DNA from: Amphiscolops sp. MND2022
Lineage: Eukaryota
Reading direction: 5' to 3'
Length of the DNA: 64,000 nt
NCBI GenBank assembly: GCA_964187785.1
Contig: OZ076409.1
Location: 71,488,001 to 71,552,000 of the forward strand
Shown here: in pieces, positions 1-64,000 of the stretch
Layout: the number at the start of each line of letters is the position of its first letter
How positions within the stretch are numbered: the stretch's first letter is position 1
Program-made: the position numbers and the translations under genes
Notes under the pieces: generated by a model
Told to the model about the DNA's origin: nothing
The model's database searches: none
What the model saw: the letters and a program-made list of their open reading frames with translations, nothing else

Positions 1-1993
1 CTATTTCCTGCTGACATTTTTTTGAAATTTTTGTGTACGTTTCCCCCCCGCCCCCTAAAGGGGTCAATTTTCCCCAATTTTGCACTTATGAGTCAATTTC
101 TCAAAACTGGTGTATCTGAGCGTCTTCCCGGCGGGGACAACTTTTAACAAGCGCTCTTCAGTAGACCTTTTGGACTTTTTACTTTGGTAGTACGTTCACC
201 CCCCAAGGAGGAAATGGCGTTTTTGTGACTTCCGGTGGAGACTTTTTTCACCCAAAAAATAGAAATAAGCCAGTTTTGAGCAGGAAGGAGTGGATTTAAA
301 GTGTCTGTACCCTGCTAAAAATTTGTTGGGCTTGTAGCGATATATCTCATACCAAGTCTGGTTTTCACCCCCAAACCCCCCTTGAGACCAAAATTCACCC
401 AAATTGTTTTACCTCTGTTTGTAGTTTTTTTGCAAAATGTCGTCATTTCCATGGGTAAGGCGTTGAATTAGGGACTCCTAATAGGGTACCAATGTTCAAG
501 TACACTTGCAGTGCAACTGAGTGACCCTTTTGGGGCCTCTCCTGTGTTCGGCAAGGACCGGAAGTGGTGTAAACCCCCCTTTTTTGACGTTTGTTGATCT
601 TGAGACTCGCGCTTAGATGACGTTTATGTCGCGCAAATCCTACAAACCAGTATTAGGATGACATGCTAGCCAACTAGAGAGCACTAAGGGAAACTATACT
701 ATACCGGAAGTAACCCCCCGTGACCGGAAGTTGTCATTTTTGACCGGAAATGGTCCAAAACATAGCGTAAAAGCAGTTTTTCATTGCTTTTAAAGTCAAC
801 TTATTACTTTTTTCACTCTGCGCGAGCGTGCCTTCAGGTTCGTTAGTGTTGCCCGTGCACACTGCAACAAATGTACATCTGTAAAATTTTCGCTATAATA
901 TCGTCGGAGAGAGAAATAACGGGTTTTTGGGATTTTTTTCAAAAATATTAGTCTTTATCTGTCATTTTTACCCAACGTTATTGAACAGTAGAACCACAGG
1001 GGTTAGTCTCTGCCCGATTATATGCCTAACAAAAGCATTTGTCCCATTGGTTGCAGTTTGAGCGTTCTAGCTTTGCCTGGTCACAAGTTAGGAGACTTGA
1101 AAAACTTTCAAAAACATTTCCGAAATTTTTTTCTAAACGTCACGTCTCCCAAAGTTAAGAAACTTCCTCACAACTAGGACTGCAAGTGAATGCATGTGGT
1201 AAGGCCTATAAATGGAAAGAAAAACTCCGTTTAGATTGTCTCTTTATCGTAACGTGACGTTAAGAGATGTTACTTTGAATGTGAGTTTGATAATGCGTCG
1301 AGAAGTAAAAGTGTGTAAATGGAACCTTTGTCTCGATAAATACCCATCGCAATACATGCGATGAACCCCAATTACCCTCAGTTTCAGTTGCTTAGTACAT
1401 CAACGTCTTCCAAGGACCTTTTATCTACTTTGAAAAGTGTCGAAATCATTATTAATATCAGTTATCAAGAAACACTTGAGTACATTCTCATCTCTCCCCA
1501 TCGGGTGAGATGAGAATGTTTTTGCTAAAAGTCAGGTACTACGGCCCCCTTTTGTTTTAATACGATGCATTCTCTGCTTTAGCACACAAATATTTTATTT
1601 CGCCTGATTGTGTGTATACTCTCTGACTTGTTGTTATAAATCTCCCGTCATTACTTTACATAAATATACACAAAAAATCATTATTGTCAACGCCACATAC
1701 ATTTAGACGCCCACCATTCCGTAGGTATGTCGAGGCATACCTTTCGATTACGTATGTCAAAACGCAAACGAGATAAAACCTGCTGAAAGTCTGAAACAGT
1801 GACAAACAATTTTGACTATTTGACATATGGTAGGTTTTAATATGGGAGTTACACATCACTGGCATTTCCCATCATTCCAGCTGACGTCCACATACCAACA
1901 TCAACGCCCACCGTCCGTGGGCATGCCGAGGCATGCCTTTCGACGACGTATGCCAACTTCTGTATATCTACACTCAATTGCGGTAGCGGCTAG
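1..1993 (+). mobile_element. Unit 1 (5'-truncated by window), probable ~2.18-kb class non-autonomous element related to unit 4
   Basis: Ends GCGGTAGCGGCTAG. Type-A palindrome at 1482-1519 and two copies of the subterminal block (1723, 1919). The 3' ~1.3 kb is similar to unit 4. TTCCTGCTGAC at position 5 lies ~180 bp into other units, implying a full length of ~2.17 kb. Confidence 0.7.
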
Positions 1994-1997
1994 GTGG
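1902..1997 (+). other. Representative conserved subterminal block plus junction: CAACGCCCACCGTC(C/T)GTGGGCATGCCGAGGCATGCCCTTCGACGACGTATG(C/G)C...GCTAG|GTGG
   Basis: Present at 22 of 25 unit ends (absent from the ends of units 9, 13 and 14). Contains the inverted repeat GGGCATGCC-GA-GGCATGCCC. Its function as a cis-acting end signal is inferred. Confidence 0.85.
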
Positions 1998-3397
1998 TCG
2001 GGTATTTTTTTTTACTCGTATATGACGTTTGCGAGGCTTTGGGGAGGGCCCCGTGCCGAGCCTGTTCCGAAAATCGCCACATGTAGAAATCTGGCACTAA
2101 AATGCGAGATCTCAAAAAGTAGCCGTTAGAATTCTCTGAAATTTTGCATGTGGCTCAGAATTAATGAGTAATGAAAAAGTGTAGGAGTGAAGGTTGCTGA
2201 AAAAATGGTCCTTGTTGCACTTTTTGCGCAATTTTTGTCTGATTGTTGCGTTTTTTATGTCATTTTCGACTTTTCAAGCAAAAAACTCATGGATGCTTTG
2301 TTCCTAGCGCATCAAGTGTGGAGTACGAAAAGTTGCAGCATCTCCAATTGCGTATGCTGAGAAATTTTGGTTGCCGTCGGGTTACCCCCCACAGAGGTAG
2401 AGGGGTACTTCCGGTTATTTTTGACCCCCTAAATTAGGTAAACTGCTAATTTTTGTAATGAAGCCGTAGATTTAGCGTGTCCGCACCCTGCTGAAGTTTT
2501 GTTAGGCATTTTGAGAGAGACCCAATGACATGTGTTCAGTTCACCACCCATCACCCCCTTGACCGGAAATGAACGTTTTTGTGCACTTTCAGACCGGAAG
2601 TCTCCATTTTCACCGGTAAGGAGGCCTTGTACGACCAACTAGCAGGACATCAAAATTGAAGTATAACCTAGGGTCAACTTAATGACCACGTGTTGTCCAG
2701 TCATGGGTTTCACTATGACCGGAAATGGGCTCAAAACCCCACTTTTAGTAGTTTTTTATCAATTTGAATAGTGTTTGGTCCACATTCAGGTGGCGTAAGT
2801 CACTTGCACCAGTGTGAGTATTAACTGCATGTTCACTGCGTAGACGTAACTGACACTGTCAGATACCGGAAGTAACCCCATGTGACCGGAAGTGGTCAAT
2901 TTTGACCGGAAATGGACCAAAAAGTAGCGTAAAAGCAGTTTTTCACTGCTTTTTAGGGACAATTTTTTACTTTTTTTTCAATCTGAATGCCTCCTTTATA
3001 CTACCAAAGCTAACATCGTTGCCTGTTTTGCTAAAGATTTGGCAATTGATTACCTTTATCAACCCCGATAGCCTTCCAAGTTGACCTTGAGTCAATCTTG
3101 AAGGCTATCTATACTTAAAACGAAAAATCGAGATAAGTTGTTTTCTCCATTACGTTGATATTTTTTCCTTGATGTCAAATTGTTGAGCAAAGACTTTTAA
3201 GCAAATTAATGATCTGAATCTTGTTCAGAGGTCTCACCCTGAGGAAGATTATTTGAGATTGAAGTAAACTGAGAATGAGGTTAGTATTTGTCAACATCAG
3301 AGAATCTTATCAACGCCCACCGTCTGTGGGCATGCCGAGGCATGCCCTTCGACGACGTATGCCAAATAGCGCCACAGGGCGCCCACACTTTTGCTAG
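1994..3397 (+). mobile_element. Unit 2, 1404-bp non-autonomous element
   Basis: Bounded by junctions 1989 and 3393. About 2100-2980 is similar to unit 4 (3670-4550). Type-B palindrome 3067-3109, subterminal block 3328-3347, small hairpin GCGCC-ACAG-GGCGC. Confidence 0.7.
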
Positions 3398-3545
3398 GTG
3401 GAGGTTATTATATATCAATTAAAGTGTTTTTTTCCGGAGTTTGCCTACTTGCCTACTTGCATCAACGCCCACCGTCCGTGGGCATGCCGAGGCATGCCCT
3501 TCGACGACGTATACCAAGATATACCTGGAGCGCGGTAGCCGCTAG
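3398..3545 (+). mobile_element. Unit 3, 148-bp minimal element (5' end plus 3' end only)
   Basis: First 46 bp are identical to the first 46 bp of unit 4 (3546-3591). Then (TTGCCTAC)2, subterminal block 3480-3499 and GCGGTAGCCGCTAG. Confidence 0.65.
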
Positions 3546-5723
3546 GTGGAGGTTATTATATATCAATTAAAGTGTTTTTTTCCGGAGTTTGTGGCTTTGG
3601 AAAAAACAAAAGGCGAGAAATTGGGCACTCCAGGCTGAACCTAAAAACACCCTAAAATTGGCCCGATTTTTTTACGATCTCGAAACCCAGCCGTACGATT
3701 TGGCTGAAATTTTGCATGTGGCTCCTAATCAATGAGTAATGAAAAAGTGTAGGAGTGACTTTTCCTGAAAAAATTGTTTTTGTTGCACTTTTTGCGCAAT
3801 TTTTGACCGATTGTTGCGTTTTTTATGTCACTTTTGACTTTTCAGGCAAAAAACTCATGGATGCTTTGATCCTAGCGCATCAAGTGTTTCGACCAAAAAG
3901 TTGCAGCATGTTCTTTTACGTATGTTGAGAAAATTTGGTTGCCATCGTATTACCCCCCACTGAGATAGAGGGGAACTTCCGGTGGAATTTAGGACCCTAA
4001 AAACGAGGACCTCCTAAATTTCAGCATGAAGCGGTAGTTTTAGCGTGCTCATACCCTGCTGAAACTTTGTTGGCCATAATGAGATAGTCATGATATCATG
4101 TGTTCAGTTCAACCCCCATCACCCCCTGGACCGGAAATGAACTTTTTTGTGCACTATCATACCGGAAGTCTCCAATTTCACCGTTAAGCAGTCCTTGTAC
4201 GAGCAACTACCAGGACATCAAAATTGAAAAACCACCTGAGGTCAACATAGTGACTACGTGTTGTCCAGTCATAGGTTCCGCTATGACCGGAAATGGGGTC
4301 AAAAGCCCCTATTTTGGTTGTTTTTTAACAATTTTACTAGTGTTTGGTCCACATTCAAGTCGCGTAAGTCAATTGAATCAGTGTGAGCAAAAACTGTATG
4401 TTCACTGCGTAGACGTAACTGACACTGGCAGATACCGGAAGTAACCCCCCGTGACCGGAAGTTGTCAGTTTCGACCGGAAATGGTCCAAAATGTAGCGTA
4501 AAACTAGTTTTTTACTGCTTTTTAAAGTCAACTTATTACTTTTTCAATCTCCGCGAGCTTGTAATCAGGTTCGTTTTTGTTACCCGTGCACTTTGCAACA
4601 AATATACATCTGTAAAAGTTTCTCTATAATATCGTCGGATAGAGAAATAACGTGTTTTTGGGACTTTTTTTCAAAAATATTAGACTATATCTGTCATTTT
4701 TACTCAAAGTTTTTCAACTGTACAACCACAGTATTTAGTCTCTGCCCAAATTTTTGCCTAACAAAACTATTTGGTCCATTGGCTTTAGTTTGAGCGTTCC
4801 AGCTTTGCGTGATCATAAGCTAAAGGACTTGAAAAATTTTCAAACTTTTTTCAAAAAAAACTTCTCACATTCATATCTCCCAAAGTGAAGAAACTTCCAC
4901 ACAATTAGGATTGCAAGTGGATGCACGTGGCAAGCCCTATAATTGAAGAGAAAAATGCCGCATAGAACGTCTCTTTATCGTAACTTGACGTTAACGTATG
5001 GTGCTTTGAATGAGAGCTTGATAAGAGGTCGAGAAGTCAAAGTGTGTAAATGGAACGTATTTCTCGTCGAAAACTCACCGGAATTCATGCAATGAACCCC
5101 AATTGTTCTAAATTGCAGTTGCCTACTGCAACAACGTCTTTCTGGTACATTTACCCATTTTCATAAGTGTCAAAATTATTTTTGAATTCAGTTAGCAAGA
5201 AACACTTGAGTACATTTTCATCTCTCCCAAGCGGGTGAGATGAGAATGTTCTTGCTAAAAGCCAGGTACTACGTCCCACTTTTGTTTTAATGCGACACAT
5301 CCTCTGCTTTAGCACATAGATAGTTTATTTTGCCTGATTTTTTGGATACTCTCTGACTTGTTATTATAAACTTCTCGTCATTACTTTACATGAATTTACA
5401 ACCATAAAGCGTTATCGTCAACTCCACATACATTTAGACGCCCACCATTCCGTAGGTATGTCGAGGCATACCTTTCGATTTCGTATGTCAAAACGCAAAC
5501 GCGATAAAAAGTGCTGAAATTCTGAAACAGTGATAAACAATTCTGACAATTTGACATATGGTAGGTTTTTATATGGAACTTAGACATCACTGACATTTCA
5601 CAACATTCCAGCTGACGCCCACATACCAACATCAACGCCCACCGTCCGTGGGCATGCCGAGGCATGCCCTTCGACGACTTATGCCAGTTATTTATATCTA
5701 CACCCAATTGCGGTAGCCGCTAG
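3546..5723 (+). mobile_element. Unit 4, 2178-bp non-autonomous element
   Basis: Bounded by junctions 3541 and 5719. ACCGGAA(G/A)T motif cluster, type-A palindrome ~5211-5249, duplicated subterminal block (5454 variant, 5650 canonical). Confidence 0.72.
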
Positions 5724-6992
5724 GTGGCCGTGTCTTTTCGACGTGCTTTTGCATCGAGGAGTGGGTAGGGCCCCGCGACGACCTAGAAGAATTGGATGCT
5801 CACCGAAACGTGCAGAATTCTACGAGATCTCATAGTTTGAGCCATACGATTTTTCTGAAATTTGGCATGTGGCCTGGAATTGGTGAGTAGGTAAAACGTG
5901 TAGGAGGTGATTTTTCCCAAATTCCACTGTGAGACGAGATATGGGCAAATAACGGTCCCAAAAATGGCAAAAATGCACTTTTTTCAACTTTGTCAGCCCA
6001 TATCTCGTTCCCAGGTGCCCGGAGCGGGACGCGTTAAGCTGATTATAAACTCTAGGGTGTTGAGGCTGTACGGGGAAGTCAGGCCCGTTCCGATCGGACT
6101 TGTAGTCTTGGAGAAATAACGGTATTTTTGGGGAACCTTTTCTAACGGTCCAGCTTATCTTTGCCATTTTTTCGAAAATGTACTCGCCTAAAGGCCTCCC
6201 CCTGGCCGAATTTACTCCCAGCAAAACCATTTGGCCCTAAATACGGAGTTTCAGCGTTCCAGCATTCCCGGGCGAAAAGTTGTGGGACTTGGAAAATTTT
6301 CAAAAATTTTCAAAAAAAATTTTTTTCGTATTCCGGGCCCCCAATGAAGGGGAAACGACCCCCCAACCAGTATTTTGAGTGAATTCATGTGGAAAGCCCT
6401 TGTTTTGACGAGAAAAATACCGTTTAGAACATCTTTTTATCTTGACTCAACGTTGACTTATGACGTTTTGAATGTGATGTAAGGATGTAGGAGGCATGTG
6501 ATAAGTTGATGTTTTGAGTCTTTATCTCATATGAAAGCGGTTGAGATGCAAGCTGTCCTGCTCAAAACGTCTTTCGTTGTAACTTTCCAGTGCACCAATA
6601 CCCTTTGGTGTCATATAAACATACTTTTTGTCGATATATTAACAATTTTAATGTATTTATTCCAATTTTTATTATCTTATAACTCAAAACAGTTGAGTAC
6701 ATTTCATCTCCCTTTCGGGGGAGATGAGAATGTACTCGCTAAAGACCTAGCGCCATGACCAAAAATTTGAAACTCACGTTTTTTATCTTCTTACAGACTT
6801 GTTTTTGTATTTTTTCGGAATTTTTTAAAAATTAATATACTTGAAATACATTACTTGACTTTACTACTACAACCCACCTCCAACGACAACGCCCCCCTGC
6901 TTGCATCAACGCCCACCGTCCGTGGGCATGCCGAGGCATGCCCTTCGACGACGTATGCCAAATGCCCAGTGCCACGCAGTCATTATCGCTAG
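5724..6992 (+). mobile_element. Unit 5, 1269-bp non-autonomous element (~1.27-kb class)
   Basis: Bounded by junctions 5719 and 6988. Type-A palindrome 6695-6737, block 6924-6943. Middle (~6190-6470) is similar to unit 6. Confidence 0.7.
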
Positions 6993-8264
6993 GTGGCCGC
7001 GTCTTTTTGATGGACTTTTATCCTTGAGGCGCGGGTAGGGTCCTGCGCCGAGCTGGTGAAAATATACTACGTCCAAATCGCCCGTTCCGGAAACGATCTC
7101 AAAACTGGCCCGTACGATTTTCCTGAAACTTTGCATGTGGCCCCCAATTGGCGAGCAATGAAAAAGTGTAGGAGGCCATTTTTCCCAAATTCCACTGTGA
7201 GAGGAGATATATGAAAAAAACGGACCCCAAAATGACGAAATTTTCACTTTTTGACCAAAAATGTGACATTATCTCCTCAGACAAGGCTCGGAGCAAAATT
7301 TGTCAGAACCCAAACCTGCAGCAGACTGTTAGAGCAGTGCACACAGTAAGTTCGAAGGAAATCGGATAATCACATGTTGAGAAATTGACGATTTTCCGAC
7401 AATTTTTTTTGCATTTGCAGTCTATCTCTGCCGTTTTTTGCCCAAAATTTTTTCGAGACCCTCTCCTAAAGACCTCCCCTGGCCGGTTTACCTCCCAAAA
7501 AAACCATTTGGCCCTAAATACGAAGTTTCAGCGTTTTAGCATTCCCCAGTAAAAAGTTATGGGACTTAGAACTTTTTCAAAAACTTTCAAAATTTTTCTA
7601 AAAAAGTTCAGGCCGCCCAAAGTGAAGAAACTTCCACACAACTAGTATTACAAGTGAATGCATGTGGAAAGCCCTGCACTTGACGAGAAAAATGCCGTTT
7701 AGAACGTCTTTTTATCTTAACTTGATGTTGACTTATGATCTTTTGAGTAGCGTATAACACGTGATCACAGTAGTGAAGATCCTAATTTTCAATAATTTTC
7801 GAACAATAACGCATGAAAAGAACCTGGAAAAGGTTCCGATGGGTCAGTTGGGATGTCTGAATCAAGTGTACATTCCCGTAGTGTATAGCGGATGTGTTTG
7901 GGACTTATTAGAAATTGTGATATATTTTATACAAGTCTTTGTTTCTCTTAGAATCTTATGCAGTTGAGTACATTCCATCTCCCTCTCAGGGGAGATGTGA
8001 ATGTACGTTTGCCAAATGCCTTGTAAAGCTGACAATTTTGATGGTATAAAATGATTAAACAAGTGTGACTAGCGTTTGCCGAATCACTGCAGCAAAAAAT
8101 CTTGAAACTTTAGTGAGATTGAATGCTTTTTGTCTCTAGTGTTTTTTCTTGTGTAGCCGACTTCCACATCCAAATATCAACGCCCACCGTCCGTGGGCAT
8201 GCCGAGGCATGCCCTTCGACGACGTATGCCAAATACCATATGCCACGCAGTCTTTCCCCGCTAG
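6993..8264 (+). mobile_element. Unit 6, 1272-bp element (near-identical to unit 15)
   Basis: Bounded by junctions 6988 and 8260. Near-identical to 29910-31183 but with different neighbours. Type-A palindrome 7968-8006. Confidence 0.78.
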
Positions 8265-10499
8265 GTGGGGGGGATATATCTCCACTTTTTTTGCGACCGC
8301 GGGTAGGGTCCTGTCGGGAGCTTCTATTTACCAAGCTTACGGCGCTATATACTAGAGAAAATTTTTCCGGCACCGAACTTTTTTTTGAACCATAGGAATT
8401 GTACCATTTTTTGCATGCGGCCCTAATTTGGGCATACAAGACGAAGTTCCTGCTGACGTTAAGCGATGGTTTCATTGTGTAACGAGATATAGCCACTTTT
8501 TGGTGCGAATTTTGAGGTATTTTTGAGAAGAATTTTACAAACAGCTCGAATGCAAAAAATTGAAAAACTTGTGACAATCGACCTATCACTGGTTTAAACC
8601 TTCGATTCTTTGCCCTAGCAATGCACTAGACCCAAAAGATCTAAAACTTTTACATTTTCCAAAAATTTGACCAAATTGACTCGGGTTTCACTACTATATG
8701 TAACCAATGTGACAAAAACACCTCAGAAAAAAATTTTCATTTGCTTAAATTTAGAAACCTTGGTATCCATGGTTTCTGTCGGAACCTACTCGCAGCCAAA
8801 CACTCAACAGTTTGCATCCAATGTGAATTTAAATTTTTTTTTCGAGGTCATAGGTGTTTCACAAGGATTTCACAACTTAGTTTCATATTACAAATTGGTC
8901 ATTTTCAACATCATATTTCCATCGAGGCATGTCGGATAGAGTCTTATTGCTCACGAACGGTCCTACTGGCAACGTGTTAACCATTTATAGAAATACAAAG
9001 TTATAAAAAAATTTTTCACCCGTTCTTCCATCATTTTTCAGACATTCGGAACTTATCTTAGAAAAATTTCGTCTCAAAAACCCATTTTTTGTCAGGTCGA
9101 AAACTCAAATTCAGCTTTTTAAGCACAATTATTAACTCTGACGTAACCAGTGGGGCCCATGATACTCAAAACAACGATTGGGGTTGGTACCATTGGCTCA
9201 AATAACATATGAGTCGCGATAAGACGTTATTTTTAGCCATACGTCTCAATTGAGGTAAACATCTCGCAAGCCAGGGATCTCTGTGAAATGTGATTTCATC
9301 AAAAAGTTACCCATTTTTGCAAATTACTATGTGCACAGAGTGCGTAGGGTGAGTTTCAGCACTATAATGAGGTTTTTGAAGGATTCGGGTTGCTCAAAGG
9401 GTGGTATGAGACATTTTTTTCCCATATACTACTGTATTTTCCAAAAATTTTAGCCCATTATCTGGAAAAACTAACTTGACAAAATACTTTCAGTTACTCT
9501 ATTCGAAGCTTAGAATATAGATGAACACTGTGGTTGATCAGAAACTATTAACTATTTTGTTTTTAGAAAAAAACTGCCTTGCATGTGTTACATTAGTGGC
9601 AGGAAAAATACCAGTAGCTCCAAAAATCAAAAATTTGGACGGACAGACTTCCAATGATGCAAAACAAAAACGTTTCAACAACTTCTGACGCCACTTTTTT
9701 TACCCAAGAGGTTCGAAAACACCATTAACAATGCTGACATTCGCAATAAATAAGATCGAGGTCTATTTACTAACACTTAGGTTTTAAATTTTTTTCTCGG
9801 AAACCCATTATTGTCAGGTCGCAAATTCAAATTTGGTTTTGGAAGCAATACTTTTCACTCTGAAGCAAACCGTTGGGCCCAAAATACTCAACAACAACAA
9901 AAAGACTATCACCATATGCTCTAATAACATATGAGATGCGACTGTATGTTTTTAACACAATAACTCTCATTCTGAAGTAAACATGTTGAAAGCCTTGAAT
10001 CACCGTGAGAAGTGATTTCATCAAAAAATATTTCTTTTTCGTCAATCACTAAATACACAGAACCCGTTGTGTTAGTTTCAGTCGTGAAATGAGGTTCTAC
10101 CGTAATATCGGCTGCTCAAGGTGTTGTATAAGGCAAAAACTTCCTCTTTTCTACTAACTTCTTCAAATATTTCAACCCTTTGTCACACGAAGTTAATATT
10201 CAAAATCTCTTTGAATTGTTTCTTAAGGTTGTGGTGAATTGTTAGAACAATTACTATGATCGAAGAATGCTAGTATTGGTGTTTGGACCATGTCCGGATG
10301 AACAAATCGCAAAATCAAGAAAAAATTGTTTCCTTTTTTGGTTATTTTGGCAGTACTAAAAATGTTAGCTGATAAATAATTTTTTCGAAGGCACCATTGG
10401 ATTCCGCTCAAAAAGTTGATTATAAGACATGTGTAATAACCCCGTATCTTTTCAATTTAGATAAATATAAAAAGCAAACTTTTTTGACGAAAATCCTAA

Positions 10500-11800
10500 T
10501 AATCATACCATTTCCTAAAAAATTTCAAATGCACTCCATTTGACGTATAAGAATAGCACAGAAAACTATCATATACCGATCAACTCTACTCCCATTGTAG
10601 ACTATTAGAATTTTGTTTTGATTGAATTTTGAAGAATATTAAAAAATTTTGAACCCTCCAAAAATGGACCAAAATTACACGAAAAAATTGACCTTAAAAT
10701 TTTAAAATGTCAAAAAATCATCAAAACCACAGCTTCTTGGGGTTCTATCAACTCCACGTGGTCCACAGAGTACGCTAAAACAGGTTTTACCCGTTTTTGA
10801 GCAATATGTGAAAAAGCCGACATTTTTGGGAAAGAAAAACATACCATTTCCTAAAATATTTCAAATGCACGCCATTTGCCGTATGAGAATAGCACAGAAA
10901 ACTATCACATACCGATCAACTCTACTTTCATTGTAGATGATTAGAAGTTAGTTTAAATGAAAATTAGACGGATAATAAAAAAATATAAATCCTCCAAAAG
11001 TGGGCAAAAATTACACGAAAAAATTGTCCTTAAAATATTAAAATGTCGAAAAATCATCAAAACCACAGCTTCTTGGGGTTCTATCAACTCCACATGGTCC
11101 ACAGAGTACGCTAAAATAGGTTTTACCCGTTTTTGAGCAATATGTGGAAAAGCCGACATTTTTGGGAAAGAAAAACATAACATTTCCTAAAAAAATTCAC
11201 ATGCACGCCATTTGGCGTATAAGAATAACACAGAAAACTATCATATACCGATCAACTCTACTCCTATTGTAGATTATTAGAACTTTGTTTTAAATGAATT
11301 TTGATGGATAATAAAAAATATTGAACCCTCCGAAAATGGGCTAAAATTGCACGAAAAAATTGACCCTAAAATTTTAAAATGTCTAAAAATCATCAAAACC
11401 ACAGCTTCTTGAGGTTCTATCAACTCCACATGGCCCACAGAGTATGCCAAACCAGGTTTTGCGCGTTTTTGAGCAAAATTTAGGAAAGCCGATTTTTTTG
11501 AGGAAGAAAAACATATCATTTCCTAAAAAACTTCAAATGCACGCCATTTGGCGTATAACAATAGCACAGAAAACTATCACATACCAATCAACTCTACTCT
11601 TTTTGTAGATTACCAGAAGTTTGCTTATAATAACTTTTGATGAATATTTATAAATTTTAAACCCTCCTAAAATGGGCCAAAATCACACGGAAAAATTGAC
11701 CCTAAGTATTAAAATGTCAGATATTCATCAAAACCCCAGCTTCTTGGGGTTCTATCATTTCCATATGACTTTCAGAGTATACCAAACAAGTTATTAACAT
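10500..11800. repeat. Internal tandem repeat, ~336-bp period, ~4 diverged copies
   Basis: CAT(A/T)(C/A)CATTTCCTAAAA-like anchor at 10504, 10840, 11176 and 11512. The same repeat occurs in units 12, 16, 18, 20 and 23. Confidence 0.9.
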
Positions 11801-12058
11801 TGGGCGATAATTAAAAAGACCAATTTTATTCTGAAGAAAACCATAATATGTTCAATATAAGAAGTGAATCATTCCACATATATACCCTGTCTAATATTCT
11901 AAATTAGCAAAAAAATATATACTTGATGTTTTTTGAATGTGAGCTTCATAAAAGGTTGAGATGTGATAATACGTAAATGGATTCCAAGTTTCATCGAAAA
12001 GTCAATGGAATACGTCCAATCAACTTCAATCTTAACAATTCGATAACAAAAAACACTT

Positions 12059-12100
12059 AAGTACATTCCATCTCCCTATCGGGGAGATGAGAATGTACTT
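12059..12100. other. Representative type-A internal palindrome AAGTACATTC-CATCTCCC...GGGAGATG-A-GAATGTACTT
   Basis: Long inverted repeat with one unpaired base. Seen in units 1, 4, 5, 6, 7, 10, 12, 15, 16, 18, 20 and 23. Confidence 0.85.
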
Positions 12101-13033
12101 TTCAAAAACTAAAAACTTAGATCTTTCTATCTTTTGTAACACTTACTGTAACAGCTGAAATGATGAAAGAATAATTATTCTTCTAATAACTTCAAGATTT
12201 TTTGCTTCACCTTTTATTTCTGCAGAACAAAACCATAAGACATACATATTTTTCGCAGTTAAGTTCGACTGTATTACCCAGTGAACAAAGGTATGACAGG
12301 AAGATTACAAGTTGTCTCAAAACTTTCCCGCCTTCCAAAATCATGAAACGTCTACACAACCAAGATTGTAAAGGAATGAATGTGGAATGCGTCATTTTAG
12401 TTAAAATAAATAACGTGTAGAACTTACCTTTATCTGAAGATGACGTTGATTTATGATCTTTAGAGGATAGTTCAATTTTTGACCATAATAGTGCGAAACT
12501 AATTATTATATGAATAATGGCGTGGAAAGCGTTCAGAAATTGCAGTATTTTCGATTCGAGCATGTATGCGTGGGTTCCTTTGGTGGCATTAGCTTAGTGT
12601 ACATGATGGAAGTTTCCGATCTATTATGATAAAATTTACTCACAAGTCTTTGTTTTTCCTATTTTTTTATGCCATTAAGTACATTCATTCTGTCCCCTTC
12701 TCTGGGAATGTACGTTTGCCAAATGACTGTCATCCAAATTTTGCATTCGCGAAGAGTTTAAATACATAAACACGTCTTTAGCGTTTCCAAATCACAACCG
12801 ATTAACATTTTTTAAAATTTTTTTTATGAAAATTGATATTTTGTTTTGATTTTGGTATCTTCTACTTTTATCATCCATCATAACAAGCACCTTACCATGT
12901 CTCTCGCTTGTCTTCATTTTACAACGCCACATAGCGTTCCGACTCCCACCGTCTGTGGGCATGCCGAGGCATGCCCTTCGACGACGTATGCCAACTACTT
13001 TTTATATCTACACCCGATTGCGGTAGCGGCTAG

Positions 13034-15016
13034 GTGGGCGGGGGTAATTCCCCTTCAAAAAATTCGGCCGGCGGGTTGGGTCCTGCCGGACGTCAAATAG
13101 TGTGAAACATCCAGTAGGAAACGGCGACATTTATCAGCGATTTTAAAATTGAACCGTTAGAATTTGGACTTGGAGTGCATGCGGGCCCAAAATGCCCATA
13201 CGAATCGAAGTTCCTGCTGACGTTAAGCGATAAAAACACTTTATAAAAAGTTATGGCCCATTTTACGTTCACCTAGAGAGGTAAAATGAGGAAAATTTTA
13301 ACAAAGTTGCTGATAACTCAAAATACATTAATTTTTGGACTTTGACTGTGAAACAAGCTTGGAACCTTCATTTCGTGGCTGTGGCATTGCACTGAACACA
13401 AAAGATGTAAAGTTTTCACATTTTTTGAAAATTCGACATTTTTGAATTTTTTTCACTACTATCAGTACACTATATGTCAAAAACACCTCAGAAAAAAATT
13501 TTTATTTGCTTAAATTTAGAAACCTCGGTATCCATGGTTTCCGTCAGTACCTACTCGCAGCCAAACACTCAACAAATTGCATCCAATGTGAAAATAAAAT
13601 TTTTTTCGGGGTCATAAGCGTTTCACAAGGATTTCTCAACTTAGTATTAATTTACAAAATGGTCATTTTGAACACAATATTTTCATCGAGGCTTGTCGGC
13701 TATAGCCTTAATGTTCTAGAACGGTCCCACTGGCAACGTAGGAACCATTTATAGTAATAGAAAGTTTTAAAAAATTTTTTTCATCCGGTCTTCAGTCATT
13801 TTTCAGTCATTCGGAACTTAACTTAGAAAAATTTCGACCAAAATACCCATTTTTTGTCAGGTCGAAAATTCAAATTCAGATTTTTAAGCAAAATTATTAA
13901 CTCTGACGTAACCCATGGGGCCCATGATACTCAAAACAACAATTGACACTGGTATCAATGGCTCCAATAACATATGAGTCGCGATAAGACGTTATTTTGA
14001 GCAATACGTCTCAATTGAGGTAAAGATCTCGCAAGCCAGCGATCACTGTGAAATGTGATTTCATCAAAAATTTACTAATTTTTGTCAATCACTATGTGCA
14101 CAGAATGCGTAGGGTGCGTTTCAGCACTATAATGAGGTATTTGAAAGCATCGAGTTGCTCAAGGGGTGGTATGAGACCTTTTTGTCCCATATACTTCTGT
14201 ATTTTCCAAAATTTTTAGCCCAATATCTGGAAATACAAACATGACAAAATACTTTCAACTACTTTATTCAAAGGTTACAATATAGATGAACACTGTGGTT
14301 GATCAGAAACTTTCATCTCTTTCGTTTTCCGAAATATTTCCCTTCGCATGTGTTACATTTGTAGCAGAAAAAAAATCGATACAGAAAAATACGCTATTTT
14401 GCTAATATAGAATCGCAATGATTGTGCCTAAAAACTCTTTAAACACTTCTAACGCGACCTTACGCACCCAAAAAGATCGAAAAGGCTATTCACAATGGTG
14501 ACTTGTGCTCTTTCAACGATCCTGACTGAACAATTTTCGCAAATTATTCAAGTACCTGTTAACTGAATCTCGTGATAGCCTTTTAAGTTGGCCTTGTGTC
14601 AACTTGGGAAGGCTATCACATCAAAAAATTTTCAACAAAAATACTTTTTGTTTATTGAAAATGACAGTCGATATATAATTTCGTGATTCTATGCTACCGT
14701 TAGTACCTTCCATTAAGTCACCTGACGATTGCATTCAGTCTTTGATAAATACCTATGAACTCGAAGTCATATTTATAAATTTTTTGCTAAAAATAAACAT
14801 CAAAATTATCCAAATTTATTTAAATTGAGTCTTTATTGTTTTTGTTTTTCTTTTTCTACTGTTATTAGGCCCATCAACTTCCTACAGCCACGCTCTCTGT
14901 CATACTGTACAACGCCACATAGTGTTGCGACGTGCACGGTCTGTGGGCATGCCGAGGCATGCCCTTCGACGACGTATGCCGAATACCGCGGGCCTACGCC
15001 CGCGCTCCCCGGCTAG
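13034..15016 (+). mobile_element. Unit 8, 1983-bp element (~1.99-kb class; near-identical to unit 11)
   Basis: Bounded by junctions 13029 and 15012. 5' hairpin 13068-13089, type-B palindrome 14572-14619, terminal hairpin CGCGGGC-CTAC-GCCCGCG 14987-15004. Confidence 0.78.
14572..14619. other. Representative type-B internal palindrome GTGATAGCCTT..AAGTTG...CAACTT..GAAGGCTATCAC
   Basis: Imperfect ~48-bp inverted repeat. Seen in units 2, 8, 11, 14, 17, 19, 21, 22, 24, 25 and 26. Confidence 0.85.
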
Positions 15017-16085
15017 GTGGTCAAGGGGGATGCCCATCAGAAAATATTGCGAGGCCGGGGAGGGTCCCGAGAGCCGAGCACATTCTATCAATTCCTACCT
15101 TCAGGATTGCGAAGTATTTTAACCGATCTCGAAATTCACCCGTAGGATTTGTCTGAAACTTTGCATGTGGCTTCATCTCAAAAATTTAAGAACTTTTTTC
15201 TGCTGACGTTTTTCCAGGAAAATTCATTTTGTAGGGTTTTTTTGCGTTTTTTTGGTTTTTTTCATCTTTTTTCATCTTTGATTAATCAATGACCGAATCA
15301 AAGGCCATTTTCACCATGAAGGAGAGCCCGTAGCGGCAAAGTGCACTTTTATGAAAATCATCAACGGTCAACGGTCTTTCGAACGGTCCAAAAAAATTTC
15401 CCCCCGGGGGCAACCAAAGTGCCGAAAAGTGCCAAATTTATTTTTTTGACTGAATCACTTTGATCAAATTGATGATTTGAGCAGCCGGAACGGTCCGCAC
15501 GGTCTCGGACAATAAGGTCAAAAATTGTCAGCATCCAATGGGGGTTCCAAAAATGAAATCCGTTTACCTGCAGGAGACATCAGAAAAAAGTTGATTTTTT
15601 GGAGTTTTGGCATTATGACTGATCGGATGATAAATCATTGCATCACGTTGAGTTGCATTTGATGCAGCACACGAGGCAGCTGCAGCGAACTTGAAACTGC
15701 TTAGGGGGCTGAGGTTTACTATCTGTAACAAGCAAAATATCCCTTGGGCAAAAGGTATGCCAAAAAGTGCCTGAAAGTGCTAATTAAGTTGTTGCAAATC
15801 GGCTAGCAAAATTCATTGTCACCGGTGTTCCGTGAGTTGCGCAGCATCTCGCGGGAACAACGGTGCTTGTTTCGAACGCAAAACCCAACATACCTCTTTG
15901 GTGACGTGACGGAGGTCACCATTGGCCTTTTTCGGCAGTGTGATGATATTTTATTGTTGAATTGTGAACAACATACACAAAAGATTTAGCGTGGGATATT
16001 TGTTTGTGTCATACTTCAGTAACAAACTTTCAACCGTTTTGTTTAGGCCTCTACCTAGCAGTGCTCTAAATCGCTCCATCGCTAG
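15017..16085 (+). mobile_element. Unit 9, 1069-bp element with alternative 3' end (related to unit 13)
   Basis: Bounded by junctions 15012 and 16081. Lacks the GGCATGCC block and ends CTAGCAGTGCTCTAAATCGCTCCATCGCTAG. Type-C palindrome 15820-15865. Confidence 0.75.
15820..15865. other. Type-C internal palindrome CACCG-G-TGTTCC...GGAACA-A-CGGTG
   Basis: Imperfect 46-bp inverted repeat in unit 9 and in unit 13 (24910-24955). Confidence 0.75.
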
Positions 16086-17360
16086 GTGGTCGTTAGCATG
16101 GGATTTTCTTTATGAGCGTAGTCCACTTTTTTTAGGCCGGGGTAGGGTCCCGGGCCGTTACCAATTTCTTACGGAGGAAAAATGTGAAAATCTGCGAGTT
16201 TAAAAAATTGGCCCGTACGATTTGGCTGAAAATTGGCATACAGCATCGTCTTGGGAAACAAATGACTTTGTCCTAGTGTCATTTTGCCCAGAAAATTCAA
16301 AAAGTTGGTCAAATTGAAAATTTTTTGTCCGTCCAAGGCAAAAATTTGACTTTTTCGCTTTTTTTGGCCAATTTTCTCAGAATTGGTTGATTTTGGTGCA
16401 GTGAGTCATAAGAGGTTATAAGGTCTGCAAGTAGCCATCAATCGGCTTGCAAAATCAGATTTTGTCAAAAGTGTTTAGTTTTTTCAAAAATTCACACTTT
16501 TTTTTTATTTCAATGTTTTTTGATACACTTTATTGAATTTTTTCTAAGTTTCACTAAATTTTTTTAAAAATGTTTTAAAACACTTTTTTTGCACGTTTTT
16601 GATGTTTTTCGCTCTCCCATACAGGTTTTCGCATACGGGGAAACTGAATCTGGCAACGAAATAACTTTATTCTGCAGTTCAACTTTCGCCATTTTTAATT
16701 GTTGAAAAATCACTTATTTTCAACCTAACGAGTGAAAATATCAGAATTTAAAAACATAAAGTTGAGTTTAAGGAGACTTACAGGTGGAAACAAATGCTCA
16801 GAAACAAATAGATTTCTTGTATTAGCCAAAGAAAGCCTTTAAAATTCTTTTTACTTTCTTTAAATCAAAATTCAACTATTTTTAAGAAATTTGGCAGTGA
16901 AAAAAATTTATAATTTTTAAAAAAAAACTTGCTTTGTTGGTCATTTGCGTTTGTCATTATTATCTGTGTAATTCACCAACACGTTTCAAGTATTTTGACC
17001 CAATTTGAAAATTTTTGATACTGCATAATCTATCCGAGAGAACGAAACAGTTGTGTACATTCCATCTCCCTCCTGGGGGAGATGAGAATGTACTTGCCAA
17101 AGTCCAGGTACTACAGACCATATTTGTTTTTATGCGACGCCGTCTATACTAGTGCACATGAATACAAATTGTTTGTCTGAATTTTACTTCTGACTTGACG
17201 TATGCTGTACGTTTGGTACTGACAATACCCATCATATACATAACAAGCGTCAACGCCACATACCCTTACCAACGCCCATAGTCCGTAGGCATGCCGAGGC
17301 ATGCCTTTCGACGACGCGCGCCAAACACAAGCGCGCCCGCACTTTTGCGGTAGCGGCTAG
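16086..17360 (+). mobile_element. Unit 10, 1275-bp element (~1.27-kb class, mostly unique sequence in this window)
   Basis: Bounded by junctions 16081 and 17356. 5' hairpin 16135-16156, type-A palindrome 17055-17093, variant block AGGCATGCC-GA-GGCATGCCT 17287-17306, hairpin CCGCA-CTTT-TGCGG 17337-17350. Confidence 0.7.
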
Positions 17361-19344
17361 GTGGGCGGGGGTAATTCCCCTTCAAAAAATTCGGCCGGCG
17401 GGTTGGGTCCTGCCGGACGTCAAATAGTGTGAAACATCCAGTAGGAAACGGCGACATTTATCAGCGATTTTAAAATTGAACCGTTAGAATTTGGACTTGG
17501 AGTGCATGCGGGCCCAAAATGCCCATACGAATCGAAGTTCCTGCTGACGTTAAGCGATAAAAACACTTTATAAAAAGTTATGGCCCATTTTACGTTCACT
17601 TAGAGAGGTAAAATGAGGAAAATTTTAACAAAGTTGCTGATAACTCAAAATACATTAATTTTTGGACTTTGACTGTGAAACAAGCTTGGAACCTTCATTT
17701 CGTGGCTGTGGCATTGCACTGAACACAAAAGATGAAAAGATCACGAAGATTTTTGAAAATTCGACATTTTTGAATTTTTTTCACTACTATCAGTACACTA
17801 TATGTCAAAAACACCTCAGAAAAAAATTTTTATTTGCTTAAATTTAGAAACCTCGGTATCCATGGTTTCCGTCAGTACCTACTCGCAGCCAAACACTCAA
17901 CAAATTGCATCCAATGTGAAAATAAAATTTTTTTCGGGGTCATAAGCGTTTCACAAGGATTTCTCAACTTAGTATTAATTTACAAAATGGTCATTTTGAA
18001 CACAATATTTTCATCGAGGCTTGTCGGCTATAGCCTTAATGTTCTAGAACGGTCCCACTGGCAACGTAGGAACCATTTATAGTAATAGAAAGTTTTAAAA
18101 AAATTTTTTCATCCGGTCTTCAGTCATTTTTCAGTCATTCGGAACTTAACTTAGAAAAATTTCGACCAAAATACCCATTTTTTGTCAGGTCGAAAATTCA
18201 AATTCAGATTTTTAAGCAAAATTATTAACTCTGACGTAACTCATGGGGCCCATGATACTCAAAACAACAATTGACACTGGTATCAATGGCTCCAATAACA
18301 TATGAGTCGCGATAAGACGTTATTTTGAGCAATACGTCTCAATTGAGGTAAAGATCTCGCAAGCCAGCGATCACTGTGAAATGTGATTTCATCAAAAATT
18401 TACTCATTTTTGTCAATCACTATGTGCACAGAATGCGTAGGGTGCGTTTCAGCACTATAATGAGGTATTTGAAAGCATCGAGTTGCTCAAGGGGTGGTAT
18501 GAGACCTTTTTGTCCCATATACTTCTGTATTTTCCAAAATTTTTAGCCCAATATCTGGAAATACAAACATGACAAAATACTTTCAACTACTTTATTCAAA
18601 GGTTACAATATAGATGAACACTGTGGTTGATCAGAAACTTTCATCTCTTTCGTTTTCCGAAATATTTCCCTTCGCATGTGTTACATTTGTAGCAGAAAAA
18701 AAATCGATACAGAAAAATACGCTATTTTGCTAATATAGAATCGCAATGATTGTGCCTAAAAACTCTTTAAACACTTCTAACGCGACCTTACGCACCCAAA
18801 AAGATCGAAAAGGCTATTCACAATGGTGACTTGTGCTCTTTCAACGATCCTGACTGAACAATTTTCGCAAATTATTCAAGTACCTGTTAACTGAATCTCG
18901 TGATAGCCTTTTAAGTTGGCCTTGTGTCAACTTGGGAAGGCTATCACATCAAAAAATTTTCAACAAAAATACTTTTTGTTTATTGAAAATGACAGTCGAT
19001 ATATAATTTCGTGATTCTATGCTACCGTTAGTACCTTCCATTAAGTCACCTGACGATTGCATTCAGTCTTTGATAAATACCTATGAACTCGAAGTCATAT
19101 TTATAAATTTTTTGCTAAAAATAAACATCAAAATTATCCAAATTTATTAAAATTGAGTCTTTATTGTTTTTGTTTCTCTTTTTCTACTGTTATTAGGCCC
19201 ATCAACTTCCTACAGCCACGCTCTCTGTCATACTGTACAACGCCACATAGTGTTGCGACGTGCACGGTCTGTGGGCATGCCGAGGCATGCCCTTCGACGA
19301 CGTATGCCGAATACCGCGGGCCTACGCCCGCGCTCCCCGGCTAG
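17361..19344 (+). mobile_element. Unit 11, 1984-bp element
   Basis: Near-identical to unit 8. Junctions 17356 and 19340. Confidence 0.78.
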
Positions 19345-22300
19345 GTGGGCGGGGGTAATTCCCCAACAAAAAAATCGGCCGGCGGGTCGGGTCCTGCCGG
19401 CCGTCCAAAATCAAAATTATACTAGTAGAAAACGGCCGGTCAAACGAGCTATTTTTTTATTTAACCGTTAGAATTTGGGTTTAGATTGCATGCGGCCATG
19501 AAATGGCCATACGAATCGAAGTTCCTGCTGACGTTTTGCGATTGAATCACTTTATAAAAAGTTATGGCCAATTTGTCATTCACCTAGAAGGGCAAAATGA
19601 GGAAAATTTTAACAAAGTCGCTGATAACTCAAAATGTAATAATTTTTGGACTTTGACAGTGAAACAAGCTTGGACCTGTCATTTCGTGGCTGTGGCATTG
19701 CACTGAACACAAAAGATGTAAAGTTTTCACATTTTTTGAAAATTCGACATTTTTGATTTTTTTTTCACTACTATCAGTACACTATATGTCAAAAACGCCT
19801 CTGAAAAAAATTTTTATTTGCTTAAAATTAGAAACATTGGTATCCATGGTTTCCGTCAGTACCTACTCGCTGCCAAACGCTCAACAGTTTGCATACAATG
19901 TGAAAATATAATTTTTTTCGAGGTCATAGGTGTTTCACAAGGATTTCTCAACTTAGTATCTATTTACAAATTGGTCATTTTGAACACATTATTTTCATCG
20001 AAGCGTGTCAGATACCACCCTAATGCTCACGAATGGGCCTACTGGCAACGTTGGAACCATTTTTAGTAATAGAAAGTATTAAAAAAATATTTTCACCCGG
20101 TCTTCAGTCATTTTTCAGACATTCGGTACTTAACTTAGAAAAATTTCGCATCAAAAACCCATATTTGGTAGGGTCGAAATTTGAAATTCAGTTTTTTATG
20201 CAAAATTATTAACTCTGACGTAACCAGTGGAGCCCATGATACTCAAAAACACGATTGGGACTGGTATCAGTGGCTCCAATAACATATGAGCCGCGATAAG
20301 ACGTTATTCAGAGCAAACGCTCTAAATCGAAGTAAACATCTCTGAAGCCTGGGATCACAGTGAAATGTGATATCACCAAAAGTTTACTCTTTTTTGTCAA
20401 TCACTATGTACACAGAGTGCGTAGGGTGAGTTTCAGGACTATAATGAGGTTTTTGAAGTAATCGCGCTGCTCAAGGGGTGGTATGAGACTATTTTTTCCC
20501 ATATACTACTACATTTCCATAAATTTGCAGTCCATTGTCTTGGAAAGATAAATTCACAAAAACAATTTTTCTACTCTATTCAGTTATTAGAATAAAGTTG
20601 ATTACTGTGGTTGATCAGAAATGCTCAATTCTTTTGGTTTTTAAAAAAATTCCTTCGCATTCGTTACATTTGTGGAAGGAAGGTTATCAGTAGCTCCAAA
20701 AAAAACGAAATTTAGCACGAACAGACATGCAACGATGCAAAGCAAAAACGTTTTTACAACTTCCGACGTCATTATTTTACCCAAGAAGTTCGAAAATATC
20801 ATTCGCAATGCTGTCATTCGCTATATATACGATCGCGGTCAATTTACAAACATTTAGATTTCATTGTTATGCTTGAAAACCAATTTTTGTCAGGTCGAAA
20901 TTTTAAATTTTGCCTGGGGAGCAATACCCTTCACGCTGAAGTAAACAGTGGGGCCCAAGTTACTCAAAAACAAGAAAGAGACTGCTACAATATGTCCTAA
21001 TAACATATGGACCACGATAGTACGTTTTTCCTACAAAAAACTCTCATCCGAAGTAAATATGTTGAAAGCTTTTAATCACCGTGAGAAGTGATTTCATCAA
21101 AAAATAACTATTTTTTGTCAATCACTATTTACACAGAATTTGTAAAGTTAGTTTGAGTCATGAAATGAGGCTTTACCGTAATATGGGTTGCTCAAGGTGT
21201 TATATAAGACAAAAACTTCCTCTTTTCTACTAGCTTCTTCAAATATTTCAACCCTTTCTCACAATAAGTTAATATTCAAAATCTCTTTGAAATGTATCTT
21301 TATGTTGGGGTGAAGTCTAAGAACAATAACTATGATCGAAGAATGCTAGTACTGGTGTTTGAACCATGTCCGGATGAACAAATCACAAAATAATCAAAAA
21401 ATTGTTCCCTTTTTTGGTTATTTTGGCAGTACTAAAAATGTTAGCTGATAAATAATTTTTTCGATGGCACCATTGGATTCCTCTCAAAAAGTTGGTTATA
21501 TGACCTGTGTAATAACCCCGTATCTTTTCAATTTGAATATATTTAAAAAGCCAACTATTTTGACCAAAATCCTAAAAATCATACCATTTCCTAAAAATTT
21601 TCAAATGCACCCCATTTGACGTATTAGATAAGCACAGAAAACTATCATATACCGATCAACTCTACTCCCATTGTAGATTATTAGAATTTTGTTTAGAATG
21701 AATTTTGATGGATATTTAAAAAATTTTGAACCCTCCAAAAATGGGCCAAAATTACACGAAAAAATTGACCTTAAAATACCAAAATGTCAAAAAATCATCA
21801 AAACCACGGCTTCTTGGGGTTCTATCAACTCCGCGTGGTCCACAGAGTATGCTAAAACAGGTTTTACCCGTTTTTGAGCAATATGTGAAAAAGCCGACAT
21901 TTTTGGGAAAGAAAAACATACCATTTCCTAAAAAAATTCAAATGCACGTCATTTGCCGTATTAGAATAGCACAGAAAACTATCACATACCAATCAACTCT
22001 ACTTTCATTGCAGATGAACAGAATTTTGTTTAGAATAAATTTTACCGGATAATAAAAAATATTTGAATCCTTCAAAAATGGGCCAAAATTACACGAAAAA
22101 TGGACCTTAAAAATTTAAAATGTCAAAAAATCATCAAAACAACAGCTTCTTGGGGTTCTATCAACTCCACGAGGTCCACAGAGTATGCTAAAACAGGTTT
22201 TACCCGTTTTTGAGCAATATGTGAAAAAGCCGACATTTTTGGGAAAGAAAAACATACCATTTCCTAAAAAAATTCAAATGCACGCCATTTGCCGTATGAA

Positions 22301-24105
22301 AATAGCACAGAAAACTATCACATACCAATCAACTCTACTTTCATTGCAGATGAACAGAATTTTGTTTAGAATAAATTTTACCGGATAATAAAAAAAATTG
22401 ATTCCTTCTAAAATGGGCCAAAATTACACGAAAAAATGGACCTTAAAATTTTAAAATGTCAAAAAATCATCAAAACCACGGCTTCTTGGGGTTCTATCAA
22501 CTCCACGTGGTCCACAGAGTATGCCTAACCCGGTTTTACCCATCTTTGAGCAAAATGTGAAAATACCGACATTTTTGGAAAAGAAAAACATGCCATTTTC
22601 TAATAAATTTCAAATGCACGCCATTTGCTGTATGAGAATAACACAGAAAGCTGTCACATACCGATCAACTCTACTTCCATTGTAGATTATCAGAAGTTTG
22701 TTTAGAATAAATTTTGATGGATAATAAAAAAAATTGAATCCATCAAAAATGGGCCAAAATTACACGAAAAAATTGACATTAAAATATCAAAATGTCAAAA
22801 AATCATCAAAACCACAGTTTCTTGGCGTTCTATCAACTCCATATGATACCAAACCAGGTACTGCCAATCGTTTGGGTTATAATAAAAAAACGTCTTTTTT
22901 GGCAAGAATTCCATACCATAAATAATAATCATGTTCCATATAAGAAGCGAATCATTTCAGATATATACCCTGTTCATTTTTTTAATATTACCGATTATTA
23001 ATTTAATAGATGTTTTGAATGTGAGCTTCCTAAAAGGTTCAGGTGTGATGATACGTAAATAGAACCTTAGTTTCATCGAAATCTCAATTGAATATGTCCA
23101 ATCTTAACCATCAGATAACAAGAAACACTTAAGTACATTCCATCTCCCCATCGGGGGAGATGAGAATGTACTTTCGAGAAGCCAAATACGTCCAACATTC
23201 AAACTTTTGTAACTTTGTATGTAACTCCTGAAACGAAGAAGGAATAAAATTGTTTCTGGTACATACATGAGTCTTTACTTCAGCTTCTATTTCTGCTGAA
23301 CAAAACCATTCGACTCTTTTACCGGAGTTAAGATCGATTGTTTTACCCAGTGAACAAAGGCATGACTGAAAACGTTTACTACTTTGTTCATAATTTTCCG
23401 GCCTTCCGAAATGATGAAACGTCCACATAACTAAGATAGCAAGTGAATGACTGCGAAATGCACCTTATTAGATGAGGTAAATAACGTGTAAAACTCTCCT
23501 TTATCCTAACATGAGGTTGAGTAATGATCATTTGAGAATAGTTTGATATGTGAATACAATAGTATAAAACAAGTACATTTTATATGAATAACGCCGTGGA
23601 AAGCGTTCAGAAAGGACAGTAGGCTTGTTTGGAACATGTATGTGTGGTGTCCCTTGGTGGCGTTCGCTTAGTGTATATGTCGAGGGGTATTCGAGTTGTT
23701 ATGATAGAATTTACACACAAGTCTTTTGTTTTTTGGTTTTTTTAAAATGTCGTTAAGTACCTGCATTCTATCCCCTTCTCAGAGATGACGTGAAGTTACG
23801 TTTGCTAAATAAATGTCATCGAAAGATCACACTCCCGACGAAATTAACTATCTTAACACGTGTTTAGAATTTTAAATAAACAACCGTATAAGATTTTTAT
23901 ATTTCATTGAGTTTGATGAAGTCTTTTGTTCTTCTCACTACTATTTCAACCAATACACATATCCGTTACCATATCACATGTCTCCTTTAGTACAACGCCA
24001 CATAGCGTTCCGACGCCCACAGTCTGTGGGCATGCCGAGGCATGCCCTTCGACGACGTATGGCAAATGGAGCCATGCCCGCCGTCTTTACGGCGGTAGCG
24101 GCTAG
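19345..24105 (+). mobile_element. Unit 12, 4761-bp element (near-identical to unit 18 and most of unit 16)
   Basis: Junctions 19340 and 24101. ~336-bp internal repeat ~21580-22870, type-A palindrome ~23131-23173, terminal hairpin CCGCCGT-CTTT-ACGGCGG 24078-24095. Confidence 0.78.
21580..22870. repeat. Internal ~336-bp tandem repeat of unit 12
   Basis: Recurrent CATACCATTTCCTAAAAA...GGTCCACAGAGTATGC module with anchors 21580 and 21917. Confidence 0.88.
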
Positions 24106-25175
24106 GTGGTCAAGGGGGATGCCCATCAGAAAATATTGCGAGGCCGGGGAGGGTCCCGATTGCCGAGCACATTATATCAATTCCTACCTTCAGGATTGCG
24201 AAGTATTTTAACCGATCTCGAAATTCACCCGTAGGATTTGGCTGAAACTTTGCATGTGGCTTTATCTCAAAAATTTAAGAACTTTTTTCTGCTGACGTTT
24301 TTCCAGGAAAATTCATTTTGTAGGGTTTTTTTGCGTTTTTTTGGTTTTTTTCATCTTTTTTCATCTTTGATTAATCAATGACCGAATCAAAGGCCATTTT
24401 CACCATGAAGGAAAGCCCGTAGCGGCAAAGTGCACTTTTATGAAAATCATCAACGGTCAACGGTCTTTCGAACGGTCCAAAAAAATTTCCCCCCGGGGGC
24501 AACCAAAATGCCGAAAAATGCCAAAATTAATTTTTTGACTGAATCACTTTGATCAAAATGATGATTTGAGCAGCCGGAACGGTCCGCACGGTCTCGGACG
24601 AAAAGGTCAAAAATTGTCAGCATCCATTGGGGGTTCCAAAAATGTAATTCGTTCACCTGTAGGAGACATCAGAAAAAAGTTGATTTTTTGGGGTATATGT
24701 CATTATGAGTGATTGGATGAGAAAAAAATGTATCACTTTCAGTTGGATATGATGCAGCACAGCAAGCAGCTGCAGCAAACTTGAAACTGATTATGGGGCT
24801 GGGGTTTACCCTCTGTATCAAGCAAAATAGCCCTAGGGCATAAGTTGTGCCAAAAAATGCCTCAAAGTGATGATTAAGTTATTGCAAACCGATTAGCAAA
24901 ATTTATTGTCACCGGTGTTCCGAGAGTTGCGCAGCATCTCGCAGGAACAACGGTGCTTGGTTAGAAAGCAAAAAACCACAAAATCCCTTGAGTTAAGTTG
25001 ACGGCAGTCACCATGGACATTCACTCGTCAGGGTGATGATATTTATCGTTCAATCCCAGAATAACTTACAAAAAATTGGTAGCCTCAATATTTCTTTTTC
25101 ATACTCCATTAGCAAAGGTTGCGCTGTTCAGTTTAGGCCTTTTACTAGCAGTGCTCTAAATCGCTCCATCGCTAG
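24106..25175 (+). mobile_element. Unit 13, 1070-bp element with alternative 3' end
   Basis: Diverged copy of unit 9. Junctions 24101 and 25171. Type-C palindrome 24910-24955. Confidence 0.75.
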
Positions 25176-28100
25176 GTGGTTGGGGCGTTATTCCCCACGA
25201 AGTTCGCGGCCGCGGGAGACGGGACCCGCGGACCGCCCATCCAATGCAAAAATATACACTCTAAACAGCACCATTATAAACACGATCTCGAAAATGAACC
25301 GTAGGATTGTCTTGAAATTTTGCATACGGATAGAAGCAAAAATTCTAAGAACTTTTTCCTGCTGGCACTTTTCCGAAAAAAACGTCCTTCATGGGTTTTT
25401 TTGGGTTTTTTTGGTTTTTTCTCATCTTTCTCATCTTTGATTAATCAATCACCGAATCAAATGCCATTTTCAGCATGAAGGAATGCACGTAGCGGCAAAG
25501 TGCACTTTTACAAAAATCATCAACGGTCAACGGTCTTTCGAACGGTCTAAAAAAATTTCCCCCCGGGGGCATGCAAAGTGCCGAAAAGTGCCAAAATATT
25601 TTTTTGGTCTGAATCATTTTGATGAAATTGTTGATTTGAGCAGCAGGAACGGTCCGCACGGTCTCGGACCATAAGGTCAAAAATTGTCAGTGAGTTATGG
25701 TGACGTCCAAAATGACATTGGTTGAGCTGTAGGAGGCCTCTGAAAAAATTTGAATTTTTTGAGTCTACAATCCGAGCTGAACTGTTACGTATTATGAACT
25801 TTTCAGTACTATGTTGCCAAAGACCGAGTACAGATAGGTGCATGGGTCAGCCTTATTGAAATGAACATTGGGCACTGGGCTAACGATTGAGTGCAAAAAT
25901 TATAGCCTAGTTGCTGTAGTCGAAGAAAAAAATTCTCAGAAGTGTTACTTTCAATTTGTCATGTTGACTCGGAGTTACAAAAAGATGATTTTCTCGCCAA
26001 CAACGGTCCGAACGGTCTTGGACCATAAGATCAAAAATTGTCAGTGTGCTATGGTGACGCCCAAAAACCCATCGGAACAAGCGTAGGATGCTTCTGAAAA
26101 AATTTCGAATTTTTACCTCGGCCCAAGAGTTATTGTGTTACATCGTAACAACATTTCGTGTATGCATATCTCCTGACAGCGTACAGATAGCATCATGGGT
26201 CACCTTTTTGAAAGTGAACGTGGGCCACTGGTGTACTGCATGGTTATAAAAAATTTAGACTAAGTGCTGCATGGCGTGAATAATATGCCAAGATGTGGTA
26301 TTTACGATATTTTAGCACGACTCGGACTGACAAAAAGCCTATTTCTGCCCCAGCAACGGTCCAAACGGTCATCAAGTATAAGGTCAAAAAATGTCAGTGT
26401 GACATTATGGCGCCTAAAAACCTACCAGAATAATCGTAGGAAGCTTCTGAAAAAATTTTGAATTTTTACGTGGGCCCGAGAGTTATGATGTTGCATCGTA
26501 GCAACATTTCGGGTATGCATATCTCCCTACAGAGTACAGATAGCATCATGGGTCACCTTTTCGAAAAAGAACGTGGGCCACTGGTCTATCGATTGGTTGT
26601 AAAAAGTTTTCAATCACTGCTGCACGGCGTGAATAAAATGCCAATATGGGATATTTAGCATTTTTTTGCACGACTCGGACCTACAAAAGTCTCATTTCTG
26701 CTCCACCAACGGTCCGTACGGTCTTCAACCATAAGGTCAAAAAGTGTCAGTGTGCTATGGTGACGCCCAAAAACCCAACAGTACACTTGTAGAGTGCTTC
26801 CGAAAACTTTTGGAATTTTTAGGTGAGTCCGAGAGTTATAGAGAGTTATGTTGTCACATGGTAACTACATTTCGGGAATGTATATCTCCTGACACAGTAC
26901 AGATACCAACATGGGTCATCTTTTGGAAAGTGAACGTGGGCCACTGGCCTACCGAATGGTGATAAAAAGTTTTCACCAGTTGCTACAGGGAGTGATAAAA
27001 GTGCTTACATAGTTTACATAGCATTTTTTCAGGCGACTCGGACTTACAAAAAGCTCATTTGCTAGCGAACAACGGTCTGTACGGTCTCCACTCAATGGGT
27101 CGAAAATTTTTTGTGGGCTATGGTGACGCTCAAAAACCCATCAGTTTACTTGTGGGATGATTCTATAAAAATTTAGTGTTTTCGTGCAGACTATGTTACA
27201 TATTACATTAGGAACCGTGTTTTTTTCTCACCAAAATCATGTTTTTGAGTGCCCAAAAGCAATTTTTAAAGCCCAGTAGCCACCTAAAATGTTCTTTTGC
27301 ATAACATGGGATGTGAATAACGTCAAGAAAGTGCTCACTATGGATTTGGAGTTATCTCGAAAAAATCAGCTGCCATTAGACGTTACATTACAGAAAATCG
27401 TACCTTACATATCGATTCATGGGTTGAGTCAAAAACAGCTAAAGTTCTTTTTCAGTCAATCAATACTGTTTTTTGTTCACAACCAAGTGTACAGCTGACT
27501 TCGAAGCTATTTTGACCTTCCACAATGGTTATAATGCGATTTTGAGGGACAAAAGGCTTGTTGACAAACAAAATTCCAAGATGAAATTGCTTTCCAAATC
27601 ATTTTTTGAAGTATAGGAACGCCATTTTTTGCCGACAACCATCAAATATCCACTTCTCTTGGCCCAGGGGCTTGTGAAAAATACAACTGAGCCTTGACAA
27701 GGCACATGGACCGTAATTCGAGTAGTCATGTACCACAACATTTGCTAATCGATAGCAACTTTTGTTGAAAATTGATACAACATCACATTTTTGGTGAACT
27801 CGAAATGACAAAATGGAGCTTTACCAGAAACTATTGGCTTTTAGTACAACTCACTGGCACTGTAAGTTACGAAAATACGGTTTACAGTAGTTTCATGCTA
27901 CTTTTTCAGAATCTGAGGTACATAAAAATATCATACTGAATAGACAAATAACTTCAACATCGGAATTTTTCCGGATGTGTCACCACCTTTTTGGTATCAG
28001 CGGTCCTACCAACACTGCTTTTGGTCTAACACTAAACCCAAGGATCAACCAAGATGTATATCAGACTTGTAAAATCAATGCAAGGTCTTTCGACATGTCA

Positions 28101-29909
28101 AAAGTACTGATAAGATGAGAATCTTCTCAAAAATTCATGTTATGTGTCATATTCCATTCCACGTTTTTTAATCGGTGCTTGTCGGTTATAGTATTAACGC
28201 TCAACAACGAGCTTACTGACAAGAAACAACTTGTTAACAGTTATTAAAAGTATGTATAATTCCACCATGCTCGGTCTTGGCAGATTTTTCATCCCATTAG
28301 TTCTTAACGTGTAAATTTTACTTCCCAAAAACCCTATTTTTGTCAGGTCGAAATTCGAATTTTCGTGTTTTGATCAATATTATTGTGTCTGACGTAACCT
28401 GTGGCCTCCAAAATACTCAAAAACAATAGTATGACTGCTATCAAATGCTTCAGTGACATGTGGGGCACGTTAACACGTTTTGGTAAGAAAAATTCCACTT
28501 CGAAGTGAAAATTTGGAAGACACATTGTGTCAATAAAAACTGAATACATGAAAAACGTACCTAACTCCCGTCAATTAGTATTGACGTAGTAACTGTGTTG
28601 CGAATTAGAGGTCTATAGAGTGGTGTATGGGAAAACTGTGGCGCATAAAGCGTTGTTCATAACAAAGTTCTTCCAATAACTACAATTGTGTTTTCAAAAG
28701 TTTCACTATATTTCACATATTCACAGAATGTGATTGATGCTACCTAGTAATGGAAAACCACTGTCGAATGTTCTTTAGTGGACTCAACAGTCCTGAAAAT
28801 CACAGACATACATCACGATTCATAATTATACACTCGAGGCTACACAGTAATTTATTTCCGCTAGTTGCTGATAACTGAATTTCCTGATAGCCTTCCAAGT
28901 TGGCCTTGTGTCAACCTGGGAAGGCTATCAGTACAAAACACAAAGAACACAGCTTGTTGTTGCCTCTAATTTGCTGTTGTTTTCGTTAAGATTTTATGGT
29001 ACCGTTTCTTTATAACATGTGGTTAACATAAGACAATTTCTCTCTGTATGGAACGACATCCATTGATAAGAAAGATTACAGTTTTTAGTTGAAAAAGACC
29101 TTGAAACTACTGCGCAATCCATGTAATTTATCCAAAACGTTCATTCATTTCAATAATTTGCGTCCCATTGAGCGTCACAAACCACTATACCTCCTTTAAC
29201 TGACAGTACAAAGACACATCATCCTTTGACCGTCCACAGACCGAAGGCGTGGCGAGGCACGCCTTGCGAAGACCTTTGGCAAAACAGTACTAACGTCCGT
29301 TCGTGACGCATACGAAAAACTATTTTATTTTCAACAATCGTCATAAAGCATATTTGTTATATCGGCCTTTCGTTACATTTGTGCAATGATACCTTTATCA
29401 GTGAAATATTAAGTTATACATAGGTAACTGCAGTAACTTCGTGATAACCAAAGTGATATCAAAATGTTGTTACATAAATATTTCTGACACAGCGGAATTC
29501 CGAAGTGTCATTAGGCACTTTTTCAGTGCTCGTTAGGAAAGCGAGCACTTTTGCTTGGACCAAACATGCTCGTATCAGACTGGTCATGTGAAGGCAAGTA
29601 ACGGAATCGAAACAATGTTCCTCATCAACTTTTTGGTAGCGTCAGAAACACAATGTTTCCTTTTTAATGTCCCCCAGTTGTTTGTTAGCTTCTGTTCATA
29701 GAGAATTGTTTCTGCGCAGACCAAAATATAGCAAGTTATCCAATACGCCTAATAACGGATTTGCCCCACACAGAACTATCACTTAACATTTTTGTATGTT
29801 GACATCTTTTTACCCCGTTGTTCAACAACTCATGCACCTTCATTTCTTCTTCAACAACTAACTCGCCACCTCCTTGTCGTCTCGTGGTTTGTTTAGCCTC
29901 CAGCGCTAG
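25176..29909 (+). mobile_element. Unit 14, 4734-bp element, largely distinct sequence with its own internal repeat and 3' end
   Basis: Junctions 25171 and 29905. ~25280-25700 resembles units 9/13. ~354-bp internal repeat, type-B palindrome 28884-28931, displaced variant block 29244-29265. Ends TAGCCTCCAGCGCTAG. Confidence 0.68.
25640..27180. repeat. Internal tandem repeat, ~354-bp period, ~4.3 diverged copies
   Basis: AACGGTC..(A/T/C)ACGGTC anchor at 25648, 26002, 26355, 26708 and 27071 (spacings 354, 353, 353, 363). Confidence 0.85.
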
Positions 29910-31183
29910 GTGGCCGCGTCTTTTAGATGGACTTTTATCCTTGAGGCGCGGGTAGGGTCCTGCGCCGAGCTGGTGAAAATATACTACGTCCAAATCGCCC
30001 GTTCCGGAAACGATCTCAAAACTGGCCCGTACGATTTTCCTGAAAATTTGCATGTGGCCCCCAATTGGCGAGCAATGAAAAAGTGTAGAAGGTCGTTTTT
30101 CCCAAATTCCACTGTGAGAGGAGATATATGAAAAAAACGGACCCCAAAATGACGAAATTTTCACTTTTTGACCAAAAATGTGACATTATCTCCTCAGACA
30201 AGGCTCGGAGCAAAATTTGTCAGAACCCAAACCTGCAGCAGACTGTTAGAGCAGTGCACACAGTAAGTTTGAAGGAAATCGGATAATCACATGTTGAGAA
30301 ATTGACGATTTTCCGACAAATTTTTTTGCATTTGCAGTCTATCTCTGCCGTTTTTTGCCCAAAATTTTTTCGAGACCCTCTCCTAAAGACCTCCCCTGGC
30401 CGGTTTACCTCCCAAAAAAACCATTTGGCCCTAAATACGAAGTTTCAGCGTTTTAGCATTCCCCAGTAAAAAGTTATGGGACTTAGAACTTTTTCAAAAA
30501 CTTTCAAAATTTTTCTAAAAAAGTTCAGGCCGCCCAAAGTGAAGAAACTTCCACACAACTAGTATTGCAAGTGAATGCATGTGGAAAGCCCTGCACTTGA
30601 CGAGAAAAAGACTTGTTTAGAACGTCTTTTTATCTTAACTTGATGTTGACTTATGATCTTTTGAGTAGCGTATAACACGTGATCACAGTAGTGAAGATCC
30701 TAATTTTCAATAATTTTCAAACAATAACGCATGAAAAGAACCTGGAAAAGGTTCCGATGGGTCAGTTGGGATGTCTGAAGCAAGTGTACATTCCCGTAGT
30801 GTATAGCGGATGTGTTTGGGACTTATTAGAAATTGTGATATATTTTATACAAGTCTTTGTTTCTCTTAGAATCTTATGCAGTTGAGTACATTCCATCTCC
30901 CTCTCAGGGGAGATGTGAATGTACGTTTGCCAAATGCCTTGTAAAGCTGACATATTTGATGGTTTTAAAATGATTAAACAAGTGTGACTTGCGTTTGCCG
31001 AATCACTGCAGCAAAAAATCTTGAAACTTTAGTGAGATTGAATGCTTTTTGTCTCTAGTGTTTTTTCTTGTGTAGCCGACTTCCACATCCAAATATCAAC
31101 ACCCACCGTCCGTGGGCATGCCGAGGCATGCCCTTCGACGACGTATGCCAAATACCATATGCCACACAGTCTTTCCCCGCTAG
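29910..31183 (+). mobile_element. Unit 15, 1274-bp element
   Basis: Near-identical to unit 6. Junctions 29905 and 31179. Confidence 0.78.
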
Positions 31184-34100
31184 GTGGGCGGGGGTAATTC
31201 CCCAACAAAAAAATCGGCCGGCGGGTCGGGTCCTGCCGGCCGTCCAAAATCAAAATCCTCCTAGTAGAAAACGGCATGTCAAACGAGCTATTTTTTTATT
31301 TAACCATACGAATTTCACCATTTTTTGCATGCGGCCCTGAAATGGCCATACGAGACGAAGTTCCTGCTGACGTTTTGCGATGTAAATGTTTTATAAAAAG
31401 TTATGGCCGATTTGCCATTCACCTAGAAGGGTAAAATGAGGAAAATTTTAACAAAGTCGCTGATAACTCAAAATGTGTTAATTTTTGGACTTTGACTGTG
31501 AAACAAGCTTGGAACCTTCATTTCGTGGCTGGGGCATTGGACTGAACACAAAAGATGTAAAGTTTTTACGTTTTTTGAAAATTCGACATTTTTGAAATTT
31601 TTTTCACTACTATCAGTACCCCATATGTCAAAAACACCTCAGAAAAAAATTTTTATTTTCTTTAAATTGGAAACCTTGGTATCCATGGTTTCTGTCGGAA
31701 CCTACTCGCAGCCAAACACTTAACAGTTTGCATCCAATGTGAAAATAAAATTTTTTTCGGGGTCATAAGCGTTTCACAAGGATTTCTCAACTTAGTATCT
31801 ATTTACAAATTGGTCATTTTGAACACATTATTTTCATCGAAGCGTGTCAGATACCACCCTAATGCTCACGAATGGGCCTACTGGCAACGTTGGAACCATT
31901 TTTAGTAATAGAAAGTATTAAAAAAATATTTTCACCCGGTCTTCAGTCATTTTTCAGACATTCGGTACTTAACTTAGAAAAATTTCGCATCAAAAACCCA
32001 TATTTGGTAGGGTCGAAATTTGAAATTCCGTTTTTTATGCAAAATTATTAACTCTGACGTAACCAGTGGAGCCCATGATACTCAAAATCACGATTGGGAC
32101 TGGTATCAGTGGCTCCAATAACATATGAGCCGCGATAAGACGTTATTCAGAGCAAACGCTCTAAATCGAAGTAAACATCTCTGAAGCCTGGGATCACAGT
32201 GAAATGTGATATCACCAAAAGTTTACTCTTTTTTGTCAATCACTATGTACACAGAGTGCGTAGGGTGAGTTTCAGGACTATAATGAGGTTTTTGAAGTAA
32301 TCGCGCTGCTCAAGGGGTGGTATGAGACTATTTTTTCCCATATACTACTACATTTCCATAAATTTGCAGTCCATTGTCTTGGAAAGATAACTTCACAAAA
32401 ACAATTTTTGTACTCTATTCAGTTATTAGAATAAAGTTGAACACTGTGGTTGATCAGAAATGCTCAATTCTTTTGGTTTTTAAAAAAATTCCTTCGCATT
32501 CGTTACATTTGTGGAAGGAAGGTTATCAGTAGCTCCAAAAAAAAAACGAAATTTAGCACGAACAGACATGCAACGATGCAAAGCAAAAACGTTTTTACAA
32601 CTTCCGACGTCATTATTTTACCCAAGAAGATTGAAAATATCATTCGCAATGCTGTCATTCGCTATATATACGATCGCGGTCAATTTACAAACATTTAGAT
32701 TTCATTGTTCTGCTTGAAAACCAATTTTTGTCAGGTCGAAATTTTAAATTTTGCCTGGGGAGCAATACCCTTCACGCTGAAGTAAACAGTGGGGCCCAAG
32801 TTACTCAAAAACAAGAAAGAGACTGCTACAATATGTCCTAATAACATATGGACCACGATAGTACACTTTTCACATAAAAAACTCTCATCCGAAGTAAATA
32901 TGTTGAAAGCTTTTAATCACCGTGAGAAGTGATTTCATCAAAAAATAACTCTTTTTGTCAATCACTATTTACACAGAATTTGTAAAGTTAGTTTGAGTCA
33001 TGAAATGAGGCTTTACCGTAATATGGGTTGCTCAAGGTGTTATATAAGACAAAAACTTCCTCTTTTCTACTAGCTTCTTCAAATATTTCAACCCTTTGTC
33101 ACAATAAGTTAATATTCAAAATATCTTTGAAATGTATCTTTATGTTGGGGTGAAGTCTAAGAACAATAACTATGATCGAAGAATGCTAGTACTGGTGTTT
33201 GAACCATGTCCGGATGAACAAATCACAAAATCATCAAAAAATTGTTCCCTTTTTTGGTTATTTTGGCAGTACTAAAAATGTTAGCTGATAAATAATTTTT
33301 TCGATGGCACCATTGGATTCCTCTCAAAAAGTTGGTTATATGACCTGTGTAATAACCCCGTATCTTTTCAATTTAAATATATTTAAAAAGCCAACTATTT
33401 TGACCAAAATCCTAAAAATCATACCATTTCCTAAAAATTTTCAAATGCACCCCATTTGACGTATAAGATAAGCACAGAAAACTATCATTTACCGATCAAC
33501 TCTACTCCCATTGTAGATTATTAGAATTTTGTTTAGAATGAATTTTGATGGATATTAAAAAAATTTTGAACCCTCCAAAAATGGGCCAAAATTACACGAA
33601 AAAATTGACCTTAAAATACCAAAATGTCAAAAAATCATCAAAACCACGGCTTCTTGGGGTTCTATCAACTCCGCGTGGTCCACAGAGTATGCTAAAACAG
33701 GATTTACCCGTTTTTGAGCAATATGTGAAAAAGCCGACATTTTTGGGAAAGAAAAACATACCATTTCCTAAAAAAATTCAAATGCACGTAATTTGCCGTA
33801 TTAGAATAGCACAGAAAACTATCACATACCAATCAACTCTACTTTCATTGCAGATGAACAGAATTTTGTTTAGAATAAATTTTACCGGATAATAAAAAAA
33901 TTTGAATCCTTCAAAAATGGGCCAAAATTACACGAAAAAATGGACCTTAAAAATTTAAAATGTCAAAAAATCATCAAAACAACAGCTTCTTGGGGTTCTA
34001 TCAACTCCACGAGGTCCACAGAGTATGCTAAAACAGGTTTTACCCGTTTTTGAGCAATATGTGAAAAAGCCGACATTTTTGGGAGAGAAAAACATACCAT

Positions 34101-35959
34101 TTCCTAAAAAAATTCAAATGCACGCCATTTGCCGTATGAAAATAGCACAGAAAACTATCACATACCAATCAACTCTACTTTCATTGCAGATGAACAGAAT
34201 TTTGTTTAGAATAAATTTTACCGGATAATAAAAAAATTAGATTCCTTCTAAAATGGGCCAAAATTACACGAAAAAATGGACCTTAAAATTTTAAAATGTC
34301 AAAAAATCATCAAAACCACGGCTTCTTGGGGTTCTATCAACTCCACGTGGTCCACAGAGTATGCTTTATAGAGAGAATAAAACCCGGTTTTACCCATCTT
34401 TGAGCAAAATGTGAAAATACCGACATTTTTGGAAAAGAAAAAAATACCATTTTCTAATAAATTTCAAATGCACGCCATTTGCTGTATGAGAATAACACAG
34501 AAAGCTGTCACATACCGATCAACTCTACTTCCATTGTAGATTATCAGAAGTTTGTTTAGAATAAATTTTGATGGTTAATAAAAAAAATTGAATCCATCAA
34601 AAATGGGCCAAAATTACACGAAAAAATTGACCTTAAAATATCAAAATGTCAAAAAATCATCAAAACCACAGTTTCTTGGCGTTCTATCAACTCCATATGA
34701 TACCAAACCAGGTACTGCCAATCGTTTGAGTTATAATAAAAAAACGTCTTTTTTGGCAAGAATTCCATACCATAAATAATAATCATGTTCCATATAAGAA
34801 GCGAATCATTTCAGATATATACCCTGTTCATTTTTTTAATATTACCGATTATTAATTTAATAGATGTTTTGAATGTGAGCTTCCTAAAAGGTTCAGGTGT
34901 GATGTTACGTAAATAGAACCTTAGTTTCATCGAAATCTCAATTGAATATGTCCAATCTTAACCATCAGATAACAAGAAACACTTAAGTACATTCCATCTC
35001 CCCATCGGGGGAGATGAGAATGTACTTTCGAGAAGCCAAATACGTCCAACATTCAAACTTTTGTAACTTTGTATGTAACTCCTGAAACGAAGAAGGAATA
35101 AAATTGTTTCTGGTACATACATGAGTCTTTACTTCAGCTTCTATTTCTGCTGAACAAAACCATTCGACTCTTTTGCCGGAGTTAAGATCGATTGTATTAC
35201 CCAGTGAACAAAGGCATGACTGAAAACGTTTACTACTTTGTTCATAATTTTCCGGCCTTCCGAAATGATGAAACGTCCACATAACTAAGATAGCAAGTGA
35301 ATGACTGCGAAATGCACCTTATTAGATGAGGTAAATAACGTGTAAAACTCTCCTTTATCCTAACATGAGGTTGAGTAATGATCATTTGAGAATAGTTTGA
35401 TATGTGAATACAATAGTATAAAACAAGTACATTTTATATGAATAACGCCGTGGAAAGCGTTCAGAAAGGACAGTAGGCTTGTTTGGAACATGTATGTGTG
35501 GTGTCCCTTGGTGGCGTTCGCTTAGTGTATATGTCGAGGGGTATTCGAGTTGTTATGATAGAATTTACACACAAGTCTTTTGTTTTTTGGTTTTTTTAAA
35601 ATGTCGTTAAGTACCTGCATTCTATCCCCTTCTCAGAGATGACGTGAAGTTACGTTTGCTAAATAAATGTAATCGAAAGATCACACTCCCGACGAAATTA
35701 ACTATCTTAACACGTGTTTAGAATTTTAAATAAACAACCGTATAAGATTTTTATATTTCATTGAGTTTGATGAAGTCTTTTGTTCTTCTCACTACTATTT
35801 CAACCAATACACATATCCGTTACCATATCACATGTCTCCATTAGTACAACGCCACATAGCGTTCCGACGCCCACAGTCTGTGGGCATGCCGAGGCATGCC
35901 CTTCGACGACGTATGGCAAATGGAGCCATGCCCGCCGTCTTTACGGCGGTAGCGGCTAG
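31184..35959 (+). mobile_element. Unit 16, 4776-bp element
   Basis: Junctions 31179 and 35955. Near-identical to units 12/18 after the first ~600 bp. Carries a ~14-bp insertion near 34366. ~336-bp internal repeat ~33420-34710. Confidence 0.78.
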
Positions 35960-37953
35960 GTGGGCGGGGGTAATTCCCCTTCAAAAAATTCGGCCGGCGG
36001 GTTGGGTCCTGCCGGACGTCAAATAGTGTGAAACATCCAGTAGGAAACGGCGACATAAATCAGCGATTTTAAAATTTAACCGTTAGAATTCGGACTTGGA
36101 GTGCATGCGGCCCCAAAATCCCCATACGAATCGAAGTTCCTGCTGACGTTAAGCGATAAAAACACTTTATAAAAAGTTATGGCCCATTTTACGTTCACCT
36201 AGAAGGGTAAAATGAGGAAAATTTTTACAAAGTTGCTGATAACTCAAAACACAATAATATTTGGACTTTGACTGTGAAACAAGCTTAGAACCTTCATTTC
36301 GTGGCTGTGCCATTGCACTGAACACAAAAGATGTAAAGTTTTTACATTTTTTGAAAATTCGACATTTCTGAAATTTTTTTCACTACTATCAGTACCCGAT
36401 ATGTCAAAAACACCTCAGAAAAAAAATTTTATTTGCTTTAAACTGGAAACCTTGGTATCTATGGTTTCTGTCGGAACCTACTCGCTGCCAAACACCCAAC
36501 AGTTTGCATCCAATGTGAAATTAAAAATTTTTTCGAGGTCTTAGGTGTTTCACAAGGATTTCTCAACTTAATTTCAATTTACAAATTGGTCATATTGAAA
36601 ACATTATTTTCATCGAGGCTTGTCAGCTATAGCCTTAATGTTCTAGAACGGTCCCACTGGCAACGTAGGAACCATTTATAGTAATAGAAAGTTTTAAAAA
36701 AATTTTTTCACCCGGTCTTCAGTCATTTTTCAGTCATTCGGAACTTAACTTAGAAAAATTTCGACCAAAATACCCATTTTTTGTCAGGTCGAAAATTCAA
36801 ATTCAGATTTTTAAGCAAAATTATTAACTCTGACGTAACCCATGGGGCTCATGATACTCAAAACAACGATTGACACTGGTATCAATGGCTCCAATAACAT
36901 ATGAGTCGCGATAAGACGTTATTTTGAGCAATACGTCTCAATTGAGGTAAAGATCTCGCAAGCCAGCGATCACTGTGAAATGTGATTTCATAAAAAATTT
37001 ACTCATTTTTGTCAATCACTATGTGCACAGAATGCGTAGGGTGCGTTTCAGCACTATAATGAGGTTTTTGAAGGCATCGAATTGCTCAAAGGATGGTATG
37101 AGACATTTTTGTCGCATATACTACTGTATTTTCCAAAATTTTTAGCCCAATATCTGGAAATACAAACTTGACAAAATACTTTCAACTACTTTATTCAAAG
37201 GTTACAATATAGATGAACACTGTGGTTGATCAGAAACTTTCATCTCTTTTGTTTTCCGAAATATTTCTCTTCGAATGTGTTACTTTTGTAGCCGGGTAAA
37301 AAACCGAAACTGAAAAATACGCAATTTTGCTGAGCTAGAATCACAATGGTTGCGCCTAAAATCTCTTTAAAGATTTCTAACGCAACCTTACGGACCTAAA
37401 ATGATTGAAAATGCCATTCACAATGCTGACATGTGCCCTTTCTACGATCCTGGCTGGACAAGTGTCGCATATTTTTCAAGTACCTGTTAACTGAATTTTG
37501 TGATAGCCTTTCAAGTTGGCCTTGTGTCAACTTGAGAAGGCTGTCACATCAAAAAACTATCAACAAAATTACGTTTCGTTTATGTAATAATGCTGTCAAT
37601 GATTAATTTAGTGATTCTATCCTACCGTTGGTACCTTCCATCAGATCAGATAACGACTGCATTCAGTCTTTGATAAAAACCTATGAACTCGAATACATTT
37701 TTCTGTTTTTTTTTCTAACAGAAAAGTAAAAAATAATAAATTTTTTATTAATAACACCTTTAAGTACTATTACTTTCACACACAATCGTTACCGTGATCA
37801 GCCACACCCACCCCGTGCGGCCTCGCCCTGTTAGTAGTGCAACGCCACATATAAATATCAACGCCCACCGTCTGTGGGCATGCCGAGGCATGCCCTTCGA
37901 CGACGTATGGCAAATTTAGCGTTGCCCGCACTCTGGAGTGCGGTAGCAGCTAG
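35960..37953 (+). mobile_element. Unit 17, 1994-bp element
   Basis: Junctions 35955 and 37949. Type-B palindrome ~37499-37547, terminal hairpin CCGCACTC-TG-GAGTGCGG 37926-37943. Confidence 0.76.
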
Positions 37954-40900
37954 GTGGGCGGGGGTAATTCCCCAACAAAAAAATCGGCCGGCGGGTCGGG
38001 TCCTGCCGGCCGTCCAAAATCAAAATCCTCCTAGTAGAAAACGGCCGGTCAAACGAGCTATTTTTTTATTTAACCGTTAGAATTTGGGTTTAGATTGCAT
38101 GCGGCCATGAAATGGCCATACGAATGGAAGTTCCTGCTGACGTTTTGCGATTGAAACACTTTATAAAAAGTTATGGCCAATTTGTCATTCACCTAGAAGG
38201 GCAAAATGAGGAAAATTTTAACAAAGTCACTGATAACTCAAAATGTAATAATTTTTGGACTTTGACAGTGAAACAAGCTTGGAACTGTCATTTCGTGGCT
38301 GTGGCATTGCACTGAACACAAAAGATGTAAAGTTTTCACATTTTTTGAAAATTCGACATTTTTGAATTTTTTTTCACTACTATCAGTACACTATATGTCA
38401 AAAACGCCTCTGAAAAAAAATTTTATTTGCTTAAAATTAGAAACCTTGGTATCCATGGTTTCCGTCAGTACCTACTCGCTGCCAAACGCTCAACAGTTTG
38501 CATCCAATGTGAAAATATAATTTTTTTCGAGGTCATAGGTGTTTCACGAGGATTTCTCAACTTAGTATCTATTTACAAATTGGTCATTTTGAACACATTA
38601 TTTTCATCGAAGCGTGTCAGATACCACCCTAATGCTCACGAATGGGCCTACTGGCAACGTTGGAACCATTTTTAGTAATAGAAAGTATTAAAAAAATATT
38701 TTCACCCGGTCTTCAGTCATTTTTCAGACATTCGGTACTTAACTTAGAAAAATTTCGCATCAAAAACCCATATTTGGTAGGGTCGAAATTTGAAATTCAG
38801 TTTTTTATGCAAAATTATTAACTCTGACGTAACCAGTGGAGCCCATGATACTCAAAAACACGATTGGGACTGGTATCAGTGGCTCCAATAACATATGAGC
38901 CGCGATAACACGTTATTCAGAGCAAACGCTCTAAATCGAAGTAAACATCTCTGAAGCCTGGGATCACAGTGAAATGTGATATCACCAAAAGTTTACTCTT
39001 TTTTGTCAATCACTATGTACACAGAGTGCGTAGGGTGAGTTTCAGGACTATAATGAGGTTTTTGAAGTAATCGCGCTGCTCAAGGGGTGGTATGAGACTA
39101 TTTTTTCCCATATACTACTACATTTCCATAAATTTGCAGTCCATTGTCTTGGAAAGATAACTTCACAAAAACAATTTTTCTACTCTATTCAGTTATTAGA
39201 ATAAAGTTGAACACTGTGGTTGATCAGAAATGCTCAATTCTTTTGGTTTTTAAAAAAATTCCTTCGCATTCGTTACATTTGTGGAAGGAAGGTTATCAGT
39301 AGCTCCAAAAAAAAACGAAATTTAGCACGAACAGACATGCAACGATGCAAAGCAAAAACGTTTTTACAACTTCCGACGTCATTATTTTACCCAAGAAGTT
39401 CGAAAATATCATTCGCAATGCTGTCATTCGCTATATATACGATCGCGGTCAATTTACAAACATTTAGATTTCATTGTTCTGCTTGAAAACCAATTTTTGT
39501 CAGGTCGAAATTTTAAATTTTGGCTGGGGAGCAATACCCTTCACGCTGAAGTAAACAGTGGGGCCCAAGTTACTCAAAAACAAGAAAGAGACTGCTACAA
39601 TATGTCCTAATAACATATGGACCACGATAGTACGTTTTTCACACAAAAAACTCTCATCCCAAGTAAATATGTTGAAAGCTTTTAATCACCGTGAGAAGTG
39701 ATTTCATCAAAAAATAACTCTTTTTTGTCAATCACTGTTTACACAGAATTTGTAAAGTTAGTTTGAGTCATGAAATGAGGCTTTACCGTAATATGGGTTG
39801 CTCAAGGTGTTATATAAGACAAAAACTTCCTCTTTTCTACTAGCTTCTTCAAATATTTCAACCCTTTGTCACAATAAGTTAATATTCAAAATCTCTTTGA
39901 AATGTATCTTTATGTTGGGGTGAAGTCTAAGAACAATAACTATGATCGAAGAATGCTAGTACTGGTGTTTGAACCATGTCCGGATGAACAAATCACAAAA
40001 TCATCAAAAAATTGTTCCCTTTTTTGGTTATTTTGGCAGTACTAAAAATGTTAGCCGATAAATAATTTTTTCGATGGCACCATTGGATTCCTCTCAAAAA
40101 GTTGGTTATATGACCTGTGTAATAACCCCGTATCTTTTCAATTTAAATATATTTAAAAAGCCAACTATTTTGACCAAAATCCTAAAAATCATACCATTTC
40201 CTAAAAATTTTCAAATGCACCCCATTTGACGTATAAGATAAGCACAGAAAACTATCATATACCGATCAACTCTACTCCTATTGTAGATTATTAGAATTTT
40301 GTTTAGAATGAATTTTGATGAATATTAAAAAAATTTTGAACCCTCCAAAAATGGGCCAAAATTACACGAAAAAATTGACCTTAAAATACCAAAATGTCAA
40401 AAAATCATCAAAACCCAGGCTTCTTGGGGTTCTATCAACTCCGCGTGGTCCACAGAGTATGCTAAAACAGGTTTTACCCGTTTTTGAGCAATATGTGAAA
40501 AAACCGACATTTTTGGGAAAGAAAAACATACCATTTCCTAAAAAAATTCAAATGCACGTCATTTGCCGTATTAGAATAGCACAGAAAACTATCACATACC
40601 AATCAACTCTACTTTCATTGCAGATGAACAGAATTTTGTTTAGAATAAATTTTACCGGATAATCAAAAAATTTGAATACTTCAAAAATGGGCCAAAAATA
40701 CACGAAAAAATGGACCTTAAAAATTTAAAATGTCAAAAAATCATCAAAACAACAGCTTCTTGGGGTTCTATCAACTCCACGAGGTCCACAGAGTATGCTA
40801 AAACAGGTTTTACCCGTTTTTGAGCAATATGTGAAAAAGCCGACATTTTTGGGAAAGAAAAACATACCATTTCCTAAAAAAATTCAAATGCACGCCATTT

Positions 40901-42715
40901 GCCGTATGAAAATAGCACAGAAAACTATCACATACCAATCAACTCTACTTTCATTGCAGATGAACAGAATTTTGTTTAGAATAAACTTTACCGGATAATA
41001 AAAAAATTTGATTCCTTCTAAAATGGGCCAAAATTACACGAAAAAATGGACCTTAAAATTTTAAAATGTCAAAAAATCATCAAAACCACGGCTTCTTGGG
41101 GTTCTATCAACTCCACGTGGTCCACAGAGTATGCTTAACCCGGTTTTACCCATCTTTGAGCAAAATGTGAAAATACCGACATTTTTGGAAAAGAAAAACA
41201 TGCCATTTTCTAATAAATTTCAAATGCACGCCATTTGCTGTATGAGAATAACACAGAAAGCTGTCACATACCGATCAACTCTACTTCCATTGTAGATTAT
41301 CAGAAGTTTGTTTAGAATAAATTTTGAAGGATAATAAAAAAATTTGAATCCATCAAAAATGGGCCAAAATTACACGAAAAAATTGACCTTAAAATATCAA
41401 AATGTCAAAAAATCATCAAAACCACAATTTCTTGGCGTTCTATCAACTCCATATGATACCAAACCAGGTACTGCCAATCGTTTGAGTTATAATAAAAAAA
41501 CGTCTTTTTTGGCAAGAATTCCATACCATAAATAATAATCATGTTCCATATAAGAAGCGAATCATTTCAGATATATACCCTGTTCATTTTTTTAATATTA
41601 CCGATTATTAATTTAATAGATGTTTTGAATGTGAGCTTCCTAAAAGGTTCAGGTGTGATGATACGTAAATAGAACCTTAGTTTCATCGAATTCTCAATTG
41701 AATATTTCCAATCTTAACCATCAGATAACAAGAAACACTTAAGTACATTCCATCTCCCCATCGGGGGAGATGAGAATGTACTTTCGAGAAGCCAAATACG
41801 TCCAACATTCAAACTTTTGTAAGTTTGTATGTAAGTCCTGAAACGAAGAAGGAATAAAATTGTTTCTGGTACATACATGAGTCTTTACTTCCGCTTCTAT
41901 TTCTGCTGAACAAAACCATTCGACTCTTTTGCCGGAGTTAAGATCGATTGTATTACCCAGTGAACAAAGGCATGACTGAAAACGTTTACTACTTTGTTCA
42001 TAATTTTCCGGCCTTCCGAAATGATGAAACGTCCACATAACTAAGATAGCAAGTGAATGACTGCGAAATGCACCTTATTAGATGAGGTAAATAACGTGTA
42101 AAACTCTCCTTTATCCTAACATGAGGTTGAGTAATGATCATTTGAGAATAGTTTGATATGTGAACACAATAGTATAAAACAAGTACATTTTATATGAATA
42201 ACGCCGTGGAAAGCGTTCAGAAAGGACAGTAGGCTTGTTTGGAACATGTATGTGTGGTGTCCCTTGGTGGCGTTCGCTTAGTGTATATGTCGAGGGGTAT
42301 TCGAGTTGTTATGATAGAATTTACACACAAGTCTTTTGTTTTTTGGTTTTTTTACAGTGTCGTTAAGTACCTGCATTCTATCCCCTTCTCAGAGATGACG
42401 TGAAGTTACGTTTGCTAAATAAATGTCATCGAAAGATCACACTCCCGACGAAATTAACTATCTTAACACGTGTTTAGAATTTTAAATAAACAACCGTATA
42501 AGATTTTTATATTTCATTGAGTTTGATGAAGTCTTTTGTTCTTCTCACTACTATTTCAACCAATACACATATCCGTTACCATATCACATGTCTCCATTAG
42601 TACAACGCCACATAGCGTTCCGACGCCCACAGTCTGTGGGCATGCCGAGGCATGCCCTTCGACGACGTATGGCAAATGGAGCCATGCCCGCCGTCTTTAC
42701 GGCGGTAGCGGCTAG
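37954..42715 (+). mobile_element. Unit 18, 4762-bp element
   Basis: Near-identical to unit 12. Junctions 37949 and 42711. Confidence 0.78.
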
Positions 42716-44703
42716 GTGGGCGGGGGTAATTCCCCAACAAAAATTACGGCCGGCGGGTTGGGTCCTGCCGGACGTTCAAATAGCGCGAAGCATCTAGTAG
42801 AAAACAAGGAGTCCTGAAACAGCGATTTTAAAATTGAACCGTTAGAATTTGGTTTTAGATTGCATGCGGCCCTAAAATCCCCATACGAATGGAAGTTCCT
42901 GCTGGCGTTAAGCGATTGAAATAATATATAAAAAGTTATGGCCCATTTTTGGGTCACCGAGAAGGTCAAAATGAAGAAAATTTTAACTAAGATGCTGATA
43001 ACTCAAAATGTGTTAATTTTTGGACTTTGACTGTGAAACAAGCTTGGAACCTTCATTTCGTGGCTGTGGCATTGCACTGAACACAAAAGATGTAAAGTTT
43101 TCACATTTTTTGAAAATTCGACATTTTTGAATTTTTTTTCACTACTATCAGTACACTATATGTCAAAAACACCTCTGAAAAATTTTTTTATTTGCTTAAA
43201 TTTAGAAACCTCGGTATCCATGGTTTCCGTCAGTACCTACTCGCTGCAAAACGCTCAACAGTTTGCATCCAATGTGAAAATAAAATTTTTTTCGAGGTCT
43301 TAGGTGTTTCACAAGGATTTCTCAACTTAGTATCAATTTACAAATTGGTCATTTTGAACACATTATTTTCATCGAAGCGTGTCATATACCGCCCTAATGC
43401 TCACGAACGGGCCTACTGGCAACGTTGGAACCATTTATAGTAATAAAAAGTTTTTAAAAAATTTTTTCACCCCGTCTTCAGTCATTTTACACACTTTCGG
43501 AACTTAACTTAGAAAAATTTCAACCAAAAACCCATTTTTTGTCAAGTCGAAAATTCAAATTCAGCTTTTTAAGCAAAATAAATAAATCTGACATAACCAG
43601 TGGGGCCCATGAAACTCAAAACCACGATTGAGACTGGTATCAAGTGCTCCAATAACATATGAGTCGCGATAAGACGCTATTTTGAGCAAAACATCTCAAT
43701 TGAGGTAAAGATCTCGCAAGCCAGCGATCACTGTGAAATGTGATTTCATCAAAAATTTACTCTTTTTTGTCAATCACTATGTGCACAGAATGCGTAGGGT
43801 GCGTTTCAGCACTATAATGAGGTTTTTGAAGGCATCGAGTTGCTCAAGGGGTGGTATGAGACATTTTTGTCCCATATACTACTGTAGTTTCCAAAATTTT
43901 TACCCCAATATCTGGAAATACAAACTTGACAAAATACTTTCAACTACTTTATTCAAAGGTTACAATATAGATGAACACTGTGGTTGATAAGAAACTTTCA
44001 TCTCTTTCGTTTTCGGAAATATTTCCGTTCGCATGTGTTACATTCATAGCAGAAAAAAAATCGAAACTGAAAAATACGCTATTTTGCTGATATAGAATCG
44101 CAATGATTGTGCCTAAAAACTCTTTAAACACTTCTAACGCAACCTTACGCACCCAAAATGATCGAAAATGCTATTCACAATGGTGACATGTGCTCTTTCT
44201 GCGATCCTGGCTGGACAAGGTTTGCATATTTTTCAAGTACCTGTCAGCTAAATCTTGTGATAGCCTTTTCAGTTGGCCTTGTGTCAACTTGGGAAGGCTA
44301 TCACATCAAAAAACCATCAACAAAAATAATTTTTGTTTATTGGATCTTACAGTCGATACTTTTTTTCGTGATTCTATACTACCGTTAGTTTATTTCATCA
44401 GGTCACCTTACGATTGCATTCAATCTTTGATAAAAACCTATGAACTCATAGTCACATTTATATATTTTTTTGCCAGAAAATAACATCAAAAATATCTAAA
44501 ATATATAAAACAGAGTCTTTAACAATTTTACGTTTCAAGTTTTTGCCGTTATTAGGCCAATCAACGTCCTAGAGCCACATCCTGCCACATACTGTACAAC
44601 GCCACATAGTGTTGCGACGTGCACAGTCTGTGGGCATGCCGAGGCATGCCCTTCGACGACGTATGCCGAATACCGCGGGCCTACGCCCGCGCTCCCCGGC
44701 TAG
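42716..44703 (+). mobile_element. Unit 19, 1988-bp element (near-identical to unit 21)
   Basis: Junctions 42711 and 44699. Type-B palindrome ~44257-44304. Confidence 0.78.
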
Positions 44704-47700
44704 GTGGGCGGGGGTAATTCCCCTTCAAAAAATTCGGCCGGCGGGTTGGGTCCTGCCGGACGTCAAATAGTGTGAAACATCCAGTAGGAAACGGCGACAT
44801 AAATCAGCGATTTTAAAATTTAACCGTTAGAATTCGGACTTGGAGTGCATGCGGCCCCAAAATGCCCATACGAATCGAAGTTCCTGCTGACGTTAAGCGA
44901 TAAAAACATTTTATAAAAAGTTATGGCCCATTTTACGTTCACCTATAAGGGTAAAATGAGGAAAATTTTTACAAAGTCGCTGATAACTCAAAATACATTA
45001 ATTTTTGGACTTTGACTGTGAAACAAGCTTAGAACCTTCATTTCGTGGCTGTGGCATTGCACTGAACGCAAAAGATGTAAAGTTTTTACTTTTTTTGAAA
45101 ATTTGACATTTTTGAAATTTTTTTCACTACTATCAGTACCATATATGTCAAAAACACCTCAGAAAAAAAATTTTATTTGTTTTAACTTGGAAACCTTGGT
45201 ATCCATGGTTTCTGTCGGAACCTAATCGCAACCAAACAACCAACAGTTTGCATCCAATATGAAAATAAAAAATTTTTCTGGGTCATAAGCGTTTCACAAG
45301 GATTTCTCAACTTAGTATTAATTTACAAAATGGTCATTTTGAACACAATATTTTCATCGAGGCTTGTCGGCTATAGCCTTAATGTTCTAGAACGGTCCCA
45401 CTGGCAACGTAGGAACCATTTATAGTAATAGAAAGTTTAAAAAAAATATTTTCACCCTGTCTTCAGTCATTTTTCAGTCATTCGGAACTTAACTTAGAAA
45501 AATTTCGACCAAAATACCCATTTTTTGACAGATCGAAAATTCAAATTCAACTTTTTAAGCAAAATTATTAACTCTGACGTAACCAGTGGGGCTCATGATA
45601 CTCAAAAACACGATTGGGACTGGTACCAATGGCTCCAATATCATATGAGCCGCGATAAGACGTTATTTTGAGCAATACGTCTCAATTGAGGGAAACATCT
45701 CGCAAGCCTGGGATCACAGTTAAAAGTGATTTCGTCAAAAATTTACTCTTTTTCGTCAATCACTATGTACACAGAGTGCGTAGGGTGAGTTTCAGCACTA
45801 TAATGCGGTTTTTGAAGGAATCGGTCTGCTCAAGGGGTGGTATGAGACATTTTTTTTGCATGTAGTACTATATTTCTCAAAACTTTTAGCCCATTATCTC
45901 GAAAAGCTCACTTCGCAAATTACTTTCAGTTACTCTATTCGAAGCTTAGAATATATATGAACACTGTGGTTGATCAGAAACTCTTGACTATTTTGTTTTT
46001 GGAAAAAAACTGCCTTGCATGTGTTACATTAGTGGCAGGAAAAATACCAGTAGCTCCAAAAATCACAATTTTGGACGGACAGACCTGCAATGATGCAAAG
46101 CAAAAACGTTTCAACAACTTCTGGCGCCACTTTTTTTACCCAAGAGGTTCGAAATTACTATTAACAATGCTGACATTCGCTATAAATAAGATCGAGGTCA
46201 ATTTACTAACACTTAGGTTATACATTTATATCTGAGAAACCATTCTTTGTCAGGTCGCAATTTTAAATTTAGTTTGGGAAGCAATACTTTTCACTCTGAA
46301 GCAAACCGTTGGGCCCAAATTACTCAAAAACTACAAAAAGACTGTCACCATATGCCCTAATAGCATATGAGATTCGACCGTATGTTTTTAACACAAAAAC
46401 TCTCATCCGAAGTAAACATGTTGAAAGCCTTGAATCACCGTGAGAAATGATTTCATCAAAAAATATTCCTTTTTCGTCAATCTTTATCTACACAGAACAC
46501 GCTGTGTCATTTTCAGCCGTGAAATGAGCTTCTACCGTAATATGGGTTGCTCAAGGTGTTGTATAAGACAAAAACTTCCTCTTTTCTACTATCTTCTTCA
46601 AATATTTCAACCCTTTGTCACAAGAAGTTAATATTCAAAATCTCTTTGAAATGTTTCTTTAAGTTGGGGTGAAGTGTTAGAACAATAATTATGATCGAAT
46701 AATGATAGTATTGGTGTTTGGACCATGTCCGGATGAACAAATTGCAAAATCATGAAAAATTTCTTACCATTTTTGGTCATTTTGTCAGTACTAAAAATGT
46801 TAGCTGAAAAAGAATTTTTTTGATGGCACCATTGGATTCCTCTCAAAAAGTTAGCTATATGAACTGTGTAATAACCCCGTATCTTTTCAATTTAAATAAT
46901 TTTAAAAAGCAAACTTTTTTGACTAAAATCCTAAAAATCATACCATTTCCTAAAAAATTTCAAATGCCCCCCATTTGACGTATAAGAATAGCACAGAAAA
47001 CTATCACATACCGATCGACTCTACTTCCATTGTAGATTACCAGAATTTTGTTTAGAACAATTTTTGACGGATGCAAAAAAAATTTAAACCCTCCAAAAAA
47101 GGGCCAAAATTACACGAAAAAATTGACCTTAAAATTTTAAAATGTCGAAAAATCATCAAAACCACAGCTTCTTGGGGTTCTATCAACTCCACATGGTCCA
47201 CAGAGTATGTTAAAACAAGTTTTACCCGTATTTGAGCAATATGTGAAAAAGCCGACTTTTTTGGGAATGAAAAACATACCATTTCCTAAAAAATTTCAAA
47301 CGCACCCCATTTGACGTATAAGAATAGCACAGAAAACTATCACATACCGATCGACTCTACTTCCATTGTAGGTTACCAGAATCTTGTTTAGAACAATTGT
47401 TGACGGATGCAAAAAAAATTAAACCCTCCAAAAATGGGCCAAAATTACACGAAAAAATTGACCTTAAATTTTTAAAATGTCAAAAAATCATCAAAACCAC
47501 AGCTTCTTGGGGTTCTATCAACTCCACGTGGTCCACAGAGTATGCTAAAACAGGTTTTACCTGTTTCTGAGCTATATGTGAAAAAACCGACATTTTGGGG
47601 AAGAAAAACATACCATTTCCTAAAAAATTTCAAATGCACGCCATTTGCCGTATGAGAATAGCACAGAAAACTATCACATACCGATCAACTCTACTTCTAT

Positions 47701-49466
47701 TGTAGATTATCAGATTTTTGTTTAGAACAAATTTTTATGGATATAAAAAATTTTTAAACCCTCCAAAAATGAGCCAAAATAACACGAAAAAATGGACCCT
47801 AAATTTTTAAAATGTCAAAAAATTATCCAAACCACAGCTTCTTGGGGTTCTATCAGCTCCACGTGGTCCACAGAGTATGCTAAAACAGGTTTTGCCCGTT
47901 TTTGAGCAGTATATGAAAAAGCCGACATTTTTGGGGAAGAAAAACATACCATTTCCTAAATAATTTCAAATGCAGGCAATTTGCCGTATGAGAGTAGCAC
48001 AGAAAACTATCACACACCGATCAACTCTACTTCTTTTGTAGATTATCAGAATTATGTTTAGAGTAAAGTTTTATGGATATGAAAAATTTTTATACCCTCC
48101 AAAAATGGGCCAAAATGACACGAAAAAATTGACCTCAAATTTTTAAAATGTCAAAAAATTATCCAAACCACAGCGTCTTGGCGTTCTATCAACTCCAAAT
48201 GACCTTCAGAGTATACCAAACCAGGTATTGCCAATCTTTTGAGCAATATTTAAAAACACCGACTATTTGGCAAGAACACCATAATATGTTCCATATAAGA
48301 AGTGAATCATTCCACATATATACCCCGTCTAATATTTCCAAATTAGCGATAACATTTATACATGATGGTTTTTGAAAGTGAGCTTCATAAGAGGTTGAGA
48401 TGTAATAATACGTAAATGGACCCTAAGTTTCATTGAAATCTCAATGGAATACGTCCAATCAACTTCAATCCTAACTATTATATAACAAAAAACACTTGAG
48501 TACATTCCATCTCCCCATCGGGGGAGATGAGAATGTACTTTTCAAAAGCCAAAAACTTCGAATTTTAAATCTTTTGTAACATTGTATGTAACTGTTGAAA
48601 CGATGAACGAACAAAAATGCTTCTAGTACCTTCATCAATTTTTGCTTCAGCTCCTATTTCTGCAGAACAAAACCAAAAGACACACTTACAGCAGTTAAGT
48701 TCGATTGTATAACTCAGTGAATAAAGGTATGACTGAGGAAGTTCACAAGTTGTTTCAAAAGTTTCCGGCCTTCCAAAATCATGAAACGTCCACACAACCA
48801 AGATAGCAAGTGAAAGAATGCTGAATGCACCTTATTAGATGAGATAAATAATGTGTGGAACTTGTCATTATCTCAAGATGACGTTGATTTATGATCTTTT
48901 AAGGATAGTTCGATATGTGACCACAATAGTGGAAAACTTATTACTATTTGAAGAACACCGTGGAAAGCGTTCAGAAAGGACAGTATATTTGTTTCGAGCA
49001 TGCATGCGTGTGTTCCTTTGGTGACGTTAGCTTAGTGTACATGACGGAGGTATTCGAGAGATTATGATAGAGTTTACTCACAAGTCTTTGTTTTTTTAAA
49101 CTTTCTATGCCGTTGAGTACATTCGTAAGGTACATCGATCCCCTTCTCTGGGAATGTACGTTTGCCAAATGACTGTCATCCAAAATTCGTAATCCGGACG
49201 AGTTTAACTACATAAACATGTGATGAGCGTTTTCAATTCACAACCGAATAACATTTTTTTTTCTCGAAAATGATGATGGTTTTGATTTTGATGTCTTCTA
49301 CTTTTATCATCATGCAAACGACCTTACCATGTCTCTCTTCTGTCGTCATTTGTACAACGCCACATAGCGTTCCGACGCCCACCGTCTGTGGGCATGCCGA
49401 GGCATGCCCTTCGACGACGTATGCCAAATGAGCCATACCCGCACTCTGGAGTGCGGTAGCGGCTAG
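44704..49466 (+). mobile_element. Unit 20, 4763-bp element
   Basis: Junctions 44699 and 49462. Unit-8/17-type 5' end on a unit-7-like body. ~336-bp internal repeat ~46940-48240, type-A palindrome ~48499-48539, terminal hairpin as in unit 17. Confidence 0.76.
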
Positions 49467-51453
49467 GTGGGCGGGGGTAATTCCCCAACAAAAATTACGG
49501 CCGGCGGGTTGGGTCCTGCCGGACGTTCAAATAGCGCGAAGCATCTAGTAGAAAACAAGGAGTCCTGAAACAGCGATTTTAAAATTGAACCGTTAGAATT
49601 TGGTTTTAGATTGCATGCGGCCCTAAAATCCCCATACGAATGGAAGTTCCTGCTGGCGTTAAGCGATTGAAATAATATATAAAAAGTTATGGCCCATTTT
49701 TGGGTCACCGAGAAGGTCAAAATGAAGAAAATTTTAACTAAGATGCTGATAACTCAAAATGTGTTAATTTTTGGACTTTGACTGTGAAACAAGCTTGGAA
49801 CCTTCATTTCGTGGCTGTGGCATTGCACTGAACACAAAAGATGTAAAGTTTTCACATTTTTTGAAAATTCGACATTTTTGAATTTTTTTTCACTACTATC
49901 AGTACACTATATGTCAAAAACACCTCTGAAAAATTTTTTTATTTGCTTAAATTTAGAAACCTCGGTATCCATGGTTTCCGTCAGTACCTACTCGCTGCCA
50001 AACACTCAACAGTTTGCATCCAATGTGAAAATAAAATTTTTTTCGTGGTCTTAGGTATTTCACAAGGATTTCTCAACTTAGTATCAATTTACAAATTGGT
50101 CATTTTGAACACATTATTTTCATCGAAGCGTGTCATATACCGCCCTAATGCTCACGAACGGGCCTACTGGCAACGTTGGAACCATTTATAGTAATAAAAA
50201 GTTTTAAAAAAACTTTTTCACCCCGTCTTCAGTCATTTTACACACTTTCGGAACTTAACTTAGAAAAATTTCAACCAAAAACCCATTTTTTGTCAAGTCG
50301 AAAATTCAAATTCAGCTTTTTAAGCAAAATAAATAAATCTGACATAACCAGTGGGGCCCATGAAACTCAAAACCACGATTGAGACTGGTATCAATGGCTC
50401 CAATAACATATGAGTCGCGATAAGACGCTATTTTGAGCAAAACATATCAATTGAGGTAAAGATCTCGCAAGCCAGCGATCACTGTGAAATGTGATTTCAT
50501 CAAAAATTTACTCTTTTTTGTCAATCACTATGTGCACAGAATGCGTAGGGTGCGTTTCAGCACTATAATGAGGTTTTTGAAGGCATCGAGTTGCTCAAGG
50601 GGTGGTATGAGACATTTTTGTCCCATATACTACTGTAGTTTCCAAAATTTTTACCCCAATATCTGGAAATACAAACTTGACAAAATACTTTCAACAACTT
50701 TATTCAAAGGTTACAATATAGATGAACACTGTGGTTGATAAGAAACTTTCATCTCTTTCGTTTTCGGAAATATTTCCGTTCGCATGTGTTACATTCATAG
50801 CAGAAAAAAAAATCGAAACTGAAAAATACGCTATTTTGCTGATATAGAATCGCAATGATTGTGCCTAAAAACTCTTTAAACACTTCTAACGCAACCTTAC
50901 GCACCCAAAATGATCGAAAATGCTATTCACAATGGTGACATGTGCTCTTTCTACGATCCTGGCTGGACAAGGTTTGCATATTTTTCAAGTACCTGTCAGC
51001 TAAATCTTGTGATAGCCTTTTCAGTTGGCCTTGTGTCAACTTGGGAAGGCTATCACATCACAAAACCATCAACAAAGATAATTTTTGTTTATTGGATCTT
51101 ACAGTCGATACTTTTTTTCGTGATTCTATACTACCGTTAGTATATTTCATCAGGTCACCTTACGATTGCATTCAGTCTTTGATAAAAACCTATGAACTCA
51201 AAGTCACATTTATATATTTTTTTGCCAGAAAATAACATCAAAAATATCTAAAATATATAAAATAGAGTCTTTAACATTTTTACGTTTCAAGTTTTTGCCG
51301 TTATTAGGCCAATCAACGTCCTAGAGCCACATCCTGTCATACTGTACAACGCCACATAGTGTTGCGACGTTCACGGTCTGTGGGCATGCCGAGGCATGCC
51401 CTTCGACGACGTATGCCGAATACCGCGGGCCTACGCCCGCGCTCCCCGGCTAG
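49467..51453 (+). mobile_element. Unit 21, 1987-bp element
   Basis: Near-identical to unit 19. Junctions 49462 and 51449. Confidence 0.78.
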
Positions 51454-53436
51454 GTGGGCGGGGGTAATTCCCCAACAAAAAAATCGGCCGGCGGGTCGGG
51501 TCCTGCCGGACGTCAAATAGTGTGAAACATCCAGTAGGAAACGGCGACATAAATCAGCGATTTTAAAATTTAACCGTTAGAATTCGGACCTGGAGTGCAT
51601 GCGGCCCCAAAATGCCCATACGAATCGAAGTTCCTGCTGACGTTAAGCGATAAAAACATTTTATAAAAAGTTATGGCCCATTTTACGTTCACCTATTAGG
51701 GTAAAATGAGGAAAATTTTTACAAAGTCGCTGATAACTCAAAATACATTAATTTTTGGACTTTGACTGTGAAACAAGCTTAGAACCTTCATTTCGTGGCT
51801 GTGGCATTGCATTGAACACAAAAGATGTAAAGTTTTTACATTTTTTGAAAATTCGACATTTTTGATTTTTTTTCACTACTATCAGTACACTATATGTCAA
51901 AAACACCTCTGAAAATAATTATTATTTGCTTAAAATTGGAAACCTTGGTATCCATGGTTTCTGTCGGAACCTACTCGCTGCCAAACACCCAACAGTTTGC
52001 ATCCAATGTGAATTTAAAATTTTTTTCGAGGTCATAAGGGTTTCACAAGGTTTTCATAACTTAGTATTAAACTACAAACTGGTCATTTTCAACATAATAT
52101 CTTTGTCGAGGCATGTCGGATATAGTCCTATTGCTCACGAACGGTCCTACTGGCAACGTAATAACCATTTATAGAAATGTAAAGTTATAAAAAAATTTTT
52201 TCACCCGGTCTTCAGTCATTTTTCAGTCATTCGGAACTTAACTTAGAAAAATTTCGACCAAAGTATCCTTTTTTTGTCAGGTCGAAAAATCAAATTCAGA
52301 TTTTTAAGCAAAATTATTAACTCTGACGTAACCCATGGGGCCCATGATACTCAAAACAACGATTGACACTGGTATCAATGGCTCCAATAACATATGAGTC
52401 GCGATAAGACGTTATTTTGAGCATTACGTCTCAATTGAGGTAAAGATCTCGCAAGCCAGCGATCACTGTGAAATGTGATTTCATCAAAAATTTACTCTTT
52501 TTTGTCAATCACTATGTGCACAGAATGCGTAGGGTGCGTTTCAGCACTATAATGAGGTTTTTGAAGGCATCGAGTTGCTCAAGGGGTGGTATGAGACATT
52601 TTTGTCCCATATACTACTGTATTTTCCAAAATTTTTAGCCCAATATCTGGAAATACAAACTTAACAAAATACTTTCAACTACTTTATTCAGAGGTTACAA
52701 TATAGATGAACACTGTGGTTGATCAGAAACTTTCATCTCTTTCGTTTTCCGAAATATTTCCCTTCGCATGTGTTACATTCGTAGCAGAAAAAAAAATCGA
52801 AACTGAAAAATACGCAATTTTGCTAATATAGAATCGCAATGATCGTGCCTAAAAACTCTTTAAACACTTCTAACGCAACCTTACGCACCCAAAATGATCG
52901 AAAATGCTATTCACAATGGTGACATGTGCTCTTTCTACGATCCTGGCTGGACAAGGTTTGCATATTTTTCAAGTACCTGTCAGCTAAATCTTGTGATAGC
53001 CTTTTCAGTTGGCCTTGTGTCAACTTGGGAAGGCTATCACATCAAAAAACCATCAACAAAAATAATTTTTGTTTATTGGATCTTACAGTCGATACTGTTT
53101 TTCGTGATTCTATACTACCGTTAGTATATTTCATCAGGTCACCTTACGATTGCATTCAGTCTTTGATAAAAACCTATGAACTCAAAGTCACATTTATATA
53201 TTTTTTTGCCAAAAAAAACATCAAAAATATCTAAAATATATAAAATAGAGTCTTTAACATTTTTACGTTTCAAGTTTCTGCCGTTATTAGGCCAATCAAC
53301 GTCCTAGAGCCACATCCTGTCATACTGTACAACGCCACATAGTGTTGCGACGTTCACGGTCTGTGGGCATGCCGAGGCATGCCCTTCGACGACGTATGCC
53401 GAATACCGCGGGCCTACGCCCGCGCTCCCCGGCTAG
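51454..53436 (+). mobile_element. Unit 22, 1983-bp element (mosaic)
   Basis: Junctions 51449 and 53432. First ~55 bp match units 12/16/18, the following sequence matches units 17/20, and the 3' part matches units 19/21. Confidence 0.76.
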
Positions 53437-56400
53437 GTGGGGGGATATATCTCCACTTTTTTTGCGACCGCGGGTAGGGTCCTGTCGGGAGCTTCTATTT
53501 ACCAAGCTTACGGCGCTATATACTAGAGAAAATTTTTCCGGCACCGAACTTTTTTTTGAACCATAGGATTTGTACCATTTTTTGCATGCGGCCCTAATTT
53601 GGGCATACAAGACGAAGTTCCTGCTGACGTTAAGCGATGGTTTCATTGTGTAACGAGATATAGCCACTTTTTGGTGCGAATTTTGAGGTATTTTTGAGAA
53701 AAATTTTACAAACAGCTCGAATGCAAAAAATTGAAAAACTTGTGACAATCGACCTATCACTGGTTTAAACCTTCGATTCTTTGCCCTAGCAATGCACTAG
53801 ACCCAAAAGATCTAAAACTTTTACATTTTCCAAAAATTTGACCAAATTGACTCGGGTTTCACTACTATATGTAACCAATGTGACAAAAACACCTCAGAAA
53901 AAAATTTTTATTTGCTTAAATTTAGAAACCTTGGTATCCATGGTTTCTGTCGGAACCTACTCGCAGCCAAACACTCAACAGTTTGCATCCAATGTGAATT
54001 TAAATTTTTTTTCGAGGTCATAGGTGTTTCACAAGGATTTCACAACTTAGTTTCATATTACAAATTGGTCATTTTCAACATCATATTTCCATCGAGGCAT
54101 GTCGGATAGAGTCTTATTGCTTACGAACGGTCCTACTGGCAACGTGTTAACCATTTATAGAAATACAAAGTTATAAAAAAATTTTTTCACCCGTTCTTCC
54201 ATCATTTTTCAGACATTCGGAACTTATCTTCGAAAATTTCGTCTCAAAAACCCATTTTTTGTCAGGTCGAAAACTCAAATTCAGCTTTTTAAGCACAATT
54301 ATTAACTCTGACGTAACCAGTGGGGCCCATGATACTCAAAACAACGATTGGGGTTGGTACCATTGGCTCAAATAACATATGAGTCGCGATAAGACGTTAT
54401 TTTTAGCCATACGTCTCAATTGAGGTAAACATCTCGCAAGCCAGGGATCTCTGTGAAATGTGATTTCATCAAAAAGTTACCCATTTTCGCCAATTACTAT
54501 GTGCACAGAGTGCGTAGGGTGAGTTTCAGCACTATAATGAGGTTTTTGAAGGATTCGGGTTGCTCAAAGGGTGGTATGAGACATTTTTTTCCCATATACT
54601 ACTGTATTTTCCAAAAATTTTAGCCCATTATCTGGAAAAACTAACTTGACAAAATACTTTCAGTTACTCTATTCGAAGCTTAGAATATAGATGAACACTG
54701 TGGTTGATCAGAAACTATTAACTATTTTGTTTTTAGAAAAAAAACTGCCTTGCATGTGTTACATTAGTGGCAGGAAAAATACCAGTAGCTCCAAAAATCA
54801 AAAATTTGGACGGACAGACTTCCAATGATGCAAAACAAAAACGTTTCAACAACTTCTGACGCCACTTTTTTTACCCAAGAGGTTCGAAAACACCATTAAC
54901 AATGCTGACATTCGCAATAAATAAGATCGAGGTCTATTTACTAACACTTAGGTTTTAAATTTTTTTCTCGGGAACCCATTATTGTCAGGTCGCAAATTCA
55001 AATTTGGTTTTGGAAGCAATACTTTTCACTCTGAAGCAAACCGTTGGGCCCAAAATACTCAACAACAACAAAAAGCCTATCACCATATGCTCTAATAACA
55101 TATGAGATGCGACTGTATGTTTTTAACACAAAAACTCTCATTCTGAAGTAAACATGTTGAAAGCCTTGAATCACCGTGAGAAGTGATTTCATCAAAAAAT
55201 ATTTCTTTTTCGTCAATCACTAAATACACAGAACCCGTTGTGTTAGTTTCAGTCGTGAAATGAGGTTCTACCGTAATATCGGTTGCTCAAGGTGTTGTAT
55301 AAGGCAAAAACTTCCTCTTTTCTACTAACTTCTTCAAATATTTCAACCCTTTGTCACACGAAGTTAATATTCAAAATCTCTTTGAATTGTTTCTTAAGGT
55401 TGTGGTGAATTGTTAGAACAATTACTATGATCGAAGAATGCTAGTATTGGTGTTTGGACCATGTCCGGATGAACAAATCGCAAAATCAAGAAAAAATTGT
55501 TTCCTTTTTTGGTTATTTTGGCAGTACTGAAAATGTTAGCCCATAAATAATTTTTTCGAAGGCACCATTGGATTCCGCTTAAAAAGTTGATTATAAGACA
55601 TGTGTAATAACCCCGTATCTTTTCAATTTAAATAAGTTTAAAAAGCAAACTTTTTTGACGAAAATCCTAAAAATCATACCATTTCCTAAAAAATTTCAAA
55701 TGCACTCCATTTGACGTATAAGAATAGCACAGAAAACTATCATATACCGATCAACTCTACTCCCATTGTAGACTATTAGAATTTTGTTTTGATTGAATTT
55801 TGAAGAATATTAAAAAATTTTGAACCCTCCAAAAATGGACCAAAATTACACGAAAAAATTGACCTTAAAATTTTAAAATGTCAAAAAATCATCAAAACCA
55901 CAGCTTCTTGGGGTTCTATCAACTCCACGTGGTCCACAGAGTACGCTAAAACAGGTTTTACCCGTTTTTGAGCAATATGTGAAAAAGCCGACATTTTTGG
56001 GAAAGAAAAACATACCATTTCCTAAAATATTTCAAATGCACGCCATTTGCCGTATGAGAATAGCACAGAAAACTATCATATACCGATCAACTCTACTCCC
56101 ATTGTAGACTATTAGAATTTTGTTTTGATTGAATTTTGAAGAATATTAAAAAATTTTGAACCCTCCAAAAATGGACCAAAATTACACGAAAAAATTGTCC
56201 TTAAAAAAAAATGTCGAAAAATCATCAAAACCACAGCTTCTTGGGGTTCTATCAACTCCACATGGTCCACAGAGTACGCTAAAACAGGTTTTACCCGTTT
56301 TTGAGCAATATGTGGAAAAGCCGACATTTTTGGGAAAGAAAAACATAACATTTCCTAAAAAAATTCACATGCACGCCATTTGGCGTATAAGAATAGCACA

Positions 56401-58201
56401 GAAAACTATCATATACCGATCAACTCTACTCCTATTGTAGATTATTAGAACTTTGTTTTGAATGAATTTTGATGGATAATAAAAAATTTTGAACCCTCCA
56501 AAAATGGGCTAAAATTACACGAAAAAATTGACCCTAAAGTTTTAAAATGTCTAAAAATCATCAAAACCACAGCTTCTTGAGGTTCTATCAACTCCACATG
56601 GCCCACAGAGTATGCCAAACCAGGTTTTGCGCGTTTTTGAGCAAAATTTAGGAAAGCCGATTTTTTTGAGGAAGAAAAACATATCATTTCCTAAAAAACT
56701 TCAAATGCACGCCATTTGGCGTATAACAATAGCACAGAAAACTATCACATACCAATCAACTCTACTCTTTTTGTAGATTACCAGAAGTTTGCTTAGAAAA
56801 ACTTTTGATGAATATTTATAAATTTTAAACCCTCCTAATATGGGCCAAAATCACACGGAAAAATTGACCCTAAGTATTAAAATGTCAGATATTCATCAAA
56901 ACCCCAGCTTCTTGGGGTTCTATCATTTCCATATGACTTTCAGAGTATACCAAACAAGTTATTAACATTGGGCGATAATTAGAAAGACCAATTTTATTCT
57001 GAAGAAAACCATAATATGTTCAATATAAGAAGTGAATCATTCCACATATATACCCTGTCTAATATTCTAAATTAGCAAAAAAATATATACTTGATGTTTT
57101 TTGAATGTGAGCTTCATAAAAGGTTGAGATGTGATAATACGTAAATGGATTCCAAGTTTCATCGAAAAGTCAATGGAATACGTCCAATCAACTTCAATCT
57201 TAACAATTCGATAACAAAAAACACTTAAGTACATTCCATCTCCCTATCGGGGAGATGAGAATGTACTTTTCAAAAACTAAAAACTTAGATCTTTCTATCT
57301 TTTGTAACACTTACTGTAACAGCTGAAATGATGAAAGAATAATTATTCTTCTAATAACTTCAAGATTTTTTGCTTCACCTTTTATTTCTGCAGAACAAAA
57401 CCATAAGACATACATATTTTTCGCAGTTAAGTTCGACTGTATTACCCAGTGAACAAAGGTATGACAGGAAGATTACAAGTTGTCTCAAAACTTTCCCGCC
57501 TTCCAAAATCATGAAACGTCTACACAACCAAGATAGTAAAGGAATGAATGTGGAATGCATCATTTTAGTTAAAATAAATAACGTGTAGAACTTACCTTTA
57601 TCTGAAGATGACGTTGATTTATGATCTTTAGAGGATAGTTCAATTTTTGACCATAATAGTGCGAAACTAATTATTATATGAATAATGGCGTGGAAAGCGT
57701 TCAGAAATTGCAGTATTTTCGATTCGAGCATGTATGCGTGGGTTCCTTTGGTGGCATTAGCTTAGTGTACATGATGGAAGTTTTCGATCTATTATGATAA
57801 AATTTACTCACAAGTCTTTGTTTTTCCTATTTTTTTATGCCATTAAGTACATTCATTCTATCCCCTTCTCTGGGAATGTACGTTTGCCAAATGACTGTCA
57901 TCCAAATTTTGCATTCGCGAAGAGTTTAAATACATAAACACGTCTTTAGCGTTTCCAAATCACAACCGATTAACATTTTTTAAATTTTTTTTTATGAAAA
58001 TTGATAATTTGTTTTGATTTTGGTATCTTCTACTTTTATCATCCATCATAACAAGCACCTTACCATGTCTCTCGCTTGTCTTCATTTTACAACGCCACAT
58101 AGCGTTCCGACTCCCACCGTCTGTGGGCATGCCGAGGCATGCCCTTCGACGACGTATGCCAACTACTTTTTATATCTACACCCGATTGCGGTAGCGGCTA
58201 G
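53437..58201 (+). mobile_element. Unit 23, 4765-bp element
   Basis: Near-identical to unit 7. Junctions 53432 and 58197. Confidence 0.78.
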
Positions 58202-60186
58202 GTGGGCGGGGGTAATTCCCCAACAAAAATTACGGCCGGCGGGTTGGGTCCTGCCGGACGTCAAATAGCAAAGAATATCTAGTAGGAAACGGCGACACAG
58301 AATCGCGATTTTTAAATCTAACCACAATTTTTTGGACTTGGAGTGCATGCGGCCCTAAAATGCCCATACGAATCGAAGTTCCTGCTGACGTTAAGCGATT
58401 GAAATAATATATAAAAAGTTATGGCCCATTTTTCACTCACAAAGAAGGGTAAAATGAGGAAATTTTTAACAAAGTCGCTGATAACTCAAAATGTGTTAAT
58501 TTTTGGACATTGACTGTGAAACAAGCTTGGAACCTTCATTTCGTGGCTGTGGCATTGCACTGAACACAAAAGATGTAAAGTTTTTAGATTTTTTGAAAAT
58601 TCGAAATTTTTGAAATTTTTTTCACTACTATCAGTACCCCATATGTCAAAAACGCCTCAGAAAAATTTTTTTATTTGCTTTAAATTGGAAACCTTGGTAT
58701 CCATGGTTTCTGTCGGATCCTACTCGCAGTCAAACACCCAACAGTTTGCATCCAATGTGGAAATAAAAATTTTTTCGGGGTCATAAGCGTTTCACAAGGA
58801 TTTCTCAACTTGGTTTCAATTTACAAATTGGTCACATTGAACACATTATTTTCATCGAAGAGCGTCAGATACCGCCCTAAAGCTCACGAACGGTCCTACT
58901 GGCAACGTAGCAACCATTTATAGTAAAATAAAAGATTAAAAAAATTTTTTCACCCGGTCTTCAGTCATTTTTCAGTCATTCGGAACTTAACTTAGAAAAA
59001 TTTCGACCAAAATACCCATTTTTTGTCAGGTCGAAAAATCAAATTCAGATTTTTAAGCAAAATTATTAACTCTGACGTAACTCATGGGGCCCATGATACT
59101 CAAAACAACGATTGACACTGGTATCAATGGCTCCAATAACATATGAGTCGCGATCGGACGTTATTTTGAGCAATACGTCTCAATTGAGGTAAAGATCTCG
59201 CAAGCCAGCGATCACTGTCAAATGTGATTTCATCAAAAATTTACTCATTTTTGTCAATCATTATGTGCACAGAATGCGTAGGGTGCGTTTCAGCACTATA
59301 ATGAGGTTTTTGAATGCATCGAGTTGCTCAAGGGGTGGTACGAGACATTTTTGTCCCATATACTACTGTATTTTCCAAAATTTTTAGCCCAATATCTGGA
59401 AATACAAACTTGACAAAATACTTTCAACTACTTTATTCAAAGGTTACAATATAGATGAACACTGTGGTGGATCAGAAACTTTCATCTCTTTCGTTTTCCG
59501 AAATATTTTCCTTCGCATGTGTTATATTTGTATCAGAAAAAAAATCGAAACTGAAAAATACGCTATTTTGCTAATATAGAATCGCAATGATTGTGCCTAA
59601 AAACTCTTTAAACACTTCTAACGCGACCTTACGCACCCAAAATGATCGAAAATGCTATTCACAATGGTGACATGTGCTCTTTCAACGATCCTGGCTGGAC
59701 AAGGTTTGCATATTTTTCAAGTACCTGTCAGCTGAATCTTGTGATAGCCTTTTAAGTTGGCCTTGTGTCAACTTGGGAAGGCTATCACATCAAACAACCA
59801 TCAACAAAAATAATATTTGTTTATTGGATATTACAGTTGATACCTTATTTCGTGATTCTATACTACCGTTAGTATATTCCATGAGGTCACCTTACGATTG
59901 CATTCAGACTTTGATAAAAACCTATGAACTCAAAGTCACATTTATATATTTTTTGCCCAAAAAAATCATCAAAAACATCTAAAACATATAAAATAGAGTC
60001 TTTAACTTTTTTACGTTTCAAGTTTCTGCCGTTATTAAGCCAATCAACTTCCTACAGCCACGCTCTCTGTCATACTGTACAACGCCACATAGTGTTGCGA
60101 CGTGCACGGTCTGTGGGCATGCCGAGGCATGCCCTTCGACGACGTATGCCGAATACCGCGGGCCTACGCCCGCGCTCCCCGGCTAG
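58202..60186 (+). mobile_element. Unit 24, 1985-bp element (near-identical to unit 26)
   Basis: Junctions 58197 and 60182. Type-B palindrome ~59741-59788. Confidence 0.78.
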
Positions 60187-62176
60187 GTGGGCGGGGGTAA
60201 TTCCCCTTCAAAAAATTCGGCCGGCGGGTTGGGTCCTGCCGGACGTCAAATAGTGTGAAACATCCAGTAGGAAACGGCGACATTTATCAGCGATTTTAAA
60301 ATTGAACCGTTAGAATTTGGACTTGGAGTGCATGCGGGCCCAAAATGCCCATACGAATCGAAGTTCCTGCTGACGTTAAGCGATAAAAACACTTTATAAA
60401 AAGTTATGGCCCATTTTACGTTCACTTAGAGAGGTAAAATGAGGAAAATTTTAACAAAGTTGCTGATAACTCAAAATACATTAATTTTTGGACTTTGACT
60501 GTGAAACAAGCTTGGAACCTTCATTTCGTGGCTGTGGCATTGCACTGAACACAAAAGATGTAAAGTTTTCACATTTTTTGAAAATTCGACATTTTTGAAT
60601 TTTTTTCACTACTATCAGTACACTATATGTCAAAAACACCTCAGAAAAAAATTTTTATTTGCTTAAATTTAGAAACCTCGGTATCCATGGTTTCCGTCAG
60701 TACCTACTCGCAGCCAAACACTCAACAAATTGCATCCAATGTGAAAATAAAATTTTTTTCGGGGTCATAAGCGTTTCACAAGGATTTCTCAACTTAGTAT
60801 TAATTTACAAAATGGTCATTTTGAACACAATATTTTCATCGAGGCTTGTCGGCTATAGCCTTAATGTTCTAGAACGGTCCCACTGGCAACGTAGGAACCA
60901 TTTATAGTAATAGAAAGTTTTAAAAAAAATTTTTCATCCGGTCTTCAGTCATTTTTCAGTCATTCGGAACTTAACTTAGAAAAATTTCGACCAAAATACC
61001 CATTTTTTGTCAGGTCGAAAATTCAAATTCAGATTTTTAAGCAAAATTATTAACTCTGACGTAACCCATGGGGCCCATGATACTCAAAACAACAATTGAC
61101 ACTGGTATCAATGGCTCCAATAACATATGAGTCGCGATAAGACGTTATTTTGAGCAATACGTCTCAATTGAGGTAAAGATCTCGCAAGCCAGCGATCACT
61201 GTGAAATGTGATTTCATCAAAAATTTACTCATTTTTGTCAATCACTATGTGCACAGAGTGCGTAGGGTGAGTTCCAGCACTATAATGAGGTTTTTGAAGG
61301 CATCGGGTTGCTCAAGGGGTGGTATGAGACATTTTTTTCTATATACTACTGTATTTTCCAAAACTTTTAGCCCATTATCTGGAAAAACTAACTTGACAAA
61401 ATACTTTCAATGATTTTATTCAAAGGTTACAATGTAGATGAACCCAGTGGTTGATCAAAAACTTTCATCTCTTTCGGTTTCCGAAATAATTCCCTTCGAA
61501 TGTGTTACATTTGTAGCAGGAAAAAAACCGAAACTAAAAAATACGCGATTTTGCTGAGATAGAATCACAATGGTTGCCCCTAAAATCTCTTTAAATACTT
61601 CTAACGCAACCTTATGGACCCAAAATGATTGAAAATGCCATTCACAATGCTGACATGTGCTCTTTCGACGATCCTGGCTAGACAAGTTTTGCATATTTTT
61701 CAAGTACCTGTTAACTGAATTTTGTGATAGCCTTTTAAGTTGGCCTTGTGTCAACTTGGGAAGGCTATCACATCAAAAAACTTTCATCAAAAATATTTTT
61801 TGTTTATACAATAATGTAGTCGATAGTTATTTTCGTGATTTTACACTACCGTTAGTACCTTCCGCCAGGTCAGCTGACGATTGCATGCTGTCTTTGATAA
61901 AAACGTATGAACACCAAGAAAATTTTGTTGTATTTTTGTTGAAGAAAAGTATTAATAAATAATAAAAATATAATTCTAACCTTAAACAACTATAAATTTG
62001 CTTAACCGTTATTAGTCCTACCACCTATCATCAGCCTATGCCATGGCCCGGTGATTAGTAGTACAACGCCACATAAAGTAGCGACGCCCACAGTCTGTGG
62101 GCATGCCGAGGCATGCCCTTCGACGACGTATGGCAATTTTAGCGTAGCCCGCGGTCACTACCGCGGTAGCAGCTAG
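60187..62176 (+). mobile_element. Unit 25, 1990-bp element (mosaic)
   Basis: Junctions 60182 and 62172. First ~1.07 kb is essentially identical to units 8/11 and the 3' part is closer to unit 17. Terminal hairpin CCGCGGT-CACT-ACCGCGG 62149-62166. Confidence 0.76.
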
Positions 62177-64000
62177 GTGGGCGGGGGTAATTCCCCAACA
62201 AAAATTACGGCCGGCGGGTTGGGTCCTGCCGGACGTCAAATAGCAAAGAATATCTAGTAGGAAACGGCGACACAGAATCGCGATTTTTAAATCTAACCAC
62301 AATTTTTTGGACTTGGAGTGCATGCGGCCCTGAATTGCCCATACGAATCGAAGTTCCTGCTGACATTAAGCGATTGAAATAATATATAGAAAGTTATGGC
62401 CCATTTTTCACTCACAAAGAAGGGTAAAATGAGGAAATTTTTAACAAAGTCGCTGATAACTCAAAATGTGTTAATTTTTGGACATTGACTGTGAAACAAG
62501 CTCGGAACCTTCATTTCGTGGCTGTGGCATTGCATTGAACACAAAAGATGTAAAGTTTTTACATTTTTTGAAAATTCTAAATTTTTGAAATTTTTTTCAC
62601 TACTATCAGTACCCCATATGTCAAAAACGCCTCAGAAAAAATTTTTTATTTGCTTTAAATTGGAAACCTTGGTATCCATGGTTTCTGTCGGATCCTACTC
62701 GCAGTCAAACACCCAACAGTTTGCATCCAATGTGGAAATAAAAATTTTTTCGGGGTCATAAGCGTTTCACAAGGATTTCTCAACTTAGTTTCAATTTACA
62801 AATTGGTCACATTGAACACATTATTTTCATCGAAGCGCGACAGATACCGCCCTAAAGCTCACGAACGGTCCTACTGGCAACGTAGCAACCATTTATAGTA
62901 ATATAAAAGATTAAAAAAATTTTTTCACCCGGTCTCCAGTCATTTTTCAGTCATTCGGAACTTAACTTAGAAAAATTTCGACCAAAATACCCATTTTTTG
63001 TCAGGTCGAAAAATCAAATTCACATTTTTAAGCAAAATTATTAACTCTGACGTAACTCATGGGGCCCATGATACTCAAAACAACGATTGACACTGGTATC
63101 AATGGCTCCAATAACATATGAGTCGCGATCGGACGTTATTTTGAGCAATACGTCTCAATTGAGGTAAAGATCTCGCAAGCCAGCGATCACTGTCAAATGT
63201 GATTTCATCAAAAATTTACTCATTTTTGTCAATCATTATGTGCACAGAATGCGTAGGGTGCGTTTCAGCACTATAATGAGATTTTTCAATGCATCGAGTT
63301 GCTCAAGGGGTGGTACGAGACATTTTTGTCTCATATACTACTGTATTTTCCAAAATTTTTAGCCCAATATCTGGAAATACAAACTTGACAAAATACTTTC
63401 AACTACTTTATTCAAAGGTTACAATATAGATGAACACTGTGGTTGATCAGAAACTTTCATCTCTTTCGTTTTCCGAAATATTTTCCTTCGCATGTGTTAT
63501 ATTTGTATCAGAAAAAAAACGAAACTGAAAAATACGCTATTTTGCTAATATAGAATCGCAATGATTGTGCCTAAAAACTCTTTAAACACTTCTAACGCAA
63601 CCTTACGCACCCAAAATGATCGAAAATGCTATTCACAATGGTGACATGTGCTCTTTCAACGATCCTGGCTGGACAAGGTTTGCATATTTTTCAAGTACCT
63701 GTCAGCTGAATCTTGTGATAGCCTTTTAAGTTGGCCTTGTGTCAACTTGGGAAGGCTATCACATCAAACAACCATCAACAAAAATAATTTTTGTTTATTG
63801 GATATTACAGTTGATACCTTATTTCGTGATTCTATACTACCGTTAGGATATTCCATGAGGTCACCTTACGATTGCATTCAGACTTTGATGAAAACCTATG
63901 AACTCAAAGTCACATTTATATATTTTTTGCCCAAAAAAATCATCAAAAACATCTAATATATATAAAATAGAGTCTTTAACTTTTTTACGTTTCAAGTTTC
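62177..64000 (+). mobile_element. Unit 26 (3'-truncated by window), ~1.99-kb class
   Basis: Starts at junction 62172 and is near-identical to unit 24 up to the window end. Confidence 0.75.

What the first reader, a model, noticed from the sequence alone, without database searches (positions are those of the whole stretch)
1..64000. Integron-like array of non-coding cassettes that exchange neighbours exactly at a 9-bp GCTAG|GTGG site
Seen: 25 identical junctions, all co-oriented, with no intervening DNA. The same 3' end (…CGCGCTCCCCGGCTAG) is followed by several different 5' ends: GTGGTCAAGG at 15017, GTGGGCGGGGGTAATTCCCCAAC at 19345, GTGGGCGGGGGTAATTCCCCTTC at 44704 and GTGGGGGGATATATC at 53437. 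Near-identical pairs (6/15, 7/23, 8/11, 12/18, 19/21) have different neighbours, and the change falls exactly at the 9-mer. Inference: units behave as independent mobile cassettes inserted site-specifically into a junction that each insertion regenerates, as expected for integration of circular intermediates whose end-to-end joint is GCTAGGTGG. Established: a hairpin plus CTRR 3' end is the Helitron signature, but canonical Helitrons start with TC and insert in A|T, whereas these start with GTGG. This may be an undescribed self-targeting rolling-circle (HUH) or tyrosine-recombinase element system whose enzyme is encoded elsewhere.
Basis: partly seen in the sequence, partly recalled or inferred. 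Interest (0 to 1): 0.92.

Follow-up and report, generated by a model that had tools for sequence, protein, structure and literature searches.

The report
Self-targeting Helitron-like transposon arrays
The window is part of a long train of rolling-circle transposons from an apparently undescribed Helitron-like group that insert almost only at the seam between two of their own kind, which builds large shuffled arrays instead of scattering copies through the genome.

Summary
In detail: 25 co-oriented junctions, 0.14 expected by chance. The array runs unbroken over all 214 kb read, and 50 kb past the window it holds a 14,083-bp unit with the same ends that encodes a 2,545-aa RepHel (HUH-Y2 nuclease, Pif1 helicase, GIY-YIG domain). 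The genome gives 134 such Rep matches; 9 units read end to end all run GTG[GC]...CTRG inside arrays. The invariant site is CTRG|GTG[GC], not the 9-mer (88 of 155 junctions). Near-identical units almost never share neighbours (1 of 34, 1 of 39), so they insert one at a time. About 96% of one 3'-end type abut another element. Rare host insertions fall at CTNG|DT with no duplication, shown at two empty sites. The transposase forms a clade apart from HLE1 and HLE2 (100/99, root unresolved), with relatives in aquatic metagenomes. Ten literature searches found no description; Repbase could not be searched. Verdict: a new Helitron variant that uses an IS91-like rule (target equals its own end) and self-targets its junctions. 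Mobility by this enzyme and circular intermediates are inferred, not shown.

The parts
1..64000 (+). Part of a head-to-tail array of non-autonomous Helitron-like elements; continues at least 49 kb left and 99 kb right
1..1993 (+). Unit, 2.19-kb family, cut by the window start
1994..3397 (+). Unit, 1.40 kb
3398..3545 (+). Minimal 148-bp unit: about 45 bp of 5' end joined to about 100 bp of 3' end
3546..5723 (+). Unit, 2.18 kb
5724..6992 (+). Unit, 1.27 kb; 79-86% like the left ends of three autonomous units over 300-520 bp
6993..8264 (+). Unit, 1.27 kb; 98.4% identical to 29910-31183
8265..13033 (+). Unit, 4.77 kb with internal 336-bp tandem repeat; 98.6% identical to 53437-58201
13034..15016 (+). 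Unit, 1.98 kb; 99.3% identical to 17361-19344
13063..13087 (+). Example of the 5' subterminal stem with its conserved G-rich loop (about 40 nt from the 5' end)
14945..14964 (+). Example of the conserved 3' subterminal hairpin (8-bp stem), 50-75 nt before the end
15012..15020 (+). Example junction; cut placed between CTAG and GTGG
15017..16085 (+). Unit, 1.07 kb, other 3'-end type (no GGCATGCC block)
16086..17360 (+). Unit, 1.28 kb, single copy in the DNA read
17361..19344 (+). Unit, 1.98 kb
19345..24105 (+). Unit, 4.76 kb; 98.8% identical to 37954-42715
24106..25175 (+). Unit, 1.07 kb, other 3'-end type
25176..29909 (+). Unit, 4.73 kb with internal 353-bp tandem repeat, third 3'-end type
29910..31183 (+). 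Unit, 1.27 kb
31184..35959 (+). Unit, 4.78 kb
35960..37953 (+). Unit, 1.99 kb
37954..42715 (+). Unit, 4.76 kb
42716..44703 (+). Unit, 1.99 kb; 98.8% identical to 49467-51453
44704..49466 (+). Unit, 4.76 kb
49467..51453 (+). Unit, 1.99 kb
51454..53436 (+). Unit, 1.98 kb
53437..58201 (+). Unit, 4.77 kb
58202..60186 (+). Unit, 1.99 kb
60187..62176 (+). Unit, 1.99 kb
62177..64000 (+). Unit, 1.98 kb, cut by the window end. The nearest autonomous unit (14,083 bp, RepHel) lies beyond it at window-equivalent 113601-127683 = G000:C1:71601601-71615683

Best explanation
The units are non-autonomous members of a divergent Helitron-like group. Long units in the same arrays (12-20 kb) encode a RepHel with HUH-Y2 nuclease, Pif1 helicase and, in most families, a C-terminal SLX1-like GIY-YIG domain, plus a second, RPA-like protein. 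SHOWN: shared ends, coding content, precise ends, no target duplication, target CTNG|DT, unit-by-unit shuffling, strong bias for junctions. INFERRED, by analogy with Helraiser and IS91: RepHel nicks the plus strand at CTRG|GTG, peels off one strand, stops at the next CTRG after the 3' hairpin and closes a circle whose joint is CTRG|GTG. It then nicks a chromosomal site of the same form and swaps strands with its two tyrosines. An existing junction carries the nick sequence plus both terminal stems, so it is a far better target than a bare host CTAG. Each insertion turns one junction into two, so an array founded at a host CTNG|DT site grows by itself and mixes dozens of families in one orientation.
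For: 14,083-bp unit with the same ends and a 2,545-aa ORF in the same array; Pfam Helitron_like_N 5e-8, PIF1 2e-6, GIY-YIG 1.6e-3; Rep model (pLDDT 76.7) has Helraiser as its only match under E 0.001, 9e-7; both histidines and both tyrosines invariant in 19 Rep regions. 9 of 9 autonomous units read end to end start GTG[GC] and end CTRG; the 14-kb unit has a 99.6% identical copy with other neighbours and a 3,071-bp deletion derivative. Of 43 unit pairs at 98% or more, 40 align from first to last base; same left neighbour 1 of 34, same right neighbour 1 of 39. One 3'-end motif is followed by GTG[GC] 1,870 times against 50 other cases in two filtered searches. Empty sites: 22 of 22 copies of a tRNA-like repeat read CTAG|AT with nothing added or lost, and 10 of 15 copies of a second repeat read CTAG|TTGG. 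Host 5' flank is CTNG at 10 of 12 sites reached without selecting on that flank; host 3' flank has T second in 47 of 50. The 5' stem covaries across 81 ends (6.6 bp against 5.4 shuffled, highest of 500 shuffles 5.85). Related clans cluster along the array (28 of 87 adjacent against 9.3), so recognition probably reaches beyond the 7-mer.
Against: No circle, transcript or new insertion was seen. The window's units match autonomous units only at 66-96% over 57-650 bp of terminal DNA, so their own partner was not among the 9 read. 30 of 42 dispersed 3' ends had no recognisable 5' end in the DNA fetched, which a clean circle insertion does not predict; one has a 12-bp duplication. Four full-length or near-full-length host insertions lack CTNG upstream. 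The GIY-YIG motif was not found in 3 of 10 RepHels and lacks the usual arginine in P0001. Junction bias was counted for one 3' motif and one 5' motif only.
Confidence: 0.78

Rival explanations
1. Same elements and enzyme, but only a weak CTNG|DT preference; arrays arise from local hopping, open chromatin or purging of dispersed copies rather than from recognition of the junction.
For: Host insertions at CTNG|DT exist; clans cluster locally; many dispersed copies look old and broken.
Against: About 96% of one 3'-end type abut another element, although a 1.07-Gb genome should hold on the order of a million CTAG|DT sites (estimate from the window's base composition). Units hold internal DNA, yet among the 88 units of the 214-kb stretch none of unusual length suggests nesting except possibly one or two singletons. 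Local hopping does not explain base-exact joints.
Confidence: 0.12
2. Arrays come from rolling-circle concatemers, unequal crossing-over or homologous integration of circles, as proposed for tandem Helitrons in plant centromeres.
For: Tandem Helitron arrays are reported in plants and bats (passages of PMC5876387, and PMC5148889). 6 of 134 adjacent pairs are of one family at 95%.
Against: 87 families among 144 units; no adjacent pair at 99.5% or more; near-identical units keep a neighbour in only 1 of 34 and 1 of 39 cases.
Confidence: 0.04
3. The bottom strand is the transferred one, starting at the CTAG end, so that 3' ends are always exact and 5' ends are often truncated; the GIY-YIG domain makes a second nick.
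For: Dispersed 3' ends outnumber dispersed 5' ends; young 5'-truncated copies exist (63 bp at 100%, 177 bp at 98.9%); one has a 12-bp duplication starting at the CTAG target.
Against: The sampling started from 3' ends, and the 3' motif covers older families than the 5' motif. Helraiser uses the plus strand. The host CTNG lies on the 5' side, as the essential tetranucleotide beside oriIS does in IS91.
Confidence: 0.15
4. A tyrosine or serine recombinase encoded elsewhere exchanges double-stranded circles at the junction; the RepHel genes are passengers.
For: A short shared core with no duplication fits conservative site-specific recombination.
Against: Every long unit read carries RepHel and ORF2 and no other frame of 300 aa or more; CTRG end after a hairpin is the Helitron signature. 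The genome was not searched for recombinases.
Confidence: 0.03
5. Assembly artefact.
For: No sequencing run was available to check the joints.
Against: 87 distinct families, precise host-flanked array starts, matching empty sites, and a protein 100% identical over the searched region on a separately assembled 336-kb contig (P0002).
Confidence: 0.02

Closest known systems
HLE1 (canonical Helitron, e.g. Helraiser)
   Same: RepHel with HUH-Y2 and Pif1; 3' hairpin then CTRR; no target duplication; RPA-like gene downstream; non-autonomous derivatives.
   Different: 5' end GTG[GC] not TC; target CTNG|DT not A|T; separate transposase clade with longer spacing before the HUH motif; C-terminal GIY-YIG; 5' stem; nearly all copies in mixed arrays.
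HLE2 (Helitron2/Helentron, HINE/DINE-1)
   Same: RepHel; hairpins near both ends; internal tandem repeats in non-autonomous copies; OTU domain in some; Rep profile scores slightly closer to HLE2 than to HLE1.
   Different: No DUF6570, no AP endonuclease, no T|T target, no terminal inverted repeats noticed; CTRG 3' end.
HLE Paramecium (PMC13085455)
   Same: Third, deep Helitron clade; long ORFs; sequence-specific, strictly oriented insertion that builds a genomic compartment; glutamate in Walker B.
   Different: By eye, Hel01Copy001 has the canonical short spacing before HUH and no GIY-YIG; ends in CCAA; targets telomeric repeats, not its own junction. No tree was possible.
IS91/IS1294 (bacterial Y2 rolling-circle IS)
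   Same: Target tetranucleotide resembles the element's own terminator tetranucleotide; orientation-specific; no duplication; subterminal palindromes at both ends.
   Different: No helicase; bacterial; not described as building mixed arrays in the passages read.
Replitron
   Same: Eukaryotic HUH transposon; short motif at both ends; occasional variable duplications.
   Different: Y1 Rep without helicase; here Y2 plus Pif1.
Integron cassette arrays (recalled)
   Same: Shuffled, co-oriented units joined at a short core site, probably via circles.
   Different: No IntI or attI; any junction accepts; enzyme is carried by array members; units carry no cargo genes in the DNA read.

Membership tests
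Helitron-like elements (superfamily) | RepHel: HUH-Y2 Rep fused to Pif1 helicase | tested here: met
Helitron-like elements (superfamily) | No target-site duplication | tested here: met
   two empty-site families; 1 of 42 dispersed ends has a duplication, on a truncated copy
Helitron-like elements (superfamily) | Rolling-circle transposition through circles | not testable with these tools
   no reads or assay
HLE1 | 5' TC | tested here: not met
   units start GTG[GC]
HLE1 | 3' hairpin then CTRR | tested here: met
   CTAG/CTGG ends; hairpin block in 115 of 144 units
HLE1 | Insertion between A and T | tested here: not met
   CTNG|DT
HLE1 | Transposase groups with HLE1 | tested here: not met
   separate clade 100/99 in Rep and helicase trees, but only 2 HLE1 rows from one family group of this genome
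HLE2 | DUF6570 marker domain | tested here: not met
   absent in 9 clade proteins scanned; present in 7 of 10 ORFs with Rep of the genome's other Helitrons
HLE2 | Insertion between T and T | tested here: not met
HLE2 | Short terminal inverted repeats | not tested
   none noticed in the ends printed; no systematic search
HLE2 | Transposase nested within HLE2 | tested here: inconclusive
   clade sits on a long stem in an unresolved node with HLE1 and HLE2 rows
HLE Paramecium | Same transposase clade | tested here: inconclusive
   by eye only: one whole ORF and two ORF ends differ in HUH spacing and lack GIY-YIG; no alignment or tree
HLE Paramecium | CCAA end and insertion in telomeric repeats | tested here: not met
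   CTRG ends, non-telomeric targets
Replitron | Y1 Rep without helicase | tested here: not met
   two invariant tyrosines and Pif1
Integron / tyrosine-recombinase element | Tyrosine recombinase linked to the array | tested here: inconclusive
   no such ORF in the long units read; genome not searched for one

The most novel reading that the evidence does not exclude
A distinct, widespread eukaryotic lineage of Helitron-like elements whose RepHel acts as a site-specific strand exchanger on its own end-to-end junction (nick sequence plus both terminal stems). It builds cassette-like arrays over megabases in which at least a dozen transposase families, 29-100% alike, share one landing site. The same logic may be old: the 5' stem-loop recurs in distant aquatic eukaryotes, and the unexplained randomly ordered 'Mosaic' satellite beside Paramecium Helitrons carries the reverse complement of the same junction and could be such an array of minimal units.
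Probability: 0.45. Interest if true: 0.9.

Novelty: new variant of a known kind. Interest (0 to 1): 0.8.

Why it matters
It would add a further deep branch to the Helitrons and a host-sparing strategy in which a DNA transposon makes its own safe harbour: each insertion creates a new target. It gives a direct test of how Helitron transposases choose targets, an open point for Helraiser-type enzymes. A RepHel that inserts 0.15-20 kb units base-exactly at a defined short junction, without duplication, would be a candidate tool for repeated site-specific insertion. It also means that megabase regions likely annotated as unknown satellite are living transposon arrays.

Tried and rejected
Replitron: rejected (Y2 plus helicase). 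Concatemers, segmental duplication and homologous integration: rejected as the main source. The 9-mer as invariant site: rejected. General target duplication on truncated copies: 1 of 42 only. No sequencing run was listed, so junction reads, circles and expression are untested; this is no evidence. Viral contigs gave only Pif1 helicases, no Rep of this clade; genome contigs was not scanned (one search gave no usable pattern). ORF2: no Pfam family; model weak (pLDDT 47.9); best matches are RPA/Teb1/POT1 OB folds at E 0.003 and Z 6.3 or less, a lead only. 25 accessory ORFs of metagenome loci: no informative Pfam family. Ten homologues looked up gave no organism names. The raw count of the 5' motif in metagenome loci is weak (6 overlapping hits against 2.3 shuffled, highest 5); only its position is telling. 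A Rep profile search of the PDB by sequence reached Helraiser only at E 0.24. Earlier findings of this scan: none returned.
Full report
OBSERVATION. The window holds 25 exact copies of the 9-mer, all on +; shuffles give 0.14. They divide it into abutting units of 148 bp to 4.8 kb. The quoted 5' ends and the five near-identical pairs (98.4-99.3%) check out. The window has no transposase sequence. It lies at G000:C1:71488001-71552000 of a 1.07-Gb eukaryote genome, where one 28-base subterminal block occurs 4,241 times; 98 of the first 100 listed fall in clusters, by my reading of the coordinates. The organism is unknown; an animal is my guess.

THE ARRAY AND ITS SITE. Over the 214 kb read (window plus 50 kb left, 100 kb right) 88 units follow each other without a break. 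Over all array DNA fetched, 155 junctions and 144 whole units were found with the pattern CTRG|GTG[GC] plus a nearby end motif; only 88 read GCTAGGTGG, 19 have CTGG and 39 have GTGC. The pattern itself limits what variants can appear. The units form 87 families at 95%. Of 43 pairs at 98% or more, 40 align from first to last base; their left neighbours are the same family in 1 of 34 cases and right neighbours in 1 of 39 (chance 1.2%). Adjacent units are of one family in 6 of 134 cases and never 99.5% alike. So units arrive singly. Related clans do cluster: 28 of 87 adjacent pairs share a clan at 85% against 9.3 shuffled, and GTGG and GTGC starts run in blocks (81 of 87 against 56.1; none of 5,000 shuffles as high).

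ENDS. 115 of 144 units carry an 8-bp hairpin 50-75 nt before the 3' end, often with a second, family-specific hairpin closer in. 135 of 144 carry a G-rich motif about 40 nt from the 5' end, at the tip of a stem whose arms covary between families (mean 6.6 bp in 81 ends, 5.4 when halves are swapped, highest of 500 swaps 5.85).

THE ENZYME. 49.6 kb past the window end the same array holds a 14,083-bp unit with these ends and a 2,545-residue frame, P0001. Pfam finds Helitron_like_N, PIF1 and weakly GIY-YIG. A profile of 29 relatives matches Pif1 helicases (1e-25), Helraiser (2e-14), SLX1 nucleases (7e-11) and OTU. The Rep model (pLDDT 76.7) matches only Helraiser below E 0.001. Two histidines and two tyrosines are invariant in 19 Rep regions. 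The genome gives 134 Rep matches, many in open frames of 2,200-2,850 aa; 36 lie in C1 70.5-76.5 Mb, all on +. That cluster starts at C1:70454837 after a host CTAG, but it contains array ends and at least one inversion, so it is not shown to be one continuous array. I read 11 RepHel loci: 9 units end to end, all GTG[GC]...CTRG inside arrays, 12.2-19.8 kb; one showed only its 3' junction and one showed no junction in 20 kb. Nine proteins are 29-35% identical to P0001 and one is 99.6%. Each family has a second Cys-rich frame of 320-460 aa downstream (split in the 14-kb unit) with a weak likeness to RPA-type OB folds. Window units share 66-96% identity with terminal DNA of these long units over 57-650 bp; a 3,071-bp unit is a direct deletion derivative of the 14-kb one.

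TARGET. One 3'-end motif is followed by GTG[GC] 1,870 times, by a base other than G 32 times and by G-N-not-G 18 times. The last two searches required a non-A last base and so saw about 70% of cases, and some combinations were not covered; the share in junctions is about 96%. One 5' motif has 934 copies; three filtered searches for odd upstream bases gave 5, 9 and 6 rows, most of them array variants. The second base after a non-junction end is T in 47 of 50. At 12 full-length insertions or array starts not chosen by their 5' flank, the host reads CTAG 7 times, CTTG twice, CTCG once and otherwise twice; one old copy with an unclear start was left out, and two more found by asking for a non-G flank lack CTNG. 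Sites with a non-G flank place the cut after the G. Empty sites: 22 of 22 copies of a tRNA-like repeat read CTAG|AT exactly as the two flanks of the filled copy; 10 of 15 matches of a second repeat read CTAG|TTGG, agreeing with the flanks of a 16-kb array over 11-12 bases downstream. Against a clean model: 30 of 42 dispersed 3' ends had no recognisable 5' end in the 2.4-6 kb fetched; some are young and truncated, and one has a 12-bp duplication beginning at a host CTAG.

RELATIVES. phmmer finds 761 clusters at 50% identity for the Rep region; the word-based search found 44 proteins, most with the same domain order. 41 metagenome loci encode relatives; the ORF2 profile hits 14 of them, on either strand. 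The 5' motif occurs in 4 loci (3 distinct elements), each on the coding strand within 210 bases of the contig start and in a 6-7 bp stem; in two a CTAG or TTAG lies 48-62 bases upstream. The raw count is near chance; the position is not. Whether arrays exist in those organisms is not shown; L091 has one possible CTAG junction.

PLACE AMONG HELITRONS. Against HLE1 (2 rows) and HLE2-type proteins (5-9 rows) from the same genome, the clade is one side of a branch at 100/99 in Rep and helicase trees (near-duplicates were dropped before building, 24 of 62 Rep rows). Rooted on 13 viral Pif1 proteins its stem is as long as that of HLE1 and the node joining the three groups is unresolved. It lacks DUF6570, the HLE2 marker. 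The reference sample is small, so 'third lineage' and 'fast-evolving offshoot of HLE2' both stand.

MECHANISM. See Best explanation. The rule 'target tetranucleotide equals the element's own terminator' is that of IS91, whose target is CTTG/GTTC and terminator CTCG (passages of bioRxiv 10.1101/2025.01.24.634351). Helraiser nicks the plus strand of its circle joint (passages of PMC5876387). Combining them predicts that a head-to-tail junction is itself a perfect nick site. That step, the circle, and any role of GIY-YIG in resolving the branched intermediate are inference.

LITERATURE. Ten full-text searches found no description of these ends, this domain order as a clade, or mixed self-targeted arrays. 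Seen: PMC11417382 passages (HLE1/HLE2 definitions, one GIY-YIG case in a moss HLE2, four unclassified clusters not characterised); PMC10288648 first part and passages; PMC8788227, PMC5876387, PMC5148889, PMC9977147 and bioRxiv 10.64898/2026.09.17.752431 passages; PMC13085455 abstract, passages, sections 14, 15, 18 and parts of supplement 3. That paper's third clade differs by eye in HUH spacing, lacks GIY-YIG in the three ORF ends seen, ends in CCAA and targets telomeres. Its supplements 5 and 9 could not be read; 9 holds the end alignments that bear on this comparison. HELIANO's supplements were not opened and its unclassified clusters may include this clade. Repbase, Dfam and most subscription journals were not searchable, so prior naming of the family cannot be excluded. 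Integron features are recalled.

VERDICT. Real. A new variant of Helitron-like element, with a distinct transposase clade, new ends and target rule, and self-targeted array building. Interest 0.8.

Noticed in passing
PMC13085455 supplement 3, part 1: Several units of the Paramecium 'Mosaic' satellite, whose random order the authors call unexplained, contain CAC|CTAG, the reverse complement of this junction; the 'green' unit starts CTAG and ends CCAC. It may be an array of minimal elements built the same way. Seen by eye only.
   Followed up: partly
window 3398-3545: A 148-bp unit made of the two ends alone, with a short direct repeat at the join; it bounds the sequence needed in cis if it moved as such.
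   Followed up: partly
window 10504-11757, 21575-22841, 25966-27144, 33415-34695, 40185-41451, 46934-48268, 55670-56925: Internal tandem repeats of 336 or 353 bp, 3.3-4 copies, in the 4.7-kb units; their fixed copy number gives the narrow size class.
   Followed up: no
L194 (G000:C4:63901700-63904100): Young 177-bp 3' fragment with a 12-bp duplication that starts at a host CTAG|GT target.
   Followed up: partly
L016:15-520 region upstream of RepHel and unit positions 1308-1811 of the 14-kb unit: A 168-aa frame upstream of RepHel that reads like an SGNH/GDSL hydrolase fragment (label recalled, not tested).
   Followed up: no
G000:C1:72444487-72446511 and L022: Inversions and face-to-face joins inside arrays, where orientation flips.
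   Followed up: no
L032, L046, L175-L188: A high-copy tRNA-like repeat with CTAG in its anticodon arm serves as a founder target at least once, possibly several times.
   Followed up: partly
L091:5781-5914 and contig end: Two element 3' ends in opposite orientation 6.8 kb apart in a metagenome contig, one followed by a start like that of L090.
   Followed up: partly
L143-L158: The genome also holds ordinary HLE1 and several HLE2/Helentron families, dispersed on many contigs.
   Followed up: partly
L018:1100-7400 region: At the end of the C1 3.48-Mb array the last unit runs on for several kb without a recognised 3' end in the DNA read.
   Followed up: no

Follow-up and report, generated by a model that had tools for sequence, protein, structure and literature searches.

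Judged from the sequence, the palindrome near the unit ends is a pairing-preserving end signal of gene-less mobile elements. The analyzed window, a stretch of 64,000 nucleotides, consists of an array of such units. Our best explanation, to which we give an even chance, is that they are non-autonomous rolling-circle elements (HUH, Helitron-like) that insert at one another's ends, the palindrome serving as their right-end recognition signal. The positions of all features are provided in Table 1.

Table 1. Positions of units, junctions, palindromes and other hairpins in the window
Feature	Position	Strand	Remarks
Head-to-tail mosaic array, 26 non-coding units (U00-U25)	1-64000	+	Junction sites, unit comparison
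25 identical junction 9-mers GCTAGGTGG	1989-62180	+	Exact matches
Starts of GCTAGGTGG	1989, 3393, 3541, 5719, 6988, 8260, 13029, 15012, 16081, 17356, 19340, 24101, 25171, 29905, 31179, 35955, 37949, 42711, 44699, 49462, 51449, 53432, 58197, 60182, 62172	+	
22 terminal palindromes	1919-62118	+	41-53 bases upstream of junction; exact match and profile search
20 canonical palindromes	3328, 3480, 5650, 6924, 8195, 12957, 14945, 19273, 24028, 31114, 35882, 37876, 42638, 44632, 49390, 51382, 53365, 58125, 60115, 62099	+	
Palindrome, A-T outer-pair variant	17287	+	Terminal copy
Palindrome, G.T outer-pair half-change	1919	+	Terminal copy; one-sided; overlooked in the first-pass annotation
Variant palindrome, U00	1723-1742	+	~246 bases before junction; 196 before canonical-type copy
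Variant palindrome, U03	5454-5473	+	Same form as in U00; ~245 bases before junction
Most diverged palindrome, U13	29244-29265	+	~640 bases before junction; 324 (usual) from internal hairpin
Conserved 57-base right-end block (example)	5630-5686	+	Upstream CGCCCAC motif, palindrome 5650-5669, downstream conserved 16-mer
Terminal GC-rich hairpin, U11	24078-24095	+	6 bases before CTAG
Further terminal hairpins	37926-37943, 49439-49456, 62149-62166	+	
Further terminal hairpin	14987-15004	+	8 bases before CTAG
Left-end hairpin, U05	7028-7049	+	~40-60 bases past junction; loop conserved, stem variable
Left-end hairpin, U11	19376-19403	+	Same motif class as U05 copy
Internal bulged hairpin type 1, U04	6695-6737	+	~200-250 bases upstream of palindrome in short units
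Internal hairpin type 2, U01	3067-3109	+	Also at 28886 in U13 and in 2-kb family; where type 1 is absent
U02, 148-bp mini-unit	3393-3540	+	Left 51 bases are U03-type left end, fused to right-end block
U08	15012-16080	+	Reaches junction without palindrome block
U12	24101-25170	+	Precedes junction at 25171; 89% identical to U08; likewise without palindrome block
336-bp internal tandem repeat, 4.76-kb family	10504-11757	+	Six such arrays
353-bp internal tandem repeat, U13	25966-27144	+	Tandem repeat analysis

Units are exchanged at an invariant 9-mer

Every unit has the same orientation, and the array continues past both window edges. Unit sizes range from 148 to 4776 bp, with U00 and U25 clipped by the window limits. 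Complete units are each flanked on both sides by the identical 9-mer GCTAGGTGG, for which 0.06 occurrences are expected under an order-2 Markov model against the 25 seen; none is present on the minus strand within the 64-kb window. CTAG is followed by GTGG at 25/25 window junctions, and all 25 are precise, which fits a recombinase equally well.

The spacer between the palindrome and GCTAGGTGG goes with the unit that precedes it: among 22 pairs of junctions with the same spacer, the upstream type is common to 20, whereas the downstream type is common to 8 (background, 73/209). Units are thus exchanged at GCTAGGTGG, 41 to 53 bases downstream of the palindrome, which is therefore not the cut site; the same association rules out the palindrome centre as a candidate for cutting. 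The first-pass annotation had proposed a signal for the mobilizing enzyme, and the subterminal position and high conservation within a mobile unit agree with this, but the break occurs elsewhere. Since no neighbours belong to the same subtype (0/25) and no ordered pair of units recurs, the array is not a simple concatemer; the value of 0/25 is near chance (~0.6 expected by simple arithmetic) and excludes concatemers only. On the + strand, 11 of the 36 GCTAG sites lie uninterrupted inside units, so that a bare GCTAG is insufficient as a target.

The longest stop-free frame in the window has 171 aa. Pfam gave two sub-threshold hits and no match reaching the cut-off in 50 frames, taken from the 52 stop-free frames of at least 75 aa that start before 31200 (122 in the whole window). 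By this comparison and the frame survey, the window has neither a transposase gene nor remains of one, and no Rep, helicase or recombinase genes were found in its non-coding units. The junction bears a faint likeness to a tRNA D-arm; Dada-type tRNA targeting, prompted by this likeness, was rejected because the array contains no tRNA genes.

The palindrome is conserved and mostly keeps its pairing

The canonical 20-mer has 20 exact occurrences and its 16-base core 22, on the + strand only. A profile search of the window retrieved 25 copies and no further relics, and one more copy stems from a related metagenomic locus (L001). All four variants quoted in the first-pass annotation are present at their coordinates, and the central CGAG, said to be always kept, is invariant in 26/26 copies (25 from the window plus L001). 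Its statement that the surrounding ~55 bp are best conserved is borne out in the junction region, where the mean identity of the 57-base block is 0.90 (10 representative ends) versus 0.49 to 0.62 in five neighbouring 57-base windows.

Among the 26 copies, four of the eight stem pairs are invariant. The outer pair is G-C in 20, A-T in 5 and G.T in 1, pair 4 is C-G in 24 and T-A in 2, and pair 5 is A-T in 25 and G-C in 1. The claim that pairing survives sequence change holds for these three pairs, which show two-sided changes, and for 159 of the 160 stem cells in 20 distinct 60-mers, but not for the innermost pair 8 (C-G 23, T.G 2, G.G 1), whose changes are uncompensated.

Three two-sided pairs were matched by 2/500 shuffles and the covariation score by 0/500, a statistic inflated by the relatedness of the copies. 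Two-sided changes exceed chance, but they represent only about three independent events, and the conserved symmetry may reflect either a hairpin or a symmetric site bound as double strand. In a simulation of three lineages with 2, 3 and 3 substitutions, from which the one-sided change at 1919 was excluded, P was 7e-5 with random bases and 0.0026 with transitions only; without the outer pair, the corresponding values were 0.0045 and 0.040. A tree of the block minus the palindrome is too poorly resolved to count outer-pair changes. The fold energies of the canonical palindrome on the two strands are near equal (-9.9 and -10.1 kcal/mol) and do not decide which strand is transferred.

The variants had been placed at unit ends, as are 22 copies; the remaining three lie inside units and carry the two inner compensated changes. 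The copy at 1723 is 216 bases from the internal hairpin, which is the usual spacing, and is therefore probably a superseded end. As U00 and U03 are ~85% identical, the variant at 5454 is not independent of that at 1723. Three of the 25 junctions have no palindrome nearby, indicating that it is not strictly required at a junction.

Additional hairpins and strand preference

Each unit contains four hairpins, the palindrome being one. A hairpin of 5 to 8 bp lies 6 to 11 bases before CTAG at 14/22 palindrome-bearing ends; its sequence varies by unit type with pairing retained, and it looks like a Helitron terminator. Seven of 14 distinct end spacers of palindrome-bearing ends fold better than shuffles (p <= 0.02), and eight aligned ends show three two-sided changes, with a score matched by 3/500 shuffles. 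A good terminal hairpin is missing in 8/22 palindrome-bearing ends, where the terminus is still at the same base, and it is weak in the three ends without palindrome. The left-end hairpin motif follows 23/25 window junctions and is present in L001; four of its pairs covary (0/500 shuffles). Internal hairpin type 1 is conserved, and its covariation is not significant (275/500 shuffles, two rows being misregistered). On the + strand, 8 G.T versus 1 A.C pair positions were counted (p = 0.04), in a tally that contains related rows and three terminal-hairpin rows only and leaves out internal hairpin 2 and the U00/U03 form of hairpin 1. The wobble pairs would weakly favour folding of the + strand.

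A proposed rolling-circle mechanism and related elements

In the rolling-circle explanation, an enzyme encoded elsewhere would nick the left end after CTAG, at a putative cut from which the unit begins with GTGG, and peel off the + strand. It would recognize the conserved block at the right end, in which the palindrome lies, halt at the terminal hairpin and then cut after CTAG, the putative cut position within the 9-mer. Joining of the copy behind CTAG at a junction where one unit already meets the next would yield two identical junctions, so that growth of the array would be unidirectional and the order of units random. The palindrome would thereby act as a right-end recognition or pausing signal 41 to 53 bases from the cut and not as the nick site, and read-through beyond an old end would give rise to the three internal palindromes and the palindrome-free ends. 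We counted the normal distance of the relic palindromes from the internal hairpin for a rolling circle, and the absence of a transposase, of a 5'-TC and of an A-T or T-T target, together with CGAG/GTGC in L001, against it.

Helitron1 (HLE1) elements are characterized by RepHel and by insertion between A and T; they start with TC and end with CTRR, with a short hairpin ~10-12 nt upstream of that end. The units resemble them (e.g., Helraiser) in a putative CTAG 3' end with, at 14/22 palindrome-bearing ends, a GC-rich hairpin ~6-11 bases before it, in having no terminal inverted repeat (best, 4-8/15 bases), in indications that ends were bypassed and new ones arose, and in right ends that are more conserved than the left ones. 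At the position of CTRR, CTAG stands at 25/25 window junctions and CGAG in L001. In contrast to Helitron1, the units start with GTG and not TC (GTGG after CTAG, 25/25), neighbours are joined as CTAG followed by G with A-T at none of the window junctions, an extra invariant palindrome block lies 41 to 53 bases inside, and mixed families are stacked end to end over >64 kb.

Hallmarks of Helitron2/Helentron (HLE2) elements are an 11-17 bp asymmetric terminal inverted repeat, end hairpins and insertion between T and T. The likeness to their non-autonomous forms (HINE, DINE-1, Cg_HINE, FoHeli) comprises the internal tandem repeats of 336 and 353 bp, a hairpin at each end (left, 23/25 junctions; palindrome, 22/25) and a weak inverted match between the unit start and a motif ~70 bases before the end. 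However, this match (~7.5/12) does not covary, and there are neither T-T targets nor T-rich flanks, the junctions being GCTAGGTGG with CTAG ends. An asymmetric terminal inverted repeat, hinted at by one fold, found no support: across 15 distinct units, the mean of 7.5/12 is the same as for shuffled pairs (p = 0.44).

Precedents come from several papers. The Helraiser hairpin is located 11 nt before the CTAG end and can be bypassed (PMC4778049), in Helitron-like elements conservation of the right ends contrasts with diversity of the left ones (PMC11417382), as in the units here, and internal tandem repeats of 100-500 bp are typical of non-autonomous Helentrons (PMC7492417). The target tetranucleotide of the IS91 family (bacterial Y2 HUH) is equal or similar to its termination site, which provides a precedent for self-targeting (PMC13181058). 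The units share with IS91 this target likeness, subterminal palindromes, the lack of target duplication, and read-through, whereas IS91 is bacterial, autonomous and dispersed, and its transposase is absent from the window. Replitrons, also HUH elements, insert in a specific orientation, read through into the flank, and have short terminal direct repeats along with a hairpin at the right end (PMC10288648). Both end features recur in the units, which resemble Replitrons in orientation and putative read-through as well, but Replitrons are dispersed, use RG targets and have fuzzy ends in Chlamydomonas, whereas junctions here are exact, the arrays long and the window free of a Rep gene. Paramecium telomere-targeting Helitrons show target specificity, uniform orientation and satellite-bearing non-autonomous derivatives (PMC13085455); their insertion sites are telomeric repeats and their ends read CCAA, whereas no telomeric repeat lies between units of the array.

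Alternative explanations

The main rival, rather unlikely in our estimate, is a Crypton-like element: a tyrosine recombinase would excise the unit as a circle and reintegrate it at an identical junction, the palindrome being an auxiliary site to which a dimer binds on the DNA duplex. Crypton recombinase sites have two inverted arms of 11-13 bp around a 6-8 bp spacer. No such arms surround the junction, where mean complementarity is 0.37 at best, equal to the 95th percentile of shuffles (0.37), and there is neither a recombinase gene in the window nor a microsatellite target. Published descriptions assign Cryptons 4-6 bp terminal direct repeats without terminal inverted repeats (PMC3212892) and some CryptonV families target specificity (PMC8869645); the units likewise have a short terminal direct repeat, no inverted one and possible target specificity, and AGGTG is shared by L001 and the junctions of the window, as would suit such an enzyme along with the 25/25 precision. 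The palindrome arm is partially repeated downstream in direct orientation, and one position changes with it in the deep variants, but the repeat is out of step with the arm in U11, U16, U24 and L001, and several variable-stem hairpins with plus-strand wobbles suggest recognition of a single strand. Also unlikely is a minus-strand HUH rolling circle, in which the palindrome block would be the origin (initiation end) and the + strand left end the terminator. Small hairpins are found just within many left ends, and the junction tetranucleotide as read on the minus strand (CTAG in the window, CTCG in L001) has T at position 2 like IS91 sites. The most conserved block is usually the essential end, which here is the palindrome block, and the IS91 oriIS has subterminal palindromes (PMC13181058). 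This block, however, is missing at the end of three units and lies deep inside three, so that extension past the origin would be needed. The earlier proposal of an origin would require transfer of the minus strand, whereas the wobble pairs lean to the + strand; the palindrome, folding equally on both strands, does not discriminate.

Plus-strand wobbles would suit RNA as well as single-stranded DNA, and the units might be RNA-mediated elements (non-LTR or Penelope-type hitch-hikers) whose folded transcript inserts at its own junction. We consider this very unlikely, given that the window has no match to Rfam families (ribozymes included) and no tRNA, that no poly(A) or simple-repeat tail precedes any of the 25 window junctions, and that 0/25 left ends are 5'-truncated. 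That the symmetric changes are a mutational by-product, in a satellite-like array homogenized by recombination and free of selection, is scarcely credible. Template-switch correction of hairpins can yield symmetric changes, and the ~three events are all transitions, with P up to 0.04 without the outer pair. Against this stand the conservation of the block (0.90 versus ~0.5 in the flanks), its 96% identity in L001 over 57 bases with a body at ~69%, and an exchange site downstream of the block that, at 9 bases, is too short for homologous recombination. Compatible with the other readings, though highly improbable, is a host p53-family response element carried along and unrelated to cutting. The canonical and A-T forms (22 copies) fit two RRRCWWGYYY decamers at 19/20 positions, and both this consensus and p53 sites borne by transposable elements are on record (PMC3485254). 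The single mismatch (position 10) is nevertheless invariant in 26/26 copies, the 1723/5454 form lacks the core C4 and G17 while keeping its symmetry, and the form at 29244-29265 has 4 mismatches, though these variants are internal relics; a constant distance to the junction would also be unexpected.

Implications

Known Helitron-like elements insert at dinucleotides scattered genome-wide. A eukaryotic element that places kilobase cargo exactly at a 9-base junction, in fixed orientation and without duplication would, if the rolling-circle explanation is true, follow a new targeting rule and show how large complex satellite arrays could arise from transposons. We tentatively raise the possibility of an undescribed eukaryotic transposon lineage, whose enzyme would read single-strand hairpins and place each copy precisely where one related unit ends and the next starts. 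Integron-like cassette arrays, with many families in them, would thereby extend for tens of kb or longer. Cargo units that are otherwise unrelated would have the palindrome block as their common key to one enzyme, and the arrays might make up a chromosomal structure such as heterochromatin, a centromere or a chromosome end. The 148-bp unit may be close to a minimal element. With end signals known to single-base precision, the enzyme should be findable via a coding element that shares them; if this partner is an ordinary Helitron or Crypton in Repbase, the finding reduces to its non-autonomous ends.

Copies outside the window

Full-text searches of the open literature turned up no description of this element, and a string search for the palindrome plus another term retrieved no paper; the family may already be catalogued in Repbase, Dfam or subscription journals. 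Exact-pattern scans of viral contigs and prokaryote genomes gave no match, and phage records had none either. In one sequencing run, 13% of the words were present, and no RNA data set was listed as containing them; the contigs of this run (12 records) covered 23/30 bins of 6600-8420 at low depth with the palindrome unchanged and no joints, and hence attest to the presence of the family only. A metagenome scan requiring the window's junction gave no match, and a relaxed second pass returned one related locus, L001. Its junction has CGAG instead of CTAG and GTGC instead of GTGG, and the body is only ~69% identical, whereas the 57-base block reaches 96%.

Composition of the array

The 9-mer junction GCTAGGTGG occurred 25 times on the + strand of the window, against 0.06 expected, and was absent from the minus strand. 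Division at this sequence yielded 26 units (U00 to U25, left to right) of 148 to 4,776 bases. Thirteen units formed six groups of near-identical full-length copies. Members of the wider 2-kb and 4.76-kb families were 82 to 99% alike, and units outside them had little in common except their ends. Near-identical units had different neighbors, no subtype adjoined itself, and no ordered pair of units was repeated. Tandem repeats of 336 bp and 353 bp were present inside the 4.76-kb units and U13, respectively. The window contained no long reading frame, Rfam family, or tRNA; none of the 50 frames scanned matched Pfam at the cut-off, and exact-pattern searches of prokaryote and viral collections gave no matches. 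Together with the noncoding layout and its internal satellites, this lack of matches points to a eukaryotic host. The divergence among copies, the existence of L001 (the single related locus from a metagenome scan, outside the window), and low-depth contigs from one public run argue against an assembly artifact. The uneven spread of unit types along the window may reflect stepwise growth of the array, and the 148-bp unit may approach the smallest size that can still move.

Positions of individual features (window coordinates unless L001 is named)
Feature	Position	Observation
U00, U01, U03	1-5000	Numerous clustered copies of motif CCGGAAGT/CCGGAAAT, presumably ETS-like
Deep palindrome variants	1723; 5454; 29245	Internal to units
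148-bp unit	3393-3540	51 bases of left end plus right-end block
Palindrome (example)	5650-5669	Each arm is itself an 8-base palindrome, GGCATGCC; AYGCC repeated twice upstream, at about 20 and 40 bases, and once downstream, at 28 bases
Left-end motif (example)	7110-7140	CGTAnGATTT ... TGCATGTGG, conserved about 120-180 bases past each junction
4.76-kb units	8260-13028 and others	Nested duplications: 722-bp internal repeat and four 336-bp repeats
U08; U12	15012-16080; 24101-25170	89% identical; reach junction without palindrome or internal hairpin
Unique sequence	29266-29904	640 bases, from most diverged palindrome to junction
Right part of array	31179-64000	2-kb and 4.76-kb units exclusively; diverse types confined to left half
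L001 junction variant	L001 860-905	CGAG replaces CTAG; same four letters as invariant palindrome center

Covariation in the palindrome and neighboring hairpins

The first-pass annotation had proposed compensatory changes in a subterminal palindrome with a central CGAG, and the four variants that it quoted are all present at the coordinates given there. An exact search of the window returned 20 canonical 20-mers and 22 cores, exclusively on the + strand, and a profile of the surrounding 57-base block found 25 copies and no further ones, which with L001 makes 26 copies in five forms. Compensation held for three of the eight stem pairs, which were altered on both sides, and four were invariant; it failed for the innermost pair, where the deep variants have T.G or G.G. 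The outer pair showed an additional G.T half-change in the copy at 1919. Of the 160 cells in the 20 distinct rows, 159 were paired, and three doubly changed pairs were reached by 2 of 500 shuffles. A simulation assuming three lineages, from which the half-change at 1919 was excluded, gave P values of 7e-5 to 0.0026 for the two-sided changes, or 0.0045 to 0.040 when the outer pair was omitted. The covariation signal is real but comes from about three events. As proposed, the block also proved to be the best-conserved sequence near the junction (identity of 0.90 versus 0.49 to 0.62 in neighboring stretches); that of L001 is 96% identical over 57 bases, and its body about 69% identical to the nearest unit. 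Since each palindrome arm is itself palindromic, the two arms double as a direct repeat of 10-base period. Hairpins that covary near the ends are commonplace in transposons of this kind, so the palindrome alone is only modestly notable.

A terminal hairpin lies 6 to 11 bases ahead of CTAG in 14 of the 22 palindrome-bearing ends, with three pairs altered on both sides among eight aligned ends; 7 of 14 distinct spacers (palindrome to junction) folded better than shuffles and the other 7 did not. A left-end hairpin with a conserved loop follows 23 of 25 junctions by 40 to 60 bases and contains four doubly changed pairs; it also occurs in L001, where 28 bases are identical to U05. Farther in, the CGTAnGATTT motif, which most left ends carry and L001 has in part, seems to resemble the conserved core of animal nonautonomous Helentron-type repeats. 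Most units carry one of two alternative internal hairpins 200 to 340 bases upstream of the palindrome, of which type 1 was conserved without covariation; U11, U15, and U17 have a second, degenerate one about 625 bases past the first. Over the palindrome and three of these other hairpins, + strand pair positions contained eight G.T and one A.C (p = 0.04), which hints weakly at folding of the + strand.

Location of the exchange point

The 41- to 53-base spacer tracked the unit upstream of it, as in 20 of 22 same-spacer pairs, and showed no relation to the one downstream (8 of 22 versus a background of 73 of 209), which rules out the palindrome as break point and places exchange within GCTAGGTGG. 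As all ends share the 9-mer, the position is defined only to within it, and this stretch is too short for homologous recombination. The L001 junction is GCGAGGTGC, so only GCnAGGTG is common to both. Inside units, GCTAG occurred at 11 other sites, none interrupted.

The palindrome had been assigned to unit ends, but the deep variants are internal; they lie at the normal distance from their own internal hairpin and resemble superseded ends. The unique sequence beyond the most diverged copy looks like flank captured by read-through. No palindrome was present near the junctions of U08, U12, and U13. The final 30 bases of U08 and U12 offer a possible weak fold (about -2 kcal/mol) between the terminal GCTAG and an upstream CTAGC.

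Possible mechanism and alternatives

The best-supported reading, to which we give about an even chance, is that the units are nonautonomous rolling-circle elements targeting their own junction. The unit limits, orientation, shuffling, and hairpins are directly observed. An enzyme of the rolling-circle class would transfer one strand, presumably the + strand, and would cleave after CTAG, with the palindrome as a putative right-end recognition or pausing signal. In the mirror version, which appears quite improbable, the palindrome would be the origin and the minus strand would be involved. The elements would work most like a Helitron. According to the cited accounts, the Helraiser terminator is a hairpin plus CTAG, its right end can be bypassed with formation of new ends, and its left end is indispensable (PMC4778049); the IS91-family target resembles its own termination site (PMC13181058); Helitron self-insertion and tandem copies are on record (PMC5148889); and nonautonomous Helentrons carry internal satellites (PMC7492417; PMC4067079). 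However, the 5'-TC and A|T target that define Helitron1 in PMC11417382 are absent from the units, as are the terminal inverted repeat of Helitron2 and its T|T target. Paramecium chromosome ends bear target-specific, uniformly oriented Helitrons (PMC13085455), but the target here differs.

Short direct repeats also bound Cryptons and Replitrons (for the latter, PMC10288648), a terminal feature that the units share. Movement by a Crypton-like recombinase would fit these repeats and the exact junctions (PMC3212892; PMC8869645), but inverted arms are absent at the junction, and we consider it rather unlikely. Three further readings are less likely than the Helitron-like and Crypton-like ones: RNA-mediated movement is very unlikely; a p53-family site, which the palindrome matches at 19 of 20 positions but whose cores are lost in one variant, is highly improbable; and neutral symmetry of the palindrome is scarcely credible. 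Full-text searches of openly available papers returned no description of the element, which may nevertheless be catalogued in Repbase or Dfam or appear in subscription journals or supplements. Its unusual part is the stacking of many families by what would be exact self-targeting.
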